Source: Amoebophrya sp. A120 (Eukaryota; Protista; Dinoflagellata). Taken from it: a stretch of DNA of 64,000 bases. Each line of letters begins with the position of its first letter. Positions within the stretch are counted from its first letter, which is position 1. The stretch is from NCBI GenBank assembly GCA_905178155.1, contig CAJINV010000003.1, forward strand, positions 2,251,065 through 2,315,064, written 5' to 3'. A program made the translations under genes and the position numbers. This document shows, piece after piece, positions 1-64,000 of the stretch. The notes under the pieces were generated by a model. That model was not told where the DNA came from. It made no database searches and saw only the letters and a program-made list of their open reading frames with translations.

Positions 1-2133
1 CGCGGGGGCTCCAAGCGAACGCTTGGAAGAGTTGTTTTCCAAACGACGCCGAACGACATCATCGACATCGCGGCAGAAAGCCGCATGCATCCCATCCATT
101 GGATGGGTCAGTCGGACGCAAAGCAGGAGCGCTGCAAACGCCAGCTCCACTCTGCCAGACGACAGCAGATGAAAGATATTTTTCTCGAACTGGACGCTGC
201 CAAGAGGATCCTGATCCAACAAAACGCGCTCCACCAGCGAAAACAACTGATGGACGCTCGATCCGGTCGTGCGCTGAAACAAATTCGATGCCGTCAACGC
301 CAAAACCGGCCGCAGCGCGTTTCGTACTCCGTTTTCGTTCTGTGCGAGCGCGCTGGTGCCCGGGCCTGGTACGCCACCGTCAACGCGTGATGAAATCGAG
401 GCGGACAGCACCATCCACACCAGCGCTTCATCCAAAAGGGCTATGGTTGCTTCGTCGGAGCACGTGGAACTCGAACCTCCTCCGGTACCACCAAACAACC
501 CAGATGGTGTTATGGCCGTGGGTGACGATACTGAAATCGCTACTCCGAAAGTTTCGGCCAAGCGCTCACTGAGTCGGTGCTCTTCTAGGTCAAACGAGCT
601 GCTGTGACCGTACTGCACGGCAACGGGTTGAGGCGCCGCGCCTCCACCGGCGATCGCGTTATCAACGAGCACGCTGTTCGCTGCCGTCAGCTTGCGGCAC
701 TCGCGCAGGCACCGCCGCTGGGCCTGCCTCGCGACAGTCACCAGGGGGAAGGCTGGATCACCGTTCGGGGTCGAGAGGGCCGGCCACTCGAGTACGCGAT
801 ACCCCACCAGCTTGTCCAGGGAGTCGACCTCTTCCAGCAGCTTCGCAGATAGACCGCCCTGCACACCCTCGCCGTGCTCCATCGTGCTGCACAGTTCAGC
901 AAGCGCAAGATCGGAAAGCCGGAATGCTGTAGTCCCATTTCCGGCGCTCTCTTGCGGATCGCCACCGATGGCGCGGCCCTGCTGTTGCTCACCGTCAAAA
1001 AGCCCGGACAGCGCCAGGTCCCGCAAGAGGTGCAGCTTCGCAAGTTCGAGAACAACGAGAACACAGGAACTAATGAAAGGGTTTTCACTACCGTCTCTGT
1101 CTTTCTGAGAATTTTGATGTTCACTCCCTGAAAGTCCCAAGATCCACTGGTTCCACCCGCGCAATGCCTCCCGATGCTTTGCCCAGACGTCCTCCAGCAC
1201 CTTCTCTGTTCGCACGCTCGCGATGGGTCTCACCGGCTCACTAGCACTCTTCACTGAGGCTTGCATGCCGGATCTGCGCTGCGATCCATTTGCCATTGAT
1301 GTCGAGTCCTCTTCGTGATCCCCGCCACGACCGTCCGCTCCGTCGGATCCGGGTAACAGCGCTGCGTCCGTATCCAGGCGAGCGAGCATTTCGCGAAACC
1401 TTGCTTCCATAGCCTGCTCGTAGGATAAATTTTTCTCGTCATCGCTAACACCTCCTGTTCGCGACGATTGCAGCCTCAAGCCGGCGAGATACGCATCCGC
1501 ACGTGCCCGCGCGCTCGTGATGAGGTCCACCGCCGACTGTTCTACTTGTTCCGTTGCCGCTCTAGATCTCGACGGTTCCGTGTCGGCTTCGTCCGCAGTC
1601 GTGTCCCCTCCTAATCCCTCTTCCGTGAGCATCGTGGCGAACAGGCGCGCGATTGCGTCTTGTTGCGCAGCACCCTTGTTCCGAAGGAAGGCCACCAGCG
1701 CCGCTTCGGCCGTAACAGGGCCGCGGTTCTGCGCCGCCGCGCGCTCCTGCTCTGCTTTTGCGGCCTTCTCGGTTTGAAGCCGCGAGCGAGACGCTCGAGC
1801 GGTGTGCGCATCGGGATCGGCCTTGAACTCCGTAATCCACTTCTGCTTCTGCCGCTCCCACGACTCGGCCCGGCGCTTTGCGTCGGCCAGTTCGCGCTCA
1901 GCTGCCGTAGACTGTGCATTTGCCGCCGCGTCACGCTCGACCGCCAACGCGTCGAACAAAGCCCATCCACTCAATTCCTCCGAGTTTGCTTCGCCCGACG
2001 AGGGCCCGCAGGAGCAGGGCAAGCATTGCGCCAGCAGACCCAGAAAGCCTCCTGGCTGCTGGGACTCATTTCGTTCGTTGAGTTCTTGTGTGGAACGTCC
2101 TTGTTGCGAGGAGGTTTCTACTTGGTGTTGCAT
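1..2133 (-). CDS. Hypothetical protein, >711 aa, 3' end runs off the window
   Basis: ATG at 2133 (MQHQVETSS...). The frame was open wherever read and is the same frame at position 3-1. It is probably missing from the ORF track only because no stop lies in the window. Coiled-coil-like N-terminal part; no recognised domain. Confidence 0.75.
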   Translation of the reverse strand, partial: MQHQVETSSQQGRSTQELNERNESQQPGGFLGLLAQCLPCSCGPSSGEANSEELSGWALFDALAVERDAAANAQSTAAERELADAKRRAESWERQKQKWITEFKADPDAHTARASRSRLQTEKAAKAEQERAAAQNRGPVTAEAALVAFLRNKGAAQQDAIARLFATMLTEEGLGGDTTADEADTEPSRSRAATEQVEQSAVDLITSARARADAYLAGLRLQSSRTGGVSDDEKNLSYEQAMEARFREMLARLDTDAALLPGSDGADGRGGDHEEDSTSMANGSQRRSGMQASVKSASEPVRPIASVRTEKVLEDVWAKHREALRGWNQWILGLSGSEHQNSQKDRDGSENPFISSCVLVVLELAKLHLLRDLALSGLFDGEQQQGRAIGGDPQESAGNGTTAFRLSDLALAELCSTMEHGEGVQGGLSAKLLEEVDSLDKLVGYRVLEWPALSTPNGDPAFPLVTVARQAQRRCLRECRKLTAANSVLVDNAIAGGGAAPQPVAVQYGHSSSFDLEEHRLSERLAETFGVAISVSSPTAITPSGLFGGTGGGSSSTCSDEATIALLDEALVWMVLSASISSRVDGGVPGPGTSALAQNENGVRNALRPVLALTASNLFQRTTGSSVHQLFSLVERVLLDQDPLGSVQFEKNIFHLLSSGRVELAFAALLLCVRLTHPMDGMHAAFCRDVDDVVRRRLENNSSKRSLGAPA

Positions 2134-2782
2134 GATAATCAAAGAACAGATTCCGTCCTTGCAAACGCAAAGCTACAACCAGTCAATGAGTATGGAAAAC
2201 ATGTTGTCACGAAGTTCAGGAAACTAAGTGGCCGACATGCTTGCGACGGACTCGTAGGCCCCCCTTGAAAAGAATCGTAGTAGGTACCAGCAGGTACCGA
2301 AATCTACAAGAATACATAAGTAGTATTCCGATCATTGATTGTGCCTTCAATGGGGAACTGAATGCGAAGAGGCAGCTGAAAATACCCTCGTTTCGTGAAT
2401 GAGTCTTGTCAGTGACTCCACATTTGCCAGCGTTGTGTCGCCTTTTGAAGAAAAAAAAAACAAAAAACACCAGTATATTCACCCCGTGCTTCAAGGCAAC
2501 AGCAGATCAAGCTGAGCGCTTCTGTTTCCGCTTCATGGGCGAGCTCTGCGTCCATTTGCAATTCATAGTTGTTGTGCAAAAAAACCGGAATAAACCGATG
2601 CTCGTAGCAATCAAAAAAATCCAAGGACAAACTATTACGTGCAGGAAGGATTTCGCTTTTGTAGATGAGAATAGGGAGGGGAAGTATTTACTTCAACCAT
2701 ACTTCTGGAGTTGCATCACTGCCGCAGTTGCACCGAGCAAGCCAAGCACATGTAATAAGTGCTTCTAGTGATCGACCTGCTC

Positions 2783-3547
2783 TCAAGCGTAAAATATTCG
2801 CACTCTCGGTCCGGTGGTGCGGCACATGGGACACTGGGGGCCTTGGACATCACCGCACGCGCCGCAGGCAACCAGGTGGCGACACTTTGTCCACAAAACC
2901 GTTGGCGCCTCGCTCCAGCAAATCGCGCAGGTCGGTACTTCATTCTCGGCATTCGTTTTCGTTCGCTCTTCTCCACCACTGCTTTCCTTGCACTGGTGTT
3001 TTTGCGTTTCGCCGAAGCTCCGGGCCATACTCGCCAGTGCGTCTTCTGTCTGCTCCAAATCACGTATTTTGAGCTTGCTCGCTTCCAGTTCCCGTTCCAG
3101 CGCTTTCAGCCGCATGGCACTCACTTTGTCGACCGGACCGGGTGGCGGAGCGACAGACATCTCCTGCAGTTCGCCGAAAGCGGCCGTCAGCTGCTCTGGC
3201 ACTCCAGGTACTGCAAGCGCCTGCTGGATACTTTGGCACATATCCTTGCACTTCTTCATCTGAAAATTGTTGTACGGCGTTACGACGAGCAGGGTGATGG
3301 CGAGCCCGAAAGCCGACCACGGTTGCTCTGCTGCAAAAGTCGTCCACTCTGTAAACAAAGTGGACACTTCCGGTGCAACATGGCTCTCCACGAGGGATCC
3401 GATCGACGGCGCCAAGAATTCGTAGAGCTTCTTTGCAGTAAACATGGCCACCAGGATAAGCACCATACCGGTATCTGCAAAATGGTGGTCCAGCAAATAC
3501 TCCCAGAGCTTCCGCGCGCGCTCCAGGAACGGACGCCAGCAAAACAT
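2783..3547 (-). CDS. Membrane-anchored C3HC4-type RING finger protein (probable E3 ligase)
   Basis: C-terminal CAICWSEAPTVLWTKCRHLVACGACGDVQGPQCPMCR matches the zf-C3HC4_3 pattern. Two hydrophobic N-terminal segments and a coiled coil precede it. First ATG at 3547. Confidence 0.85.
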   Translation of the reverse strand: MFCWRPFLERARKLWEYLLDHHFADTGMVLILVAMFTAKKLYEFLAPSIGSLVESHVAPEVSTLFTEWTTFAAEQPWSAFGLAITLLVVTPYNNFQMKKCKDMCQSIQQALAVPGVPEQLTAAFGELQEMSVAPPPGPVDKVSAMRLKALERELEASKLKIRDLEQTEDALASMARSFGETQKHQCKESSGGEERTKTNAENEVPTCAICWSEAPTVLWTKCRHLVACGACGDVQGPQCPMCRTTGPRVRIFYA

Positions 3548-3779
3548 TTTTACTGAAATAACAATCGTCAATCGGAAGATCGCTACGATATCATATCAGA
3601 TCAGTCCGTACTGCATCAGAAAAGCTTTATTGCGAAGGCTTGCAGTTTGGTCAAAGAGCAACAAGAATAGCCTCTTCTCCTTCTCAAAAAAAACAGATAT
3701 CGACAAATTCTCAAAGCAAGCTCCATCGGACCTCGAATCAGCTCTTCCTTCGCAAACCTAGCCTTGCACTACGCTTACC

Positions 3780-4440
3780 AAATATAGCCGCCGGGGCGGA
3801 GGTAGTGAGGTCGTGGGCGTTTTTTTGCCGGCCGTCGCCTTGGCCGCGGCTTTGATTTTTCCGGGCCCGCCATACCGTGGGGCCTAACGTCGCGAATTTT
3901 GATAAATTTTCGAAATTCCTTTCCGTAAGCCAGCCCCCATGCTATGAGGCCGATCCGGGCGCCACGGGGGGCGCCCAAAAAGCGAGGGAAAATCGGGCCC
4001 ATAGCATGCGGATTGGCTTTGCGCGTCTGGCGCGCTTTTTCTTTTTTCCGTTTTTATATTTCTCGCCAGCGCCTTTTGCAAAGCTTCCCAGGCTCTGAAA
4101 CCGGCGAAAAGGCGGCCGCTTTCGCGGCCGCCCAAGATGCTCCGAAATCGCGGCCGTGCCATGCTGTTTCGCTGTTCTGATTTTGGGCGCGTTTTTTGCG
4201 CGCCCCTTTTTGGGCGTCCCAAATCGCCAGAAACCAAGGCGGCGGGCGCCTCAGAAGGGCGCCCCTTTTGCTGGCTTCTCTGCGTCGTTTTACCCAGCGG
4301 CGATCGATAGAATCCGCTGGCGATTCGGTGCCGACACAGCCAAAGCCGCTTGATAATTGAAATTTTTTTTTGTCAAAAAACACTTCCGCCCGCTTGCAAA
4401 ATGGCGGCCGTTTTCTGGCTGGGTGGCAAAAAAACTCCCC
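3780..4440. other. Non-coding GC-block/A-T-tract region with several hairpins
   Basis: Inverted repeat 3938-3954/3992-4008. Perfect hairpin GGCGGCCGC-TTTC-GCGGCCGCC at 4111-4132. No credible ORF. Confidence 0.5.
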
Positions 4441-5088
4441 GGTTAGAACCGTTCGGTGACCTCACTACATACAAGAACTTATCTTGGGGCGGCCATTGCG
4501 CGCTCGACTTCCTCATCGCAATAACAAATCGTGGAAGAATAATATATTCAAAGCCGTATGTGAACAACATACCTGGCAAACGCTTGGTGTAAGTCAGGGG
4601 CGTGTCTAATACCGGAATATCGCAATCGAATCAACACGTACATATCTCAGGTTTGTGATTTTGTTGTCATGATTAGGATTAGTCTACAAAACAAATTCAT
4701 AATTCAATTCTGTTTTTAGCTTTACAAGGCAATCGGGTCGAATATCGATAGGCCGCGGTCACGGTTCTGGTTTACTTAGGCTAGTGCTGCACGCCCGTAG
4801 CAATGATCAGTGCATGCTTTTCAAGAAGCGAAAGAAACAAGTAAGATTTTTCATTGAACTTAAAGTTTGTTCCATACTGTGCAAAAATTACAAGGCAACT
4901 GTAGCAGGAGTTGAAGATTCCTGAAACGGAATCGGAATTTCAATTTTTCTTGACGAAACAAGAATAAAGTGTTGCTGTTTATTCATCATCTTGCTCTTGG
5001 TAGTGAAATTTAGAAAACGCTTCTTCACTCCTCGATAAATTTACAACATTTAGACAGAGCAACGTCGTTGGTTTTCTGGCGAAAGCTC

Positions 5089-7044
5089 TCAGTCGGCACC
5101 ACCCCCGTCGTCGGCACCACCCACATCGTCGGCACCACCCACGTCGTCGGCTGCGGCACTGTCCCTGGACGAGGCTGCGGCTGCTCCAGCGAAATCACCA
5201 TTCGTGTAGTCTGCTGCCGATTCGACGTTCGGAGTGGCGGTGGTGTTGAGGGTCTGCTTGTAGTCGCTGAACGCAGTCTGGTTGTAGTTGCTGAGCGCTC
5301 CCACAATGATCACTGCAAGGGCCTCCACCTCCGCGTCCGTCTTCCTGGGGACACTGGTGTAGGTCGACTTGCGGGGAGTTTCCCCTGCCGCTCGGGCTTG
5401 GTTTACGAACTGCAGGCGCTCGTCACTGCTCTTCAGCGACAGGTCCATGTCCTCCTGTGACAGCTGCGTCTTGACAGCAAAGCACTGGTAGATCAAACAC
5501 CCCCGCGACCGCATTTCGAAGTGGTGCGCGCAGGCCTCGGAACGCGTCACGTCCAAAGATTCGAACCGGGCGTCGTGCGCGATGGCAAGCGAATCGGCCG
5601 CCTTGTCACTGGTGCCATAGAGGAGCTCGTTCTCCAGATTCTGGCTGTTCACAAAAAACTTCGAGTAGCTGCTACTCGCCGCATGACACGAGTGGCGCAA
5701 CGTGCTTTCGTGCGATTCGTCTTCGCTCGTGTCAATCCGGGACCAAGTCAGGACGGAAAACCGCACTTTCCTGCTCCAATCAAGATCGGTCTCCGCGAGG
5801 TTGTCGAAGGAAACGGCGGGAATCATGGAGCCATCAGCACGCGTGTGGTGGGTCGGCGACGCGATGGTTGGGACAAACGTCACGTAATAGTCCCGCCATC
5901 CGGAACGCACAACCCGGGCGAACACGTCGTTAGCGTGCCACCGGCGCTGGAGCTCCAGGCGGAACACTTTGCCGACGTCCGCGGCGTAGGGCGGCAGTTT
6001 TCCGCCCTCGTAGTGTGCTGCACTAGCCAGTGGCAAAATTTCGCAGTTGAGCCGCCACGTGCGGAAGCCGCCGTCGTTTGCGCCGCGACCAGTAGAAATC
6101 TGAAAACCGCTACAGGCCGCCACGGGATTTCGCTGGTCGCCGTCTTGCCCGACGAGAATTACATCTTTGGACGGAATGTTGACAGCATCGGGGACGCCTT
6201 CGTTCCCCTCTTTCCAGCCGGCCGTTTCGTTCGCAGTGATGCCGAGCCGTGCTTGGGGACCTTGTAGAGTGGAGAAAGTCTGGAGCGTGATGTCGCCAAG
6301 AGGAAGCAGGGCGAGGTAAATGTGTTTCCGGAGCAGCGCGTGTGGTAGCCACGAGTCATGCGCGGCCGCAGGAGGAACGCCCTCGATGACCTGCCCAATG
6401 CGATCGCTGTACAGCAGTGACGAAACGAAGGACGTCCGAAAAGCCTCCCCCAGGGTCACCGAGAGGAAACCGAGGAAAAACAGAACGATGAGCCCCATCA
6501 CAACGGGACCCATTACCGATGCGCCGGCGAGGAAATGAAGAAAAGGCACAGCTGCAAGACCACCGATCCCTTGGTACAGCATCATCCAGAAGCTCGTGAC
6601 CAAAGCCGTAATCATCGCCCCGAAGCCAGCACGAAGTGTGGCCCGGCCCTGCACCAGGCCTTCGAGGACATACAAATCGTGGTTCGACATCGATCTGATG
6701 ATGGCCATTGCGGTTGCGTTCCTGGCACTGGCATTGTAGGCATCGCTCGCGATTTTCCCCCGGATGCCCTTGCGAGCGGGCGCCAGCGCAAGAAACGACG
6801 CGGCGTCGGAGGTGGACCCAGCAGCATCCTGCGGCAGAAACTCCGCTACCGCAGTCGCACCGTCCTCGTCCGAAAATTCCTCGGCATCAAACTCCTGCTG
6901 CCCAAATGCTCCTAGGTTCCCGTCGGCATCTAGGCGAACAACTTCTCGAGCTGCGACTGGAGTGATGTCAACGTGCACGAGCATCATCGCTGACGCGGCC
7001 AACGCATGTCGGAAGCGCACAGGTATCGAAGCCCGTGCCGCCAT
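5089..7044 (-). CDS. Hypothetical membrane protein (~650 aa)
   Basis: Long intronless ORF. Signal-peptide-like N-terminus and about 3 hydrophobic helices (FGAMITALV...FFLGFLSVTLG). C-terminal GGADD repeat. Confidence 0.75.
   Translation of the reverse strand: MAARASIPVRFRHALAASAMMLVHVDITPVAAREVVRLDADGNLGAFGQQEFDAEEFSDEDGATAVAEFLPQDAAGSTSDAASFLALAPARKGIRGKIASDAYNASARNATAMAIIRSMSNHDLYVLEGLVQGRATLRAGFGAMITALVTSFWMMLYQGIGGLAAVPFLHFLAGASVMGPVVMGLIVLFFLGFLSVTLGEAFRTSFVSSLLYSDRIGQVIEGVPPAAAHDSWLPHALLRKHIYLALLPLGDITLQTFSTLQGPQARLGITANETAGWKEGNEGVPDAVNIPSKDVILVGQDGDQRNPVAACSGFQISTGRGANDGGFRTWRLNCEILPLASAAHYEGGKLPPYAADVGKVFRLELQRRWHANDVFARVVRSGWRDYYVTFVPTIASPTHHTRADGSMIPAVSFDNLAETDLDWSRKVRFSVLTWSRIDTSEDESHESTLRHSCHAASSSYSKFFVNSQNLENELLYGTSDKAADSLAIAHDARFESLDVTRSEACAHHFEMRSRGCLIYQCFAVKTQLSQEDMDLSLKSSDERLQFVNQARAAGETPRKSTYTSVPRKTDAEVEALAVIIVGALSNYNQTAFSDYKQTLNTTATPNVESAADYTNGDFAGAAAASSRDSAAADDVGGADDVGGADDGGGAD
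5091..5150. repeat. 18-bp tandem repeat (x3) encoding DDVGGA
   Basis: gtcggcaccaccc(c/a)c(g/a)tc units at the 3' end of the CDS. Confidence 0.8.
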
Positions 7045-7679
7045 TTTTGATTTTGTGTTCTGCTTCTGCTCCGTCCTTAGTGCAACACAGAACGGCAAAA
7101 AGAAACGTCGCAATGATGCTGCTAGTGGTATTCCTTGTGTACCTCCTAGGGTGGTACCTTATCTATCAATATCATAGAGCGGGAAACAATATACTCTTTC
7201 GAATGGCAGTCAAGAACATAAGCTACGTGCTGAGACGCTCAACTTTTTTTTCAAAAGATACCGAGCCAACACTTTGCGACGAGCGTCTAGACGCTACAAT
7301 GACGCAACCCCCGAGCCCGACAAAGACACAGCAGCTCCATCTTAGATTCCACGAATATCACGATGTAGAGACAATCCAGAGAACGACCCCTTCTGATACG
7401 AATGCATGTACGAACTTTCATCATGAATATGCGTTTAATTTCACCCAACGTCAACTTTCTAAGTTTGATACTTCTGATATCGACACTGCCGGTTTGTCAG
7501 TTTCTCGCGACGTTTGTGAAGAGGAGAACAAGCTCTTTGTCTGGCTGATACAGCAAGCGCCATGACACGCTGCATTGGAGCGATCCATTAATCCTTGTAG
7601 TGGGTATTCTTCTTCAACAAGAACGTAAACGATAATTGTCCTTGTTGCAGCATTCATTTTTTCTCTACAACATTTTCTT

Positions 7680-9095
7680 TCATCTAACACCCAATATGGC
7701 AACTGCAGAGGCAGAGAAGATCCCGCCATTTCCGTACACCAAGGCTCGACGGCAATTCCTCACTGAGCTCGCTGGTACACCAGAACTTGTGGTGGCCATA
7801 GCTGCCTGCCGGAGGTGGCGGACGGCCTCCACCACATTGAACGCTGCCGGCACTTCCCACGGTGCACCGAACGCCAGCAGCCCCCCGTGCGTGTTGATGG
7901 GAAACTTCTCCAAAAACCGGCGGTACGCAGCGGGGTCGATGTCTGCAAGTGAACGCCCCTCGCCGTGTAGTTGAGGCAGCGAGTGGTGCTCAGCGGAGAA
8001 GAGAACCGGTGCAAACTCGTCGTGCAGCCCCTGCAGAAGGTCGCCCGCTTTGCCGGCGGGGGCCACTCCCGCGGCTTCCAAGGCCTTCAGGAAGCAGACC
8101 GGAAAGCAGTCGTACAAGCCGAAGAAGTCGATGTCTTCCGGTGCGAGACACGCCTCCTCGTACGCAAACCTGCAGGCCGCTTCCCCGCTGGAAAAGTGCG
8201 CGCCGGTGACCTCCTCTAGTGGTGGCGGATAGAGCGGGCCGGAGGCTTCCGCACCGCCGAGCACCACCGGCAACTTGGACAGCCACGACTCGTCGTACGC
8301 TCCGTCCCGCTCTTGCAAGCGTCGGAGCAAAAACCGGTTGCTGGCAAGAACGATCGCCGCCGCGCCGTCCGCTCGCCGCGCGCACTCGAGCAAGGAGATG
8401 TTCTCCGTCACCGGTTCGGCTTCCCGCACCTGCGCCAACGACAGCGGCTTTTTCGTCAGCGGCGTGTAAGAACTACTCGAAGAACTTCTGTCCGCTGTGG
8501 CGGCGAAGGAGCTGCTGTGCCAAGACTCCAGCACGGGCACGAGCCGGAGCTGGTCGCGGGTGCAGTGGCCTTGGTTGAGGAGGTGCGAAGTGTACCTATC
8601 ATACCCGTGAGGAATCACCGGACTGGGCATCGGGTGCTCCAAGTTCTGGCAGCTCGCGTCCGCGCGCCTCAGAAACTCCGCCGAAGATAAAGACCCCACG
8701 CAGTCGCCCGCCACGACGGCGACCACCTCGCAATTTTCGCACTCGATCATTTGCGCCGCTTCGAGGAGCGCGGACACCGGCCCGGCGCCCCCGGTGTCGA
8801 TCGTCCGTACGCGGAGGGGTTTCTCCGCGGGAAACAAGCCCAAACACGTCGCCTGATAGTGGGCTTCCATGAAGTGCGGGTCGGTCAGCGAGGGCACGGC
8901 GACCAGTCCGTCCAGATCGGACAACCGCAGCAACCCCTTGGTGTCCGTGACCAGCGCGTCCTGCAGAACCGACTGGATCAGGTGCTTCGGTTTCGTCACC
9001 GAGCCGCTATTTCCGGCCCCGCCGCCCTTCCGCACCAGTCCGCGCGCGCCGGTGATGCACACCTTGCGCGGTAGACCCGAGAGCACGTGCGCCAT
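7680..9095 (-). CDS. SCP2/SCPx-type thiolase-like protein without the nucleophilic Cys
   Basis: Motifs DGAAAIVL, DIDFFGLYDCFP, FPINTHGGLL and ALVYGNGG are typical of the SCPx/Ltp thiolase-fold family. The nucleophile position reads TGGAGPVSAL. Confidence 0.85.
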   Translation of the reverse strand: MAHVLSGLPRKVCITGARGLVRKGGGAGNSGSVTKPKHLIQSVLQDALVTDTKGLLRLSDLDGLVAVPSLTDPHFMEAHYQATCLGLFPAEKPLRVRTIDTGGAGPVSALLEAAQMIECENCEVVAVVAGDCVGSLSSAEFLRRADASCQNLEHPMPSPVIPHGYDRYTSHLLNQGHCTRDQLRLVPVLESWHSSSFAATADRSSSSSSYTPLTKKPLSLAQVREAEPVTENISLLECARRADGAAAIVLASNRFLLRRLQERDGAYDESWLSKLPVVLGGAEASGPLYPPPLEEVTGAHFSSGEAACRFAYEEACLAPEDIDFFGLYDCFPVCFLKALEAAGVAPAGKAGDLLQGLHDEFAPVLFSAEHHSLPQLHGEGRSLADIDPAAYRRFLEKFPINTHGGLLAFGAPWEVPAAFNVVEAVRHLRQAAMATTSSGVPASSVRNCRRALVYGNGGIFSASAVAILGVR

Positions 9096-9457
9096 GTTCT
9101 TCTTGATGATGATGTTCTTGTTGCGTTTTTAGATATGTCGTGTCCTTGAAGATGCAGCAGGAGCTCACGGTCCCTCTACTTCGATCGATGGGATGAAATG
9201 TTGATCGATCACCGTGCGAATGAGAAGCTCACGCTGTTTCTCCTTGTTCTCAGTCCTCCAAACAGCAACTACTACCCCGAGAAACTTTTCCTCACACACT
9301 GGGAGCTCAAGGAAGTTATCGTTGGCGAACACCAAGCGGGACTCCGAGATGGGTCCCGGCAGAACGCGAAGGCCGGCAGATTCTCTTGTGGTTTTTGATG
9401 TAAGTAGTTTGAGCTACTTTTGCTACTTTTATCGGCGGCAATGGAACATCAAACATT

Positions 9458-12400
9458 TCAGTCCTGCGTCCCAAGCCAGCTGGTCACTGCTTCTACCATT
9501 TGTTGTGTAACGGCTTCTCGGACTTTCCGGTCCTGGCGCTCTTCCGCGAGTAGCTCCTTCAGGTAGCTGTGCTTCTCCGTCAAAAAGCGAGATAACCGGG
9601 TTTGCATCTGCCGCCGTTCGTCCGTTTCGTATTTGAGCATTTCTTCCGTCTCGCCCAGTCGCATGTCGATCCCCTCTGCGACGGTCATCTGAGGGAGTGT
9701 AATCTCTATCTTTTTCTTCGAGTTTATTTTCCCGCTACGGCCAGGGAAATGCGAATCAAAAGAGGCGACGCGTTCGCAGGTTTCTGGTTCTTGTTTTTCA
9801 TATCAGTTGTACCAGCATGCTGATGAAAAATTATTGCATTGATCTGAACATTCATACCACTCTCTCCCCAGCATTGGCAAGCTTGGTTTCCAGGTCGCCG
9901 AACTCTCTTCGCACGTGCATCGCTCGTTGGTGTATTTCCACCAAGGGTTGTCCGCTCAGGACCGTCTCTTGCAGGAGCTGGATTTCTTGGATTCCCCGCG
10001 CCGAGTGGTGGGCCAAACTGACGTACGTGGGATCAGTTGCAAAGCTGATCAGTTCCTCTGTTGTGTCCAAAGGATTACTTAAGTACGCAAAACACATCTT
10101 CACCTTCGTATGGTCGCACGACCAGAGCCGCGCGTGGTAATCTGTAGAGCACCATTTGATGTTTTTGATCGCGACGGCCGTGACTAGCAAACATACCGAC
10201 GAATGATAAAGAATCAACATCACACCACATCAAACTACCGAGACGATTTGCCAGCCGCTCGACCCTTTCGGCAAGGTTCATCTTGGGGAGCAGCTGGTAC
10301 CGCGCGACCACTTGCTGCACCTCATTTACCAAATTTCGCAGCTCCTCTTCTTGTACCGCAGTTACTTTGTTCACTCTGGTTTCCAGCCGCTCCACTTCCG
10401 CGACGATGCGCGCCGTCGCTTCGGCAAGCGGCTTATCAAATGCAAAAATGTCTGGGTCTGGAATAATGTAAAATTTGTGATGCATTTTTCTCATGACCCA
10501 CGATGCCTGTAATGCATGACCTAGCATCGCAGACTTTTAGAGGGCTTCCTGATGCACCTTCCGAATGAGAAATGCCCTGTCCGTGTAGCACAAACGGCGC
10601 CTCTCTTGCTGGTCACGCAATACAAATTTTGTTAGAGTCCAAAAACAGCATGACAAGTTGCAATCTTCCAGACCGAGACATTTTTGCATTTGATACGGCT
10701 TTTGCGCCTTCGCCTCCGCGTAGTTCCCGGTGCTCTTGTATCAAATGCAAAAATGTCTGTGTCTGGAAGAATGCAACTTGTAATGCGTATTTCAGAACAC
10801 AGAAAAGTCTCTCATGCATACGTAGCAAAAGCTCCCTTTTTTTGTCAGCGAAATAGGGGACTTGTCATGCGGATTCGGCATTGCGGAAGGTTCTCGAAAC
10901 CTGTGATGCTAGAGCTTCCATGCCAGACCTTCTGTGTCATGCAAAAACAGCATGACTCTTCCCGACCCAGACACTTTTACATTTGATATCTTGCTCCGGC
11001 GAGGACTCGCTCGGGTCGAGGCCTTGCTGCTGCCCGCGTAGTTTCCGGACGACGCATTCGAGGATTTTGACCCTGGACCTGCACCAGCCTCCGTGGTATA
11101 ATCTTGTCCCCTAGGCGGGCGCCCCCCTCTGTCTTCGTAGCTGCTGGACGATTTTGACGCATCCGGCAGCCACGACCCACAGGTCGCACCAAAGGGCGCC
11201 TGCTCTGAAGCGGCCCGCTCTCGCCTGGTGGCAAAACTGGACGACCCACCAAACTTGGTCGCGGTCCTCAGGGCCGCAGTGTCCTTTCCAGTAGATCCGC
11301 TAGGGCTGCAGGGTTCTCGTGCCGCGGCCACGTAGCTGGCTGCGACCATCTCAGCTGCCTTGCGCAACTCGCGTGTGAGCCTACTGCGCACGCTGGCTTT
11401 CAGCCCGGAAGTGGCCGTGAAATCCGCCACCGTTTTGTCGAACAAAACCATTTTCTCTTGCGTCACGCGGGCCTGGCGGAGCGCGTTCGGCCCGCCGTCC
11501 TGCTCCGCGCACTGCTGCAGCTCCGCAACGTATTCGGCGAGGAGCCGTTCCACCAGCGGCTCGAGGTGCAGCTCCTTGCAAACGCGGTCCGCCGCTCCCT
11601 CCGGGCGGATCCGCCCGGAGCTTTTATCGTTGATGTCGCGCACGACCTGCTCGAGAAATAAGGCCACCTCAGCGCCGCTGCGCCATTTCGTGCCTCTAGG
11701 AACTGATTTATTGGCAGCCGTGCGGTTGTTCGGGTTCCTACTTCCGAGCTTGTTGTGGTCCTCCTGCTTCTCGACAAATAACTGCTGTCGTAAACAGGCA
11801 TATTTCTCCCGGAACACTTCCTCGCATCGGTCGATCAGGGATCGCTTCTGTTGAAAACCCTGCTCTACTTCTGACGGAACCTCAATTCTGGGTAGAGAAC
11901 AAAACTCGAGCGGGTCCGCGAATTCCCCGCGAATGGTTGCGCGCGACAGCCGTCGCGGACTCTTCGTCAAGATTTCGTCCGCAACGCCGCCGAACAGGGG
12001 TGCCAAGACACCGGCCACGTCCTCTTCCAGCTCGGGAAAGCGAGGCGCGTTCACGGCCACCAGCAAGCGCGGCCGCTTCGCGTTTGTGCTGAACTTGACG
12101 AACTGCCGGGCGGTATTGGCCAAGAAGCTTAGATTCTCCAAGTCCCGCTCGTCCAGGTTGCCCATCGTGATGGGCAGCAGCCAGTCCCCAGTGCAGTACG
12201 CAACGAGTTCCAGCAACCCATATTCAGCATAGTTCCCCGGGGATCCGGTCGGATGGAAGGACCCTTCGCAGTCACAGTAGATCAGCGTCCTGGTTTTTGA
12301 CGGTAATAAATGATCGTGGTCCTGACGATACAGATCATGTCGATTTTTATGTTCCACCTCGAAGATGCGTTCCACACGCGCGGCAACGTCAACGCCGACA

Positions 12401-12891
12401 GTTACGTGCTGGAACCCGTGGCCGACGCGGAAACCTCGATCTTTCTCGAATCCTAGCACGGCGTTGCCCACGCTGGATTTGCCGACGCGCGAGCCGCCGA
12501 TCGCAAACACCACCTGCACCTCGTTGTCCTCACTTTTGTTCGCAGCCGCGGCATCGTCGAGAAGGCGCAGCAGCTCGCATCCCGCCTCCTGCAGCTCCAG
12601 CTTCTCCCCTGTCGTGGCCCGCAGCAACGGCGCCGGTCCGTATGTGGTGAAAGATGTCGATGTTGTCTTTGCCTGGATCTGGTCTTGAGGCTCGTCCTGA
12701 ACCTCGCGACTTTCCCTCGCCGCGGCGTGGCTGTGGCTCGCCCCAAACAGGTCTCGAGGTTCAAAAAAGTCATGTAGGCCGCGTACTTGATCGGATGATG
12801 CATGATGGTTGCCGCGAAATAAACCCGCCGCCGAGGATCCACTGCTACCGCCGTGCTGCCCTGTGGTACGGTGTACGACGGATCGCGACAT
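9458..12891 (-). CDS. GBP/atlastin (GB1/RHD3)-type GTPase with C-terminal coiled coil; 5 exons
   Basis: G1 GGSRVGKS, G2 HVTVG, G3 DCEG. Exons 12891-10989, 10733-10696, 10428-10239, 10141-9858, 9688-9458. Two TAT..ATA element introns and two GT-AG introns give one continuous frame (..RRSK-STGNYAEAKAQKP-LAEATARIV..). Confidence 0.8.
10434..10695. mobile_element. Introner/MITE-type non-canonical intron, family A
   Basis: TIR tatcaaatgcaaaaatgtctgggtctggaa...ttccagaccgagacatttttgcatttgata. 5-bp direct repeat cggct at 10429-10433 and 10696-10700. Removal restores the GTPase frame. Confidence 0.92.
10739..10988. mobile_element. Introner/MITE-type non-canonical intron, family A
   Basis: TIR tatcaaatgcaaaaatgtctg...cagacacttttacatttgata. 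Direct repeat tcttg at 10734-10738 and 10989-10993. Removal restores the frame. Confidence 0.92.
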
Positions 12892-14000
12892 CGGTCGACC
12901 TCACGATGTAGTGCGGACCAACATTTTTTGGAAAAAGAAAAAGACCACTTCAAACGCGCAAGGGTCAGACTCAGAGTGAGACGTCAAAATAAAACTTTGA
13001 GGCTCAAAAAGTTGCAAGAACTATTTCCACACGTAACATAAAGATAAACCTGTCGTGATCACTTTGAATGAGTACGGAGACTTGCGGTTCGCATACGTCG
13101 GTCAGAAATGGACAACGCACAGTTAGGCATATTGATGCATCGGTTCATCCGAACGGGGTGTGCCAGAGACTACACTTGCATGTCGACTCGGGTTCTTTAA
13201 CGGCTACAGCGAACTCCGCATACGCTTCGCACACCATGAAACGCAAGACACTGGAAGTGAATCACTGGAATCTCATTTTTCCTTTGCCTACTTCAAAATT
13301 TCTCTCGTTTGCATTTTTTTTTGGCTGAAAAGGATAAGGAGATGAACACGGAAAAACCTGAAGAGGAAAGCGGCACCTACAAAACCCGACGCAGACAGAG
13401 CGTAAAAAAATCCCACGCCACCAACAGGCGGTCAACTTTGTCTGTGTAGAAATTTTTTTTGTTCCTTGGGAAGTTGTTTCGACGGCATTTTCTAGGAATC
13501 AGTGAACCGTACTGATTGATGATAATAATATGGTTTTGTTCGAAAAAATTGGACAATAACAGAACTCCACCCGCTGATACATGGGAACGAGAATCTTCCT
13601 ACATTTACGTTTTGTGTTTCGGCTCAGAGCTGAAAGGACAAGAGCGACTCCTGCGAAAGATCTCGGTGATACTTGGTGCTGGGTGTTTTCAAGGTGATGC
13701 ATCGGCATTCTCATTCATTTGAATTTATCATTTTCAAGGCACAAAAGTAGACGTGGAATGTTGATACAGTGCGGTTGAGTTTCGTACATTTGAAAAGTGC
13801 AAGTTTCATTTACAGTCTGTCACTTTTTGCCAATCACCAATGGCATGCAGTATGGTTTCTCCTTCGTTTAGAAGATGACAATATATAGTGTCGAATGCAC
13901 GCGGCGGCGGTGACATCTCCAGCATCAAAGAGTCTTTCGCATTTCTATTCTCTGTGAAATGCTACAAATTCGGCGTGCATTTTTTAACTTCTCCCTCTAT

Positions 14001-14750
14001 TTAGGCAGATTCCTTCTTCTCCTCGGCCGGGGCAGCCTCTTCCTTCTTCTCTTCAGCCGGAGCGGCAGCCTCTTCCTTCTTCTCTTCAGCCGGAGCCGCA
14101 ACCTCTTCCTTCTTCTCTTCAGCCGGAGCGGCAGCCTCTTCCTTCTTCTCTTCAGCCGGAGCAGCAACCTCTTCCTTCTTCTCTTCAGCCGGAGCAGCAG
14201 CCTCTTCCTTCTTCTCTTCAGCCGGAGCGGCAGCGACTTCCTCCTTTTTCTCCTCTTCCTTCTTTTCCTCGGCAACAGGGGCAGCTTCCTCCTTCTTCTC
14301 CTCAACCGGGGCCTCTTCCTTCTGTTTTATTTTTCGTTTATCGTTGTCAGATTCACCATAAGCAATCTCATTCCGATATAAACAAACATCAAACTACCTG
14401 CACACATTAATTCGGTTTGCATTTCCTCAGACGGTGACAATCTGAGTCGAATCGAAACAAAGATAAACCAGCGAAACACCATCCATACCTTTTCCTCAAC
14501 CGGGCTGGCTTCGTTGGAGGAAGGGCTCTTTTCGCCGGCGTCAGACGGAGTGGGGCTGTTTTATTTTGATATGTTTATTTTTTCACATCCTACTACTACT
14601 TCGCACAAGAAAGACCTTCGAACTACCATCTGCAAAAACCATACACAAAACCAAAAATCAGTACGCTTCCTCCGTTTTCTGCTTTTTCAGGGCCGGCTCC
14701 TCGATGGCCTGCTCCTGTTCGACGACGACCTTCTGTTCGACTTCAGACAT
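14001..14750 (-). CDS. Small acidic disordered Glu/Ala/Lys-rich repeat protein; 3 exons
   Basis: Exons 14750-14665, 14555-14489, 14321-14001 with GT-AG introns. Reads MSEVEQKVVVEQEQAIEEPALKKQKTEEA...(APAEEKKEEAA)n...KKESA*. Confidence 0.8.
14010..14235. repeat. 33-bp coding tandem repeat (~6-7 copies, APAEEKKEEAA)
   Basis: ggcagcctcttccttcttctcttcagccggagc units. Confidence 0.9.
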
Positions 14751-15262
14751 TTTGTTGGACTGTGTTGTGAGCGTGATACGAATCAAAAAATTACGCAAAA
14801 AGAAAATATGTTGAATTGTAGTGCCTAGCAGAAGCAGAAAGCAAGCTGGTACTCGAAAAAGTAGTAATCAAGTAGTTGTGCTCCTGTATTGGAAGATTTG
14901 AAAAGCTTGAGCAAATATCAAAAAGAATCGAAGGCGGAAATTTTCATGCGCCAGAGAAAAAACAACACTTTACTGATGTAGTTACCGAGAAAACAATGAT
15001 CAGATCGGCCAATATTTTTCTATTTATGAGATCATATTGTGGATCGCCGCTGCTGGCATTTGATCTTCTTTCATTCAACGGCTCTTCCGCATGAATCATT
15101 GTTATCCTGCAAGCATTTCAAATGCCTTTACTCGCGAAAAGCGAGTGTTCGCTTTGTCTCCAGTAACAATCGATCCAACAGAGCCTTGCTCCTAAATTTG
15201 CAAAACTCGTCGACGCCATTGTCTGTGTCCTGAGCATCGCGCATGGCGAAAATAAATTGTCC

Positions 15263-18200
15263 TTAAATGAGATTCAAGCCTGCTAAATACGGGACCTTGA
15301 TGTCGGGCTGCTTGAGGCGAAGCCGCAATGCTTTCTTGCATTTGTGAAAGTTCGAATCGACTTGCTTCAACTGGTACAACAAACTACCACGCACTAGCTC
15401 CTGATCCGAGGACACATTGGTTATGAGGTACCTCAGCTTCGCGATCAGTTCCAAAGGCGCATCGAAGATACCCTCACCGAACAAAATGCGCGCTTTGACC
15501 TGTTCAAAGAAATCCCTTTCGATCTGCTCCACCTGGTCGCGGAGTAAAAAACTTCTCGGAAGTTGTGCAGTACCACCTCCACCACCGGCGCCAGATGATG
15601 CCGCTCGGGCTGTCGCTGCACTGTGATCTTCTGTTTTCTTGATCGAAGCCCGTCGTCCAGGTAGAAGATCTTCCCCCGGCAGCTTCGGCGTGGCAGCCAC
15701 TCCAGATGCAGTGGCAGGCGTCGCAACATGATTTGCCTTGAAAGCCAACTGCGCTGCTGGAGCTGCAGCTACAGGACCACAGGAAGTAGTCTTGTTACTC
15801 TTCGCCTCCTTTATTCGACCCCGAGTGTCTGCGATGGCCTCGGTCCAGACGGCAAGCACGAGGTACTCTTCCAGTTGGTCGACGTAGTGCTGCATGTGGT
15901 GCCTCAGCAACCCGAGCTTCAACAAGAGGGATTTGACGAAGTCCTTCGCGCGCGGAACCCCCGGCGGTTGTTGAGCGGCATCTTGCGAGGATGCGACTCC
16001 ACGACCCGAGCTTGTTTTTAGCAAACGAGAATCGACCCACAGAGGGTGTTTGCAGAGCCACAACCACAAGGTTCGCAACTCTTCCCGCGCGGCCTTCACA
16101 CGACAGAGCAGCTGGAAGAACCCGGAGAGGATGACGAGCTGACGACTGTGTTCATAACGCCGGAGGTGTGCTGGTGCTGATGAAGATGTAGTTTGTTGAG
16201 ACTCTTTCATTACAAGCTTATAATTTTCGGGAAGTACAAATTGCATCTTCGAATACAGTTCCGACGGCGACTCGACCATAATCATCGCTTCCTGTCGCAA
16301 AACCAGTTCCAGGGGGGCCGCATTAAATTGGTCTATTTTTCCCGCCGTCCTCGGGTGCGTCTCCCTCTCCGCCGAAAAAATAGCGGAGGAGTCGCGGGTC
16401 TGCTGAAACAGTCTCGCGACTGTCGTCCCGACCGAAGAAAAATGTGCGGACCGGAAACTCTGGTCATCCAAGGTGGCGTACACGAAACGGTCTACCCAAC
16501 CGACAAAGTCGACCGACAGAAGAAATTTTGCAAGTGTGGTGGCACCGCCTATGCCTTCCTCGGTCAGCATGATTTGTTCTGCTCGTGCGGAGGAACGACC
16601 GGAGGTGGATTTAGTATTTTCGTGCTTGCAAAAGTGCTCATTCAAGTCGCGAATCTGCAGGGAAAGACCGCGGTACGCGTCGGCACGCCGCGCTATTACG
16701 GGATGGAGAAAACACTCCTTGCTCTCCTCTGAGGATTCGTCATCTGGTGCGCAGACTACACTATCCTCCTCAGCTTCGGCTATTCGCTTTCGACCAAGTG
16801 TAGTTGCTCTATTTTTACTCACCGGATCTTCTACTCGTGCTGTTGCAGCAGTCAGGTTGGCACGATGGGTCTCTTGTTCTACTTCCAAGCGCCGGTCACC
16901 GCGCGGCACCTCTCCTGCTCCTTGTTGTGATTTCTCATCTAGAGGCGTCTGTGAAAGTGGTGCAGCAGATGAAGTAGCACTACTCACCCTCCTGACGTCG
17001 TGACCTGCAAGAACATCAGGCTTCTTCTTCTCACCTTCTAATGGGAGTTCCTCCTTTTGTTCCACGGCCGGAGACGCTTCGGAACTCGATTCGAAGTTCT
17101 TTTCCCCGTCTGCAAGATCGACTCTCGGTGTGGACGAGTGCTGTTCGGCAACAACTGCTTCTTCCTTTGAGACTTCCTGATCAGCACGCCGCTCTTCGCC
17201 GACCCCGACTCCTTTGTTCGGCGTATTTATTTCGCTGCCCACTTCTGCTCCTAGTTTCCCATGCTGGCACTGGTTGCGACTCACCTGCTCGTCTTCTTCG
17301 TTTCGCTGGTCGGCATCGCACACCACGCGATCGTAGATCGAGGCAAGAACACTCTTGGCAGCTATGCTTGTAGGCGAAATACGTTTTGCCGACACTCGCC
17401 GTACACTGAATGCTGGCTCAGGTGGAGCCTCAGCGTCCGAGGCAAGCCCCCGGGAGGAAAGAGCTGCGATGCTAGAAGTTGTAAGGCCCATGTTGAGTGG
17501 CGGCGACGTCCTCGCAATTATTTCTTCCTGTCCAGTCCCCACCGTTCCTTCGTCTTGGGGCGCAGCAGCAGCAGCTGGAGTTGATCCTTTATTATCCACT
17601 CCGTCAATTTCTCTTTTCGCAGATTGCAAGGAGGACATTGAGGGCGGCCCTCCCGGTAGTGATGTCGCTAAGTCGGCAGCAACGATTTCGAGCCGGCGGT
17701 CGCGTCCCTCGAGCCGCTTACGGCGCCACTCGAGTCGCGCTGCCTCGTAGGCAGTCGCGGCAGCTTGGCGGTCGTGTTCCGCTAGTAGAGCAGCGGCCGC
17801 CTGCGCGCGGTCTCTCTTCTCGCGCTCTGAAAGGGGCTGCCCAAGGATATTCACTTCCTGTGCAAGTTGCGGCACAGTTTGCTCACCCTGCTCCGCGGCG
17901 AGCACTTCGGTTCGCCTTTCCGCCATCTGCTCGTCTAGAAGCTGTCGCTGTTTCCTCTTTTTGGCGTCTCTCTCCGCTACGTCCGCATCTCTCTCCGCTA
18001 CGCGCGCTGCGTGCTCTCGCTCTCGTGCCGCGCGTGCTGCTTCCCCGCCGAGTGTGTCGGCCAAATCATCGCCAGCCGTGGCGGTTGCGCCGCCGCTCTC
18101 CACCGAGTCCGTGTCCGAGTCCAGGCTGTCGAGCGCAGTGCTACGGTCGTCGCCCTGTTCGTGCGGTAGCTTGTTTGAAGAAGTACCTCCGAAGTAGAAC

Positions 18201-20413
18201 TCCGATTCCGCCTTCACACCGGAAAACGCAGCGCAGAATTCAGATGCGAAATCCGGCATTTTTGCAGCAGTTCCGTCTCGTTCCATAGTTCGGCTTTGCG
18301 ATGATGATCCCGGTGTTTTTGTTGATGCACCGCGATTGGAAGCTTTTTCAAGACCAAGTGCAGCTTGGGCGTTGTTTATCTTCTCTGAAGAGTGGTATGT
18401 CTCCTGCAGAAGGGCGTCGCTCTTGTCGCGCTCGTTATGCGCCATAGGATTGGCAATTGCAAAATGCTTGGTGTCAAAAGCAGCGCGCTCCGCGGCGGTC
18501 CGACCCCAGTGCTCGCGCTTCGGCTTGTCACGCATGAAAACGCGAGTGCGTTGTGCCCGCAGCAACCTCTGAGCGCCGTCGTAGCTGCCTCTGTGCGCGG
18601 TCGCTGCGGTTTGCAGCAGGTGGCTCTCGGTTGCAGCTTCTGACGAAAGTAAGTTGGCTGATCCAATACGCTGGCGACGAAATGCTTGTGCTCGCGCGGC
18701 TTGGCGCCGCTGCTCTCTCTCTGCGGTCTCTGTCGTGACGGCAGCCGCGACCGCACGGGCGCGTGACGCGAAGGAAGGCCCAAAAACTGCGGCAGAGCGG
18801 CGAAGTGGTCTCTCGTTGACCACGTCGACGTCTCGTTGCTTTGCGACCCGATCGGCGATCGTCGCGCGGTGACTACCAAAGCTGCCATACCCCGTCGCCC
18901 AAGTTTCCACTGCTTGCTCAAGTACACTTTGGAAATTGCTGGCAAGGACGGCGGATTCATCTTCCAGGCGCATCCGCGACGAACTTGCGGTAGGAACTAC
19001 CTTGGCCAGGAGTCTGTCAACTATGCTAGAAAATTGCAGCAAATCGAGTAGCACAGAGTCCCACCGCACGGGAGGTTTTTGCAAGTGCAGCCAGAGCTGC
19101 AGCAGAGAGGACGAGGACGTTTGCGTTGTTGTGTCCCTTTGTCGGCCGAATCCTTGTACATGTTGGATGTACTCGTTCCACAAAATGCCCTTCAAACCTT
19201 CGCCAATGGACTCCACGGCTTTCAGTTCGTGCTTCAACGGCCCGGAAAAATCGTAGGTCGAAGAGAAAGAGGACCAGCAGGTGGCCCGGGCGCGCAAATG
19301 CTGGACAATTTTTCCGAAACACGTGACCCGGGCCTGCAGAGAGCAGATGCTCCATTTGGCGACCCCCGTGCGGCTGTGCGAGGATTTCAGAGGGAACATC
19401 TCGCTCGGGATTCCCTGCAGGGCAAGCTGCGCACTTGCTACGACGGCGTCGCGCAAGGGAGATGAGACAGGGACGGTTTCGTGCAGCAGAGTGTAGTCAG
19501 GCAGTGCAGTACCCAAACGCAACCGCAGTCTTGGTAGGGAACGACGCGCTCGTGCCATAATACTATGCTCGTTCCCGCCCTGTGGACCGACGAGTCTGCG
19601 ATCCTGCACTTCATCACCTCGAAAAAAACTCGGCCAGGGTTCCAGTGCCTCCATATCTTTTGCGGGCAGCGCGGCGGACACACTTCTACTTCCCGAAGCA
19701 AAGAAGTCACGCTCTTCCAGAAAAAAGTTGTCACGACCTTTACTGTGTTGATTGTGCATAGTAAATTGGTTTCGAAAGAGCGCCTCAAATGCGGTTCTGT
19801 CGGCAACGGGGTCCGGGTCGCGCAGCGCGAAACGCGAGCTAGCGTGTACGGTCCGGTCTGCTCCCTTCGGATCTCTTGGTGCGTCGAGTCGTCGTCTCGC
19901 CAGTTGGAGGAGCAACAAAAGAAGTGGCTCTTGCTCGCTAGCGGTCGTGGTGTGGTCCGGAGCAGACACTTTCCGCACAAGCTCCCGAATTCGCTCGCGC
20001 CGCGTCCTTTCACCGTCAAAAAAACAGGGCGCCAGCCAATCCACCGAATCATCTTCCTGCAGCCCACGTAAGCGCGCAACCTCGGGAAAGGTGCAGATCC
20101 GCTCCGAAAAGTCTTTGCTGATTGTACCTCTCGTCGCGAGGAGCGCCTGGTCGTACAGAAGCTCTTCGAGTTGCAAGGCTACATCGTTGGTTGTACATAG
20201 TCTCGTCGCGACGCTCGCATCTCGCGCCGTTTGCGAAATGACTGCACACTTTGCGCTTCCGCATCGATTCGCTAGCAGCAGTTCGTAACACGTCAGTAGC
20301 GCGGTTGGAGCCGCCAGATCTTCAGGACGAAGTCGCTCGCCCAGGGCCCTGATCAGGTCGAGAGGGCTTGTTCTGAGCTCGCGCTCGGCCGGGTGTAGAA
20401 GTTGCACCGCCAT
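15263..20413 (-). CDS. Gamma-tubulin complex component (Spc97/98 family, GCP6-like), 1716 aa, intronless
   Basis: N-terminal GRIP1-like ALQGIPSEMF. C-terminal GRIP2-like FFQLLCRVKAAREELRTLW...LLRHHMQHYVDQLEEYLVLAVW. A long low-complexity central insert, as in GCP6. Confidence 0.65.
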   Translation of the reverse strand: MAVQLLHPAERELRTSPLDLIRALGERLRPEDLAAPTALLTCYELLLANRCGSAKCAVISQTARDASVATRLCTTNDVALQLEELLYDQALLATRGTISKDFSERICTFPEVARLRGLQEDDSVDWLAPCFFDGERTRRERIRELVRKVSAPDHTTTASEQEPLLLLLLQLARRRLDAPRDPKGADRTVHASSRFALRDPDPVADRTAFEALFRNQFTMHNQHSKGRDNFFLEERDFFASGSRSVSAALPAKDMEALEPWPSFFRGDEVQDRRLVGPQGGNEHSIMARARRSLPRLRLRLGTALPDYTLLHETVPVSSPLRDAVVASAQLALQGIPSEMFPLKSSHSRTGVAKWSICSLQARVTCFGKIVQHLRARATCWSSFSSTYDFSGPLKHELKAVESIGEGLKGILWNEYIQHVQGFGRQRDTTTQTSSSSLLQLWLHLQKPPVRWDSVLLDLLQFSSIVDRLLAKVVPTASSSRMRLEDESAVLASNFQSVLEQAVETWATGYGSFGSHRATIADRVAKQRDVDVVNERPLRRSAAVFGPSFASRARAVAAAVTTETAEREQRRQAARAQAFRRQRIGSANLLSSEAATESHLLQTAATAHRGSYDGAQRLLRAQRTRVFMRDKPKREHWGRTAAERAAFDTKHFAIANPMAHNERDKSDALLQETYHSSEKINNAQAALGLEKASNRGASTKTPGSSSQSRTMERDGTAAKMPDFASEFCAAFSGVKAESEFYFGGTSSNKLPHEQGDDRSTALDSLDSDTDSVESGGATATAGDDLADTLGGEAARAAREREHAARVAERDADVAERDAKKRKQRQLLDEQMAERRTEVLAAEQGEQTVPQLAQEVNILGQPLSEREKRDRAQAAAALLAEHDRQAAATAYEAARLEWRRKRLEGRDRRLEIVAADLATSLPGGPPSMSSLQSAKREIDGVDNKGSTPAAAAAPQDEGTVGTGQEEIIARTSPPLNMGLTTSSIAALSSRGLASDAEAPPEPAFSVRRVSAKRISPTSIAAKSVLASIYDRVVCDADQRNEEDEQVSRNQCQHGKLGAEVGSEINTPNKGVGVGEERRADQEVSKEEAVVAEQHSSTPRVDLADGEKNFESSSEASPAVEQKEELPLEGEKKKPDVLAGHDVRRVSSATSSAAPLSQTPLDEKSQQGAGEVPRGDRRLEVEQETHRANLTAATARVEDPVSKNRATTLGRKRIAEAEEDSVVCAPDDESSEESKECFLHPVIARRADAYRGLSLQIRDLNEHFCKHENTKSTSGRSSARAEQIMLTEEGIGGATTLAKFLLSVDFVGWVDRFVYATLDDQSFRSAHFSSVGTTVARLFQQTRDSSAIFSAERETHPRTAGKIDQFNAAPLELVLRQEAMIMVESPSELYSKMQFVLPENYKLVMKESQQTTSSSAPAHLRRYEHSRQLVILSGFFQLLCRVKAAREELRTLWLWLCKHPLWVDSRLLKTSSGRGVASSQDAAQQPPGVPRAKDFVKSLLLKLGLLRHHMQHYVDQLEEYLVLAVWTEAIADTRGRIKEAKSNKTTSCGPVAAAPAAQLAFKANHVATPATASGVAATPKLPGEDLLPGRRASIKKTEDHSAATARAASSGAGGGGGTAQLPRSFLLRDQVEQIERDFFEQVKARILFGEGIFDAPLELIAKLRYLITNVSSDQELVRGSLLYQLKQVDSNFHKCKKALRLRLKQPDIKVPYLAGLNLI

Positions 20414-22080
20414 TACGGGGAAGAAAACTCGTCTGCCATCACTTGCAAAGTGTTCATGTAATTTCTTTCAAAAGAATGAAGTCTATTTCTATTGATTTGC
20501 ATGGGTCCAAGCCAAAAGATGGTTCGTTTCTGCCAGCGAAGAGGGCGGTCTTTTTTTGGTGCACGACAACGGACGTGGCTGTTACTCAGGCGGTCTTCTG
20601 CGATCGCAATGGTGTGCGGGTCGGACCTTGTCAAGAAACAAACTGAAACTTCTCGTCCTCACACCGCAGCTGCAATTTGCTTCTTTATTTTATCGGGAGC
20701 TGACCGACCATGTATCAAATAAAGAATTCTATTGATGGGTATATAATCATATCAGCATTTCACATGAGAACTCTAAACATCAAGATCGCGTTTCAAACGC
20801 GTGAGAGTCTTGCTCTGCAAGAAATCCACATCAGGAAGAACTTTTTTTTCGTTTTCTCGGGGAGTATATCTTGCTGTAAGAAGTTGAAGTTCAAGCATCT
20901 GAATGCCGATAGGGGGAATCAGCTCTAAGACGTACCTAAAGTAGTTTGTATAGGGTGTATAAACGTAGGAACTAGTATTCAGATCGTTTATAATTATCTA
21001 TATCTTCATTGTCGCCAAAATTCTACATAGAGAGCTACACACCGTAGGATTTATTGGTTCAGGTTCTTGCGTACTTCTACAGATAGCATCGCCTCCTCCA
21101 TCCTGGCTTTCCGGTCGCCACCAGAAAAATCTCCACATAGAAGGTGGCAAAGAACCGTGACGTCGTCACTAGAACAGACTCGTCGTTCTAGAAACTTCTT
21201 CTCCTGTTGCTATAGCCCCTTGTAAGTGTATGTGTAACTACATTGGATTCACAATGCTTAAGCTGCTCTTTCAATCGTTTCCCATATCATAGTCGTACCT
21301 CTAATTCATTGAAGTATTCATTAGATGTCTCGAGAAAAACTCTAATCGTTTCTGCCAACAACACTAGTACCAGTGAGTTAGAAGATACAGTGCCGGTCTG
21401 CGAGATGCAAAACCTGCACGCAGACATCGTAAAGATACAGCCAAATATCGACGGATTTGATAGCGGAGTTGAACTTTGTCGGTCCTTTCGTTACGAGTAC
21501 CTGTAAGCATAGTGATGTAGCGATGGTGTCACCAACAATTTGACCACGAAACAGACGCCCTTGCCTCAAGGATGATCATGTTGATGTTCATGACGAAATC
21601 TTGATGTAATAAATCGAGGTCGAGGATGAAAAAAAGGCAAATGAATAAATACCAGGAAAATAGTGAAAACCGTGGCCGAGATTCGAGCAGCAGTTAGATC
21701 CTGCCGCGAAGGTCGAGATTTTTTCGTACAGCGGAAAATTGTCACCGCTTAAGTTTTTCGTTCGATTGAAACTTGTCCTATTTCAATTCCTCGGAGCATA
21801 TTACCTGGAAAAATATGTCGTCAACCGGGTCGCCAGCAAAAGCATGAGTACAGTACTCATGACCGCCTATCGCGAATGCTACAGAAGCAAGAATAGCAAT
21901 CAATATTACCGTGGGACGAGAGAATTACATCTACAGTTGTACCACGCGACGCATAAACAATGGTACTTTAATGGTAACTAAGCACCACGAACGCCGCACA
22001 GGAATAAAGAGTACTACTATACCGAATAGGTTGTTCGAAACGAGTCTTTCGTTCGAAGTAGCATCGCTTGTCGAAGGAGT

Positions 22081-23999
22081 TCAAAAAGAGTCCGCTGTCA
22101 GGTGGTCGTTCGGTCGTACCGAGTCCAGATCCGGTTCGAGCAAGTACGTTATGACCTTGCGCAGCTCCCCCTCCCCCGCATTTGCATTTCATAGAAGGCA
22201 TTGCAAACTAACACCAGCGCACGAAGAACATGTCGAGCAGCGGCCCTGCTCGCATGCCAAGTTCAGGCACCAAGTGCCGGTGTCCTAGTACTGTTCTTTG
22301 GGCAGGATCCCGATGATTTTAGTACCATGCAAGGATAATTGCCACCAGCCAGCAACTGGATAGGAATCCAATTGATTCTTGTTTGGGACTTTGCATGACA
22401 ATTGAGGGTAAGAGGTGGGAGTTGTGCTTTCTCATATACGTCAGGGGAAACTTGCCCTCGGGATCCATGGCAGTCAACACCGAGCTCCGGATATCCCTGA
22501 GAAAAAAGCAGGCAGGGGCAGGGCAGCTAATGCAAAAATAAATACACAGAAAAATCTGTCATGGGCGACCCCATAGCACCCTGCTTAGGTGGATGCGCAG
22601 TGTATTTATTTTTGCATTACAAGTATGACCTGCCTGCTTTTTTCTGTGGGATACCGGACCTGCATCCGCGCACCGCCGGACACGGCGGCCATGTCCTGTG
22701 GATACCGGAACTCCTGCAGTCCGGGACCGCGGGAGTTCCTTATGGAGTGCAAACATTTCTGGATCTGGAAACTTGTAATGCTGGGTTGGGAGTAGTGAAT
22801 GCTCTGTAATGGTGAACAGCCAAGCATGAGAAAATATATCTGCGCTGCTTAGTGTTGCGTTTTCCGCATGACAAACTGCGTTTTTGCATGACAAGTAAAG
22901 GGGTCTCTCTTTGACCACGCATCACAAACTCTTCAGTCATGCCAGACAAGCATGACAAACCTTGCATCCTTTCAGACCCAGACATATTTGCGGTTGATAT
23001 CCCTCGGGACGAGCACATTCTGGTTCGCGAACTCCAGAGACACCCCGTCCTGTTCGGTTCCCAAGTCCCACTGCTCCACGGACCCCTCGCCGAAAAAATT
23101 CATGGGATACTCGTGGACGGGCTTGCGGTAGTACAAGGTACGTCCCGTGAGGCTGCAATAAAAGGGCACTCCCTGCCACTTTGCGGCCCCTGGGCGTATC
23201 GGGTTGAACAGAAACTCGCGCAAACCGTTGTTCTCCATCGGCACCTCCGGCTGCGTCGAGCACAACTCCTTGATCAACTGGCCAGACACCTCGCACTTGT
23301 CCAACGAGTACAGGTCCCACCACTTGTCCTGCGCCAGCAGGACCACATCCCGCTGCATGGCGGACAAAATGCACCCCGTCTTGTGGGTGTGCTCGGTTGA
23401 CGCCAGATTCTTATTCCGCGGTGCAAACAGGACCAGGTCGGGGAAATAAATTTTATCAGTCGAGTAAAAACTAGCTGTGTCTTTATATTTATCTTGTTCA
23501 CATGATGGCAGAGAAACAAAAGGATTTTGCAATGCAGCCAACAGCTAAAAAAGTAATTTTGATTTCGATGTGTGTAAAAATAGTATAGTCCCGATTTACC
23601 ATAACAAATCACAGATTTTAGTCATGCGTATCGTGCAAAACAATGAGCAAATCTTCACGTCTTTCCCTAGTCCTGCAGTAGTTGCGGTGAATAAATCTTT
23701 TCCAGAAGTTCTGCTTGCGCTTCATCCACAGGAACAGACCATGCCTGCCCCCACGGAATCATGGTTCCCTTTCCCCCACGTCCGATGCTATCGTTGCCCC
23801 GACCGTCGCGTCTCTTTCCCATGCCCTCGCCCTGTCCGAGACCCCCTTTTCCAGCTGCATCTGCTTCCGACGCCGCGCCCATGCTGTTTTCGAGGCCCTT
23901 TCCACCGGCTGCGCCGGACTGGGACTTGCCTCGTCCTTGTCCTCCCGCACGAGCGGGGGGAATGCACTGCGTCGCGAGGCTAGTAACAATATCCTGCAT
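22081..23999 (-). CDS. Hypothetical protein interrupted by four TAT..ATA element introns
   Basis: Exons 23999-23694, 23448-23000, 22735-22654, 22486-22437, 22144-22081 give one frame (..LLEKIYFPDLVLF..VPRDSRGPGLQEF..MQVRSSVLTAMDPEGKFPLTYLLEPDL..DSF*). The 3' end could continue through further exons. Confidence 0.7.
22150..22436. mobile_element. Introner-type intron, family F
   Basis: Imperfect TIR tatgaccttgcgcagctccccctc / tatgagaaagcacaactcccacctc. Direct repeat tacgt at 22145-22149 and 22437-22441. Removal restores the frame. Confidence 0.8.
22492..22653. mobile_element. Introner-type intron, family B (long ~55-bp TIR)
   Basis: tatccctgagaaaaaagcaggcagg...taatgcaaaaataaatacac inverted at both ends. 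Direct repeat ccgga at 22487-22491 and 22654-22658. Confidence 0.9.
22741..22999. mobile_element. Introner-type intron, family A (diverged)
   Basis: tatggagtgcaaacatttctggatctggaa...ttcagacccagacatatttgcggttgata. Direct repeat ttcct/tccct (1 mismatch). Removal restores the frame. Confidence 0.82.
23454..23693. mobile_element. Introner-type intron with degenerate TIR
   Basis: TAT..ATA ends and direct repeat aattt/aatct. Removing 245 nt joins ORF 23667-23999 to ORF 22972-23541 in frame. Confidence 0.7.
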
Positions 24000-25619
24000 T
24001 GCGCCAGTTTTTGCTTACCGTCACTTACAATAAGAGATAATTGATTTTTATTAGTTTATATACAAATGCGAGAACGCTTAGATACGAATTTATTAATCAG
24101 GAGTATACCCTTTGTACCAGAACAAGAAAACAACCACGCAGTACCGAAGAAGGCGCTTTCACCCTGCCTTTGATATTTTTATTTGTATCTGAGAAAACCG
24201 TATGTGATGTACTCCCACGCACAGTGTTGACAGGTCCGAACTGATTTGCTAACGTCGCAACGAGCTTCGAACTAGCTAGTACTGTAGTCACCACTAAAAT
24301 CTAAGCAAAGCTACCTGCTATAGTACGTTGATTCAATTGATGTTGATCATGAATTGTGTACACTATACTCCTTTGAGGTGTGACTGGATGCCATCCAGCC
24401 CAATCGCAGGTCCATGCGCAAAAAAAACAATCAAGACAGCAAGAAACGCACGCAGACATAGTGTTTCTTGATCTTGTTTTGTAGTTTCTGTTGACAGATA
24501 ACGTTGTAGCACACTTCCGCTTCCTAGCTTGCAATTAGTGCGTGACAACTTCTGAAATCTGCAAAGTTTCGCCTTGCATGCAAGCCACTTTGGAGATACA
24601 GGCGAATTCTCTTCTGTCACGCAAGATGAATATCGGCGCGCTTTCGGTTTTTTCTTAAGCTTACTTTGCTGTCACACGAACACTCAGAAAAACCCAACCA
24701 CATTGCTTTCCTTTCATTTCTTTATCTTGCGCCCTTGTTGTAACATGTGAGATTATAGAAGTTTCGACAATGATTGGACTCTGTTATTTGCATCCTTGTG
24801 CCTTTTGCAGAAAAATTGCGAGAAAAGAATCAGATGACAATGTGGTACGAAAGAGCGACAACGTTGTCGATAAAAAAGCACGTTGGCTCTTCAGTATCAT
24901 AAGGTCATTTTCAGAAAAAAAGTGAGACAGTAAGGCAGATGGTGGATTTACGCGAAATCGAAAACGAAATCCTTGAAGGGTAGATATAATTCTATTCGCC
25001 GCACGGAGTGAAACTTGCTCTGAGGACGTCAGACCATCCCTACTCGCTTTCAGGGTATAAAAGCAAAGAGAAATAACGGCTCCAGGACCATTTTGCTCGT
25101 AAAAAGAGTCCTCGACAGCCGTTCGTAGGAAGATAAAAGTCGCCTGCTGTGAAGTCATCTTTCCAGCTAATTGCTACTGAGAGCAGTGCAGCCAAAGACG
25201 CCCAAAAATTTTGTTCTGAAAACGTAGACTTTTATTTGACGATGCCGCTTAAACGTGGATCTTGATGTTCTGTTGCTCTAGTAGTCCGAGGCCCTTTTTT
25301 TCACGCGAGGTGCAGGGGCGTCCTATCGTCATCGGGCACCAGCTTCCTACGATGAAAAACCGCCTATGCTATGATGCTGCACGGTCTTGTGTCGCGACGA
25401 ATGTAAGGTTTTGCACTGAATATTATAGGGAGTAGTTCTTCTCTGTGCATCTTCTATCTTCCACAAGATGTTGTATGACAACAAACTACTCCAAGTTCTT
25501 ACAGCAGCGCAATCGGCGGATAAAGAATGAAAACCCGCGAGTGCTGCCCCCGAAGAGGGTTCTACTTTAGGACGTCGGACCCTCAATTATGCGGCGTAGC
25601 AGAAAAACGAATGCAAGGT

Positions 25620-28600
25620 TTATGCGTCGTCCTCGTCCTCCTCGTCGTCTTCGTCCCCCTCCTCGTCGGAGCCGGGCTCCGCTTCCGGGGGCGGGCGGAG
25701 GAAGTGGACGAAGGGGGTGACCTGGAAGATAACGTCCATGCGCCCCGGCGTGTCGTCGTCGACGTCGTCAAACCACGTGAGCACGTCCTCCTCGGAGATG
25801 ATCTCCTTGGAGTACAGCTCCCAGAAGAAGGATTCAATCACTGCGGTTTCCGCGTTGTAGTCCGGGAGCTTCTTCGTGGCCGGGTTGCGCATCTCCGCCA
25901 TCACCCGCGTGCTGGCGTACAGCAATTCAATCGCGTTCACGCTGTCCCCGGCCGTGGACAAAAGTTTCAGCAGCGCGGCCTTGCTGCTTTCCACGTAATG
26001 GATCATCTCGTCCTCCGTGAATGCGGTGAACAAAATCTTCTGGCAGAACAGCAGCAGTGCATAGTACACGTTCTTCTCCAGCACTTCGCCCTCCGGGAAA
26101 AAGTTCGTGGCGTCGAACTTCTCCGCGCTCAAAGACCCGGGAAAGCTGGACTTCAACTGTGTTATAAGGAGTTAGTTTGTAGTGTGCGTGCAGAGATTAT
26201 TATAGCTCATGATGTTGACCAACTTCAATATAAATCTGAAAGTACGCGAAATTTTCATCTACTTCCGATTGAGCCATTTTGGAATTGCTTTAGAGCGCAG
26301 CGTGATCATGGTACTTATGCAAAAGCTTAAGTGGTTTTTGCTCCGATAGCCGCGGCGCAGCTGATGCACCAGTGAGTACTAGTACAACTAGACTACATGT
26401 AGTACCTGTTCTTCGAATTTTGCCATCAGCACTGCGTCGTGATTTGTCGTGAACCTGGTTTTGCGAACCTTCATGAGCTCCTTGCGAAGCTTCTCGTCTG
26501 CCTGTTTCTGTCGTTTTGCCTCCGCAGCGGCAAGTCTCATCTTTTCACTTTCTTCGAAGCCCGCATCCATTTTCCTCTGTTTCTGCGCATCCAGCTCTGC
26601 TTGAACTGCAATAAATTGTTGCGATTTTTAATGTTTGTAAAACTGTATTAATGTAAGTACTTGCTGAAAAAAGGGCGCCAAAAAGAAAGACAAGTGTCGT
26701 TGTATGCAAATTATTGTCGTGCAACACGAAAAATCAGAATCAGTTTAATACTTGCGTTTTTCTTCGCATGCATTTCCTCCTCCGCGGCTCTGATTGCGGC
26801 CCTCTCTGCCAGCTCAGCTTCCCGTGCGGCCCGTTTCTCCTCCTGCTCTTTTTTTCTCTTCTCTATCCTGTGTAAAAACGTCCCCACCCCATAGTTGCAA
26901 TGCAAATCTGCATGCTGAAAATGTTTCTCATGCGGAGCCCCATGAGAGGCATTTTCTAATGGTGTTTTGAGATTTGTCATGCTCCAATCAGCATGAGAGA
27001 CTAGATCTGTAGTGCTGCTGAACTAGCTCAAACAGCACTACACTACGCGTCCAGATTTGTCATGCGAAACAGCCAAAGCTTGTGGATTTGTCTAGCCGAT
27101 TCCCCATCTTGACTATGGGGTGGGGACGTTTTTAAATAGGATATTCTCCTCGGCTTCCATAGCGGCACGCTTCGCGGGAGGCATGTAGCCGCCGGCGCTC
27201 TTTGACCCTTGACTGGTGGAGGTGGTCTTTACCAGTGGCTTGGACTCGGACAGCGGCTTCGATTCGGTTTTCTGCGACAGCTCCTCCGTCTCGCTTTCCT
27301 TGCCCTTGGCGTCTCCTTCCGTGTCCGGTTTCTCGCTCGCCTCCTCCGACTGCTCCTCGGATTCGTCCTCCTCGGCTGCCTCCTGCTCGGACTCGCTATT
27401 TTCATCCGAGTCCACCGCCGCATACCGGTTCACGGTCTTCCCCGGGAGCTTCTCCGTTTTGTCGGTAGCCTTCTCTTATGCATTGCAAATAGGTCTGGGG
27501 CTGGAAACTTATCATGTTGCAGCTGGGTGGCGTATCATGAGGAGTAGACCACAGCAGGTGGCTCAGCATGACAAGAAGTTTCTGAGCCTATCTAGGTGTA
27601 GTTGCGTAGTTTGCATGACAGACTGCGTCTCTGCATGGCAGAAAAATGGGGCCGCTTTTGGGTAACGTGCATGACAGTCATTTGAGAGTCTTGCTAGCCG
27701 AGCATGACAAACCACTTGCATTTTTGTTTTTCCTGACCCAGACATATTTCCAATGCATATCTCTACCCCCTTGGTAGGCTTCCCGGTCTTTATCATGGTG
27801 AACCCGTCGTCCGCAGCCTCCTCTTGAATGTCGTCGACTGAGAGAAGTAGAAAAAGGGAGGAATGTACAGGTAAAATAATTCGAGGGACTGATTGTAGTC
27901 CTGAAAAAAAACTTATCCAAAAAATATGAATCACTCCTATCATGTGTTCTTGAAACAAGCAAGTGTTTTTATTCGCTGGAACCATCACTTAGCAAAATTA
28001 TACCCATCGTAATACCTCCTTCCGGCTTGGTATTGGTGTTGCTTCGTCGAAGGGAACCGAAGTCTGCGTCCTTTTTCTCACTCTTCTCCTTTCCGCCCTT
28101 CCCGCCGCCTGCTGTACGGGACCGCCACCCTGAAAAATGAAACCATGTGAAGATCGAGGGTGAAGCAAAGTGAGATTCGAGTAAAAGCGGATGCGAGGAT
28201 GTAACAACTTCGCATGATATGAATCGGTTCTACTACGTAGAAGACGCAGTACCGCTTTGATGTTCCTGCTACTACCAAAAATGCACGGAAAATGTTGTCA
28301 ATGCGACGTTACTACCTTCTTCGCTTCCACGTCGGTCCCCCTTGCTGTCCTTGTTGCGAGCAGCCTCGCGGTCACGCCAGCCGCCGCCCCCTTCTTTCGG
28401 CTTTTCTCCGAGTCGCCAGGTGTCGGCCTCGTCCGCCTTGTTTGCGTCGCGCTCCGACATCTTTTTCTCTATGTCCACAGCTTTCGCGGACCCGAACGGA
28501 TTGCTCTTGCTCTTGTTGTCGCCGTCTGTGGTTGGAAAAAAAGATTTGAACAAGCACGTCAGTATTATTTTCATTTCTGTTCATATTCTTTGCAATCACG

Positions 28601-29662
28601 ACGCAAGTTTGCCGATCATTGTCTTTCTTTTGCCGAATAAATTGACGAGTCAGTTGTATTAGTGTGGAGATGTTGAAAACAAGAACCAGCTATATACCGT
28701 CCTTTGCGGAGTCCGCTCCCACCGTGCGGGGTTTGAGATTGAGTCTTGGACGCTGTTTGGGTGCCGACGAGTCTTCGTCGCGACCGCTGCTGGCGCCACC
28801 CCGCCAGGACTCTGTGCGGCCGAAGCCGGCGCCGCCGCCGCGACCGAAGTTGTCTTCACGACCCCCCGGGGGACTTTCCTTTTTGAACCAGTCGCCGGTA
28901 TCTGCTCGACCTAGTTGTTCTCCGTCGTCGTCATTCCGACGCCCTGCAAAAGAACAAATACGGTCTTAAGACAAGTACTGGTCGGTTTGTCGGTCCTCGG
29001 CATACAGAGTCAAAGCTCCAAACGACGAGCGGGCCTCCAACATGCAATGAATTGGCGATCGATGAAGAGGATCTCACAATATAGTTTCAGTGTGAAGACG
29101 AAAAGAAGAAAAACATTAGCCAATCATTTTCACATGTACGATAGTCAGAAAAATCATCAACATCTTCGATGTAGTACCAAAGCCGCCCCCGCGATCACGG
29201 TCTCCGCCGCCTCTTCCAAAACCGCCGCCACGGTCGCGGTCTCCGAAACCGCCACGGTCCCCGCCGAAGCCGCCGCCCTCGCGGCGCCACACACCTGTAT
29301 CCGCGGCGTCCCCGTCATCGCGCCCGCCACTGCCCCAGCGGTCCCCTCCCTTGCGCCCACCGTCCCGGTCGCCCTTGCCACCGCCTTTGGGGCCTGATGT
29401 AGGGTTTCAGTGATAGTTGTGATGCCTTGTTCATAATGGAAAAAAATCATGTTGCGGCCGTGGCCGTGCTCACCATCTTTCACTTTTCTGCTTCATTTTT
29501 TTTGTTGGATTTTTTTTTCATGCATCATGAAAAAAATCATTTTCAAAGTAAACCTTTTTGCAACGCCAGACCCTCGGAGGCACTGGGCAAGGCAGACTTC
29601 GCGAGCTCGTCTCCAGCGAACTCATGGAGCGTCAGAGTCTTCTTCTTCGCTTTCGGCGGCAT
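25620..29662 (-). CDS. eIF4B-like protein with C-terminal W2 (eIF4G/eIF5/eIF2Be) domain; 10 exons
   Basis: N-terminus MPPKAKKKTLTLHEF, GGDRDRGGGF repeats, and RPRLNLKPRT and SNPFGSAKAVD (eIF4B motifs). C-terminus ELYSKEIISEEDVLTWF...VTPFVHFL plus acidic tail (W2). Exons 29662-29554, 29393-29178, 28943-28698, 28525-28316, 28129-28004, 27837-27760, 27471-27144, 26858-26752, 26605-26406, 26156-25620 join in frame. Confidence 0.78.
26864..27143. mobile_element. Introner-type intron, family C
   Basis: TIR tatcctgtgtaaaaacgtccccaccccatagt / actatggggtggggacgtttttaaataggata. Direct repeat ttctc. Removal gives ..EAEEKRKKEQ.. Confidence 0.92.
27477..27759. mobile_element. Introner-type intron, family A
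   Basis: TIR tatgcattgcaaataggtctggggctggaa / ttcctgacccagacatatttccaatgcata. Direct repeat tctct. Removal gives ..KGVEKATDK.. Confidence 0.92.
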
Positions 29663-30509
29663 GATTGTAAAATTTGGAATGCAAGATCGATTCTGAATCT
29701 ACAGAAAAGTCGTATCTGAATCTTACAATAGAAACTGAATTGATTGAAAAGTAAAAGCCGCTTTGGAACTACTTACACCCCCTTCAAAAAGCAGCCACTG
29801 TCAGGGAGATATTAGATAAAAGTGTAATCAGGTCATTTCACATACTACAGGAACATGGTTCATTTAGGATCAATTCTTCAGAGATGCCTTCAAAATGATC
29901 TTGGCAAAGCTTCTTGCCTTGTTCTGATCGACCATTTTCTTGTCCAGAAAGGAACAATCTGCTCATTGTGTGTAGAAGAGTCAGCGGAAAAACTGCTCTG
30001 TCTTCGGAAAGAGGAATATTAAAAGGGTGCTTTTATAATGAAAGGATGATGACGCCAACTCATATAATTTTAGGTTCATTTCTTTGCACTGTTGATCGGA
30101 AGTAGATCCATTCTTTGTATTTGTACAGATAGATTCTTTAGTGTAGTGAAGCGAAACGCATGCAGACATTATGTGCAGCAGTGGTTCTCAGTCACTGGTG
30201 GCTTTCATTTGAAAAAAAATTCCTATTTATTCCACTTGGTGTTGATAGGACTGTGCCATCGCTTTTCATTCAACAAAAAAGTATCGTGCCTAAAAACGAA
30301 ATCCACGACTACGCTTGTAAATTCGAAACAACTAGTACGCATGATGATGATCCGTACGAAACAACGACTATTCGTTTCCATATGATACTTTTTTTCCTTG
30401 GTAATTGCAGGTACTTGCCGGCGGGCAGTGTCGCGCCAGCACAGAGTAGTGTCACGGCTGCTGCTCTTGGTTCCTTGTGCCGCTACTTCATGCTACCTTC
30501 TGCGTGCCT

Positions 30510-33500
30510 CTACAAGGGCATTTCCGGCAGGTTCGCCATCTCGTTGCCCGCATGGTACAAGTTGTTGTAGGGCGAAATTGGGTTCGCTGGGAAGGGGCTC
30601 CCGATGTAGGTGTGGCGCTGCGTCGCTCCCGATTGCAACCCTGATCCTCCGAAACCATTTGTCGACAGACCGAGAAAGACGGTTCCGCTCTGACCACTCC
30701 CGGCCCCGCCCTGAATGCAGCCATTCCCGCCGGGTGCGGGACCCCAGCCCGCTCGGCACACGCAGGCAGTGCCATCCGCATTTCGGATTTCCCCCGGGCC
30801 GCTGCACTTTGCGACGCAAAACGAGTTCTGGCAGACCTCAATCGCACTGCACTGCGTCTTCCAGTTCTGCATCGTGCAAGGCGATCCTTGCGTGATGCCG
30901 CCGGGGTTGAAGCACACACCTGGGCTTCCGTTCAGCAGGTTGCACACCTGCGCTTCCGCTGGACAGTCGTCGTTTCCCGTGCACACTGTTTGGTGTTGTA
31001 ATATCAATAGACAAAAATTATGTTGCAGCTCTTTTAATACCATGATGTAATCGCTGTACGACCAGAGAAAACCACATGAAGAAGAAAACAGTTTTGCTTG
31101 CGCCCGGCATATTTGCTGTATACAACACAGGGGCTCATTCACTGAACGAAGCAGTAGGTAGTTGTACTTCTGCTGATGCACAAGGTAGGGTCGGACGCGC
31201 TGCGAAACTTTCCAAGTGGACAGGGCTCACAGACTCCCAGGTCCGCTGGGTCCTGTTGGTTGCAGAATTGCCAAGCTGCGCACTCGTTTACGGCAGTGGC
31301 TTTTCTGCAGGTGTTGAAAGAGGGGTTGCGATTCCGCTTCTGCATCATGGTCAAGAAGCCCGTGTAAGTTGCAAACTCCACCCCGGTCTTTTCGTCCAGG
31401 AGCACGGATGCCGAGGGTCCCTCCGCCTCCATAAACTTTCGGTTTATTTCGCGAATCAGATTCTTCTTCAACCCGGACACCACGTAGTCCGTGCTGGGGA
31501 TTACCTGTTTTTATACGGTTCTTTTCTGCACTTCTTCCTGGTAAAAAAATGAACACAGCAAACTCAAACAAAAGCAAGTATTCGAATAAACGAGAGGCAC
31601 CGGCAACATGTTTCTGTACCATGTCATCTTGCTCGTTGAGTTTCTGGCGGAGTCCTTGTGCGAGGGTGTCGTCGAGCTGTATGACGAAAGTCATGTCGGT
31701 GTAGTCTTTTGGAGTTGTTCCGGGCATCGCCCCGATCGGTAGCACCGTGGTGGTGGCCATGTTAAACAGCTTGCCGCCCGGTAAACTCATGAAACTGTCC
31801 ATGTATATTCTCGTTTTGGCCCCGAATCCGGTGTCGCTCAGACCGTCCGCGAGACCCCGCGCGAGCGCGTCCATAAGCGTTTCTGAGGTTAATTTTTTCG
31901 GATCACGATAAAAACGAGAAAACACGGCCATACCGACGTGCCCGTCCTCCAATCAAAAGTTTTTTTTAGTAACCATCTCGGATATTAGCTGTCACAACAT
32001 GCACAAAAACCCCAAAGCAAAATACTTATCAAAGCACAACAACACAACTATTTCAATTAAGTAGTCTTGTTCCCAAGAAGACTATATCAAATGCAAAAGT
32101 GTCTGGGTCTGGAAGAGGAAGAGTCATGCTGTTTCTGCATGACACAGAAGGTCTGGCATGAGAGCGCTAGCGTCACAGGTTTCGAGAAGCTTACGCAATA
32201 CCGAACCCGCATGACAAATCCCCCATTTTGGTGACAGAAAGTGAGCAGCTTTTGCTACCTATGCATGAGAGTTTTTTGTGTGTTCTGAAATGCGCATCAC
32301 AGGTTACATCCTTCCAGACCCAGACATTTTTACATTTGATAGACTATAACGTCAGTACGTTTTGTCTCGATCATGGTCCCGTCCCCCTTCATGAACTTGA
32401 GCCGCAGCAAGACGGTGACCTTCTGTTTTTCCGTGGAGGCGACGCCGCCGTCCCCGGGTGCCTTATCAAATGTAAAAGTGTCTGGGTCTGGAAGAATGCA
32501 ACTTGTCATGCTAAATCTGAATCAGGCAAAAAACTGTGTTGCATGATTGCCAAAGTTGTGCACTTTTGACCTAGTCGAGAGGTAGTTTCTCATGCAGGAT
32601 AGGCATTGGAAAGATTTCGCAGAATCTGTCATGCTATGTCCTACATACCAGACCTCATGGGTTATGGAAAACCTGCATGACAAATCTGGCAATCTTCCAG
32701 ACCCAGACACTTTTGCAATCCATATGCCTTGGTCGACTGCAGCTCCTGCGCGAAGCCCATGCACACGTCCTCGACGGACTCTATCGAAGGGAAAATCCCC
32801 CCTCTCCATATCGAAACGAAACTTCTGACGCTGGATCTGTGTACACAAGTCAGAGCTGTCTTGCTGGAGAGGGCTGCAGGCTCATACTGAGTGCGAGCAA
32901 AAAGGTTTTGGCCTAGGCGCTTTAGCATGAAAAACGTCCGCACTATAGGCCCAGCAGCATGACAAACCGCCTGCACAGTCTGGCGGACCCTGCGGAGTCG
33001 CCTTCTTGCAAGACAGACACGATTTGTGGCCACAAATCAGCATGACAAATTTCCAAAACTAAAAGTATACCTTTTCAGTATGGGGAGGGGGGATTTTTCC
33101 TTTTGATAGACTCCCCCTCGCGCACCCGGTAGCAGTCCCCCGGGTTCTTGTCGCAGGGCGCCAGCTTGGCGGCGTCGGTCATGGGGTTCGCGGCGCAGTC
33201 CGACGCCGAGGCGGGGGTTTTCCGCACCAACGTTATGAGGTTCTCAAACGTTAAATTCTCAACTGCTACATGGTTTGTCTTGCAAAATGACCATGACCCG
33301 CCAGACGATCAAGGTGCTTCGCATGACAAATTCTCGGAAGGCTAAATAGCACTGTAATCCGGATCAAACCTGTAATGCAAGACGCGCAAGGTTCTCCCTC
33401 TCACCTGTGCTAGTCTTGCATTACAAATTCATGTGACAGTTGAGAATGTAACGCTTGAGAACGCCATAAACGTCGCCGCCCGGTTCGGCACATCCATGGC

Positions 33501-35432
33501 CTCGTTGTAGAGGCAGCCCAGGCATTATGAAAGTGCACAACCCCCCCTCCCCCTCATTTGTGATGCAAAATACCGAATCCACCACTTGTCTTGTGCTGAA
33601 GGAATGTTTGCATGACAAATTTCGGAACAACCTGAAACAGTGCTACAATCCGTGTGTAGATTTGTCATGCAGAAGACCCATTTCTGCCGTTGCCTGTGTT
33701 GCCGTTCGTGCCTTACAAATAAGGCGGAGGGGGAGTTGTGCATTGTCATAGACAGGTCATGGCGAACAGGTTGTACTTGGTCTTCGGGTCTTGGCTGTAC
33801 ATCATGCGGCAAGCGTCCTGTCGCGCGGGCGTCAACTTTGCCACGGGCGCGTTTTGGCACGCCTCCTGCAAGCCAATCTTGCGGACCAACAGGTGGAGTT
33901 TCGACAGCGTCAGCCGCACCCAGTCTTGCTGTGCAGAGTGTTTGAGATAAAAATCTAAATTTTGCGGCAGAAGTAGGAGCACGGAATGTCATCTACGCTA
34001 AACTGTACTACCCAGAGACCAAGACTGCACTACTACTTCGAGTAGAAAAATCATTTAGTCGTTCTTACCCCCATCTCACTGGTCCCGCCGGTGATGTTCT
34101 GGCAGGCGTCGGAGTAGACGTCACGGGCCGCCAGAATTCTTGCGTTATACCAAGCGATGGAGTCGGCGGCGGGGAGCGTTTTGTTTGCCACCAGCGCGTC
34201 CTGCAGCTCCTCCAACAAAAGTTCCAGGTCGCTGGTCAGCAGGTTCTGGGAGAAGTAGCCCTCGAAGTCCGCCGCCTCGGGCGGCGGGGGGTGGATACCG
34301 ACCGGCACGCCGTAGTCGTACAGCATCTTGCGGCAGTAGGGAATCTTCCGGGTCAACCCAAACTTGCACTTCTTCGACCCGAAGTTGGCCGTGGCGTTGG
34401 CGAGGTTCAGCACGATGCTCTGCCCGTCCGCCTCGCACGCATCGTTCCCCGGCTCCGGCGTGGCGCCAAACGGGGCCTTCGTCTTGCAAACGACGGAGTA
34501 CAAACTGTGTTTCACGTCGGTCTGGTCCTTGTTGAACAACACCATCCGGTCCTTATCCAGTGGAAATATGTCTGGGTCTGGAAGGATCCGAACTTGTGAT
34601 GCGAATTGCGGATCGTGCAAAGATTTGTATTGCATGACTGGCAACAGGTGCTTACTTCTGGCCATGCTGAGCTGAGAGGGTATTTCTCATGCAGAAAAGG
34701 CATCACAAAGGGGCTGCAGAACCTGTGATGCTGGGACACGCATTCCAGATTTGAGGGAGCTAGGAAAAACTGCATGACAAATCTCGGAATCTTCCAGACC
34801 CAGACACATTTGCATTTCATAGTCCTGCTGCGAGTACAAACACCCTGTGGGAAGCTCACCCGTGGACACCTAGAGGGAGGTAGGGTTGTGGTGCGTTTGT
34901 AATTTTTGCTCCTCTAGCTTGAATCAAGATCATTCGATTCATATTCATTCGGACAAAGTTAGTTTCGTATAGAAAGTATCTTTAAACAGTTTGCACTATG
35001 ATCCGAGGATTTTTGCTGACATACCAACTTGACAGTCCCGACTCGACGGTCCAAGCCGAGTGTGACCGCCGCGCTGTCGCACTCCTCGGCACTGGCGACT
35101 TTCTCTGCGCCGGTGGCTAAGCAGGTCGTTGCCGCGCCGTAGTTTTTGTAGGTGGACAGGGAAATCAAGCTGCTTGCGGGGCTCGCCGGCGGGGTTTGCG
35201 CGGCACTTTGACGCAGACTGGTGCGCGAGAATGCGTTTTTCGCCGACGACGAGGCGGCAAGCGCGCTGTTTCCCTCGAACATCGCCGTCTGCATCAGCAT
35301 GGCCTCGGACTGCGCGAACTTGTCCGAACCGGACATTTGCGTGGAGGCCGGTGGTAGGCCGGGGTAAAAGCCCACGGACATCGCGAGTGCCGGCTGGAGT
35401 AATGCGGTAGCATGAAATCCCCGTCTCGCCAT
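30510..35432 (-). CDS. Secreted cysteine-rich (EGF/TNFR-like repeats) protein; 11 exons
   Basis: Signal-like N-terminus and Cys clusters (CEPCPLGKF, ACVCRAGWG). Exons 35432-35025, 34869-34822, 34548-34069, 33928-33751, 33520-33469, 33228-33109, 32776-32725, 32458-32359, 31882-31620, 31504-31168, 30985-30510 join in frame. An upstream in-frame ATG at 35528 is possible. Confidence 0.72.
32085..32341. mobile_element. Family A element nested in canonical intron 31883-32358
   Basis: TIR tatcaaatgcaaaagtgtctgggtctggaag and direct repeat gacta. Full-length inverted homolog of 10739-10988. Removing it alone hits a stop (FLGTRLLN*), whereas the GT-AG intron around it keeps the frame. Confidence 0.88.
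32464..32724. mobile_element. Introner-type intron, family A
   Basis: TIR tatcaaatgtaaaagtgtctgggtctggaag / cttccagacccagacacttttgcaatccata. Direct repeat tgcct. Removal gives ..STKAPGDGG.. Confidence 0.92.
32782..33108. mobile_element. Introner-type intron, family E
   Basis: TIR tatcgaagggaaaatcccccctctccata / tatggggaggggggatttttccttttgata. Direct repeat gactc. Removal gives ..REGESVEDVC.. Confidence 0.92.
33234..33468. mobile_element. Introner-type intron, family D
   Basis: TIR tatgaggttctcaaacgttaaattctcaactg / cagttgagaatgtaacgcttgagaacgccata. Direct repeat aacgt. Removal gives ..RAATLVRKT.. Confidence 0.92.
33526..33750. mobile_element. Introner-type intron, family F
   Basis: TIR tatgaaagtgcacaaccccccctcc / ggagggggagttgtgcattgtcata. 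Diverged direct repeat ggcat/gacag. Removal gives ..AMTCLGCLY.. Confidence 0.85.
34554..34821. mobile_element. Introner-type intron, family A
   Basis: TIR tatccagtggaaatatgtctgggtctggaag / cttccagacccagacacatttgcatttcata. Direct repeat gtcct. Removal gives ..YSQQDRMVLF.. Confidence 0.92.
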
Positions 35433-35932
35433 ACTCCTTGTTCCACCACTTTTTAGTACCGACGAAGATGACGAGGAGGTGGATCGGCAGCTGGGCCGGG
35501 ATATCGTCCCGCTAGCGGTTCGCTGCATTGTCTCCTCCTGCTCCGTCGCCGCTGATTTGCAAGAATAGGTCCTCTGAAGTAGAGTCTCACAAGGTGCGTG
35601 TCAGCTGCCAACAAGAGAAACGCAAAACTCAAGTCGGCAGCCACATCATTTTCAATATTTGTTCCTACGCCTCCTTTTTACCGACAAAACCAAACCGCCA
35701 CAAGACCTGCGTACCTCCGGTATGACGCCTCTAGATGACATGAACATGGATCCGCACACTCAGTTATGACACTCTACTCTCTCTCATCGTGGAAGCCCAC
35801 TCTCCGGATACGCGACCTGACAAAAACTTGGACAAGAAAGAAGACTTCACACCCTACTTGCAACGACTCACACACACTGGCAGTGCCTCATATTGCTCAA
35901 GAGGAGCAGCGGTGAAGACCTAGGGGCTGACA

Positions 35933-38897
35933 TAAAGAAAAAGCCAAAGCAGAACAACGCCCAATCCCGGAAGCCCAGATGCGGCACCCCTTGCGCAGGC
36001 GAATCCCGGCGGCACGGCGGATTTTTTACCTATCTCCTGGGGGGTTGCGCGGATTTCCGGCTAAGCGAGGCCCAATTACGACGGCAGTACCCCTGCGCTG
36101 CGCCGTTCCCTTTTTTTCTAAAGAAAGAGTCGAAGCAAAAAAACGCCCAAGCCCGGGAGCCCAAAAGCGCCACCCCTTGCGCAGGCGAATCCCAGCGGCA
36201 CGGATGATTTTTTACCTGTCCCCTGGGGGGCTGCGTGGATTTCCGGCTAAGCGAGGCCCAATCACGACGGCAGTGCCCCTGCGCTGCGCCGTTCCCTTTT
36301 TTTCTAAAGAAAGGGTCGAAGCAAAAAAACGCCCAAGCCCGGGAGCCCAAAAGCGCCACCCCTTGCGCAGGCGAATCCCGGCGGCACGGAGGAGTTTTTA
36401 CCTATCTCCTGGGGGGCTGCGCGGATTTCCGGCTAAGCGAGGCCCAATCACGACGGCAGTACCCCTGCGCTGCGCCGTTCCCTTTTTTTCTAAAGAAAGA
36501 GTCGAAGCAAAAAAACGCCCAAGCCCGGGAGCCCAAAAGCGCCACCCCTTGCGCAGGCGAATCCCGGCGGCACGGCGGAGTTTTTACCTATCTCCTGGGG
36601 GGCTGCGCGGATTTCCGGCTAAGCGAGGCCCAATCACGACGGCAGTACCCCTGCGCTGCGCCGTTCCCTTTTTTTCTAAAGAAAGAGTCGAAGCAAAAAA
36701 ACGCCCAAGCCCGGGAGCCCAAAAGCGCCACCCCTTGCGCAGGCGAATCCCGGCGGCACGGCGGAGTTTTTACCTATCTCCTGGGGGGCTGCGCGGATTT
36801 CCGGCTAAGCGAGGCCCAATCACGACGGCAGTACCCCTGCGCTGCGCCGTTCCCTTTTTTTCTAAAGAAAGAGTCGAAGCAAAAAAACGCCCAAGCCCGG
36901 GAGCCCAAAAGCGCCACCCCTTGCGCAGGCGAATCCCGGCGGCACGGCGGAGTTTTTACCTATCTCCTGGGGGGCTGCGCGGATTTCCGGCTAAGCGAGG
37001 CCCAATCACGACGGCAGTACCCCTGCGCTGCGCCGTTCCCTTTTTTTCTAAAGAAAGAGTCGAAGCAAAAAAACGCCCAAGCCCGGGAGCCCAAAAGCGC
37101 CACCCCTTGCGCAGGCGAATCCCGGCGGCACGGCGGAGTTTTTACCTATCTCCTGGGGGGCTGCGCGGATTTCCGGCTAAGCGAGGCCCAATCACGACGG
37201 CAGTACCCCTGCGCTGCGCCGTTCCCTTTTTTTCTAAAGAAAGAGTCGAAGCAAAAAAACGCCCAAGCCCGGGAGCCCAAAAGCGCCACCCCTTGCGCAG
37301 GCGAATCCCGGCGGCACGGCGGAGTTTTTACCTATCTCCTGGGGGGCTGCGCGGATTTCCGGCTAAGCGAGGCCCAATCACGACGGCAGTACCCCTGCGC
37401 TGCGCCGTTCCCTTTTTTTCTAAAGAAAGAGTCGAAGCAAAAAAACGCCCAAGCCCGGGAGCCCAAAAGCGCCACCCCTTGCGCAGGCGAATCCCGGCGG
37501 CACGGCGGAGTTTTTACCTATCTCCTGGGGGGCTGCGCGGATTTCCGGCTAAGCGAGGCCCAATCACGACGGCAGTACCCCTGCGCTGCGCCGTTCCCTT
37601 TTTTTCTAAAGAAAGAGTCGAAGCAAAAAAACGCCCAAGCCCGGGAGCCCAAAAGCGCCACCCCTTGCGCAGGCGAATCCCGGCGGCACGGCGGAGTTTT
37701 TACCTATCTCCTGGGGGGCTGCGCGGATTTCCGGCTAAGCGAGGCCCAATCACGACGGCAGTACCCCTGCGCTGCGCCGTTCCCTTTTTTTCTAAAGAAA
37801 GAGTCGAAGCAAAAAAACGCCCAAGCCCGGGAGCCCAAAAGCGCCACCCCTTGCGCAGGCGAATCCCGGCGGCACGGCGGATTTTTTACCTATCTCCTGG
37901 GGGGCTGCGCGGATTTCCGGCTAAGCGAGGCCCAATCACGACGGCAGTACCCCTGCGCTGCGCCGTTCCCTTTTTTTCTAAAGAAAGAGTCGAAGCAAAA
38001 AAACGCCCAAGCCCGGGAGCCCAAAAGCGCCACCCCTTGCGCAGGCGAATCCCGGCGGCACGGCGGATTTTTTACCTATCTCCTGGGGGGCTGCGCGGAT
38101 TTCCGGCTAAGCGAGGCCCAATCACGACGGCAGTACCCCTGCGCTGCGCCGTTCCCTTTTTTTCTAAAGAAAGAGTCGAAGCAAAAAAACGCCCAAGCCC
38201 GGGAGCCCAAAAGCGCCACCCCTTGCGCAGGCGAATCCCGGCGGCACGGCGGATTTTTTACCTATCTCCTGGGGGGTTGCGCGGATTTCCGGCTAAGCGA
38301 GGCCCAATCACGACGGCAGTACCCCTGCGCTGCGCCGTTCCCTTTTTTTCTAAAGAAAGAGTCGAAGCAAAAAAACGCCCAAGCCCGGGAGCCCAAAAGC
38401 GCCACCCCTTGCGCAGGCGAATCCCGGCGGCACGGCGGATTTTTTACCTATCTCCTGGGGGGTTGCGCGGATTTCCGGCTAAGCGAGGCCCAATCACGAC
38501 GGCAGTACCCCTGCGCTGCGCCGTTCCCTTTTTTTCTAAAGAAAGAGTCGAAGCAAAAAAACGCCCAAGCCCGGGAGCCCAAAAGCGCCACCCCCTGCGC
38601 AGGCGAATCCCGGCGGCACGGCGGATTTTTTACCTATCTCCTGGGGGGTTGCGCGGATTTCCGGCTAAGCGAGGCCCAGTCACGACGGCAGTACCCCTGC
38701 GCTGCGCCGTTCCCTTTTTTTCTAAAGAAAGAGTCGAAGCCAAAAAACGTCCAAGCCCGGGAGCCCAAAAGCGCCACCCCTCGCGCAGGCGAAACCCGGC
38801 GGCACGGCGGATTTTTTACCTATCTCCTGGTGGGTTGCGCGGATTTCCGGCTAAGCGAGGCCCAATCACGACGGCAGTACCCCTGCGCTGCGCCGTT
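35933..38897. repeat. 186-bp tandem array, ~16 near-identical copies
   Basis: ctaagcgagg recurs at 36061, 36247 ... 37921 (exactly 10 x 186). The first partial unit is degenerate. No indels were seen between units. Confidence 0.97.
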
Positions 38898-38999
38898 GAC
38901 CTGAACTACCCCTGCGCAAAACGACGACATGAACAGCTAATTGCTGACTGCGGTCGATCTGAAGCCATCTATAACAAGATAACTTCTGCAAAAAGTTAG
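35979..38999 (+). CDS. Putative highly basic 62-aa repeat protein (1006 aa) encoded by the tandem array
   Basis: ATG-to-stop frame open over the whole array. Of 19 distinct variant sites counted between units, 14 are synonymous in this frame. Confidence 0.45.
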   Translation: MRHPLRRRIPAARRIFYLSPGGLRGFPAKRGPITTAVPLRCAVPFFSKERVEAKKRPSPGAQKRHPLRRRIPAARMIFYLSPGGLRGFPAKRGPITTAVPLRCAVPFFSKERVEAKKRPSPGAQKRHPLRRRIPAARRSFYLSPGGLRGFPAKRGPITTAVPLRCAVPFFSKERVEAKKRPSPGAQKRHPLRRRIPAARRSFYLSPGGLRGFPAKRGPITTAVPLRCAVPFFSKERVEAKKRPSPGAQKRHPLRRRIPAARRSFYLSPGGLRGFPAKRGPITTAVPLRCAVPFFSKERVEAKKRPSPGAQKRHPLRRRIPAARRSFYLSPGGLRGFPAKRGPITTAVPLRCAVPFFSKERVEAKKRPSPGAQKRHPLRRRIPAARRSFYLSPGGLRGFPAKRGPITTAVPLRCAVPFFSKERVEAKKRPSPGAQKRHPLRRRIPAARRSFYLSPGGLRGFPAKRGPITTAVPLRCAVPFFSKERVEAKKRPSPGAQKRHPLRRRIPAARRSFYLSPGGLRGFPAKRGPITTAVPLRCAVPFFSKERVEAKKRPSPGAQKRHPLRRRIPAARRSFYLSPGGLRGFPAKRGPITTAVPLRCAVPFFSKERVEAKKRPSPGAQKRHPLRRRIPAARRIFYLSPGGLRGFPAKRGPITTAVPLRCAVPFFSKERVEAKKRPSPGAQKRHPLRRRIPAARRIFYLSPGGLRGFPAKRGPITTAVPLRCAVPFFSKERVEAKKRPSPGAQKRHPLRRRIPAARRIFYLSPGGLRGFPAKRGPITTAVPLRCAVPFFSKERVEAKKRPSPGAQKRHPLRRRIPAARRIFYLSPGGLRGFPAKRGPITTAVPLRCAVPFFSKERVEAKKRPSPGAQKRHPLRRRIPAARRIFYLSPGGLRGFPAKRGPVTTAVPLRCAVPFFSKERVEAKKRPSPGAQKRHPSRRRNPAARRIFYLSPGGLRGFPAKRGPITTAVPLRCAVDLNYPCAKRRHEQLIADCGRSEAIYNKITSAKS

Positions 39000-39732
39000 C
39001 AAAGATTAGCAAGCTTAGCATGATTTGGTTTTCTTTGAATTTCGTTGGTGGCCGTGGCAGCCGCAGCTTTGCATTCGGATGCACTTGTGGTTGAGGTCGA
39101 GCTTGCATTGTTAGTTTCAAAATAAAGCCGACGCTCACGCTCGTACTCCGCCTGATCGACTAGTACCTCCTGATGACGGATTGATAGTTTCTTGTTGGCG
39201 GAATGTCGGTTATTGCGGTACAGGTTCTAGTCAGACAGAGGCACGCCATGCCGTCGCAAAAACTATCGTCGTAGCGGACGCCAGAAGAGATTCAAATTTC
39301 TGCGTTCAACTTCTAGCGGAAATAGGAATAGCTCGGGATAGCTCTTTATTGAAATAAATGGCGGTAGAGGCGAGAGGCACTAGGCGTCGCAATTTCAAAT
39401 TCAATATTCAATTTATCTATCAATTTGATACAAAAAAGCAAATCTTTCAAAACTAAACCTATCACTCGGGGTGAGCAGACGCTTCGGTTCCGGTTGTTGC
39501 TAATCTATCATACAAGAAAATCAAAATTCACTCCCTCGAAACTGTTGAATCATTCATCGTACACGAAAAGCTCTGGTTTAAACTGTTGGGAGGCCTCTCC
39601 TTCTTGAATGATACATTTCCTGCTTAATGCGGAGGTCAGAACAAAGTCACAAGTTGACCTTAGTTATGTTCAACGATCAGAGAAAGAAATCAAGGCTCGC
39701 TACTGCACCCAAAAAATACATATTGACACGGT

Positions 39733-42700
39733 TCAATCCTGATTTTTGATGGCATTGTGAAGACAAAATGTCTTCAGCTTTGCCACATCCTGCTCGGATC
39801 TTTTGGGATTGTTAATCCCATTTTTCCTTATCTTCTCCACATCGGCTTGCCAGTCCGCCTTGGTCCTTGGGGTTCCTTGCCACTGGACTCCGGGATCCGC
39901 CGGCTTTCCGGCGGTGAAGCGCGGCGACAGAGCCTTACCGGTGCCGCCCCCCGGGAGCATTTCCTCCGCCAGCTCTACAATTTTCTCCTTCGGCAAACTG
40001 TTCAACTCCGACACGGTGGTTCCGAGGGATCTGGAGGTGCAAACGTGGCGGTACTTGCTGTTTAGCTGCTGGTGATACGACTCTACCCACTGCCAGAAAG
40101 TCTGTTGTTTCGAAGTCAGAAAATTCAAATCTATGCCACCAAACTGCACCCTGGATACAGTGACAAAGAGTCAAACCTCTTGTCGGTAAATGATGACTAT
40201 GTCAGATGAAGAATGCTGAAACAAATTATACGTTTTCGGGAATATCGTCACCGTGCGCGAAATTCGTCGAATTTTCGTACTCCCTTGCGATTTGGTCGAC
40301 TCCTGGAAGCCTCTGCACGCCGGCATCCTTCATAACCAACTCTATGTCCCTTCCCTGCAGGAGCTCTAGTATCGCGTGCGCGAGTGGATCTGTTGTAGTT
40401 TGTGGAGCTGTGCTACTTGTTGTACATTTGTTTCTCTCTCATGGCTCTTTGAATGTTGCCCGGATAGAGTATGCTTCTGATGCGTATCAGTGGCAAAAGC
40501 CAAAAGAGCTGACACAAAATGGAAGAGCTAGACTGACGCCAATGCGGACGTTGTACTTATGCATCACACACACACACACTCACACACATTCACATCAGGA
40601 CGAAAACATAGAAAAACAACTGAATCCAATACCGCTCACTGAAAATTTCTGCTTGTTTTCTTCGAACGCGAGGTACGCATTGAAGAAGAACGTAGAGACC
40701 TTGTTGATGTCCCCGTCGCACAAGAGCTTGTCAAAGTACAGTTTGCTCTTGTAAGGTAAAGCAGTTCGGACCATGGAGGTCATGCTTTCCACTGTGGTTT
40801 TCCGGCGGCGATCCTAGAAGTGTGATCATGTTGAAAGAAAATTGATTTACAAAAGCGAAAGAGACCTTTGTTGCGCAGGCATACAACTACCATGAAAAAG
40901 GATACACAATGTCCATCTGGTCTACAAAAAAATATACCTGCTGGCGAAACTGGCTGTGGAGATTTTTCAAAATGTACCACAGCGGCCCTCTCACGTTCTC
41001 AAATATCTTCTTTCGTGTAATCAACCAAATCTCCTCCTGCAGCAAATCGCGGTTAGACGATTTTGTTCCGAACATCTCGAATGCGCAAAGACCAATCTGC
41101 AACTTGTCTAGCAGTGCGGGGTCCTTCTGCTCGGACACCTGGTACCCATCTGTTCCGCAGTCTGGCGTAATGTCCCGCGACTCACAACTCGTACGCGCTG
41201 AGCCGAAGTCGATAACAACTATGCCGGGGCCTGACAGCATAATTAATACCCTTTATCCATGTCACGTTGAGACTCATGCGGAGGCTGCGACTCCTTGCAC
41301 AACATTTTTGAAAATCGGGCGAAAGCAAACGAGAAGCTCGAACGAACAGCAGTGAGCCGAGGGCAATTATCAAAAGTTCAATACTGATCTTAAGCGTCAC
41401 GGGATGCGACATCTTAGCGTGTGCGTGGGGGGCCATATCCTTTTTCCAAACGACATTCCCATCTTTGTCCAGCGTCTCGATCAAATCGAGCATGTTCGAC
41501 ACGTGCGTGTCCGCACCAAGGAGTTTCTGCTTCTTCGCCCCGACGTGATCGGCAAAAGTCGCTTTTTTCAGTAGAGCGGACAGGTTCTGCAGAGTGATTT
41601 TTGTTTCACTTGCGGCAAGTAAGTTTTGTCTTTCCACGAATCGACCATACACATCCTCCTCGTGCTGCACAACACCTTCAAGAACTAAAGTCAGTTGCAG
41701 TGCAAGCACGAATATTCACGTTTGGTAGCATCAATTATGAGCAACTTCTAATTGTGATGCAAGAAAAAATCGAGTGGCTTCGTCGAAAAGCATACCTGAA
41801 GGATGCCACCCGGCGGGCAGCTAAACGCTTCTGCTCCCTTTGCCGTTACACGAAAGCTGAATGGCTTCCGGATGTGCAGCGGCCGCAGAAAGCCATTATC
41901 GAAGAGATCGCTGAATGACCAGCGGTTCGACGGCAGGGCACCCTCGTGTCTCCGTGTCAACAGCAGATTCGCCGGCTTGACGTCCCGATGGAACACTGCC
42001 ATGTCCGACAACGATTGTGCAATCTGCGGTAGTGAAGCGGACGGATCAAATCGTTTTTTGAATTCAGACTTCTTGGCAAAGCCTGTGCTATCAGGTTTAG
42101 TACTTTGATTCGTGTCACAAAAATAGTAACCTCTGTAAATGTTCATGTTGTAGTTAGTACCTGCAACAAGCAGCAAATTGCGTCGGTGGCCGATATACCG
42201 CTCGCTACCAAATCGTCCAACGACGAACGCTGCCGTTTTGCCCGCTCTGATTCCGGGCAGACAGCTGATGGAAGATCCAGCGCCTTACTACCAGGGTACA
42301 TCGCGAAGTACACCTTCTTCTTGTCATAGTGGTATATGAACCTTGGTAGATACGCGGTTTCCTGTGATTGTTTTTCTGTGTCGTGATGATTGATGGTAGG
42401 TGGAATTATATCACCCTTCGCGCATTCTTATTTCGTCTCACCCCTGCTGTGCCTCGGAGGCGAGGATGTATCGTCCTCCGTGTTCACAACAAATGGAAAA
42501 CGTTCTTGGCGACCATTTGAAACAACAAAGATTATAAGTACGTGAACGACACTGTAGCGCGCGACGAGCGTCGCCAGTAGCCCTTCTCGCAGTATCGCCT
42601 TCTGCCCAACGTCTGCCACAGTTATCTCTTTCAAGGCCGTCGGTGACCAAAGCGAGGTCATGGGAGCCTGCAGCAGGTAGACTGGTGAGTTCGACTCCGC

Positions 42701-42943
42701 GATGAACGACACCTTTGCGCTTGAAAGGTCAAGCGCGCATGGCGGGAGCCAGATTGTAATGCGGCGACCATCGTGGACCAGTTCCAGGGACTGCCACGCC
42801 TCGCCGATGGACAGCGAAGTCGCGGTCGCACTCCCATCACCGGCATCCGAACTGAAGCCTTTCCCGGAGGGTGCTTTGTTCGTGCCTGTCGACGGAGCAG
42901 CAGTGCTGCTGGATGCTCCCGAGGATGAACTGGTTTCTGGCAT
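39733..42943 (-). CDS. Divergent Ser/Thr protein kinase with ~150-aa insert; ~8 exons, GT-AG introns
   Basis: TALKEI (beta3 Lys), ILRE (alphaC), FHRDVKPANLLL, VIDFGSA, CGTDGYQVSE, DKLQIGLCAFEM. Exons approx. 42943-42542, 42361-42161, 42023-41796, 41664-41385, 41230-40938, 40813-40633, 40389-40232, 40143-39733. Start and last junctions are uncertain. Confidence 0.7.
40565..40590. repeat. (CA)n microsatellite in a kinase intron
   Basis: cacacacacacacactcacacaca. Confidence 0.8.
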
Positions 42944-43656
42944 CGCTCCGGTAGGAGAATAATGCTCCTCAACAGAAGGCCTCTTTGGTCTACTCAGGCT
43001 GTTGCTCGTGCAAAGGGCGCCATCAGTATCTGAACAAAAAAAAACTTTTTGCACTGAAGCGACAGCAGCTACGCATGAAGGAGAAATATTGTGGTGACTT
43101 CCGCCTTGCTTAGCTCCTCCTTTTGTACTAGCATGCAGCGCATTCCGTAACGCTGCCAGGGCTCAGCGCAGCAGTCAGGCAACGCGAACCACCACGATCA
43201 CTCGCACTCTATGGCCGTGGAATCGCTCGCACTCTATGGCACTCTGCGGCTCCCTCGCGAACCTCCACGATCACAAGGCCGCGAATCGCTCTTGCAAATT
43301 TCAGCTACCTTGCAAGAACTAACAATACGACATCAACCATTAAGCTTAGAACACTGCTTATGGCGAAGAACGGAAACTCAAATGATAACTCCTATACTAT
43401 GCCCCCGTGATACATACAAATTTTGTTTTTTCGTTCGATAGCGGAAACGTGTTCTCTTTCCTACAGACGCGGGCACAACAATCGGATTGCTGGGACTTGA
43501 TGTGCCCATGCTACGTTTCGTTCATTGGTCGACCAGCTTTCTGTGGAAAAATCATACATTTCGAAACAAGGCAGGCTCGACTTCCTTTGTCACACCATAT
43601 TTTTATCGTCCAGAAGCGACATTACGTAACAAGTGTTTGCACGCAACAATCAATTA

Positions 43657-44986
43657 TCATTTTCCAAAAAGCGTCGTATCCATCGCCATCTTGCCTCCGG
43701 GCACCACCTTCCCGTTTGGACAGAACCCGCCACCCTGGAGCTTGCACATCACTTTTGCAGTGCTGCCCGCTTCGGTCGGGTCCTCGCAAAACCCGAGGAT
43801 GCGTGCGGGGTTACATTGGGCCTCCCGTGCTTTTTCCGCGGTTTCGATCTGTTTCTCCTGCTCCCACTGCTCCGCCAGCGGCTTCGCAATCCGCTCGGTC
43901 TTCCGGAGATACCGGCAAAACTTTTGGAACAGCCCGTACACCGGGTGGTCGTCCTGCCAACCAAGTTTGCCCGCGGTCGTAGTCATCGGGTGCTGTTTCC
44001 GCCACCACTGCCGACAGCTTTTCACCTCGCAGTCCTGTCCCGCCGGGTTACACCACGCTTCCTGGTCGTTGGGCACCGGGCGCTTCTTGTCAAAGAAATC
44101 GCAGCCCTTTGACATCTCGTTCCAGAGGTGGAACTTGATCGGCAGTTCCGAACGCCCCCCGGGCCGAAGCTCCTCCTTCTCCTGAAGCTGGTTCACCAGC
44201 TGCGCGCACGAGTGGGATTTCTCGCAGGACTTCTGCAGCGTTTCCAGTGACCGTCGATACTGAAGGAGGTACCTGGAGGAGATATAAGAGGTTTGGGTTT
44301 GCGTCAAGAACAGACGATCGATCCATGACAAGGTCCGGCAAGGCACGATACGCTTCCTTGCAAAATATGAAGCTCTGCAGTTCCACGAAAAGACTTAAAT
44401 CTATTCCTGTTCTACCCTACCGTAGTAAGTACCATATGTAGCTTCCCCCGGGTCCCTTCCGCCCGTCCTTCCCGTACTCTTCCATCATGGCCGTGAGGCC
44501 GCGCGACTCAGCAATCTTGAAATCGCAAGCCCGACGCTCGAACAGCCCCCGCGCTTTTGCCGCGTCGAAGAGCGCGGTTCCAATCGTGTCGTGGATGCCA
44601 CGAATGAACTTTTTCGCCGCCGGCAACTCTGCGCCCTGGCAAATCTCGCCCTTTTCCAGGCACCCAGGCATCGGCATGTCGTGCGGTGCGTCGATTTTGG
44701 CCTGATCGCACGTCGGGCAGTACACGAAGGAAGTCGCAGCCCTGCTGGCGCGACGAGGACCTTTACTCCTCGACATGCCGACTGCGCCCGTCGCGCCGTC
44801 GTGGAGAGAGCCAATCCATGGGTCTGGTAGTTCGTAGCTGTGCCAGTGCGCTCTGTGTCCCCGGAACACCGTGCTGCTGTGCCCGTCTGCGTCGACACGA
44901 CCGAGATCGTGAACGCTTGAAGCGGATAACAAGTGCAGCCCTTGATCATGGCCACCATCGTGTGCGAAAGTCGCCAACACACCCAT
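43657..44986 (-). CDS. Hypothetical cysteine-rich protein; 2 or more exons
   Basis: GT-AG intron 44432-44273 joins ..GGSYIW-YLLQYRR.. in frame. Start uncertain. Confidence 0.65.
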
Positions 44987-45728
44987 CAATGTTCGTTGCT
45001 AAAAAAACTTGCGATTTTTATACGCCTGAACAAACACCTCCAAAGTACATTTGTTCTGTGGGCATAGCATTTATCGTTCCTCTTGTTTCCATGGTTGTAA
45101 AATAAAAGGAACAAGCGAGAAACGGCTCTCTACTCTCAATTCCACTCATTCCAAGCAAGAACCTCTCGAGAACTACGTCTCGGCTTCAACAAAACGAAAG
45201 ATGAACGAGGTACGTCCTACTATGCTTAAGTACGTGAATCGATTGCGTCTGCGTCACATATGAATACAGGACTGAACACCCTCAGACGATGCGACCGCTC
45301 GATCTATTTGCGGCCGTCGCGGCTCCGGAAGAGCTCAAAGACCCTCTTTGATCATATGATTTCCGCTTGTAACAGATGAGAAAAACGTAGTGCTAGCGCC
45401 AGAAAAAATTTCTTTCCTGTCGAGGTTGATTTTGTCGACCATAGATCATTGCAAAACGATCGATTTCACTTCTTGCCTGGTGCGACGCACATGGACATTC
45501 CGCAAAATCGATCGTCTTCCAACATCCCGTCGCCACAGAAGAGGTCGCTCAACAAACAGGCTTCCAGGAGCATCAGTAGAATACACACTTTGACTTTCAA
45601 ATAGATGCCTGTTGTTGATATTTTATTGTCGTCTACTCAGTCAGTGCTAGTTTGGAAAATAACGGTATGAAATATCTCGTGAAGATTTTAATACAGATAC
45701 AGTCGATAAGAATACAGAAAAAGTCGTC

Positions 45729-48700
45729 TCAAATTGGTGATGGCGTATCCACATCCATCGGGTCGCTGGCAGCGTAGTTCTGAATCGACGCGGGCGAAGT
45801 GGACGCCGTCGTCGCCACAGCACCACTGCGCGGCGAGCCGGAACCGCTGGAAATCATGGCACCAGCAGCTCCCGCTGTACTAGTTGGTGAAGACACCACA
45901 GCACTTGACGTTGATGTTACGGCACTACCCTGTATGTGGGTTTTTGACGCTTCGAGATCGCGGACCAGTGAGGAGTTGTCCGCGCCGGGGACGTTCTGGC
46001 CGATGGGCTCCGTGACGTCCAGCAACTGCTGAAACTCGCGACTCAAGTTCAGGTCCCGGACGATCTCGCGCGTTTTCGAAAGTAGGGCCGCGCGTTCTTG
46101 CGCGAGCAGCAACTCCTCGCGTCGTTTCAGGGTTTCGCGCTCGTTCGCGTGACTGGTTTCCAGCTCCTCCTGGATTTTCTGCAGCTCAACACGGTCCTCA
46201 AAGGTGATGGAGCGTCGCAAAGTCTCGATGTTCCAAAACAAGGATCCCTTTTCGGAGTCGTTCACGTAGGCCGTCACGTCCACCTCTTCGTGCCACGCGA
46301 TCCGTTTTCCCAAATCTCCGGAAAAGTCCTCCACGGCGCCCGCGCGCACGCTGCGGGTGCGCCCGGCTTTTCGCAAGTCGGCCTCGTTTTTCGCGGCCCG
46401 AAGCTCCGGCGAGGACCCCGCGCTCTCGCCGGACTTCTTTCTGGAAGATGCGCTCTTTGATGCTGGGCTCCCAGGCCTGGTGGCAGGGGTTGGCGTGGCT
46501 AGTAAAATTTGCGGAAGTGCGTGGTTATCGCGCTCTTCCATCCGCGGGTTCAGGTTGCTACCGAAGCTTGCGGCCACCGTGCTAACGTCCTGTGCGGTCA
46601 AACTGAAGAGCCCGTCGTCTTGCTCGTCCCGCGCCTGATTTTTAGTCGATGTTGTTGTAATTTTACGTTTTTCCACTCCTCCGGATGGTTGCTTTGATGT
46701 TGTTGTAGCAGAACTGTCTAGTAATTGTTGATCTTTACTACTATTCTTATTTTTTCCAGCAGTACCAGTGCTACTGCTTCTGCTATCAGAAGAAGTAGCA
46801 CTGCTACTGCTTGATGAAGATGTTTCACTGCTACAGTGGTTTGCTTTTTTAGCCGCGCTATTGCGAAAGCCGGGGAGTTCGCCTAGAAACAGCGCGAAAT
46901 TCGGAGGCACGGAATCGTTGCGATGGGCCTGGTGTTTTGTAGTTGTGTCGGAGTGCGCGCGCTGCGGTTGATCGTCTTTGCCATTGGTATTCACAACTGC
47001 TTGATCCCCATCGCTGATAATCCTGGGGGTTTTTATCGGTGGTGGAACGCCCTTCGTCATACCGTGGTTCTTCTGCAAATTCTGGGCTCCTGCCTCTGGA
47101 GGTTTACCCTCAACAAGTAATGACGCGCACTTTGGAGGACTTGCAGGTGCTTCTAACCCGTAGCGTATTATTCGCTCTCGCAAGCTCGTCCCTGCCTGCA
47201 CAGTTCTCCCTCCTGCTGCATGACCGTGGTTGTTGCCTTTTTCGCGTCGGCCGGCGTGCACTCGTGGGACCTCGTCGACACAAGACAGGGCAGCCATCGA
47301 GTCCCGAGAGGACGGCTCTGCATCCACTGCGAGGCCAGGAGGAGGACAAACGGAGGCGCGCGCGATCGCAGCACTAGGCTCCGGTGGAAGTTGGAGAAGG
47401 CGTGCTGCGCCTCCCCGAGTTGAATCCTCTTGTTTGTCGGAACCCTCAGCACTGCTGCTATGCGGAGATTTATTTTCTTTCCACATTTCATACGGGTTCG
47501 CAAGCCGCTCTGGAGGCGTGCTTGTCGTGTGGAAGTCGTTGTCGTTCTTGCGGTCGTCCGAATCGATCTTCTCATTCTCTGCTGCAAGAACATTATGTAG
47601 TTGCCCATGCTGTAGTCGTGCTGCATCTTCACAACTACTCGAAGTGCGATCTTTCCTCGGGTGGTCGTTCTTGTTGACCTCCTGCTGAGAAAAAGTCGTA
47701 ACTTCTGCCGGCGAACTCCGGGTGTCATGCGATTGAACACCAGTCGTGGGTGTAACAACCACGCCCTTGCCTATCTGTTCGACCGGTTTCCTCACCTTCC
47801 TCGGCGCAGTGGTCCCCGTCTTGGTCACGGCGCACGACGGCTGGTCACAATCATCTACCGTTGGTGTTGTAGTTGATGGCTTCCCTCTGTGCACCGCTGT
47901 AGGCGGCGGAATCGGGTGTGGTTCAAGGGGGATCAAAAAGGGATTAAAACCTCCCAGGTTTTGGCAAACGGGGGGATAGGGCGCGGGCACGAAAAATCTC
48001 GGGTCCAAAACCAAACCTGCTAAGTTGGTGCTATGGCTATTAGTCGAGAAACCACGACGGGGGGCCGGCGGAGGAAAGCTTTTGTGCTCGTCTTCGGGTC
48101 GTAGCACGGCAGGAGGAGTGGTTGATGCTACAACTGGGGTCATTGATGGGCAAGTTGATGTCCTGGTAGATTCCCCGTCGGGAGAGGTGACAGAATCCAG
48201 AGCATGCTCACGCTTTTCTTTCCCCTCCACTTCGGTACTACTAGAAACGGCGCTAAAGCGGCGCGGGGTTCTAACCTTGCGACTCGACTCGCCGAGGCAC
48301 GGTTCTTTCAGATTGTCCTCTGCCAATGCAGGGCAGTCGTCGAGCTTCTCATCATCCGCAACAAGTTCGTCAAAAGCTGCAGCGCTAGTGGTTGGAAAGT
48401 TGGCATTCGTGAACAGCCTCTGAATTTCCTCCGGTAGAGGCTGACTGCACTGCTCTTCCTCTGTCTCGAACTTCTGGGTAGTTCTGTGTTGCTTCGCGTG
48501 CTTTTGTGCGTTGAAATGATGGCAACTAATGTCCGCCTCGGCGTACAGGTTGCTCATCAACTTTGACGCGGCTCGCAATCTACTCCCGAAAACACCCGCC
48601 TCGCCGCCTCTTGCGGTCCGCCTCCCGGGTGTCCCAGCGGCCGGCGCACCGTTGCCTTCACCAACGTGCTGACTGCTTCTAGTTCGCCCCGATCCGGCGC

Positions 48701-49658
48701 TTCCGCGCGGCAGCGTCGTGCTAGGGAGCATACCCACTTCCCCCCGTGTAGTACCGTCATCCGCAAGACCGCCTTCGTGGCCACCCGAACCCCGAACCCG
48801 CGGCCCGCGTCCTCCCGAGGCCACACTCTGCAGGTTGTGGTTCCGACGGGAGTTGTTGTGCTTCCTCCGGGCCTCACTTTCTTCCAGGGGAGGAATACTT
48901 TTCTGCGGGTTGCGCGGTGGAATGTAAAAAGATGATTGCTGTTGCATCCAAGAACGGGATGATGAACTAGAACTCGAAGTAGAAGCGGACCCGCCCGCGA
49001 CGTCGTGGGAACCGTCATGGTGTCCACCACGGTTGTAATCACTGGTCGGGGACTGCTCCACCGTGGTACTTCTGAAAGACCCACGTCTGTCGTCAAACAT
49101 CGTGAAGCGCGTTGCAGCACCCGGATGTTGAGCATCGCCGTGGACCACGTCGACGCTGTTGCGGCTAGAAGAAGTACCAGACACGCCGGGTCTGCAACTC
49201 CGCGAAAAGCGCCCTGCACACTGATTCCCGTTCACGCGAAAAGACGCTGTCCTGTTACCGCCCCGTTTATTATTTTCACCTACCGTAGGTGAGTAATACC
49301 CCTGTCTCGTTCCGTTCGCACTGAAAAAACTCGCGTTTCTGTTCCGCGGTGAAGGAACGAAAGGCGGGAGTGGATCGAACAACGGAAGGTCTGCGTTAAA
49401 ATTGCCGTTGCTGTCAATACAAAACTTGTCGAGGTCGTATTCGGTATCGTAGCCTGCGCTCTCCTGCGGTTGAGACCCACCGCCGCCATCTCGCAGCGTC
49501 GAAAACAAAGACCGCCGTCTCCGCGGCTTTGGCTTCGAAATCGAAAAAAGTTGGTCGTTCCCACCGGTAGATGAAGAAACGCGGTGGGTGTGGTCAACCA
49601 TTGCAGGAGGTTGGAACCGTTGCCGCGGGCTGCTACTGTCACTACAAGCGGCCGCCAT
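45729..49658 (-). CDS. Large intronless low-complexity hypothetical protein (~1300 aa)
   Basis: 4-kb open frame, Ser/Thr/Pro-rich, with a short C-terminal coiled coil. First ATG at 49658. Confidence 0.75.
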   Translation of the reverse strand: MAAACSDSSSPRQRFQPPAMVDHTHRVSSSTGGNDQLFSISKPKPRRRRSLFSTLRDGGGGSQPQESAGYDTEYDLDKFCIDSNGNFNADLPLFDPLPPFVPSPRNRNASFFSANGTRQGYYSPTVGENNKRGGNRTASFRVNGNQCAGRFSRSCRPGVSGTSSSRNSVDVVHGDAQHPGAATRFTMFDDRRGSFRSTTVEQSPTSDYNRGGHHDGSHDVAGGSASTSSSSSSSRSWMQQQSSFYIPPRNPQKSIPPLEESEARRKHNNSRRNHNLQSVASGGRGPRVRGSGGHEGGLADDGTTRGEVGMLPSTTLPRGSAGSGRTRSSQHVGEGNGAPAAGTPGRRTARGGEAGVFGSRLRAASKLMSNLYAEADISCHHFNAQKHAKQHRTTQKFETEEEQCSQPLPEEIQRLFTNANFPTTSAAAFDELVADDEKLDDCPALAEDNLKEPCLGESSRKVRTPRRFSAVSSSTEVEGKEKREHALDSVTSPDGESTRTSTCPSMTPVVASTTPPAVLRPEDEHKSFPPPAPRRGFSTNSHSTNLAGLVLDPRFFVPAPYPPVCQNLGGFNPFLIPLEPHPIPPPTAVHRGKPSTTTPTVDDCDQPSCAVTKTGTTAPRKVRKPVEQIGKGVVVTPTTGVQSHDTRSSPAEVTTFSQQEVNKNDHPRKDRTSSSCEDAARLQHGQLHNVLAAENEKIDSDDRKNDNDFHTTSTPPERLANPYEMWKENKSPHSSSAEGSDKQEDSTRGGAARLLQLPPEPSAAIARASVCPPPGLAVDAEPSSRDSMAALSCVDEVPRVHAGRREKGNNHGHAAGGRTVQAGTSLRERIIRYGLEAPASPPKCASLLVEGKPPEAGAQNLQKNHGMTKGVPPPIKTPRIISDGDQAVVNTNGKDDQPQRAHSDTTTKHQAHRNDSVPPNFALFLGELPGFRNSAAKKANHCSSETSSSSSSSATSSDSRSSSTGTAGKNKNSSKDQQLLDSSATTTSKQPSGGVEKRKITTTSTKNQARDEQDDGLFSLTAQDVSTVAASFGSNLNPRMEERDNHALPQILLATPTPATRPGSPASKSASSRKKSGESAGSSPELRAAKNEADLRKAGRTRSVRAGAVEDFSGDLGKRIAWHEEVDVTAYVNDSEKGSLFWNIETLRRSITFEDRVELQKIQEELETSHANERETLKRREELLLAQERAALLSKTREIVRDLNLSREFQQLLDVTEPIGQNVPGADNSSLVRDLEASKTHIQGSAVTSTSSAVVSSPTSTAGAAGAMISSGSGSPRSGAVATTASTSPASIQNYAASDPMDVDTPSPI

Positions 49659-50516
49659 CACCGGTGCAAGCGGTTCCTGCTCGTCTGTTTCGGTCCTTAC
49701 CGCATTGAAGATGCGTTTTCGACTACTACTACTCGGACCACGCAAAAAGGCACTGCGAATCTTTTCGCAGTTACATTCGACAAGAAAAGCATGTAGAACT
49801 CTACTTAAAGTGGATTTTGGTATTTTCAATTTTCTCAGAAATGTGAAAATCGAGTAAGTAGATCGTATGCTCCCGTCAGGATTGGCACAATAAATGCTAA
49901 CTCTAGTCGGCCTCCATGAAAATATATAGATACATCCCCTGCTGGGGTGACAGGAGCACTCTCGACACCATAAAACATCACTGCACGTTTATTTCTTGTT
50001 TCCTGTTGTGGTCGTTCCGCATTCGATGCAGCAAATAGATTGACGTGGTCACTACCTTGTTTCCGTGGTTCGTTCAGTAGAAATAAGCTACTTCCCTAAT
50101 ATGCGAGATCTTGCGGTTCTCGTGATCAGTCTTTGCGAAGATCGCTGTAGGTGGATGATCTTCCCTGTTTGGATCTTGTTCAGTCGCACATCGCTTGTTT
50201 CGCTGCCTGGTTTGCGATTGCGATTTCTAAACTTTATGATGTACTTCGACCAAGACCTCCTGCCCGCAAACAACTTTTCGACTGCGCCTGCCACCGTGTT
50301 GGGAATCATCCGTCCGAGAGGTGGTCTACATCGTCAGCAGCATGGCAACCTCCTTGCAGCTCCTTCCTCGCCTTACGGCAAACCAAACCGCATCCCTTGC
50401 TTCAGCTTCACACTCCCCGGCTATTGCCATGCAAAAGTCACCAAATACATGCTCACATACAATCCAAGCAAATCAACCAGCACATCAAACGACGGTAGAG
50501 TACAATGAAAATGAGA

Positions 50517-53500
50517 TCACCAAGGAACATTAACAACAAACGATTGGAGTACCGAGGCGAATCCTTCCGCAGAGTCGAGACCCCCGCTCTCGTCTCCTTG
50601 ATGCATCGGGGGTGATGCATTGCTGGTGGCTTCTCCCTCCGGTCGCTTCTGCCCCGGGCGCATGAAGGTGCGCAGATACCGCATCAGGGAATTGTCTCCG
50701 TAGTCGTAATTTGAGTCGGCTGCCTCATCCGGTAGCACGGTGGGAGGACCGCCGGATCCGTCCGTTCCTCGGTGGAGGTCCCAAGTCGTACGGGACGCCA
50801 GGTCAGCGCTCTGTCCCCCGTCCATCACCTCTTTTCGGGACTGCGGCAGGCTGCTCGCGGGAGGTGGATACGCGCCGTAGTCCACCGGGGCTCCTGCTTG
50901 ATGTTGCTCCGCACTGCTCAACACCATGCCCTTCTCCCACGTCGTTCTGCTCTGCAGATCCGCGCTCTGCCCCCCGTACATGACCTCTTTTCGGGACTGC
51001 GGCTGGTCGTGGGCCTGCTCCAGTAGCACCTCGTCGAAGCGGCTCGACAGTTTCTGACCACCTGCTCCCGACCGCAGCTCAAAAGTGGTTCTGCTCTGCA
51101 AGTCCGCACTCTGCCCACCGTACACGACCTCCTTTCGCGACTCCGGCAGCCCTGCTCCCGAGGACAACAGTTGTCCGTGGTTCCACGTGGTGCGGCTCGC
51201 GAGATCGGCGCTCTGGCCACCCTGCACCACTTCTTTCCGGGAATCCGGATGGTCCTCGTTGCTCTTCTGCTGCCGTTTGGCGTCGTCGGCGGGCAGCGGG
51301 TACTCGACAACCCGGAAAGAATCGCCCCGCGGGGACCCGAAGTGGTGGCTGCTGCCGTTCGACAGGCGATCTGCGTCGTGGTGGCCGCCGCGCGGCTCGG
51401 AGAACCCCCGGATCGCCGAGTTGTTACTACCTCCGTGGAAGCTGGCTGGCGACTGCAGGGCCGACTGAATCTTGCTCGAGAGCAGCGTGGTCTTCCCCCC
51501 GGACAGCGTGTTGGGCACTTGCGAGCTCCGCGGGCGTCCCAAGGTGCGCCCGATATGGTGCCCGGCCGACGCGTGGTCGCTCTCGCGGTAGCTCGCGGTG
51601 CTCTCGTTCACGTGCACAGCGCGCCACATGGCGCTCGGAATGGTCGCGCGCTGCTCCAGATCGGCATGCATCCATTCGTAGTCCGTCGCGAACTTCTCCC
51701 GCCTTTCTGCCCCCGTGAGCTGCTGCTGCTGCACACCGGACGCAGTAGTACCGGAGAGCACGAAGGAGCTTCTGTGCGACTTACTCGAACTCGAGGTGGT
51801 GTGCGCCGTCCCGGCCGGGTAAAGCTGGTTTGGAAAACTCGCGGTACTCACATCAGACCGCCCGCTCGCGTCACCCCGATCCAACGCTTCGCGGCGAACC
51901 GAAACGCGGGTTGTCGGGGGCAGAGACAAGCTTACTCGCGATGTGGTCACTGGCGTGGAAACCTGGGATAAAAATTATTGAATTTTCATACCAGATTCAG
52001 TCACCAACGAAAGTGGAAACTTCGTTCTTAAAAATGGAAAAGCAGAAAGCGAATGCTACAAACAGCCAGAAATAGTAAACATTTTCTATCAAAAGGCGTT
52101 TTGTAGCTAGCGTATTTTTACCTCGGTGACGTGCAGGTCGAAGTTGGCGGGCCCTGTTGAACTCGGCGGCGCGGCGACCTCCGAGCGCAGCGACGCGGCC
52201 GGCGAGTGAATCCTTGACCCGGCCAGAACCGTGGAAGCGCGGCGGCTCTGACTCTGGAGGAGCGCCCCCTCGACGTGCGCGCGGCCGAAGTGGTCCACGA
52301 TCAGCTTGGTCACGCTGTCGGCGATGCGCTGCTCCTCCTCGGCGGTCCACACCTTTTCCTTCGGATGGTCGCTGAACTGCGGATCGCTGAACGCGGAGCT
52401 GCTCCCGCCGAGCTGCGAACTGGTTCCCGACCCGCGTCGCGCGTTCTCACTCAGGTGTGCGTTACTCGACAACGATTCAGTCCTCGAACCGGCTGTCCGG
52501 TGCTGACGGTCCTTGTTTGACCTGTTTCCCAAGGATCGCAGACTCGCCCGGTTCCCTTGCTTGACCAACTCGTCGTACTCGAACTCAAAGTCGAGCGCGA
52601 TCACAATCTTCCGCTCGAGGGCCTCGAAAGGATCGTGGTACGACTCGACGAAAAAGTCGTAGTCGTGACTGTCCGACGTCAGCAGCCGGTCGTGATACTG
52701 CGTGAAGCCGACTCCGCGGAGCAAGTACTCCAGTTTTCGCATCTCCCGCAACTCCGCGACCAAACAGGTCCCCAGGGCGGCTCGCCAGGACGAGTTGCTG
52801 CCGATGCTAGCCCCTGCACCCGGCAAAACGTGAGAACCGCCGGCCCCCCTCTTGCCGCTCGTCGGTCCCATGTCGGGATACAAGGGAGACCCTGTCGTTT
52901 TGGATTATAGAAAAATCTTCCGGCAGCTAGCCGCGTATGAAGAAAAAGAAATACTTAAGAACGAGACTTTCTTATCAAAAACTGAATCTAAGTGGAGTGC
53001 CCGTCTCAGAAGATGTATCATCATTAATCGAGTGCATTTCTAATAACCAATTTTTGTACCAGAGGTGAGTGACGCGAGGCGTATAGAATCCGGGCGAGCC
53101 AAATCATAGGTTTCCTGGAACGTTCTGTAGGTCTCTTTGACCCACGCCAGCAATTCCGTGTACGCCGTTTCGGTACAGCGGTCGCCGTAGTCCGCCAGGG
53201 CGAGGAGCAGCTCTTTGAGCAAGAACAGGTCGTCCGCGGAGAGTCGCCCCGTCAACACCTCTTCGACGCCCTCCACCAGTGCGGTGAGACTGCTGGTGTG
53301 TCCCACCGCCTTCAAACGCCCCGCGAATTGCCATCCCAGATGCCGTTGCCGCACGAGAAGCGGAAGGTGCATGGGCGAGGTGGACGAAGATAGTACCGCC
53401 TCCGCCTCGGGGTCCCCGTCGGCGACTTGATGTTGTTGTGCTGCTGCGGCGTCGGTCACCGCGTCTTCTTGCAGTAAGTCCCGCGCTGCCTGGACGCTCT

Positions 53501-56500
53501 CCTCACAAATGCGCAGGTAGGCCGCAAACGCGGTCGCTTTGTCCATCATTCGGTTTTCGGGCGCGAGCATGCCCATGGCTCCGCGCGCCTGGCTGGGTCT
53601 GCTGGTCGTCCCAGACCCGCCCGCCGGTGCGACCTTCTCGTTGTTCACCCCGCGCCACGTCTGTGCGAGCGAGTCGTCGCGGCCGAGCAGCTGGTGGAGC
53701 GCGTACAACAGCAGGTCCGCCACGTCCTTGCCGCTCGCCTCCTGCTCCCCGTCCGTCTCCGACCGCTGCATCAAGCGGCGCACGGACGCGTGGGCTTGGG
53801 ACACGCGCACAGTCAGGAAGTCGCTCCCATCTCGATCGCGGACGGAGTCGTCGGAGAGATGCGTGAAGCGAATGGTGCGCTTGCTGTTCTGGTTATTTGA
53901 CAACATGGAGCCACTCGCCCCATTCACGTTGTCCTCCTCCTCCTCCTCCTCCTCGTCTTCTGTGCTCGTAACTGCGTCGATCTTCGCCGAACCTTCGGGG
54001 CGCCTCTGCGAACTCGTTTTGACCGCAAGAGGACCCGTGGCCGCGGTTGTCTTTTTCGAACTTGCGGGCGTCGGCGTTCCGCTACTTGTGGGCGCAGCGA
54101 AGGATGCCTGCCCTCGGGACTGGATCACGTCTCCTGCGAGAGAGGCGGGCAGCTTGCTCGCGTCCACGCTCTTCGGAGGGGCGGCCTTCGCCTTGGGCTC
54201 CTGTTTGGCTTGGGCCTTCGCCAGGGCGGCCAGGTGACTGGGCCCTAGCGTCGCGCGGTTTATCGGTCGGTGGTGGTTATCCACCTCGAAATCGCTGCTC
54301 GAGCTGGTGCTGCCGAAGTGGCCTGAGGGGGGTTCCTCTGAGTACTGGATTTCGGGGGCGGCGATTTTTATCTCTCGACCATCGTCAATCGCGCTCCCCT
54401 CTCCCCGAACCTTCCCGCGACCGCTGCCCTCGCGGCGGTTTTTGGTTTTCTTCCCGGTCGACTGGATGATGGACTCCCTCGCGGGTCTTGACTGAGACTG
54501 CATGTTGTTGCCCGACATAATAATGGAGGCTCTCTTCGGCTGTCCGGAATTTAAATTGCGCTGCTCCGTGGAAAGCACAGGGTCCCTTCGTGGGCGGCTC
54601 CCACCCATGATGGCGGCAAGCTCTCCAGTCTGCACAGCGTCTCCACGTGGGCTGCTGGCCGCTCCAAACGTTCCCGACTGCGGGCCGTGCATGCTTTCCC
54701 GAGTCATGGACTGTATGTTCACCGACTTGCGCGCAGCGTCATCCGCCATCGACTTGCTCGCAGCGTCATCCGAGCTGTGGTCCTTTGCCTGCTTTTTCTT
54801 GTCGAGGGAGGAAGTTCCCGCCGATTGTGTTTCCAACTTCTTTTTCTTCTTTTTCTGGGATGAAGCATTTTCCATGTGTTCGGCCTTTTTCTCTTCCCTT
54901 TTTTGCTTTTCAAGACTCGCAGTAATTGCGGACAGTCTCTGAACGAAGGCTGGCGCCGCTGGGGCTTTGTTCTCCAGTGAGTTTTGTCTCTCTGACTTCC
55001 TTTTCTTTTCTTTCTTCTCCTCTCCGGAAGACTTTTCCTTTTCCAGTGAGTTTTGTCGTTCAGATTTTCTTTTCTTTTCCTTCTTCTCCTCTCCGGAATC
55101 CTTCGCAGACTTTTCTGGCTCCAGTGAGTGTTGTCGTTCTGACTTCCTTTTCTTTTCTTTCTTCTCCTCTCCGGAATCCTTGCTTGACTTTTCCGGTTCC
55201 AGTGAGTATTGTCGTTCTGACTTCCTTTTCTTTTCTTTCTTCTCCTCTCCGGAATCCTTGCCTGACCTTTCCGGCTCCAGTGAGTTTTGTCGTTCAGATT
55301 TTCTTTTCTTTTCCTTCTTCTCCTCTGCGGAATCCTTCGCAGACTTCTCTTGCTCTAGTGAGTTTTGTCGTTCTGACTTCCTTTTCTTTTCTTTCTGGTC
55401 CCCCGGATGATCCTTCGCTGACTTCACTTTGTCGTGCTCCGGCGCAGTAGTCACACTGACATTAATGCTAACGTTACTAAACTGGCTCGCTTTTTCGCTT
55501 ACGGGAAATTCTGCCGTTTTCGTGCTTGTTTTGCTTGCCACCGACGCATTGGTTCCCACCGACGCATTTGGCGACTGAGTGGTAAACTCCGTTAGGACAG
55601 TTCCCCCCCGGCTCAAACTCCGTGCCGATTTCTTCGAGGGTTGATCTGTCCTTCGCGAGGCAAAGAGACTGTCTTGCACGACTTGCTCGGCGTGCTCGTC
55701 CTCTTCCGCCTTTTGCAGCAACACGTCACCATCCTGCGCCGATCCAGACACGGTCAATTTCTGCTGGGGCTGTACCGTCCCCCTGGACCCGTGACTGTCG
55801 CGTGCAGTTGCCTTCTGTGCTTCCATCGCGCCAAGGCTAAGATGCGTCTTCCCGGTGGCCCCGTAGTTGAAGCTGCCAGCAACAAAGGCTTCCCCCGGCG
55901 AACCCGATCTGGTACTCGACATCTGTGATCCCTTTGTCATCAGCTGCTGCTGCTCACCCCCGGCCCCGGCGGCCGCGCCTTTTTTGCCCTGCCAATACTG
56001 CGGCGCGTACTGGTTGTAATCCCCCCACTTTGGGTCCCACTGTTGGGGCTGTCCGTATTGGTCGTAGTACACCCCGGCGTCCCACTTCTGATCATTCCAC
56101 CGCTGCGAAGATGTCCGGTCGCGCTCCGCCCCCTCGAACGTGGCCGCAGACACGATGCCCTCTCCGTCGCCGCCCGCGTATACTTGTGCGCTCTGCTGGT
56201 CGGCGTAGAAATGGCAGTAGATCCCGATGGCGAGGGCTATGACCATGATTATACTCGCGATCACCACCACCGCGATCACTGCTCCCGACCTCTTCATCTG
56301 TTCAGAAAGCTCCAAAAGCACACTAGAAAAATCCAACGCCTTGAAGCGCGCCGGGCGACGAGCTGCATCGAAACCCTCGTGCTCTCCACGACGCGCTTGT
56401 TGGGCCGCGGCGACTTCGTCCGGGTCGGAGGCTTCCAGCACCATCTCGCTGCCGTCCTCATCCCGCTGCGTGCGGCCGACTACCGGGGGGGCTGTCTTCA

Positions 56501-56693
56501 CAAACGTTCTTTTTCCGAGAAACTTGTTTGTGTCCGTTTCGTAGTGGGTCTTCTGCTCTCCCCTTTCCTCGATTTCGACCACCCGGTAGGCGTTGGCTCC
56601 GGGTTGTGACAGGAGAAACACTTCCGCAGCCGGGAGCAGCAGCAGAGCCGCCACCCCGACGATACGCCTCCAAATAGTACGCGTCTGCATCAT
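50517..56693 (-). CDS. Large type-I membrane protein (~1950 aa) with repeat-rich cytoplasmic tail; 3 or more exons
   Basis: Signal peptide and one TM (AVIAVVVIASIIMVIALAIGIY). GT-AG introns 53059-52892 (phase 1) and 52121-51963 (phase 0) join three ORF-track ORFs in frame. A possible extra last exon lies at 50420-50373. Confidence 0.7.
50775..51250 (-). repeat. Four dispersed ~22-aa repeats PxSRKEVxxGGQSADLxSRTTW/F
   Basis: Seen in the translation; variation between copies is codon-level. Confidence 0.85.
54965..55430. repeat. 78-bp coding tandem repeat (~6 copies, KKEKKRKSERQNSLEPEKSAKDSGEE)
   Basis: agtgag anchors recur every 78 bp; the last unit is shortened. Confidence 0.9.
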
Positions 56694-58368
56694 CGTTCTG
56701 CCGTCGAGTTTATGTCAGACTGCTGCCCCCTCTCCTTCTTCGATTGAATAAAGTGCGTTTTCAAGACGGGATTGCTCGCACGCGCCTCTGTCCAGAGTGG
56801 ACTTCCGGATGATCGCGAGCCATCCCGCCTGATGCTGAAACAATGTGAAGTTCTTAGTTGGGTAGGAGGAAAGGAGTTATTGGAAAAGATAAAGAATTTT
56901 TGTAGATGAAAAAGCTAATGTCAACATGAAAATCATGACGACAACGCAGCTGGGGGCCGCGTATAAAAGACGCAATAGAAAAACATATTGTACGGAAAAA
57001 AACGAGCTTTGGGGGAATTGGTTAAATCTAATCTGCAGAAACTGTTGGTGCCATGGAAAGATTTCTTTGGACTTCACCTTTCGGGCACGAAAACATTACA
57101 ATTATGTAGAAGAATACCAATTGACGGGCGCACGATATGAAAAAGAACCGATGAGGTGCACGAACGAGCGAGCGCAAATCGGAGACGGACGCCACGTAAA
57201 AGTAGCAATTTCTGCACGAAAATAAAAGTGAAAGCGGACGATATGGCACTATGCTGTGGACGTACCGACTACGATGCTTTACCGTTTGTGCTGAGCGAAA
57301 CGACCGACCTCAAGCTCTGCACGCCAGAACGAAACCACGACCGAAAAATTGGTAGATCTAAATCCAAAACCGAAAAAAATCATGTGGGGCGATGGATGGA
57401 CAGACGGCACACACCAGACTCCATAGGTTTTTTCGGCACAACGTACACAACCAAAATTGCGCATTTTCGTTCTATGTATAAATATGAATAAAAGGCAGAA
57501 ATCTATCCGGGGAAATAGTTGCAGTCTTCGTCTTTCACTTGTGTTGCCGCTTCGTCATAAGCAGAAGTGTCCTCTTCATAATCATACAGCGATATTGCCG
57601 GGGCGTCGCAATCCTGCGAAGAAGCTAGTGAGCGACACCGACCTTCGTTTTTCTACCGCAGACAAGTGAGGAACTAGAAAATCCCGTCCTGCCTTTCCCA
57701 GATTGCCTCCACCAGACGCTACCACCTTGCAGCAGTCTGGCTTTTGAAAAAACAAACTAAAAACGTGTTATTTGGCGAGTTGTAAAAACTACTTCAATCA
57801 TCTTCTACTACTCTAACTCCAAGAGGGAAGAGGATGCTTTGTGTATGGATAAATGATTACGAGCATCGTCACATCATTTGAGCTCAACTCAGTATGTCGT
57901 TTCGGCTGTCCATCTGGAGCGAATGTGTGCCGCCTATGAAAGTCAAGGGAAACTGCATTCAAAGTTCGTCACTCTGTGCCAAAGATACTTACAACATGCA
58001 TCATCAGACCCTGCCACACTGTTCTCCGTATGTAGGCAGAAAGGTTGCAAAAGCACAGTTTCAAAAGCAAAAGCTATGCCGCCTGAGACCACCCAAGATA
58101 TCGGTCGTGACATTCTCTGGCTTGAATAGTACTACATTGTGGCGAACCACTCGGATCTCCCTTACCATATGCACAAATGTGACGAGAATGGAGTTTCCAT
58201 GTCATCAGTTTCGTAGTTGCGGTTGCTTGCTTGCTAGCAAACGCTGCTTGTTTGTCGAACCGGTCATACTCCGAGGGAAACGCGGCACTCTCGACTATTT
58301 GTCCGCTCAGTGGGTCCAGGTGAAGTTGCCTGTTGGAAGCATAGAAATGGGAAGATTCACATCTACTT

Positions 58369-58809
58369 CTAGATAGCTTCACTGTGTAAAGCACGATGAG
58401 ACCGGGACTACAGAATTCCACTGTGCGGCAATCCGCTGCGGTCATCATCAATATCATGCAGCACACAAAAACATTACCATCAAGCAATATAACAATCGCG
58501 AGGCTCGCAAAAAAAGTAAATAAGTAAGTACTCGCCCTTTTCTGATTTCACAGACTTGGGGTCCCCGGTCTTCCTCGAAGTCTTGCCCTCGGGTTCTGGA
58601 TATGCTTCCTCTGAGGTCGAGCTTCCGTCTGTTCCTTTCCTCTTCTTTACTTTCGCGGCTACTTCCTTCGACGTGCGCTCCGCTGCCGAGAAACGTGAAC
58701 CTTTTGACTGTGCCCGGGCGTTCGCACTCACTTTCCTCTCCATCATGTGGTGCATTGCCTCGTCGTCGGTGTCCGGGGGCGCCTCCCCACAGCCGCACAT
58801 GCACCCCAT
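58369..58809 (-). CDS. Small basic protein with N-terminal myristoylation/palmitoylation-type motif; 2 exons
   Basis: MGCMCGCG start. GT-AG intron 58531-58382 gives ..EKGDEAI*. Confidence 0.55.
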
Positions 58810-59874
58810 TTTCGACGCCGCGCAGTGAACGAGGAGTTAAAGGACACAGCTGCTCACTTATTTCGGAAGAAAAAGTTTGAGTCACCGAGAAGAATTTGAA
58901 AATACATGCATCTTGGAGGGGCAAACTCAACAAAATGAAAATATTTTCACGCCATGTTTGGTTATTTAGCAGGGGGGGTCATAATTTTCATTGAAAAAGG
59001 TGGACAATGAGTTGTGGCCATCCGCTCAAGGAGATAGCAGCGGGGGCCCCTGATAGGTTTAAATTCACAAGAACATCAAGCAAATTTGTTTTCTACGATT
59101 TCATCTTTAGTTATTTGAAAACGAAACACGACAAGGCACGACTGAGTCTTCGTCTTTCTGTCGTACGTTTAGTACCGATAGAAATTGTAGTTGCACGAAA
59201 ATGAGGACGACGGTGCAGTCAGTGCCAGGTACGATCAAAACAGATTGAAGGGTTGCCATTTGCACCTCACCGAAGCAATGCAATCCACGAACGAGAATTT
59301 TATCCAAAACCGATCAATATTTCTTGATGCTACATGACGCTAAGAGCCAGTCATAGCATACACCGAATCGTTTTTTCTATCTAATTACTTGTTCCGCCGA
59401 CCGATCTCATTGTCATGTGGAGCTGCGGTAGTAAAAAACCTAGGACGAAGGACTTTGGTCGTACGATAGGACGACCAAAGACGAACGAGAACAAACAACG
59501 AGACGGCTGCCAAAACCTCCGAAAAGGTAGTGCACCACAAAACCTGTGACGAAAATCTAGAACAGAGCTTACTTTACGACGATTGCTCTCGCACGGAGTG
59601 CGTCGAGTTGCTGCAAGTTCATCTTTATGGGTAGGTAGGTTGCTGTACTTCTTCCGAAAGGCGCGACTGTTACTGCAAATTCGTGTCTACAATCCTCAGA
59701 GGGACCTGAGGTGCTTGGCACTTTGTTTGTTCGCGGAGGTTCGTGTCCCAGTCTGTAGTAAGTACAAGTGTGAGAAGCTACGGAGGAGCTGGTGGTCAGA
59801 CTCGAGTGCTATCAATTATTGCGCCTCTACGCACTACAGAGCTGCCCCTCATCTTCCAAGAAAGGTTCTTACTT

Positions 59875-60368
59875 CTAGTTTGTGATCATCTTATTCTTGA
59901 TCGGAAATCCCGCGCCACGGCCGCCTGCTTTTCCCTTGCCCTTCCCGGCGGGGCGCTTTCTTCGTGGCTCCTTTTCCGTTAGCAGAGTTTCCAGTGCCAA
60001 ATTGTCGGGTAAACACACTGACCGGATAGTGTTTCCTCGCAGTGTCAAGTGCTCCATTGGCGCCGCCTCTCGTCCCGGGGAAGTGACCTGTTGTAATGAT
60101 GACAGAAGCGGTTGTCGTCCTGGCTAGTCGGTCCTATGACACGAAAAAAGTAAACATGCCTTGGCTACGGATCATGGGTCGTGACAAAAACATTTTTTTG
60201 AGTACTACAACAAAACAATTTATAAAAATGCAGTACCTTCACGTTCTTCATGTGGATGTTCATCTGCATGTCCACCCCAATAATCGTTCCGTCCACTTTC
60301 ACATTACTCTTCAAATCCACGCTGACGCTTTCGTTCGCCAACTTTCGCAAGAAAACCACCAACTTCAT
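59875..60368 (-). CDS. SNRPD1: Small nuclear ribonucleoprotein Sm D1; 2 exons
   Basis: MKLVVFLRKLANESVSVDLK...GTIIGVDMQMNIHMKNVK | VT...LTLRGNTIRSVCLPDNLALETLL. GT-AG intron 60236-60088. Confidence 0.92.
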
Positions 60369-61438
60369 TTTTGTGTTAGGATTTTGTAAAAAAAGACAAA
60401 CCAAAAAAGAAAAAGTTGCGCTTGGTACGATAAAATAAGCGAAAACCTACTTACCTGTACTATCTGGTGCAAAAATCGCTTCTACTTTACTTGTGAGAAC
60501 AACAGTCCGAAGAAGAACCGTCTAACTACAACAAGTTGATGTTGACACTAAAGGTGACACAAGGAGAAGAATGTCGCTTTGCCGTTACGTTTTTGTTTCG
60601 TTCTAAATCTAATATTGCCGTATCCCTATTTTTCTGGGCCTGTTGTCAAGAAAAACAAAGATCATGAATGGAAAATGAATCGTACTCGAAAGGATCGTGG
60701 AATAGATGATGTGGATCTCGACAAAAATCAAAGGCAGATCGCATGAGTAGTTTCCATCAGATCTAAATCGCAGGCCTCGATCGACTGAGCGACGCATTGG
60801 CATTCTCCCCAATCCTTTTTCGTCTTTCTTCGGATCCTAGTATCAATCTGTAAAACATCCTCGCGCGATCTCCTATTTTCAAAAAAATATTTCGATCCGC
60901 TGAAAATCTCGCAAGGCATCAAGCGAACAGCGCAGCACAGGTAGCGAACAGTGCGGCACGCGTGGATTTCGCAGGTTTACGACGGTGTCCTCACTCCTTG
61001 AGCCGTGGAGCAAGCATTGCTGAACGTAGGGATGAAGTAGACCTGCAAAGAATCACGCTCTACTCCGGGGGTCCACGGAGTTTCAAAGCAGCATGTTGAA
61101 AAATTTCAAGTCGTCCAGGGGCTGAATCAGACCAAGTAAAGAAATTGTATAGATCAAGAACTTTGTCGAAGGGCACAAACAACTGCTCAAGGCGTGATGG
61201 TTTTATCTTCGTCCGGTCCGTTCCACCAAAATAGTACAGAGTGTACGTTTGTATCAAGCATGCGGACACTACTACTCATGTTCTCGCCGCCCCAGGGAAA
61301 GAAGAACAATAAAGAACTCATCAACCACAGAACTTGATGTCTGCTTCGAGTGTACTATAGCAAGAACGACCGCAGTCGTGCAGCTGCTCGTCTTTTTAGT
61401 ACACTGTCCAAAGTTGATGTACACAAGATCCATAGTGC

Positions 61439-64000
61439 CTAGACTTGTTCGCCCTCACCCTCCAAGTGACTGTTCGGATTGCCCTCCTCCATTCTGGATG
61501 TGGGTGGTGGGGCCCCGGGCCCTTGTCGCTTTTGTCCGGAGACGATGTCGTCGATGCGCAAGATCATAGCGGCCGCTTCTATTGCTGACTTGATGGTCTG
61601 TGCCTTCGTCGCAAACGTATCCACAATACCGGCTTCCTTCGTGTCCACAATTTTACCTGTGTAGTTGATCATAGCAGTGATATACTAGCAAAAATGCCTG
61701 TAGTTCTGTGTGAAAATTTCATAGTTTCTAGCTCTGCCATCGACCACATTAGCTTCGAGAATAGCAGGGAGGAAAAGGGAAGACGTCGCTACCAAAATCA
61801 TACAGCGATAGCTGCAAAATCGTCGTGTGTTCGTAGAAAAAAAAAAAATATCAAAATGGTACCTGCGATGCCGTCGAGACCAAGCATGCACGGCTTCTCT
61901 GGATCAGCGTGCCGTGAGCGGAGGTCGGTAAGGATACGCACCACGCTGGCACCGCAGTTGTGCGCCAGGGATCGCGGGATCACTTCGAATGCGCTCGCAA
62001 CGGCCTGGTACGGGTACTGCTTGGTCCCGACCTTCTGCTTAGCTAAGTGCTTCAACTTGGCGCCTATTTTGTTGAAACAAAAAATTCATATTAGCGTCGT
62101 GGTCACAAATATAATCTGCCGATACTAGCGGGCTTCTACCGCGTCCCCGTCGTGGTCCCATGAACTAACATGACCAAAAAGCAAAACTACCTCGATCATG
62201 TGAAAATAAATCTGAAGAGAGTGGTAGTGGTACTCCATCAACCGGTAAATAAAAAATTGGTACTCAAGTGCATTTCCGCTGCGCCACCGCCCGGTAGGAG
62301 TTTGGGTTGAAGGATGATGTTTCGGGCCACATTCCAGGCGTCGTGGAGGTTTCGCTCCATCTCATTCAAGACGTCCTTGCTCGCGCCACGCAAGATGATG
62401 GAGCAAGCCTTCGGGTTCTCGCATTCCGTCATAAAGGTAAAGTATTCGTCGCCGATTTTCTTGATCTGTTTAAAAATATTGCAGATGATCTCTTTTTTTT
62501 TGCGTGCAAGGAAACAATTCCGGACACGTGGTCGACAAGCGCAACAGCTCGTGTTTGGATGCAGTTTGTTATTGTTTTGACATGTAAACGATGAAAAAAT
62601 AATCACGCGGTACTGGTTTTCATGGACGAGCATGAACTTTTTAGTTTGGGGGATCATGTTAATTTCTTACCTCGAAGAGACCGCACCCGGTCCCGACGTC
62701 CTTTTCGTCAAGCTCTTCAGCTCTATTGACGATAGTCGCCCCGGTTACCCGTGCTACGCGGTTGTTGTCTGTCTTACGGATACGCCGGATCACCTGGGAG
62801 TGTAGTTTCGAGACAAATAGAGCAAGACTAGCGATAAAAAAAAAGCCTGAAAAAAAGCCTGAAATTTCTGCATGCAAGAAAACACATCACCCAATACATC
62901 ATCTTCGAACGAATACGGGCAAAAAAGAAAAACCACAAGAGGTACTTACCGAAACGTTCTGCTTCAGCAAGAAGTGCTGAGCGAGGTCAGAAACGCCCTT
63001 TTCAGTGATCACCACGTCCGGCTTGACACGGAGGATTTCGTCGCACACCTTCTTTACTTCTTCCTCCTCCTGTCGCAACATGGCTTCCCAGTCCGTTTCT
63101 TTTGTGATCTCGACCTGTTATGGTTTATACCGGCGTTTTCCTACATTGTAATTGTTATCGTTTCCGCTGCGACGAGTTGAGATCAGATGAGGAAAAGGCC
63201 GCGTGCAAAGAAAATAAATTGAATTAGATGCGCAGAAGTTTAAAAAAGTGCAAGTAGAAAAGCCAAAGTAAGTAAGTACGTTTGTTTGGGATTCGCCTTT
63301 TTTGTACTCGAGCGGGCAGTCGAGCAGCACAACGCGGGGGTTCGTGATTTTTCTTCTCATGCGCGGGTGCGTGATATCCTTGTTATACATCACGCCCTTC
63401 AGGACCTGTTGAGACAATTTGAATTGTGGATGGATCCAAATCATGCGATAGTATGTACGAAATTTTTATTTTTCATCAAATTGAAAAGCTCGCTGCCAAG
63501 CATAAGCATGTTTAAAAAGCGAGGATCATAGGAAAACATCTTTACCGCACACTCCTCGAGGTCTCCACCGGCAATTTTTTCGACTTTTGCGTATCTCTTC
63601 AAATCGATCTCTTTCTTGCCCGACGGGAGCTGCTCATAAACCGTCAGCGCCGCATCCACGGCGAGCTTAGAGATCATGGTTCCCCAACGTGACACAAATT
63701 TTGTGTCGATAGAGCTTTGCACAAACTCTATAAGCTTGTCCGGGTTTTCCGCGTCAATCGGAATAGCAATTTGCTCCAAAAGTTTCAGCGAATCTTCCAG
63801 AGCTTGCAAGTACCTGTAGTGATTTTCGTTGAGTACAAGCGTGGTCCTAATGAATGTCGTCTGCGGAGTGCTTGTCTCATCAAGCGTAAGCGCAACGAAA
63901 TTTTTGTCAAAAAAAAGAACAACTGCAATAATACCCTTGCACGATGACGGTCGGATGTATGTTTTTCTCCAACAATGGCTCGGCGACTGACAGCATTTCG
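61439..64000 (-). CDS. CCT3: T-complex protein 1 subunit gamma (CCT3), 5' part outside the window
   Basis: VLKGVMYNKDITHPRMRR, LDCPLEYKKGESQTN, RRIRKTDNNRVARVTGA, LRGASKDVLNEMERNLHDA. Exons 64000-63935, 63813-63546, 63405-63280, 63114-62950, 62793-62671, 62465-62264, 62063-61863, 61656-61439, all GT-AG. Confidence 0.97.

Follow-up and report, generated by a model that had tools for sequence, protein, structure and literature searches.

The locus and its elements

The stretch of DNA analysed here (the window; 64,000 nucleotides of a contig of Amoebophrya sp. A120) carries genes interrupted both by GT-AG introns and by short elements with terminal inverted repeats (TIRs); the deposited A120 proteins P0004 and P0001 are 100% and 99% identical, respectively, to genes of the window (Table 1). 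As had been predicted, 13 of the 14 elements are exonic, the remaining one (32085; elements are named by their first position) lying within a GT-AG intron.

Table 1. Elements, the intron containing one of them and flanking TnG motifs in the window; the positions given for elements include both copies of the duplication.
Feature	Positions	Strand	Remarks
Introner 10434-10695 (262 bp)	10429..10700	-	Main TIR family; in an exon of a GBP-like gene; exact duplication CGGCT (+ strand); P0004 744/744
Introner 10739-10988 (250 bp)	10734..10993	-	Duplication TCTTG; subfamily of 32085, opposite orientation; protein match
Introner 22150-22436 (287 bp)	22145..22441	-	Duplication TACGT; P0001 match; intact in DNA contig
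Introner 22492-22653 (162 bp)	22487..22658	-	Duplication CCGGA; P0001 match
Introner 22741-22999 (259 bp)	22736..23004	-	Imperfect TTCCT/TCCCT; upstream copy in deposited protein (PRDS); paralog PRNS
Introner 23412-23693 (282 bp)	23407..23698	-	Decayed TIR; imperfect ATTCT/AATCT; upstream copy in mRNA
Introner 26864-27143 (280 bp)	26859..27148	-	Duplication TTCTC; RNA skip 285
Introner 27477-27759 (283 bp)	27472..27764	-	Duplication TCTCT; RNA skip 288
Element 32085-32341 (257 bp)	32080..32346	-	Duplication GACTA; within canonical intron; own splicing not seen
GT-AG intron (476 nt) containing 32085	31883..32358	-	RNA
Introner 32464-32724 (261 bp)	32459..32729	-	Duplication TGCCT; RNA skip 266
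Introner 32782-33108 (327 bp)	32777..33113	-	Duplication GACTC; RNA skip 332
Introner 33234-33468 (235 bp)	33229..33473	-	Duplication AACGT; RNA skip 240
Introner 33526-33750 (225 bp)	33521..33755	-	GGCAT/GACAG, 2/5 differ; RNA skip 230; predicted intron 33522-33751
Introner 34554-34821 (268 bp)	34549..34826	-	Duplication GTCCT; RNA skip 273
TnG flank motif TCG, element 10434	10416..10418	+	At -18..-16
TnG flank motif TAG, element 10739	10721..10723	+	
TnG flank motif TTG, element 27477	27459..27461	+	
TnG flank motif TTG, intronic element 32085	32067..32069	+	
TnG flank motif TAG, element 33526	33508..33510	+	
TnG flank motif TTG, element 34554	34837..34839	-	Opposite side and strand

Both terminal triplets, TAT and ATA, are present in all 14 elements, including the decayed 23412, whose left end had been wrongly placed at 23454. 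The 5-bp duplication, originally ascribed to every element, is exact in 11 and imperfect in three (22741, 33526 and 23412); TAT...ATA ends combined with an exact duplication and a TIR identity of at least 14/20 are found in 11 of the 14, against no match of this type in each of 30 block-shuffled versions of the window. When the termini are left unconstrained, all ten matches in the window with a 5-bp direct repeat and a TIR identity of at least 18/25 start with TAT. The TIR families, earlier described as unrelated, are not so: one TIR is common to seven elements (23-29/30 identical), and the motif GCATNAC occurs in all 14 (44 copies in their 3,638 bp vs 17 in the remaining 60,362 bp). By position, the TIRs follow the published introner pattern of TAT, seven variable bases and a run of A.

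The elements are short and non-coding, have TIRs and a target-site duplication (TSD) of fixed length and occur in both orientations, as do MITEs; DNA depth over them is far above that of the unique flanks, indicating repetition genome-wide, and an Rfam search at gathering thresholds gave no match. They are likely non-autonomous DNA transposons. As for GCATNAC, a branch point was considered and rejected, the motif being equally frequent near the 5' end (77/105) and the 3' end (75/105) and absent from the seven canonical introns that contain no element; judged from its distribution, it is more likely a binding repeat acting at the DNA level.

Excision from the mRNA

RNA joints were taken from contigs of four runs of one sample (15 of the 25 joints listed); these runs, X3-X6, are not recorded as RNA and were taken as such since GT-AG introns are skipped in them with single-base precision; of RNA run X9, under the same species label, only 126 reads matched, on repeats. 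Mapped across the junctions, the joints remove exactly the element plus five nucleotides at seven sites (26864, 27477, 32464, 32782, 33234, 33526 and 34554), and the deposited proteins bear out the predicted restoration of the reading frame at six more: removal of element+5 in silico reproduces P0004 in full (744 residues; elements 10434 and 10739) and P0001 over 269 consecutive residues (22150, 22492, 22741 and 23412). At 23412, moreover, RNA pieces begin at 23694 in all four runs. The window elements are Amoebophrya introners, as proposed, cut from the mRNA together with one repeat.

Enumeration of the junction registers confirmed that no exonic element of the window allows a GT-AG placement; GC-AG (32464), GA-AG (34554) and GG-AG (22741) can be obtained, and the window introners do not show the GT/GC donor with AG acceptor of U2-type introns. 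The same RNA contigs skip introners, as element+5, and GT-AG introns alike. That both kinds of intron leave one pre-mRNA is therefore correct, but the second splicing system postulated on this ground is not needed, since a cut one base before TAT gives an N-TA-T donor resembling the GTA of the host.

Position of the splice sites

Imperfect duplications reveal which copy is kept. At 33526 the upstream copy is retained in the RNA joint (33519 to 33750, two letters fitting both sides), and the joint places the 5' cut no more than one base from TAT; the upstream copy is likewise retained through position 4 at 33526 and 23412 in RNA and at 22741 in the deposited protein. One indirect case (locus L008 of the related genome described below) bears on position 5: the two copies are different there, the ortholog in A120 agrees with the downstream copy, and the cut would therefore precede base 5. 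The same reasoning from an outgroup does not hold at 22741, whose paralog agrees with the downstream copy. The RNA joints fit equally a cut before base 5 and a cut at the edge of TAT. Because the mRNA retains the upstream copy at imperfect duplications, the intron most likely runs as N-TAT...ATA-NNNN, its first base being the last of the upstream copy, a register inferred in its exact form and agreeing with the GTA donor of the host at +2/+3.

Indeed, all eight RNA-confirmed canonical donors start with GTA, seven having a pyrimidine at +4, and of the introner bases only T at +2 and A at +3, in the inferred register, agree with the host donor. Among related elements G is not in excess at +1 (50 vs 47.8 expected), the last two intron bases are AG in only 15 of 149, so that there is no AG rule, and only 7 of 149 can be read as GT-AG in any placement; the absence of both rules is difficult to reconcile with a standard active site. 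A cut after the second base of the duplication (an AG/GT proto-splice site), suggested by the repeats of the window, was refuted by the RNA at 33526 and 23412 and is not seen in the 149 related elements either. In the predicted folds of 13 of the 14 elements the T of TAT is paired with the final A, the ends being unpaired at 22741. Within the duplication of related elements T is scarce at position 4 (11 vs 26.9 expected, p=0.008 uncorrected), a shortage absent from the window (5/13 T).

Asymmetry of the two ends

A related genome provided 206 elements, 174 of them oriented, by means of predicted gene strands; TIR-pattern matches in prokaryotic genomes (11), viruses (2) and stray metagenome sequences (3), which lack TAT and are due to chance, were excluded from the counts. 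Exact 5-bp repeats are present in 100 of 118 elements of this genome. The TAT/ATA pair, described as invariant, is so in the window; among the related elements both triplets are intact in 193/206 and one end is changed in 13, with 12 of the 13 changes at the 3' end. Each of the 13 variants, one of which (L063) may not lie in a real gene, is flanked on either side by 21-305 codons of open reading frame. In gene orientation, breaks of the terminal TA in the 174 oriented elements number none at the 5' end and ten at the 3' end (p=0.002; with the most stringent threshold on strand, 0 vs 7, p=0.016), against 12 and 14 changes, respectively, in pooled inner TIR controls. The excision signal is therefore not symmetric, the 5' TA being constrained and the 3' end free, a result which, like the target motif described below, rests mostly on the related genome with its predicted gene strands.

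The original prediction of a strand-symmetric triplet read at both ends finds no support in these counts, and the selection that it invoked is borne out for the 5' TA only. Nor is the triplet more conserved than several TIR bases farther in: in the main family positions 1-3 are conserved in 209-214 of 221 ends, as compared to 210-214 of 221 at positions 6, 8, 9 and 11. Symmetry at the DNA level comes from the TIRs, and either orientation thus offers a TAT at the 5' end. Taken as a whole, the earlier observation is confirmed in part and its interpretation partly supported.

A one-sided target motif

Of 203 related elements, 127 have the trinucleotide TnG at 11-13 nt from the outer edge of the duplication, other offsets giving 11-30; at this offset (-18) it occurs on at least one side in the 127 and on both sides in only seven. 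Its side has no clear tie to gene strand or to element orientation (23:26 in the largest family; 8:2, 7:5, 8:2 and 1:4 in smaller ones). An exonic splicing signal was considered and discarded, as the ratio of upstream to downstream positions is 24:24 when the strand margin exceeds 4, 29:47 under the most permissive setting and 37:50 in another count, and the motif also adjoins the intronic element 32085 and four of seven non-coding-like sites. The excess of phase-0 introns (75/149 observed) is accounted for by the codon position of TnG, which leads to about 55% expected; it was accordingly dropped as support for the register.

Proposed mechanism and alternatives

The most probable explanation is that a relaxed host spliceosome excises non-autonomous transposons through a GTA-like donor and an acceptor set by the hairpin, after an integrase-type insertion docked on TnG. 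At insertion, a DDE integrase-type transposase would act in trans on TIR families with TAT ends, binding the inward TTGTNATGC repeats common to them; it would dock on a TnG flanking the target at one side, and the element, facing either way, would enter by a 5-nt staggered cut at a distance of about one helical turn. At removal, TAT and the duplicated base before it would serve the spliceosome as a GTA-like donor, which either orientation offers because both TIRs start with TAT, and the predicted hairpin, not the sequence, would set the acceptor four bases past the far end; selection would retain the 5' TA and allow drift in the duplication, at the +1 base and in the 3' ATA. In keeping with such a donor, all nine predominant non-canonical A120 junctions in Table S4 of Farhat et al. 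(PMC7789003) have T at +2 and none is TA-, placements that may reflect aligner preference. U2/U5/U6 proteins are present in A120 and snRNP27 was not detected; loss of SNRNP27K is reported to go with +4U donors (PMC10581693). The RNA contigs showed no lariat, branch point or spliceosome dependence. Large elements with the same ends encoding a DDE transposase, a further expectation of the original prediction, did not turn up in the window or the fetched loci: no transposase was found among 19 window ORFs compared with Pfam, nor by eye at seven long or unpaired ends of the loci. The text of Farhat et al. likewise argues against general mobilisation by transposase in A120, none having been found (PMC7789003).

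More tentatively, it may be suggested that this spliceosome requires nothing more than a donor UA at +2/+3, no acceptor sequence being needed, and measures its 3' cut from a transposon hairpin, at four bases, its substrates being supplied by an integrase-type transposon lineage so far unrecognised, with a PAM-like, one-sided TnG one helical turn from the cut. If so, almost any exon position, in either orientation, could become a precisely removed intron. The one-sided TnG offers a handle on the missing transposase. The removal of tens of thousands of such non-GT-AG introns is presented as an open problem in the texts of PMC7789003 and PMC11282704; with the register fixed, the 5' TA constrained and the 3' end free, predictions follow for the position of lariat 5' ends and for the point changes that should block splicing, as does guidance for placing intron borders now set arbitrarily by aligners.

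A separate endonuclease/ligase pathway of the euglenid kind, reading the hairpin and the 5' TA and joining the exons after staggered cuts, is an unlikely alternative, in which the likeness to GTA would be coincidental. The unconstrained +1 base and acceptor dinucleotide, the rarity of GT-AG placements and the long predicted terminal stems agree with it, as do the reported failure to detect U1 snRNA (PMC7789003) and the description of euglenid introns as paired near both ends, with unpaired overhangs, and leaving as circles (PMC11282704); however, the sole conserved dinucleotide falls on +2/+3 of the host donor, and 3' changes that break the pairing are tolerated in open frames. Distinctly less probable is spliceosomal or structure-guided splicing in another register, either at the TAT edge (TAT...ATA-NNNNN), which also fits the joints at 33526 and 23412, or varying among elements, as the splice sites, with respect to the hairpin, are described to do in the text of Farhat et al. 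(PMC7789003); against the TAT edge stand the ortholog at L008, the Table S4 junctions (NT-, none TA-) and a TA donor unlike the host GTA. The symmetric signal under equal selection at both ends, already largely refuted, has very little left in its favour: the two triplets are indeed nearly always present, but the terminal changes concentrate at the 3' end, conservation of the triplet in the main family does not exceed that of inner TIR positions, and conserved ends are expected of transposons (TA..TA in IS3EU/GingerRoot, PMC10045372). Hardly credible, lastly, is a domesticated transposase removing the elements from RNA or somatic DNA, which would suit the transposon-like ends, the common internal repeats and the precisely restored target, since DNA contigs cross 22150 and 23412 intact at depths similar to those of other unique contigs, the constraint follows the direction of transcription, and no transposase was found in the window or the fetched loci. 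Among the DNA rows listed no joined form (empty site) occurs; empty sites may still be present among 792 further joints.

Relation to known systems

The elements themselves are mostly known: A120 introners with TAT-starting inverted repeats (TAT, seven variable bases and As, as in the window), direct repeats of 3-5 nt and a length of about 240 nt, in genes with both intron types, were described by Farhat et al. (2021, PMC7789003), and A120 family 38 of Gozashti et al. (2025, PMC12130899), of 808 bp as opposed to 162-327 bp in the window, is annotated as 'Ginger; 5-bp TSD, TA/TA Termini'. The latter text gives integrase-like ORF homology; its automated TSD (2-6 bp) and splice-site calls are inconsistent for other families, and no common rule is stated among 41 of the 58 A120 rows. 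The text of Farhat et al. leaves the introner border unknown or variable, where a fixed register is proposed here, and mentions no 5'/3' asymmetry, flanking target motif or common internal motif, all of which are seen here; the likely N-TAT register, the asymmetry of TA and the one-sided TnG were not found in literature searches.

Among integrase-type DNA transposons, to which, unlike the window elements, transposases have been assigned, IS3EU/GingerRoot, Ginger2/TDD and IS481EU have similar TA..TA or TNT..AYA ends (PMC10045372), but no single group combines the ends and TSD found here: the TSD of Ginger2 (4-5 bp) fits and the TG..CA ends of Ginger do not, while IS3EU/GingerRoot has fitting TA..TA ends and a TSD usually of 6 bp; the target preference given for GingerRoot is for GC-rich sites only, as opposed to TnG. 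Class 12 ILEs of Polarella glacialis (10.1101/2020.10.14.339549) share the 5-nt TSD and the acceptor drawn from it and, in the NNAGG case, the same geometry, the donor consisting of the last TSD base and the first element base; they require G and AG in the TSD and one orientation, whereas the elements studied here need neither of the two and are found in both orientations. Euglenid and Fritillaria non-canonical introns are also TIR-bearing, MITE-like and non-GT-AG (PMC11282704). The euglenid introns pair +4..+6 with -8..-6 (CAG/CTG) before leaving as circles, a motif absent from the window introners, and those of Fritillaria have AG-AC/AG-AT junctions and are removed by an adapted U2 spliceosome (PMC11282704).

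Structure and Relationships of the Elements

The 14 elements, named by their start in the window, belong to an already known kind, here in its type genome; TAT termini, inverted and direct repeats and genes with mixed introns have been reported (PMC7789003, in the parts available), and an A120 family with a 5-bp target site duplication and TA/TA termini is found among the 41 of 58 A120 rows listed from PMC12130899. When the window was scanned for NNNNN-TAT...ATA-NNNNN, 11 elements combined an exact repeat with a TIR identity of at least 14/20, and none appeared in 30 block shuffles scanned in the same way; with the termini left free, all ten matches carrying a 5-bp repeat began with TAT. The left end of element 23412 had originally been placed 42 bp too far to the right, at 23454; a better TIR is obtained with the end at 23412, and both the deposited A120 protein P0001 and its paralog P0002 read KI-LAST across the site. 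In the predicted folds of 13 of the 14 elements, the T of TAT and the final A form a pair, and four 3' bases are left unpaired or weakly paired.

The assignment of these elements to unrelated families is not sustained: one TIR is common to seven of the 14, and GCATNAC occurs in all of them (44 copies across the 3,638 bp that the elements occupy, versus 17 across the remaining 60,362 bp) as well as in 201 of 203 elements of a related genome, so that the families are better viewed as a single lineage. GCATGAC is almost missing from the window outside the element clusters. Repeats of TTGTNATGC, facing inward, lie inside all 14 elements, 30–75 nt from their ends.

The related elements come from a metagenome collection searched with a TIR pattern whose first 11 bases were left free; 157 loci matched, in 12 of the 64 parts of the collection, and a single assembly, close to A120 (one exon is 91% identical), supplies 154 of them. 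The remaining three loci, together with two viral and 11 prokaryotic matches, lacked TAT and were dropped. An exact 5-bp repeat accompanies 100 of the 118 complete elements of the related genome. In the main TIR family, positions 1–3 are conserved in 209–214 of 221 ends, a count that still contains three stray ends, and positions 6, 8, 9 and 11 in 210–214; the triplet therefore does not stand out within the family. The invariance originally claimed for it does not hold. Some TAT...ATA elements flanked by exact 5-bp repeats are longer (L063, 481 bp; L064, 631 bp; L033, 457 bp), and reading by eye revealed no transposase-like frame in L063 and L064. At a further locus (L047:277-560), a main-family element with a truncated and scrambled far end is surrounded by non-coding-looking sequence.

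Features of the window and their positions
Feature	Window position	Description
Element clusters	10429-10993; 22145-34826	all 14 elements, in four genes
Element 22741		imperfect repeat, 4/5
Element 23412		imperfect repeat, 4/5
Element 33526	33521-33755	imperfect repeat, 3/5
GT-AG intron around 32085	31883-32358	
Site of X9 reads	32464-32546	diverged element end
P0001 gene	22030-23900	
Protein matches	2786-3595; 7683-9128; 10912-12900; 63444-63998	RING-finger protein, thiolase-like protein, chaperonin fragment (Pfam); distant guanylate-binding-protein relative
Tandem array	35933-38897	186-bp unit, 15.9 copies, 98% matches
GC-rich region	3780-4450	non-coding-looking

Removal from RNA and the Splicing Machinery

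Among the 15 of 25 joints listed, RNA contigs from four runs of a single sample omit GT-AG introns with single-base precision and, at seven elements, exactly the element plus one copy of the 5-bp repeat; 32085 is removed together with the GT-AG intron that surrounds it. At the other six elements, the same removal restores all 744 residues of the deposited A120 protein P0004 as well as a run of 269 residues of P0001, an agreement which is not independent of the RNA joints because that RNA may also underlie the gene models. The length rule of the original prediction, element plus one repeat, stands. Elements 22150 and 23412 are spanned intact by DNA contigs. About 115 reads of a further RNA run, X9, which did not cover the window genes, contain an element end that has diverged and adjoins other flanks; in these reads a related element is retained in a transcript.

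A standard active site recognises G+1 jointly with the 3' AG. In the related elements, the +1 base is unconstrained (G 50 versus 47.8 expected), the last two intron positions are AG in 15 of 149, and seven of 149 allow a GT-AG placement. The reading judged probable is that of a relaxed spliceosome cutting before base 5 of the duplication (N|TAT); the chemistry of excision would be spliceosomal, and the acceptor would be set by the hairpin. According to the available parts of Farhat et al. (PMC7789003), most spliceosomal proteins are present, while U1 snRNA and snRNP27 were not detected; in yeasts, +4U donors are associated with loss of SNRNP27K (PMC10581693, in part). An endonuclease/ligase route comes second and is rather unlikely.

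Position of the 5' Cut

At 33526, the two repeat copies differ (CTGTC upstream in the transcript, ATGCC downstream), and the upstream copy is the one retained in the RNA joint 33519 -> 33750 (two letters fit either side), so that the 5' cut lies within one base of TAT. Both mismatches, as read from the sequence, are synonymous in the exon frame, and the exonic copy may thus be the one that changed. At 23412, RNA pieces start at 23694 without mismatch in four of four runs, the upstream copy being retained through position 4; at 22741, PRDS in P0001 represents the upstream copy, and its paralog has PRNS. All three of these elements retain the upstream copy, which refutes a cut placed after base 2 at an AG|GT-like site. 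Two candidate 5' cuts remain, before base 5 or at the TAT edge; one indirect case favours the former, namely a related locus (L008) where position 5 distinguishes the copies and the downstream one is matched by the A120 ortholog, although the same ortholog/paralog logic fails at 22741. In the available part of Table S4 of Farhat et al. (PMC7789003), T is the second base in 9/9 predominant A120 junctions, to which aligner preference may contribute. A register other than N|TAT, such as a cut at the TAT edge, is held to be improbable. With the cut before base 5, the donor would read N-T-A-T; GTA begins all eight confirmed canonical donors, and seven of these have a pyrimidine at +4.

Constraint on the Two Ends

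Terminal constraint, observed mainly in the related genome, is one-ended. The comparison covers 206 related elements found with one end left free, for which a window-trained codon model predicted the gene strand (all 72 test points that it called were right, part of them within training exons). An end is changed in 13 of these elements, in 12 of them at the 3' side; the sole 5' change turns TAT into TAG. Among 174 oriented elements, a broken terminal TA is seen at no 5' end and at ten 3' ends (two-sided p=0.002), and at the strictest strand cut-off at 0 versus 7 ends among 127 elements (p=0.016); inner TIR positions 8, 9, 11 and 12 pooled give 12 versus 14 (position 11 alone, 0 versus 3). Open frames of 21–305 codons lie on both sides of all 13 putatively spliced end variants; one variant, L063, may be outside a real gene. 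Given these breaks on predicted strands, the strand-symmetric signal originally put forward is not borne out, and such a signal is very improbable; excision by a domesticated transposase has the smallest likelihood of all.

A Target Motif Outside the Duplication

The flanks carry a one-sided motif, again mainly observed in the related genome. Counted from TAT, T is found at -18 in 123 and G at -16 in 122 of 210 ends, TTG and TCG being the commonest forms of the -18..-16 motif. Of 203 elements, 127 have TnG at this offset on one side or both, seven of them on both; at other offsets from -30 to -8, it is found in 11–30 elements. A T at -18 marks one or both flanks of 114/125 elements of the main family (49.8 expected) and of 57/78 elements of other families (31 expected). 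Neither gene strand (24:24 when the strand margin exceeds 4, 29:47 under the loosest setting) nor element orientation (the largest family splits 23:26) is clearly linked with the side bearing TnG. Six of the 14 window elements bear TnG at this offset, among them the intronic 32085 and five of the seven main-family members. The phase-0 excess follows from the codon-position bias of the motif. TnG may reflect the capture of target DNA by a transposase, and insertion would be the work of an integrase-type enzyme. The start of the TTGTNATGC repeat (AACT-TGT, GATT-TGT) is similar to the consensus of the flanks, WWW-TYG-Y, and one DNA-binding domain might therefore read both.

In the available parts of the literature compared (PMC7789003, PMC12130899, PMC11282704, PMC9860276, PMC10045372, PMC6839031, 10.1101/2020.10.14.339549), no mention was found of the asymmetry between the ends, of the TnG motif or of the internal repeat common to the elements, a weak negative, most subscription papers being outside this scope; Figs 3 and S19-S25 of PMC7789003 may show register or flank logos. 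The register, the 5'-only constraint and the target motif are additions which bring the question of how these introns are spliced within reach of direct tests.

Host Genes and Other Features of the Window

Every element-hosting gene of the window lies on the minus strand. P0001 and P0004, both named Amoebophrya sp. A120 by their sources, match window-encoded proteins at 99% and 100%, respectively. P0002, encoded elsewhere, is 88% identical to P0001, and the element content of its gene could date the four insertions in the P0001 gene. A guanylate-binding protein is a distant relative of the gene carrying 10434 and 10739. Several multi-kilobase reading frames of the window are intron-free. The 186-bp array, upstream of the gene at 30-35.7 kb, had no match in Rfam; the GC-rich region, in which short inverted repeats and A/T tracts are numerous, resembles this array in style.
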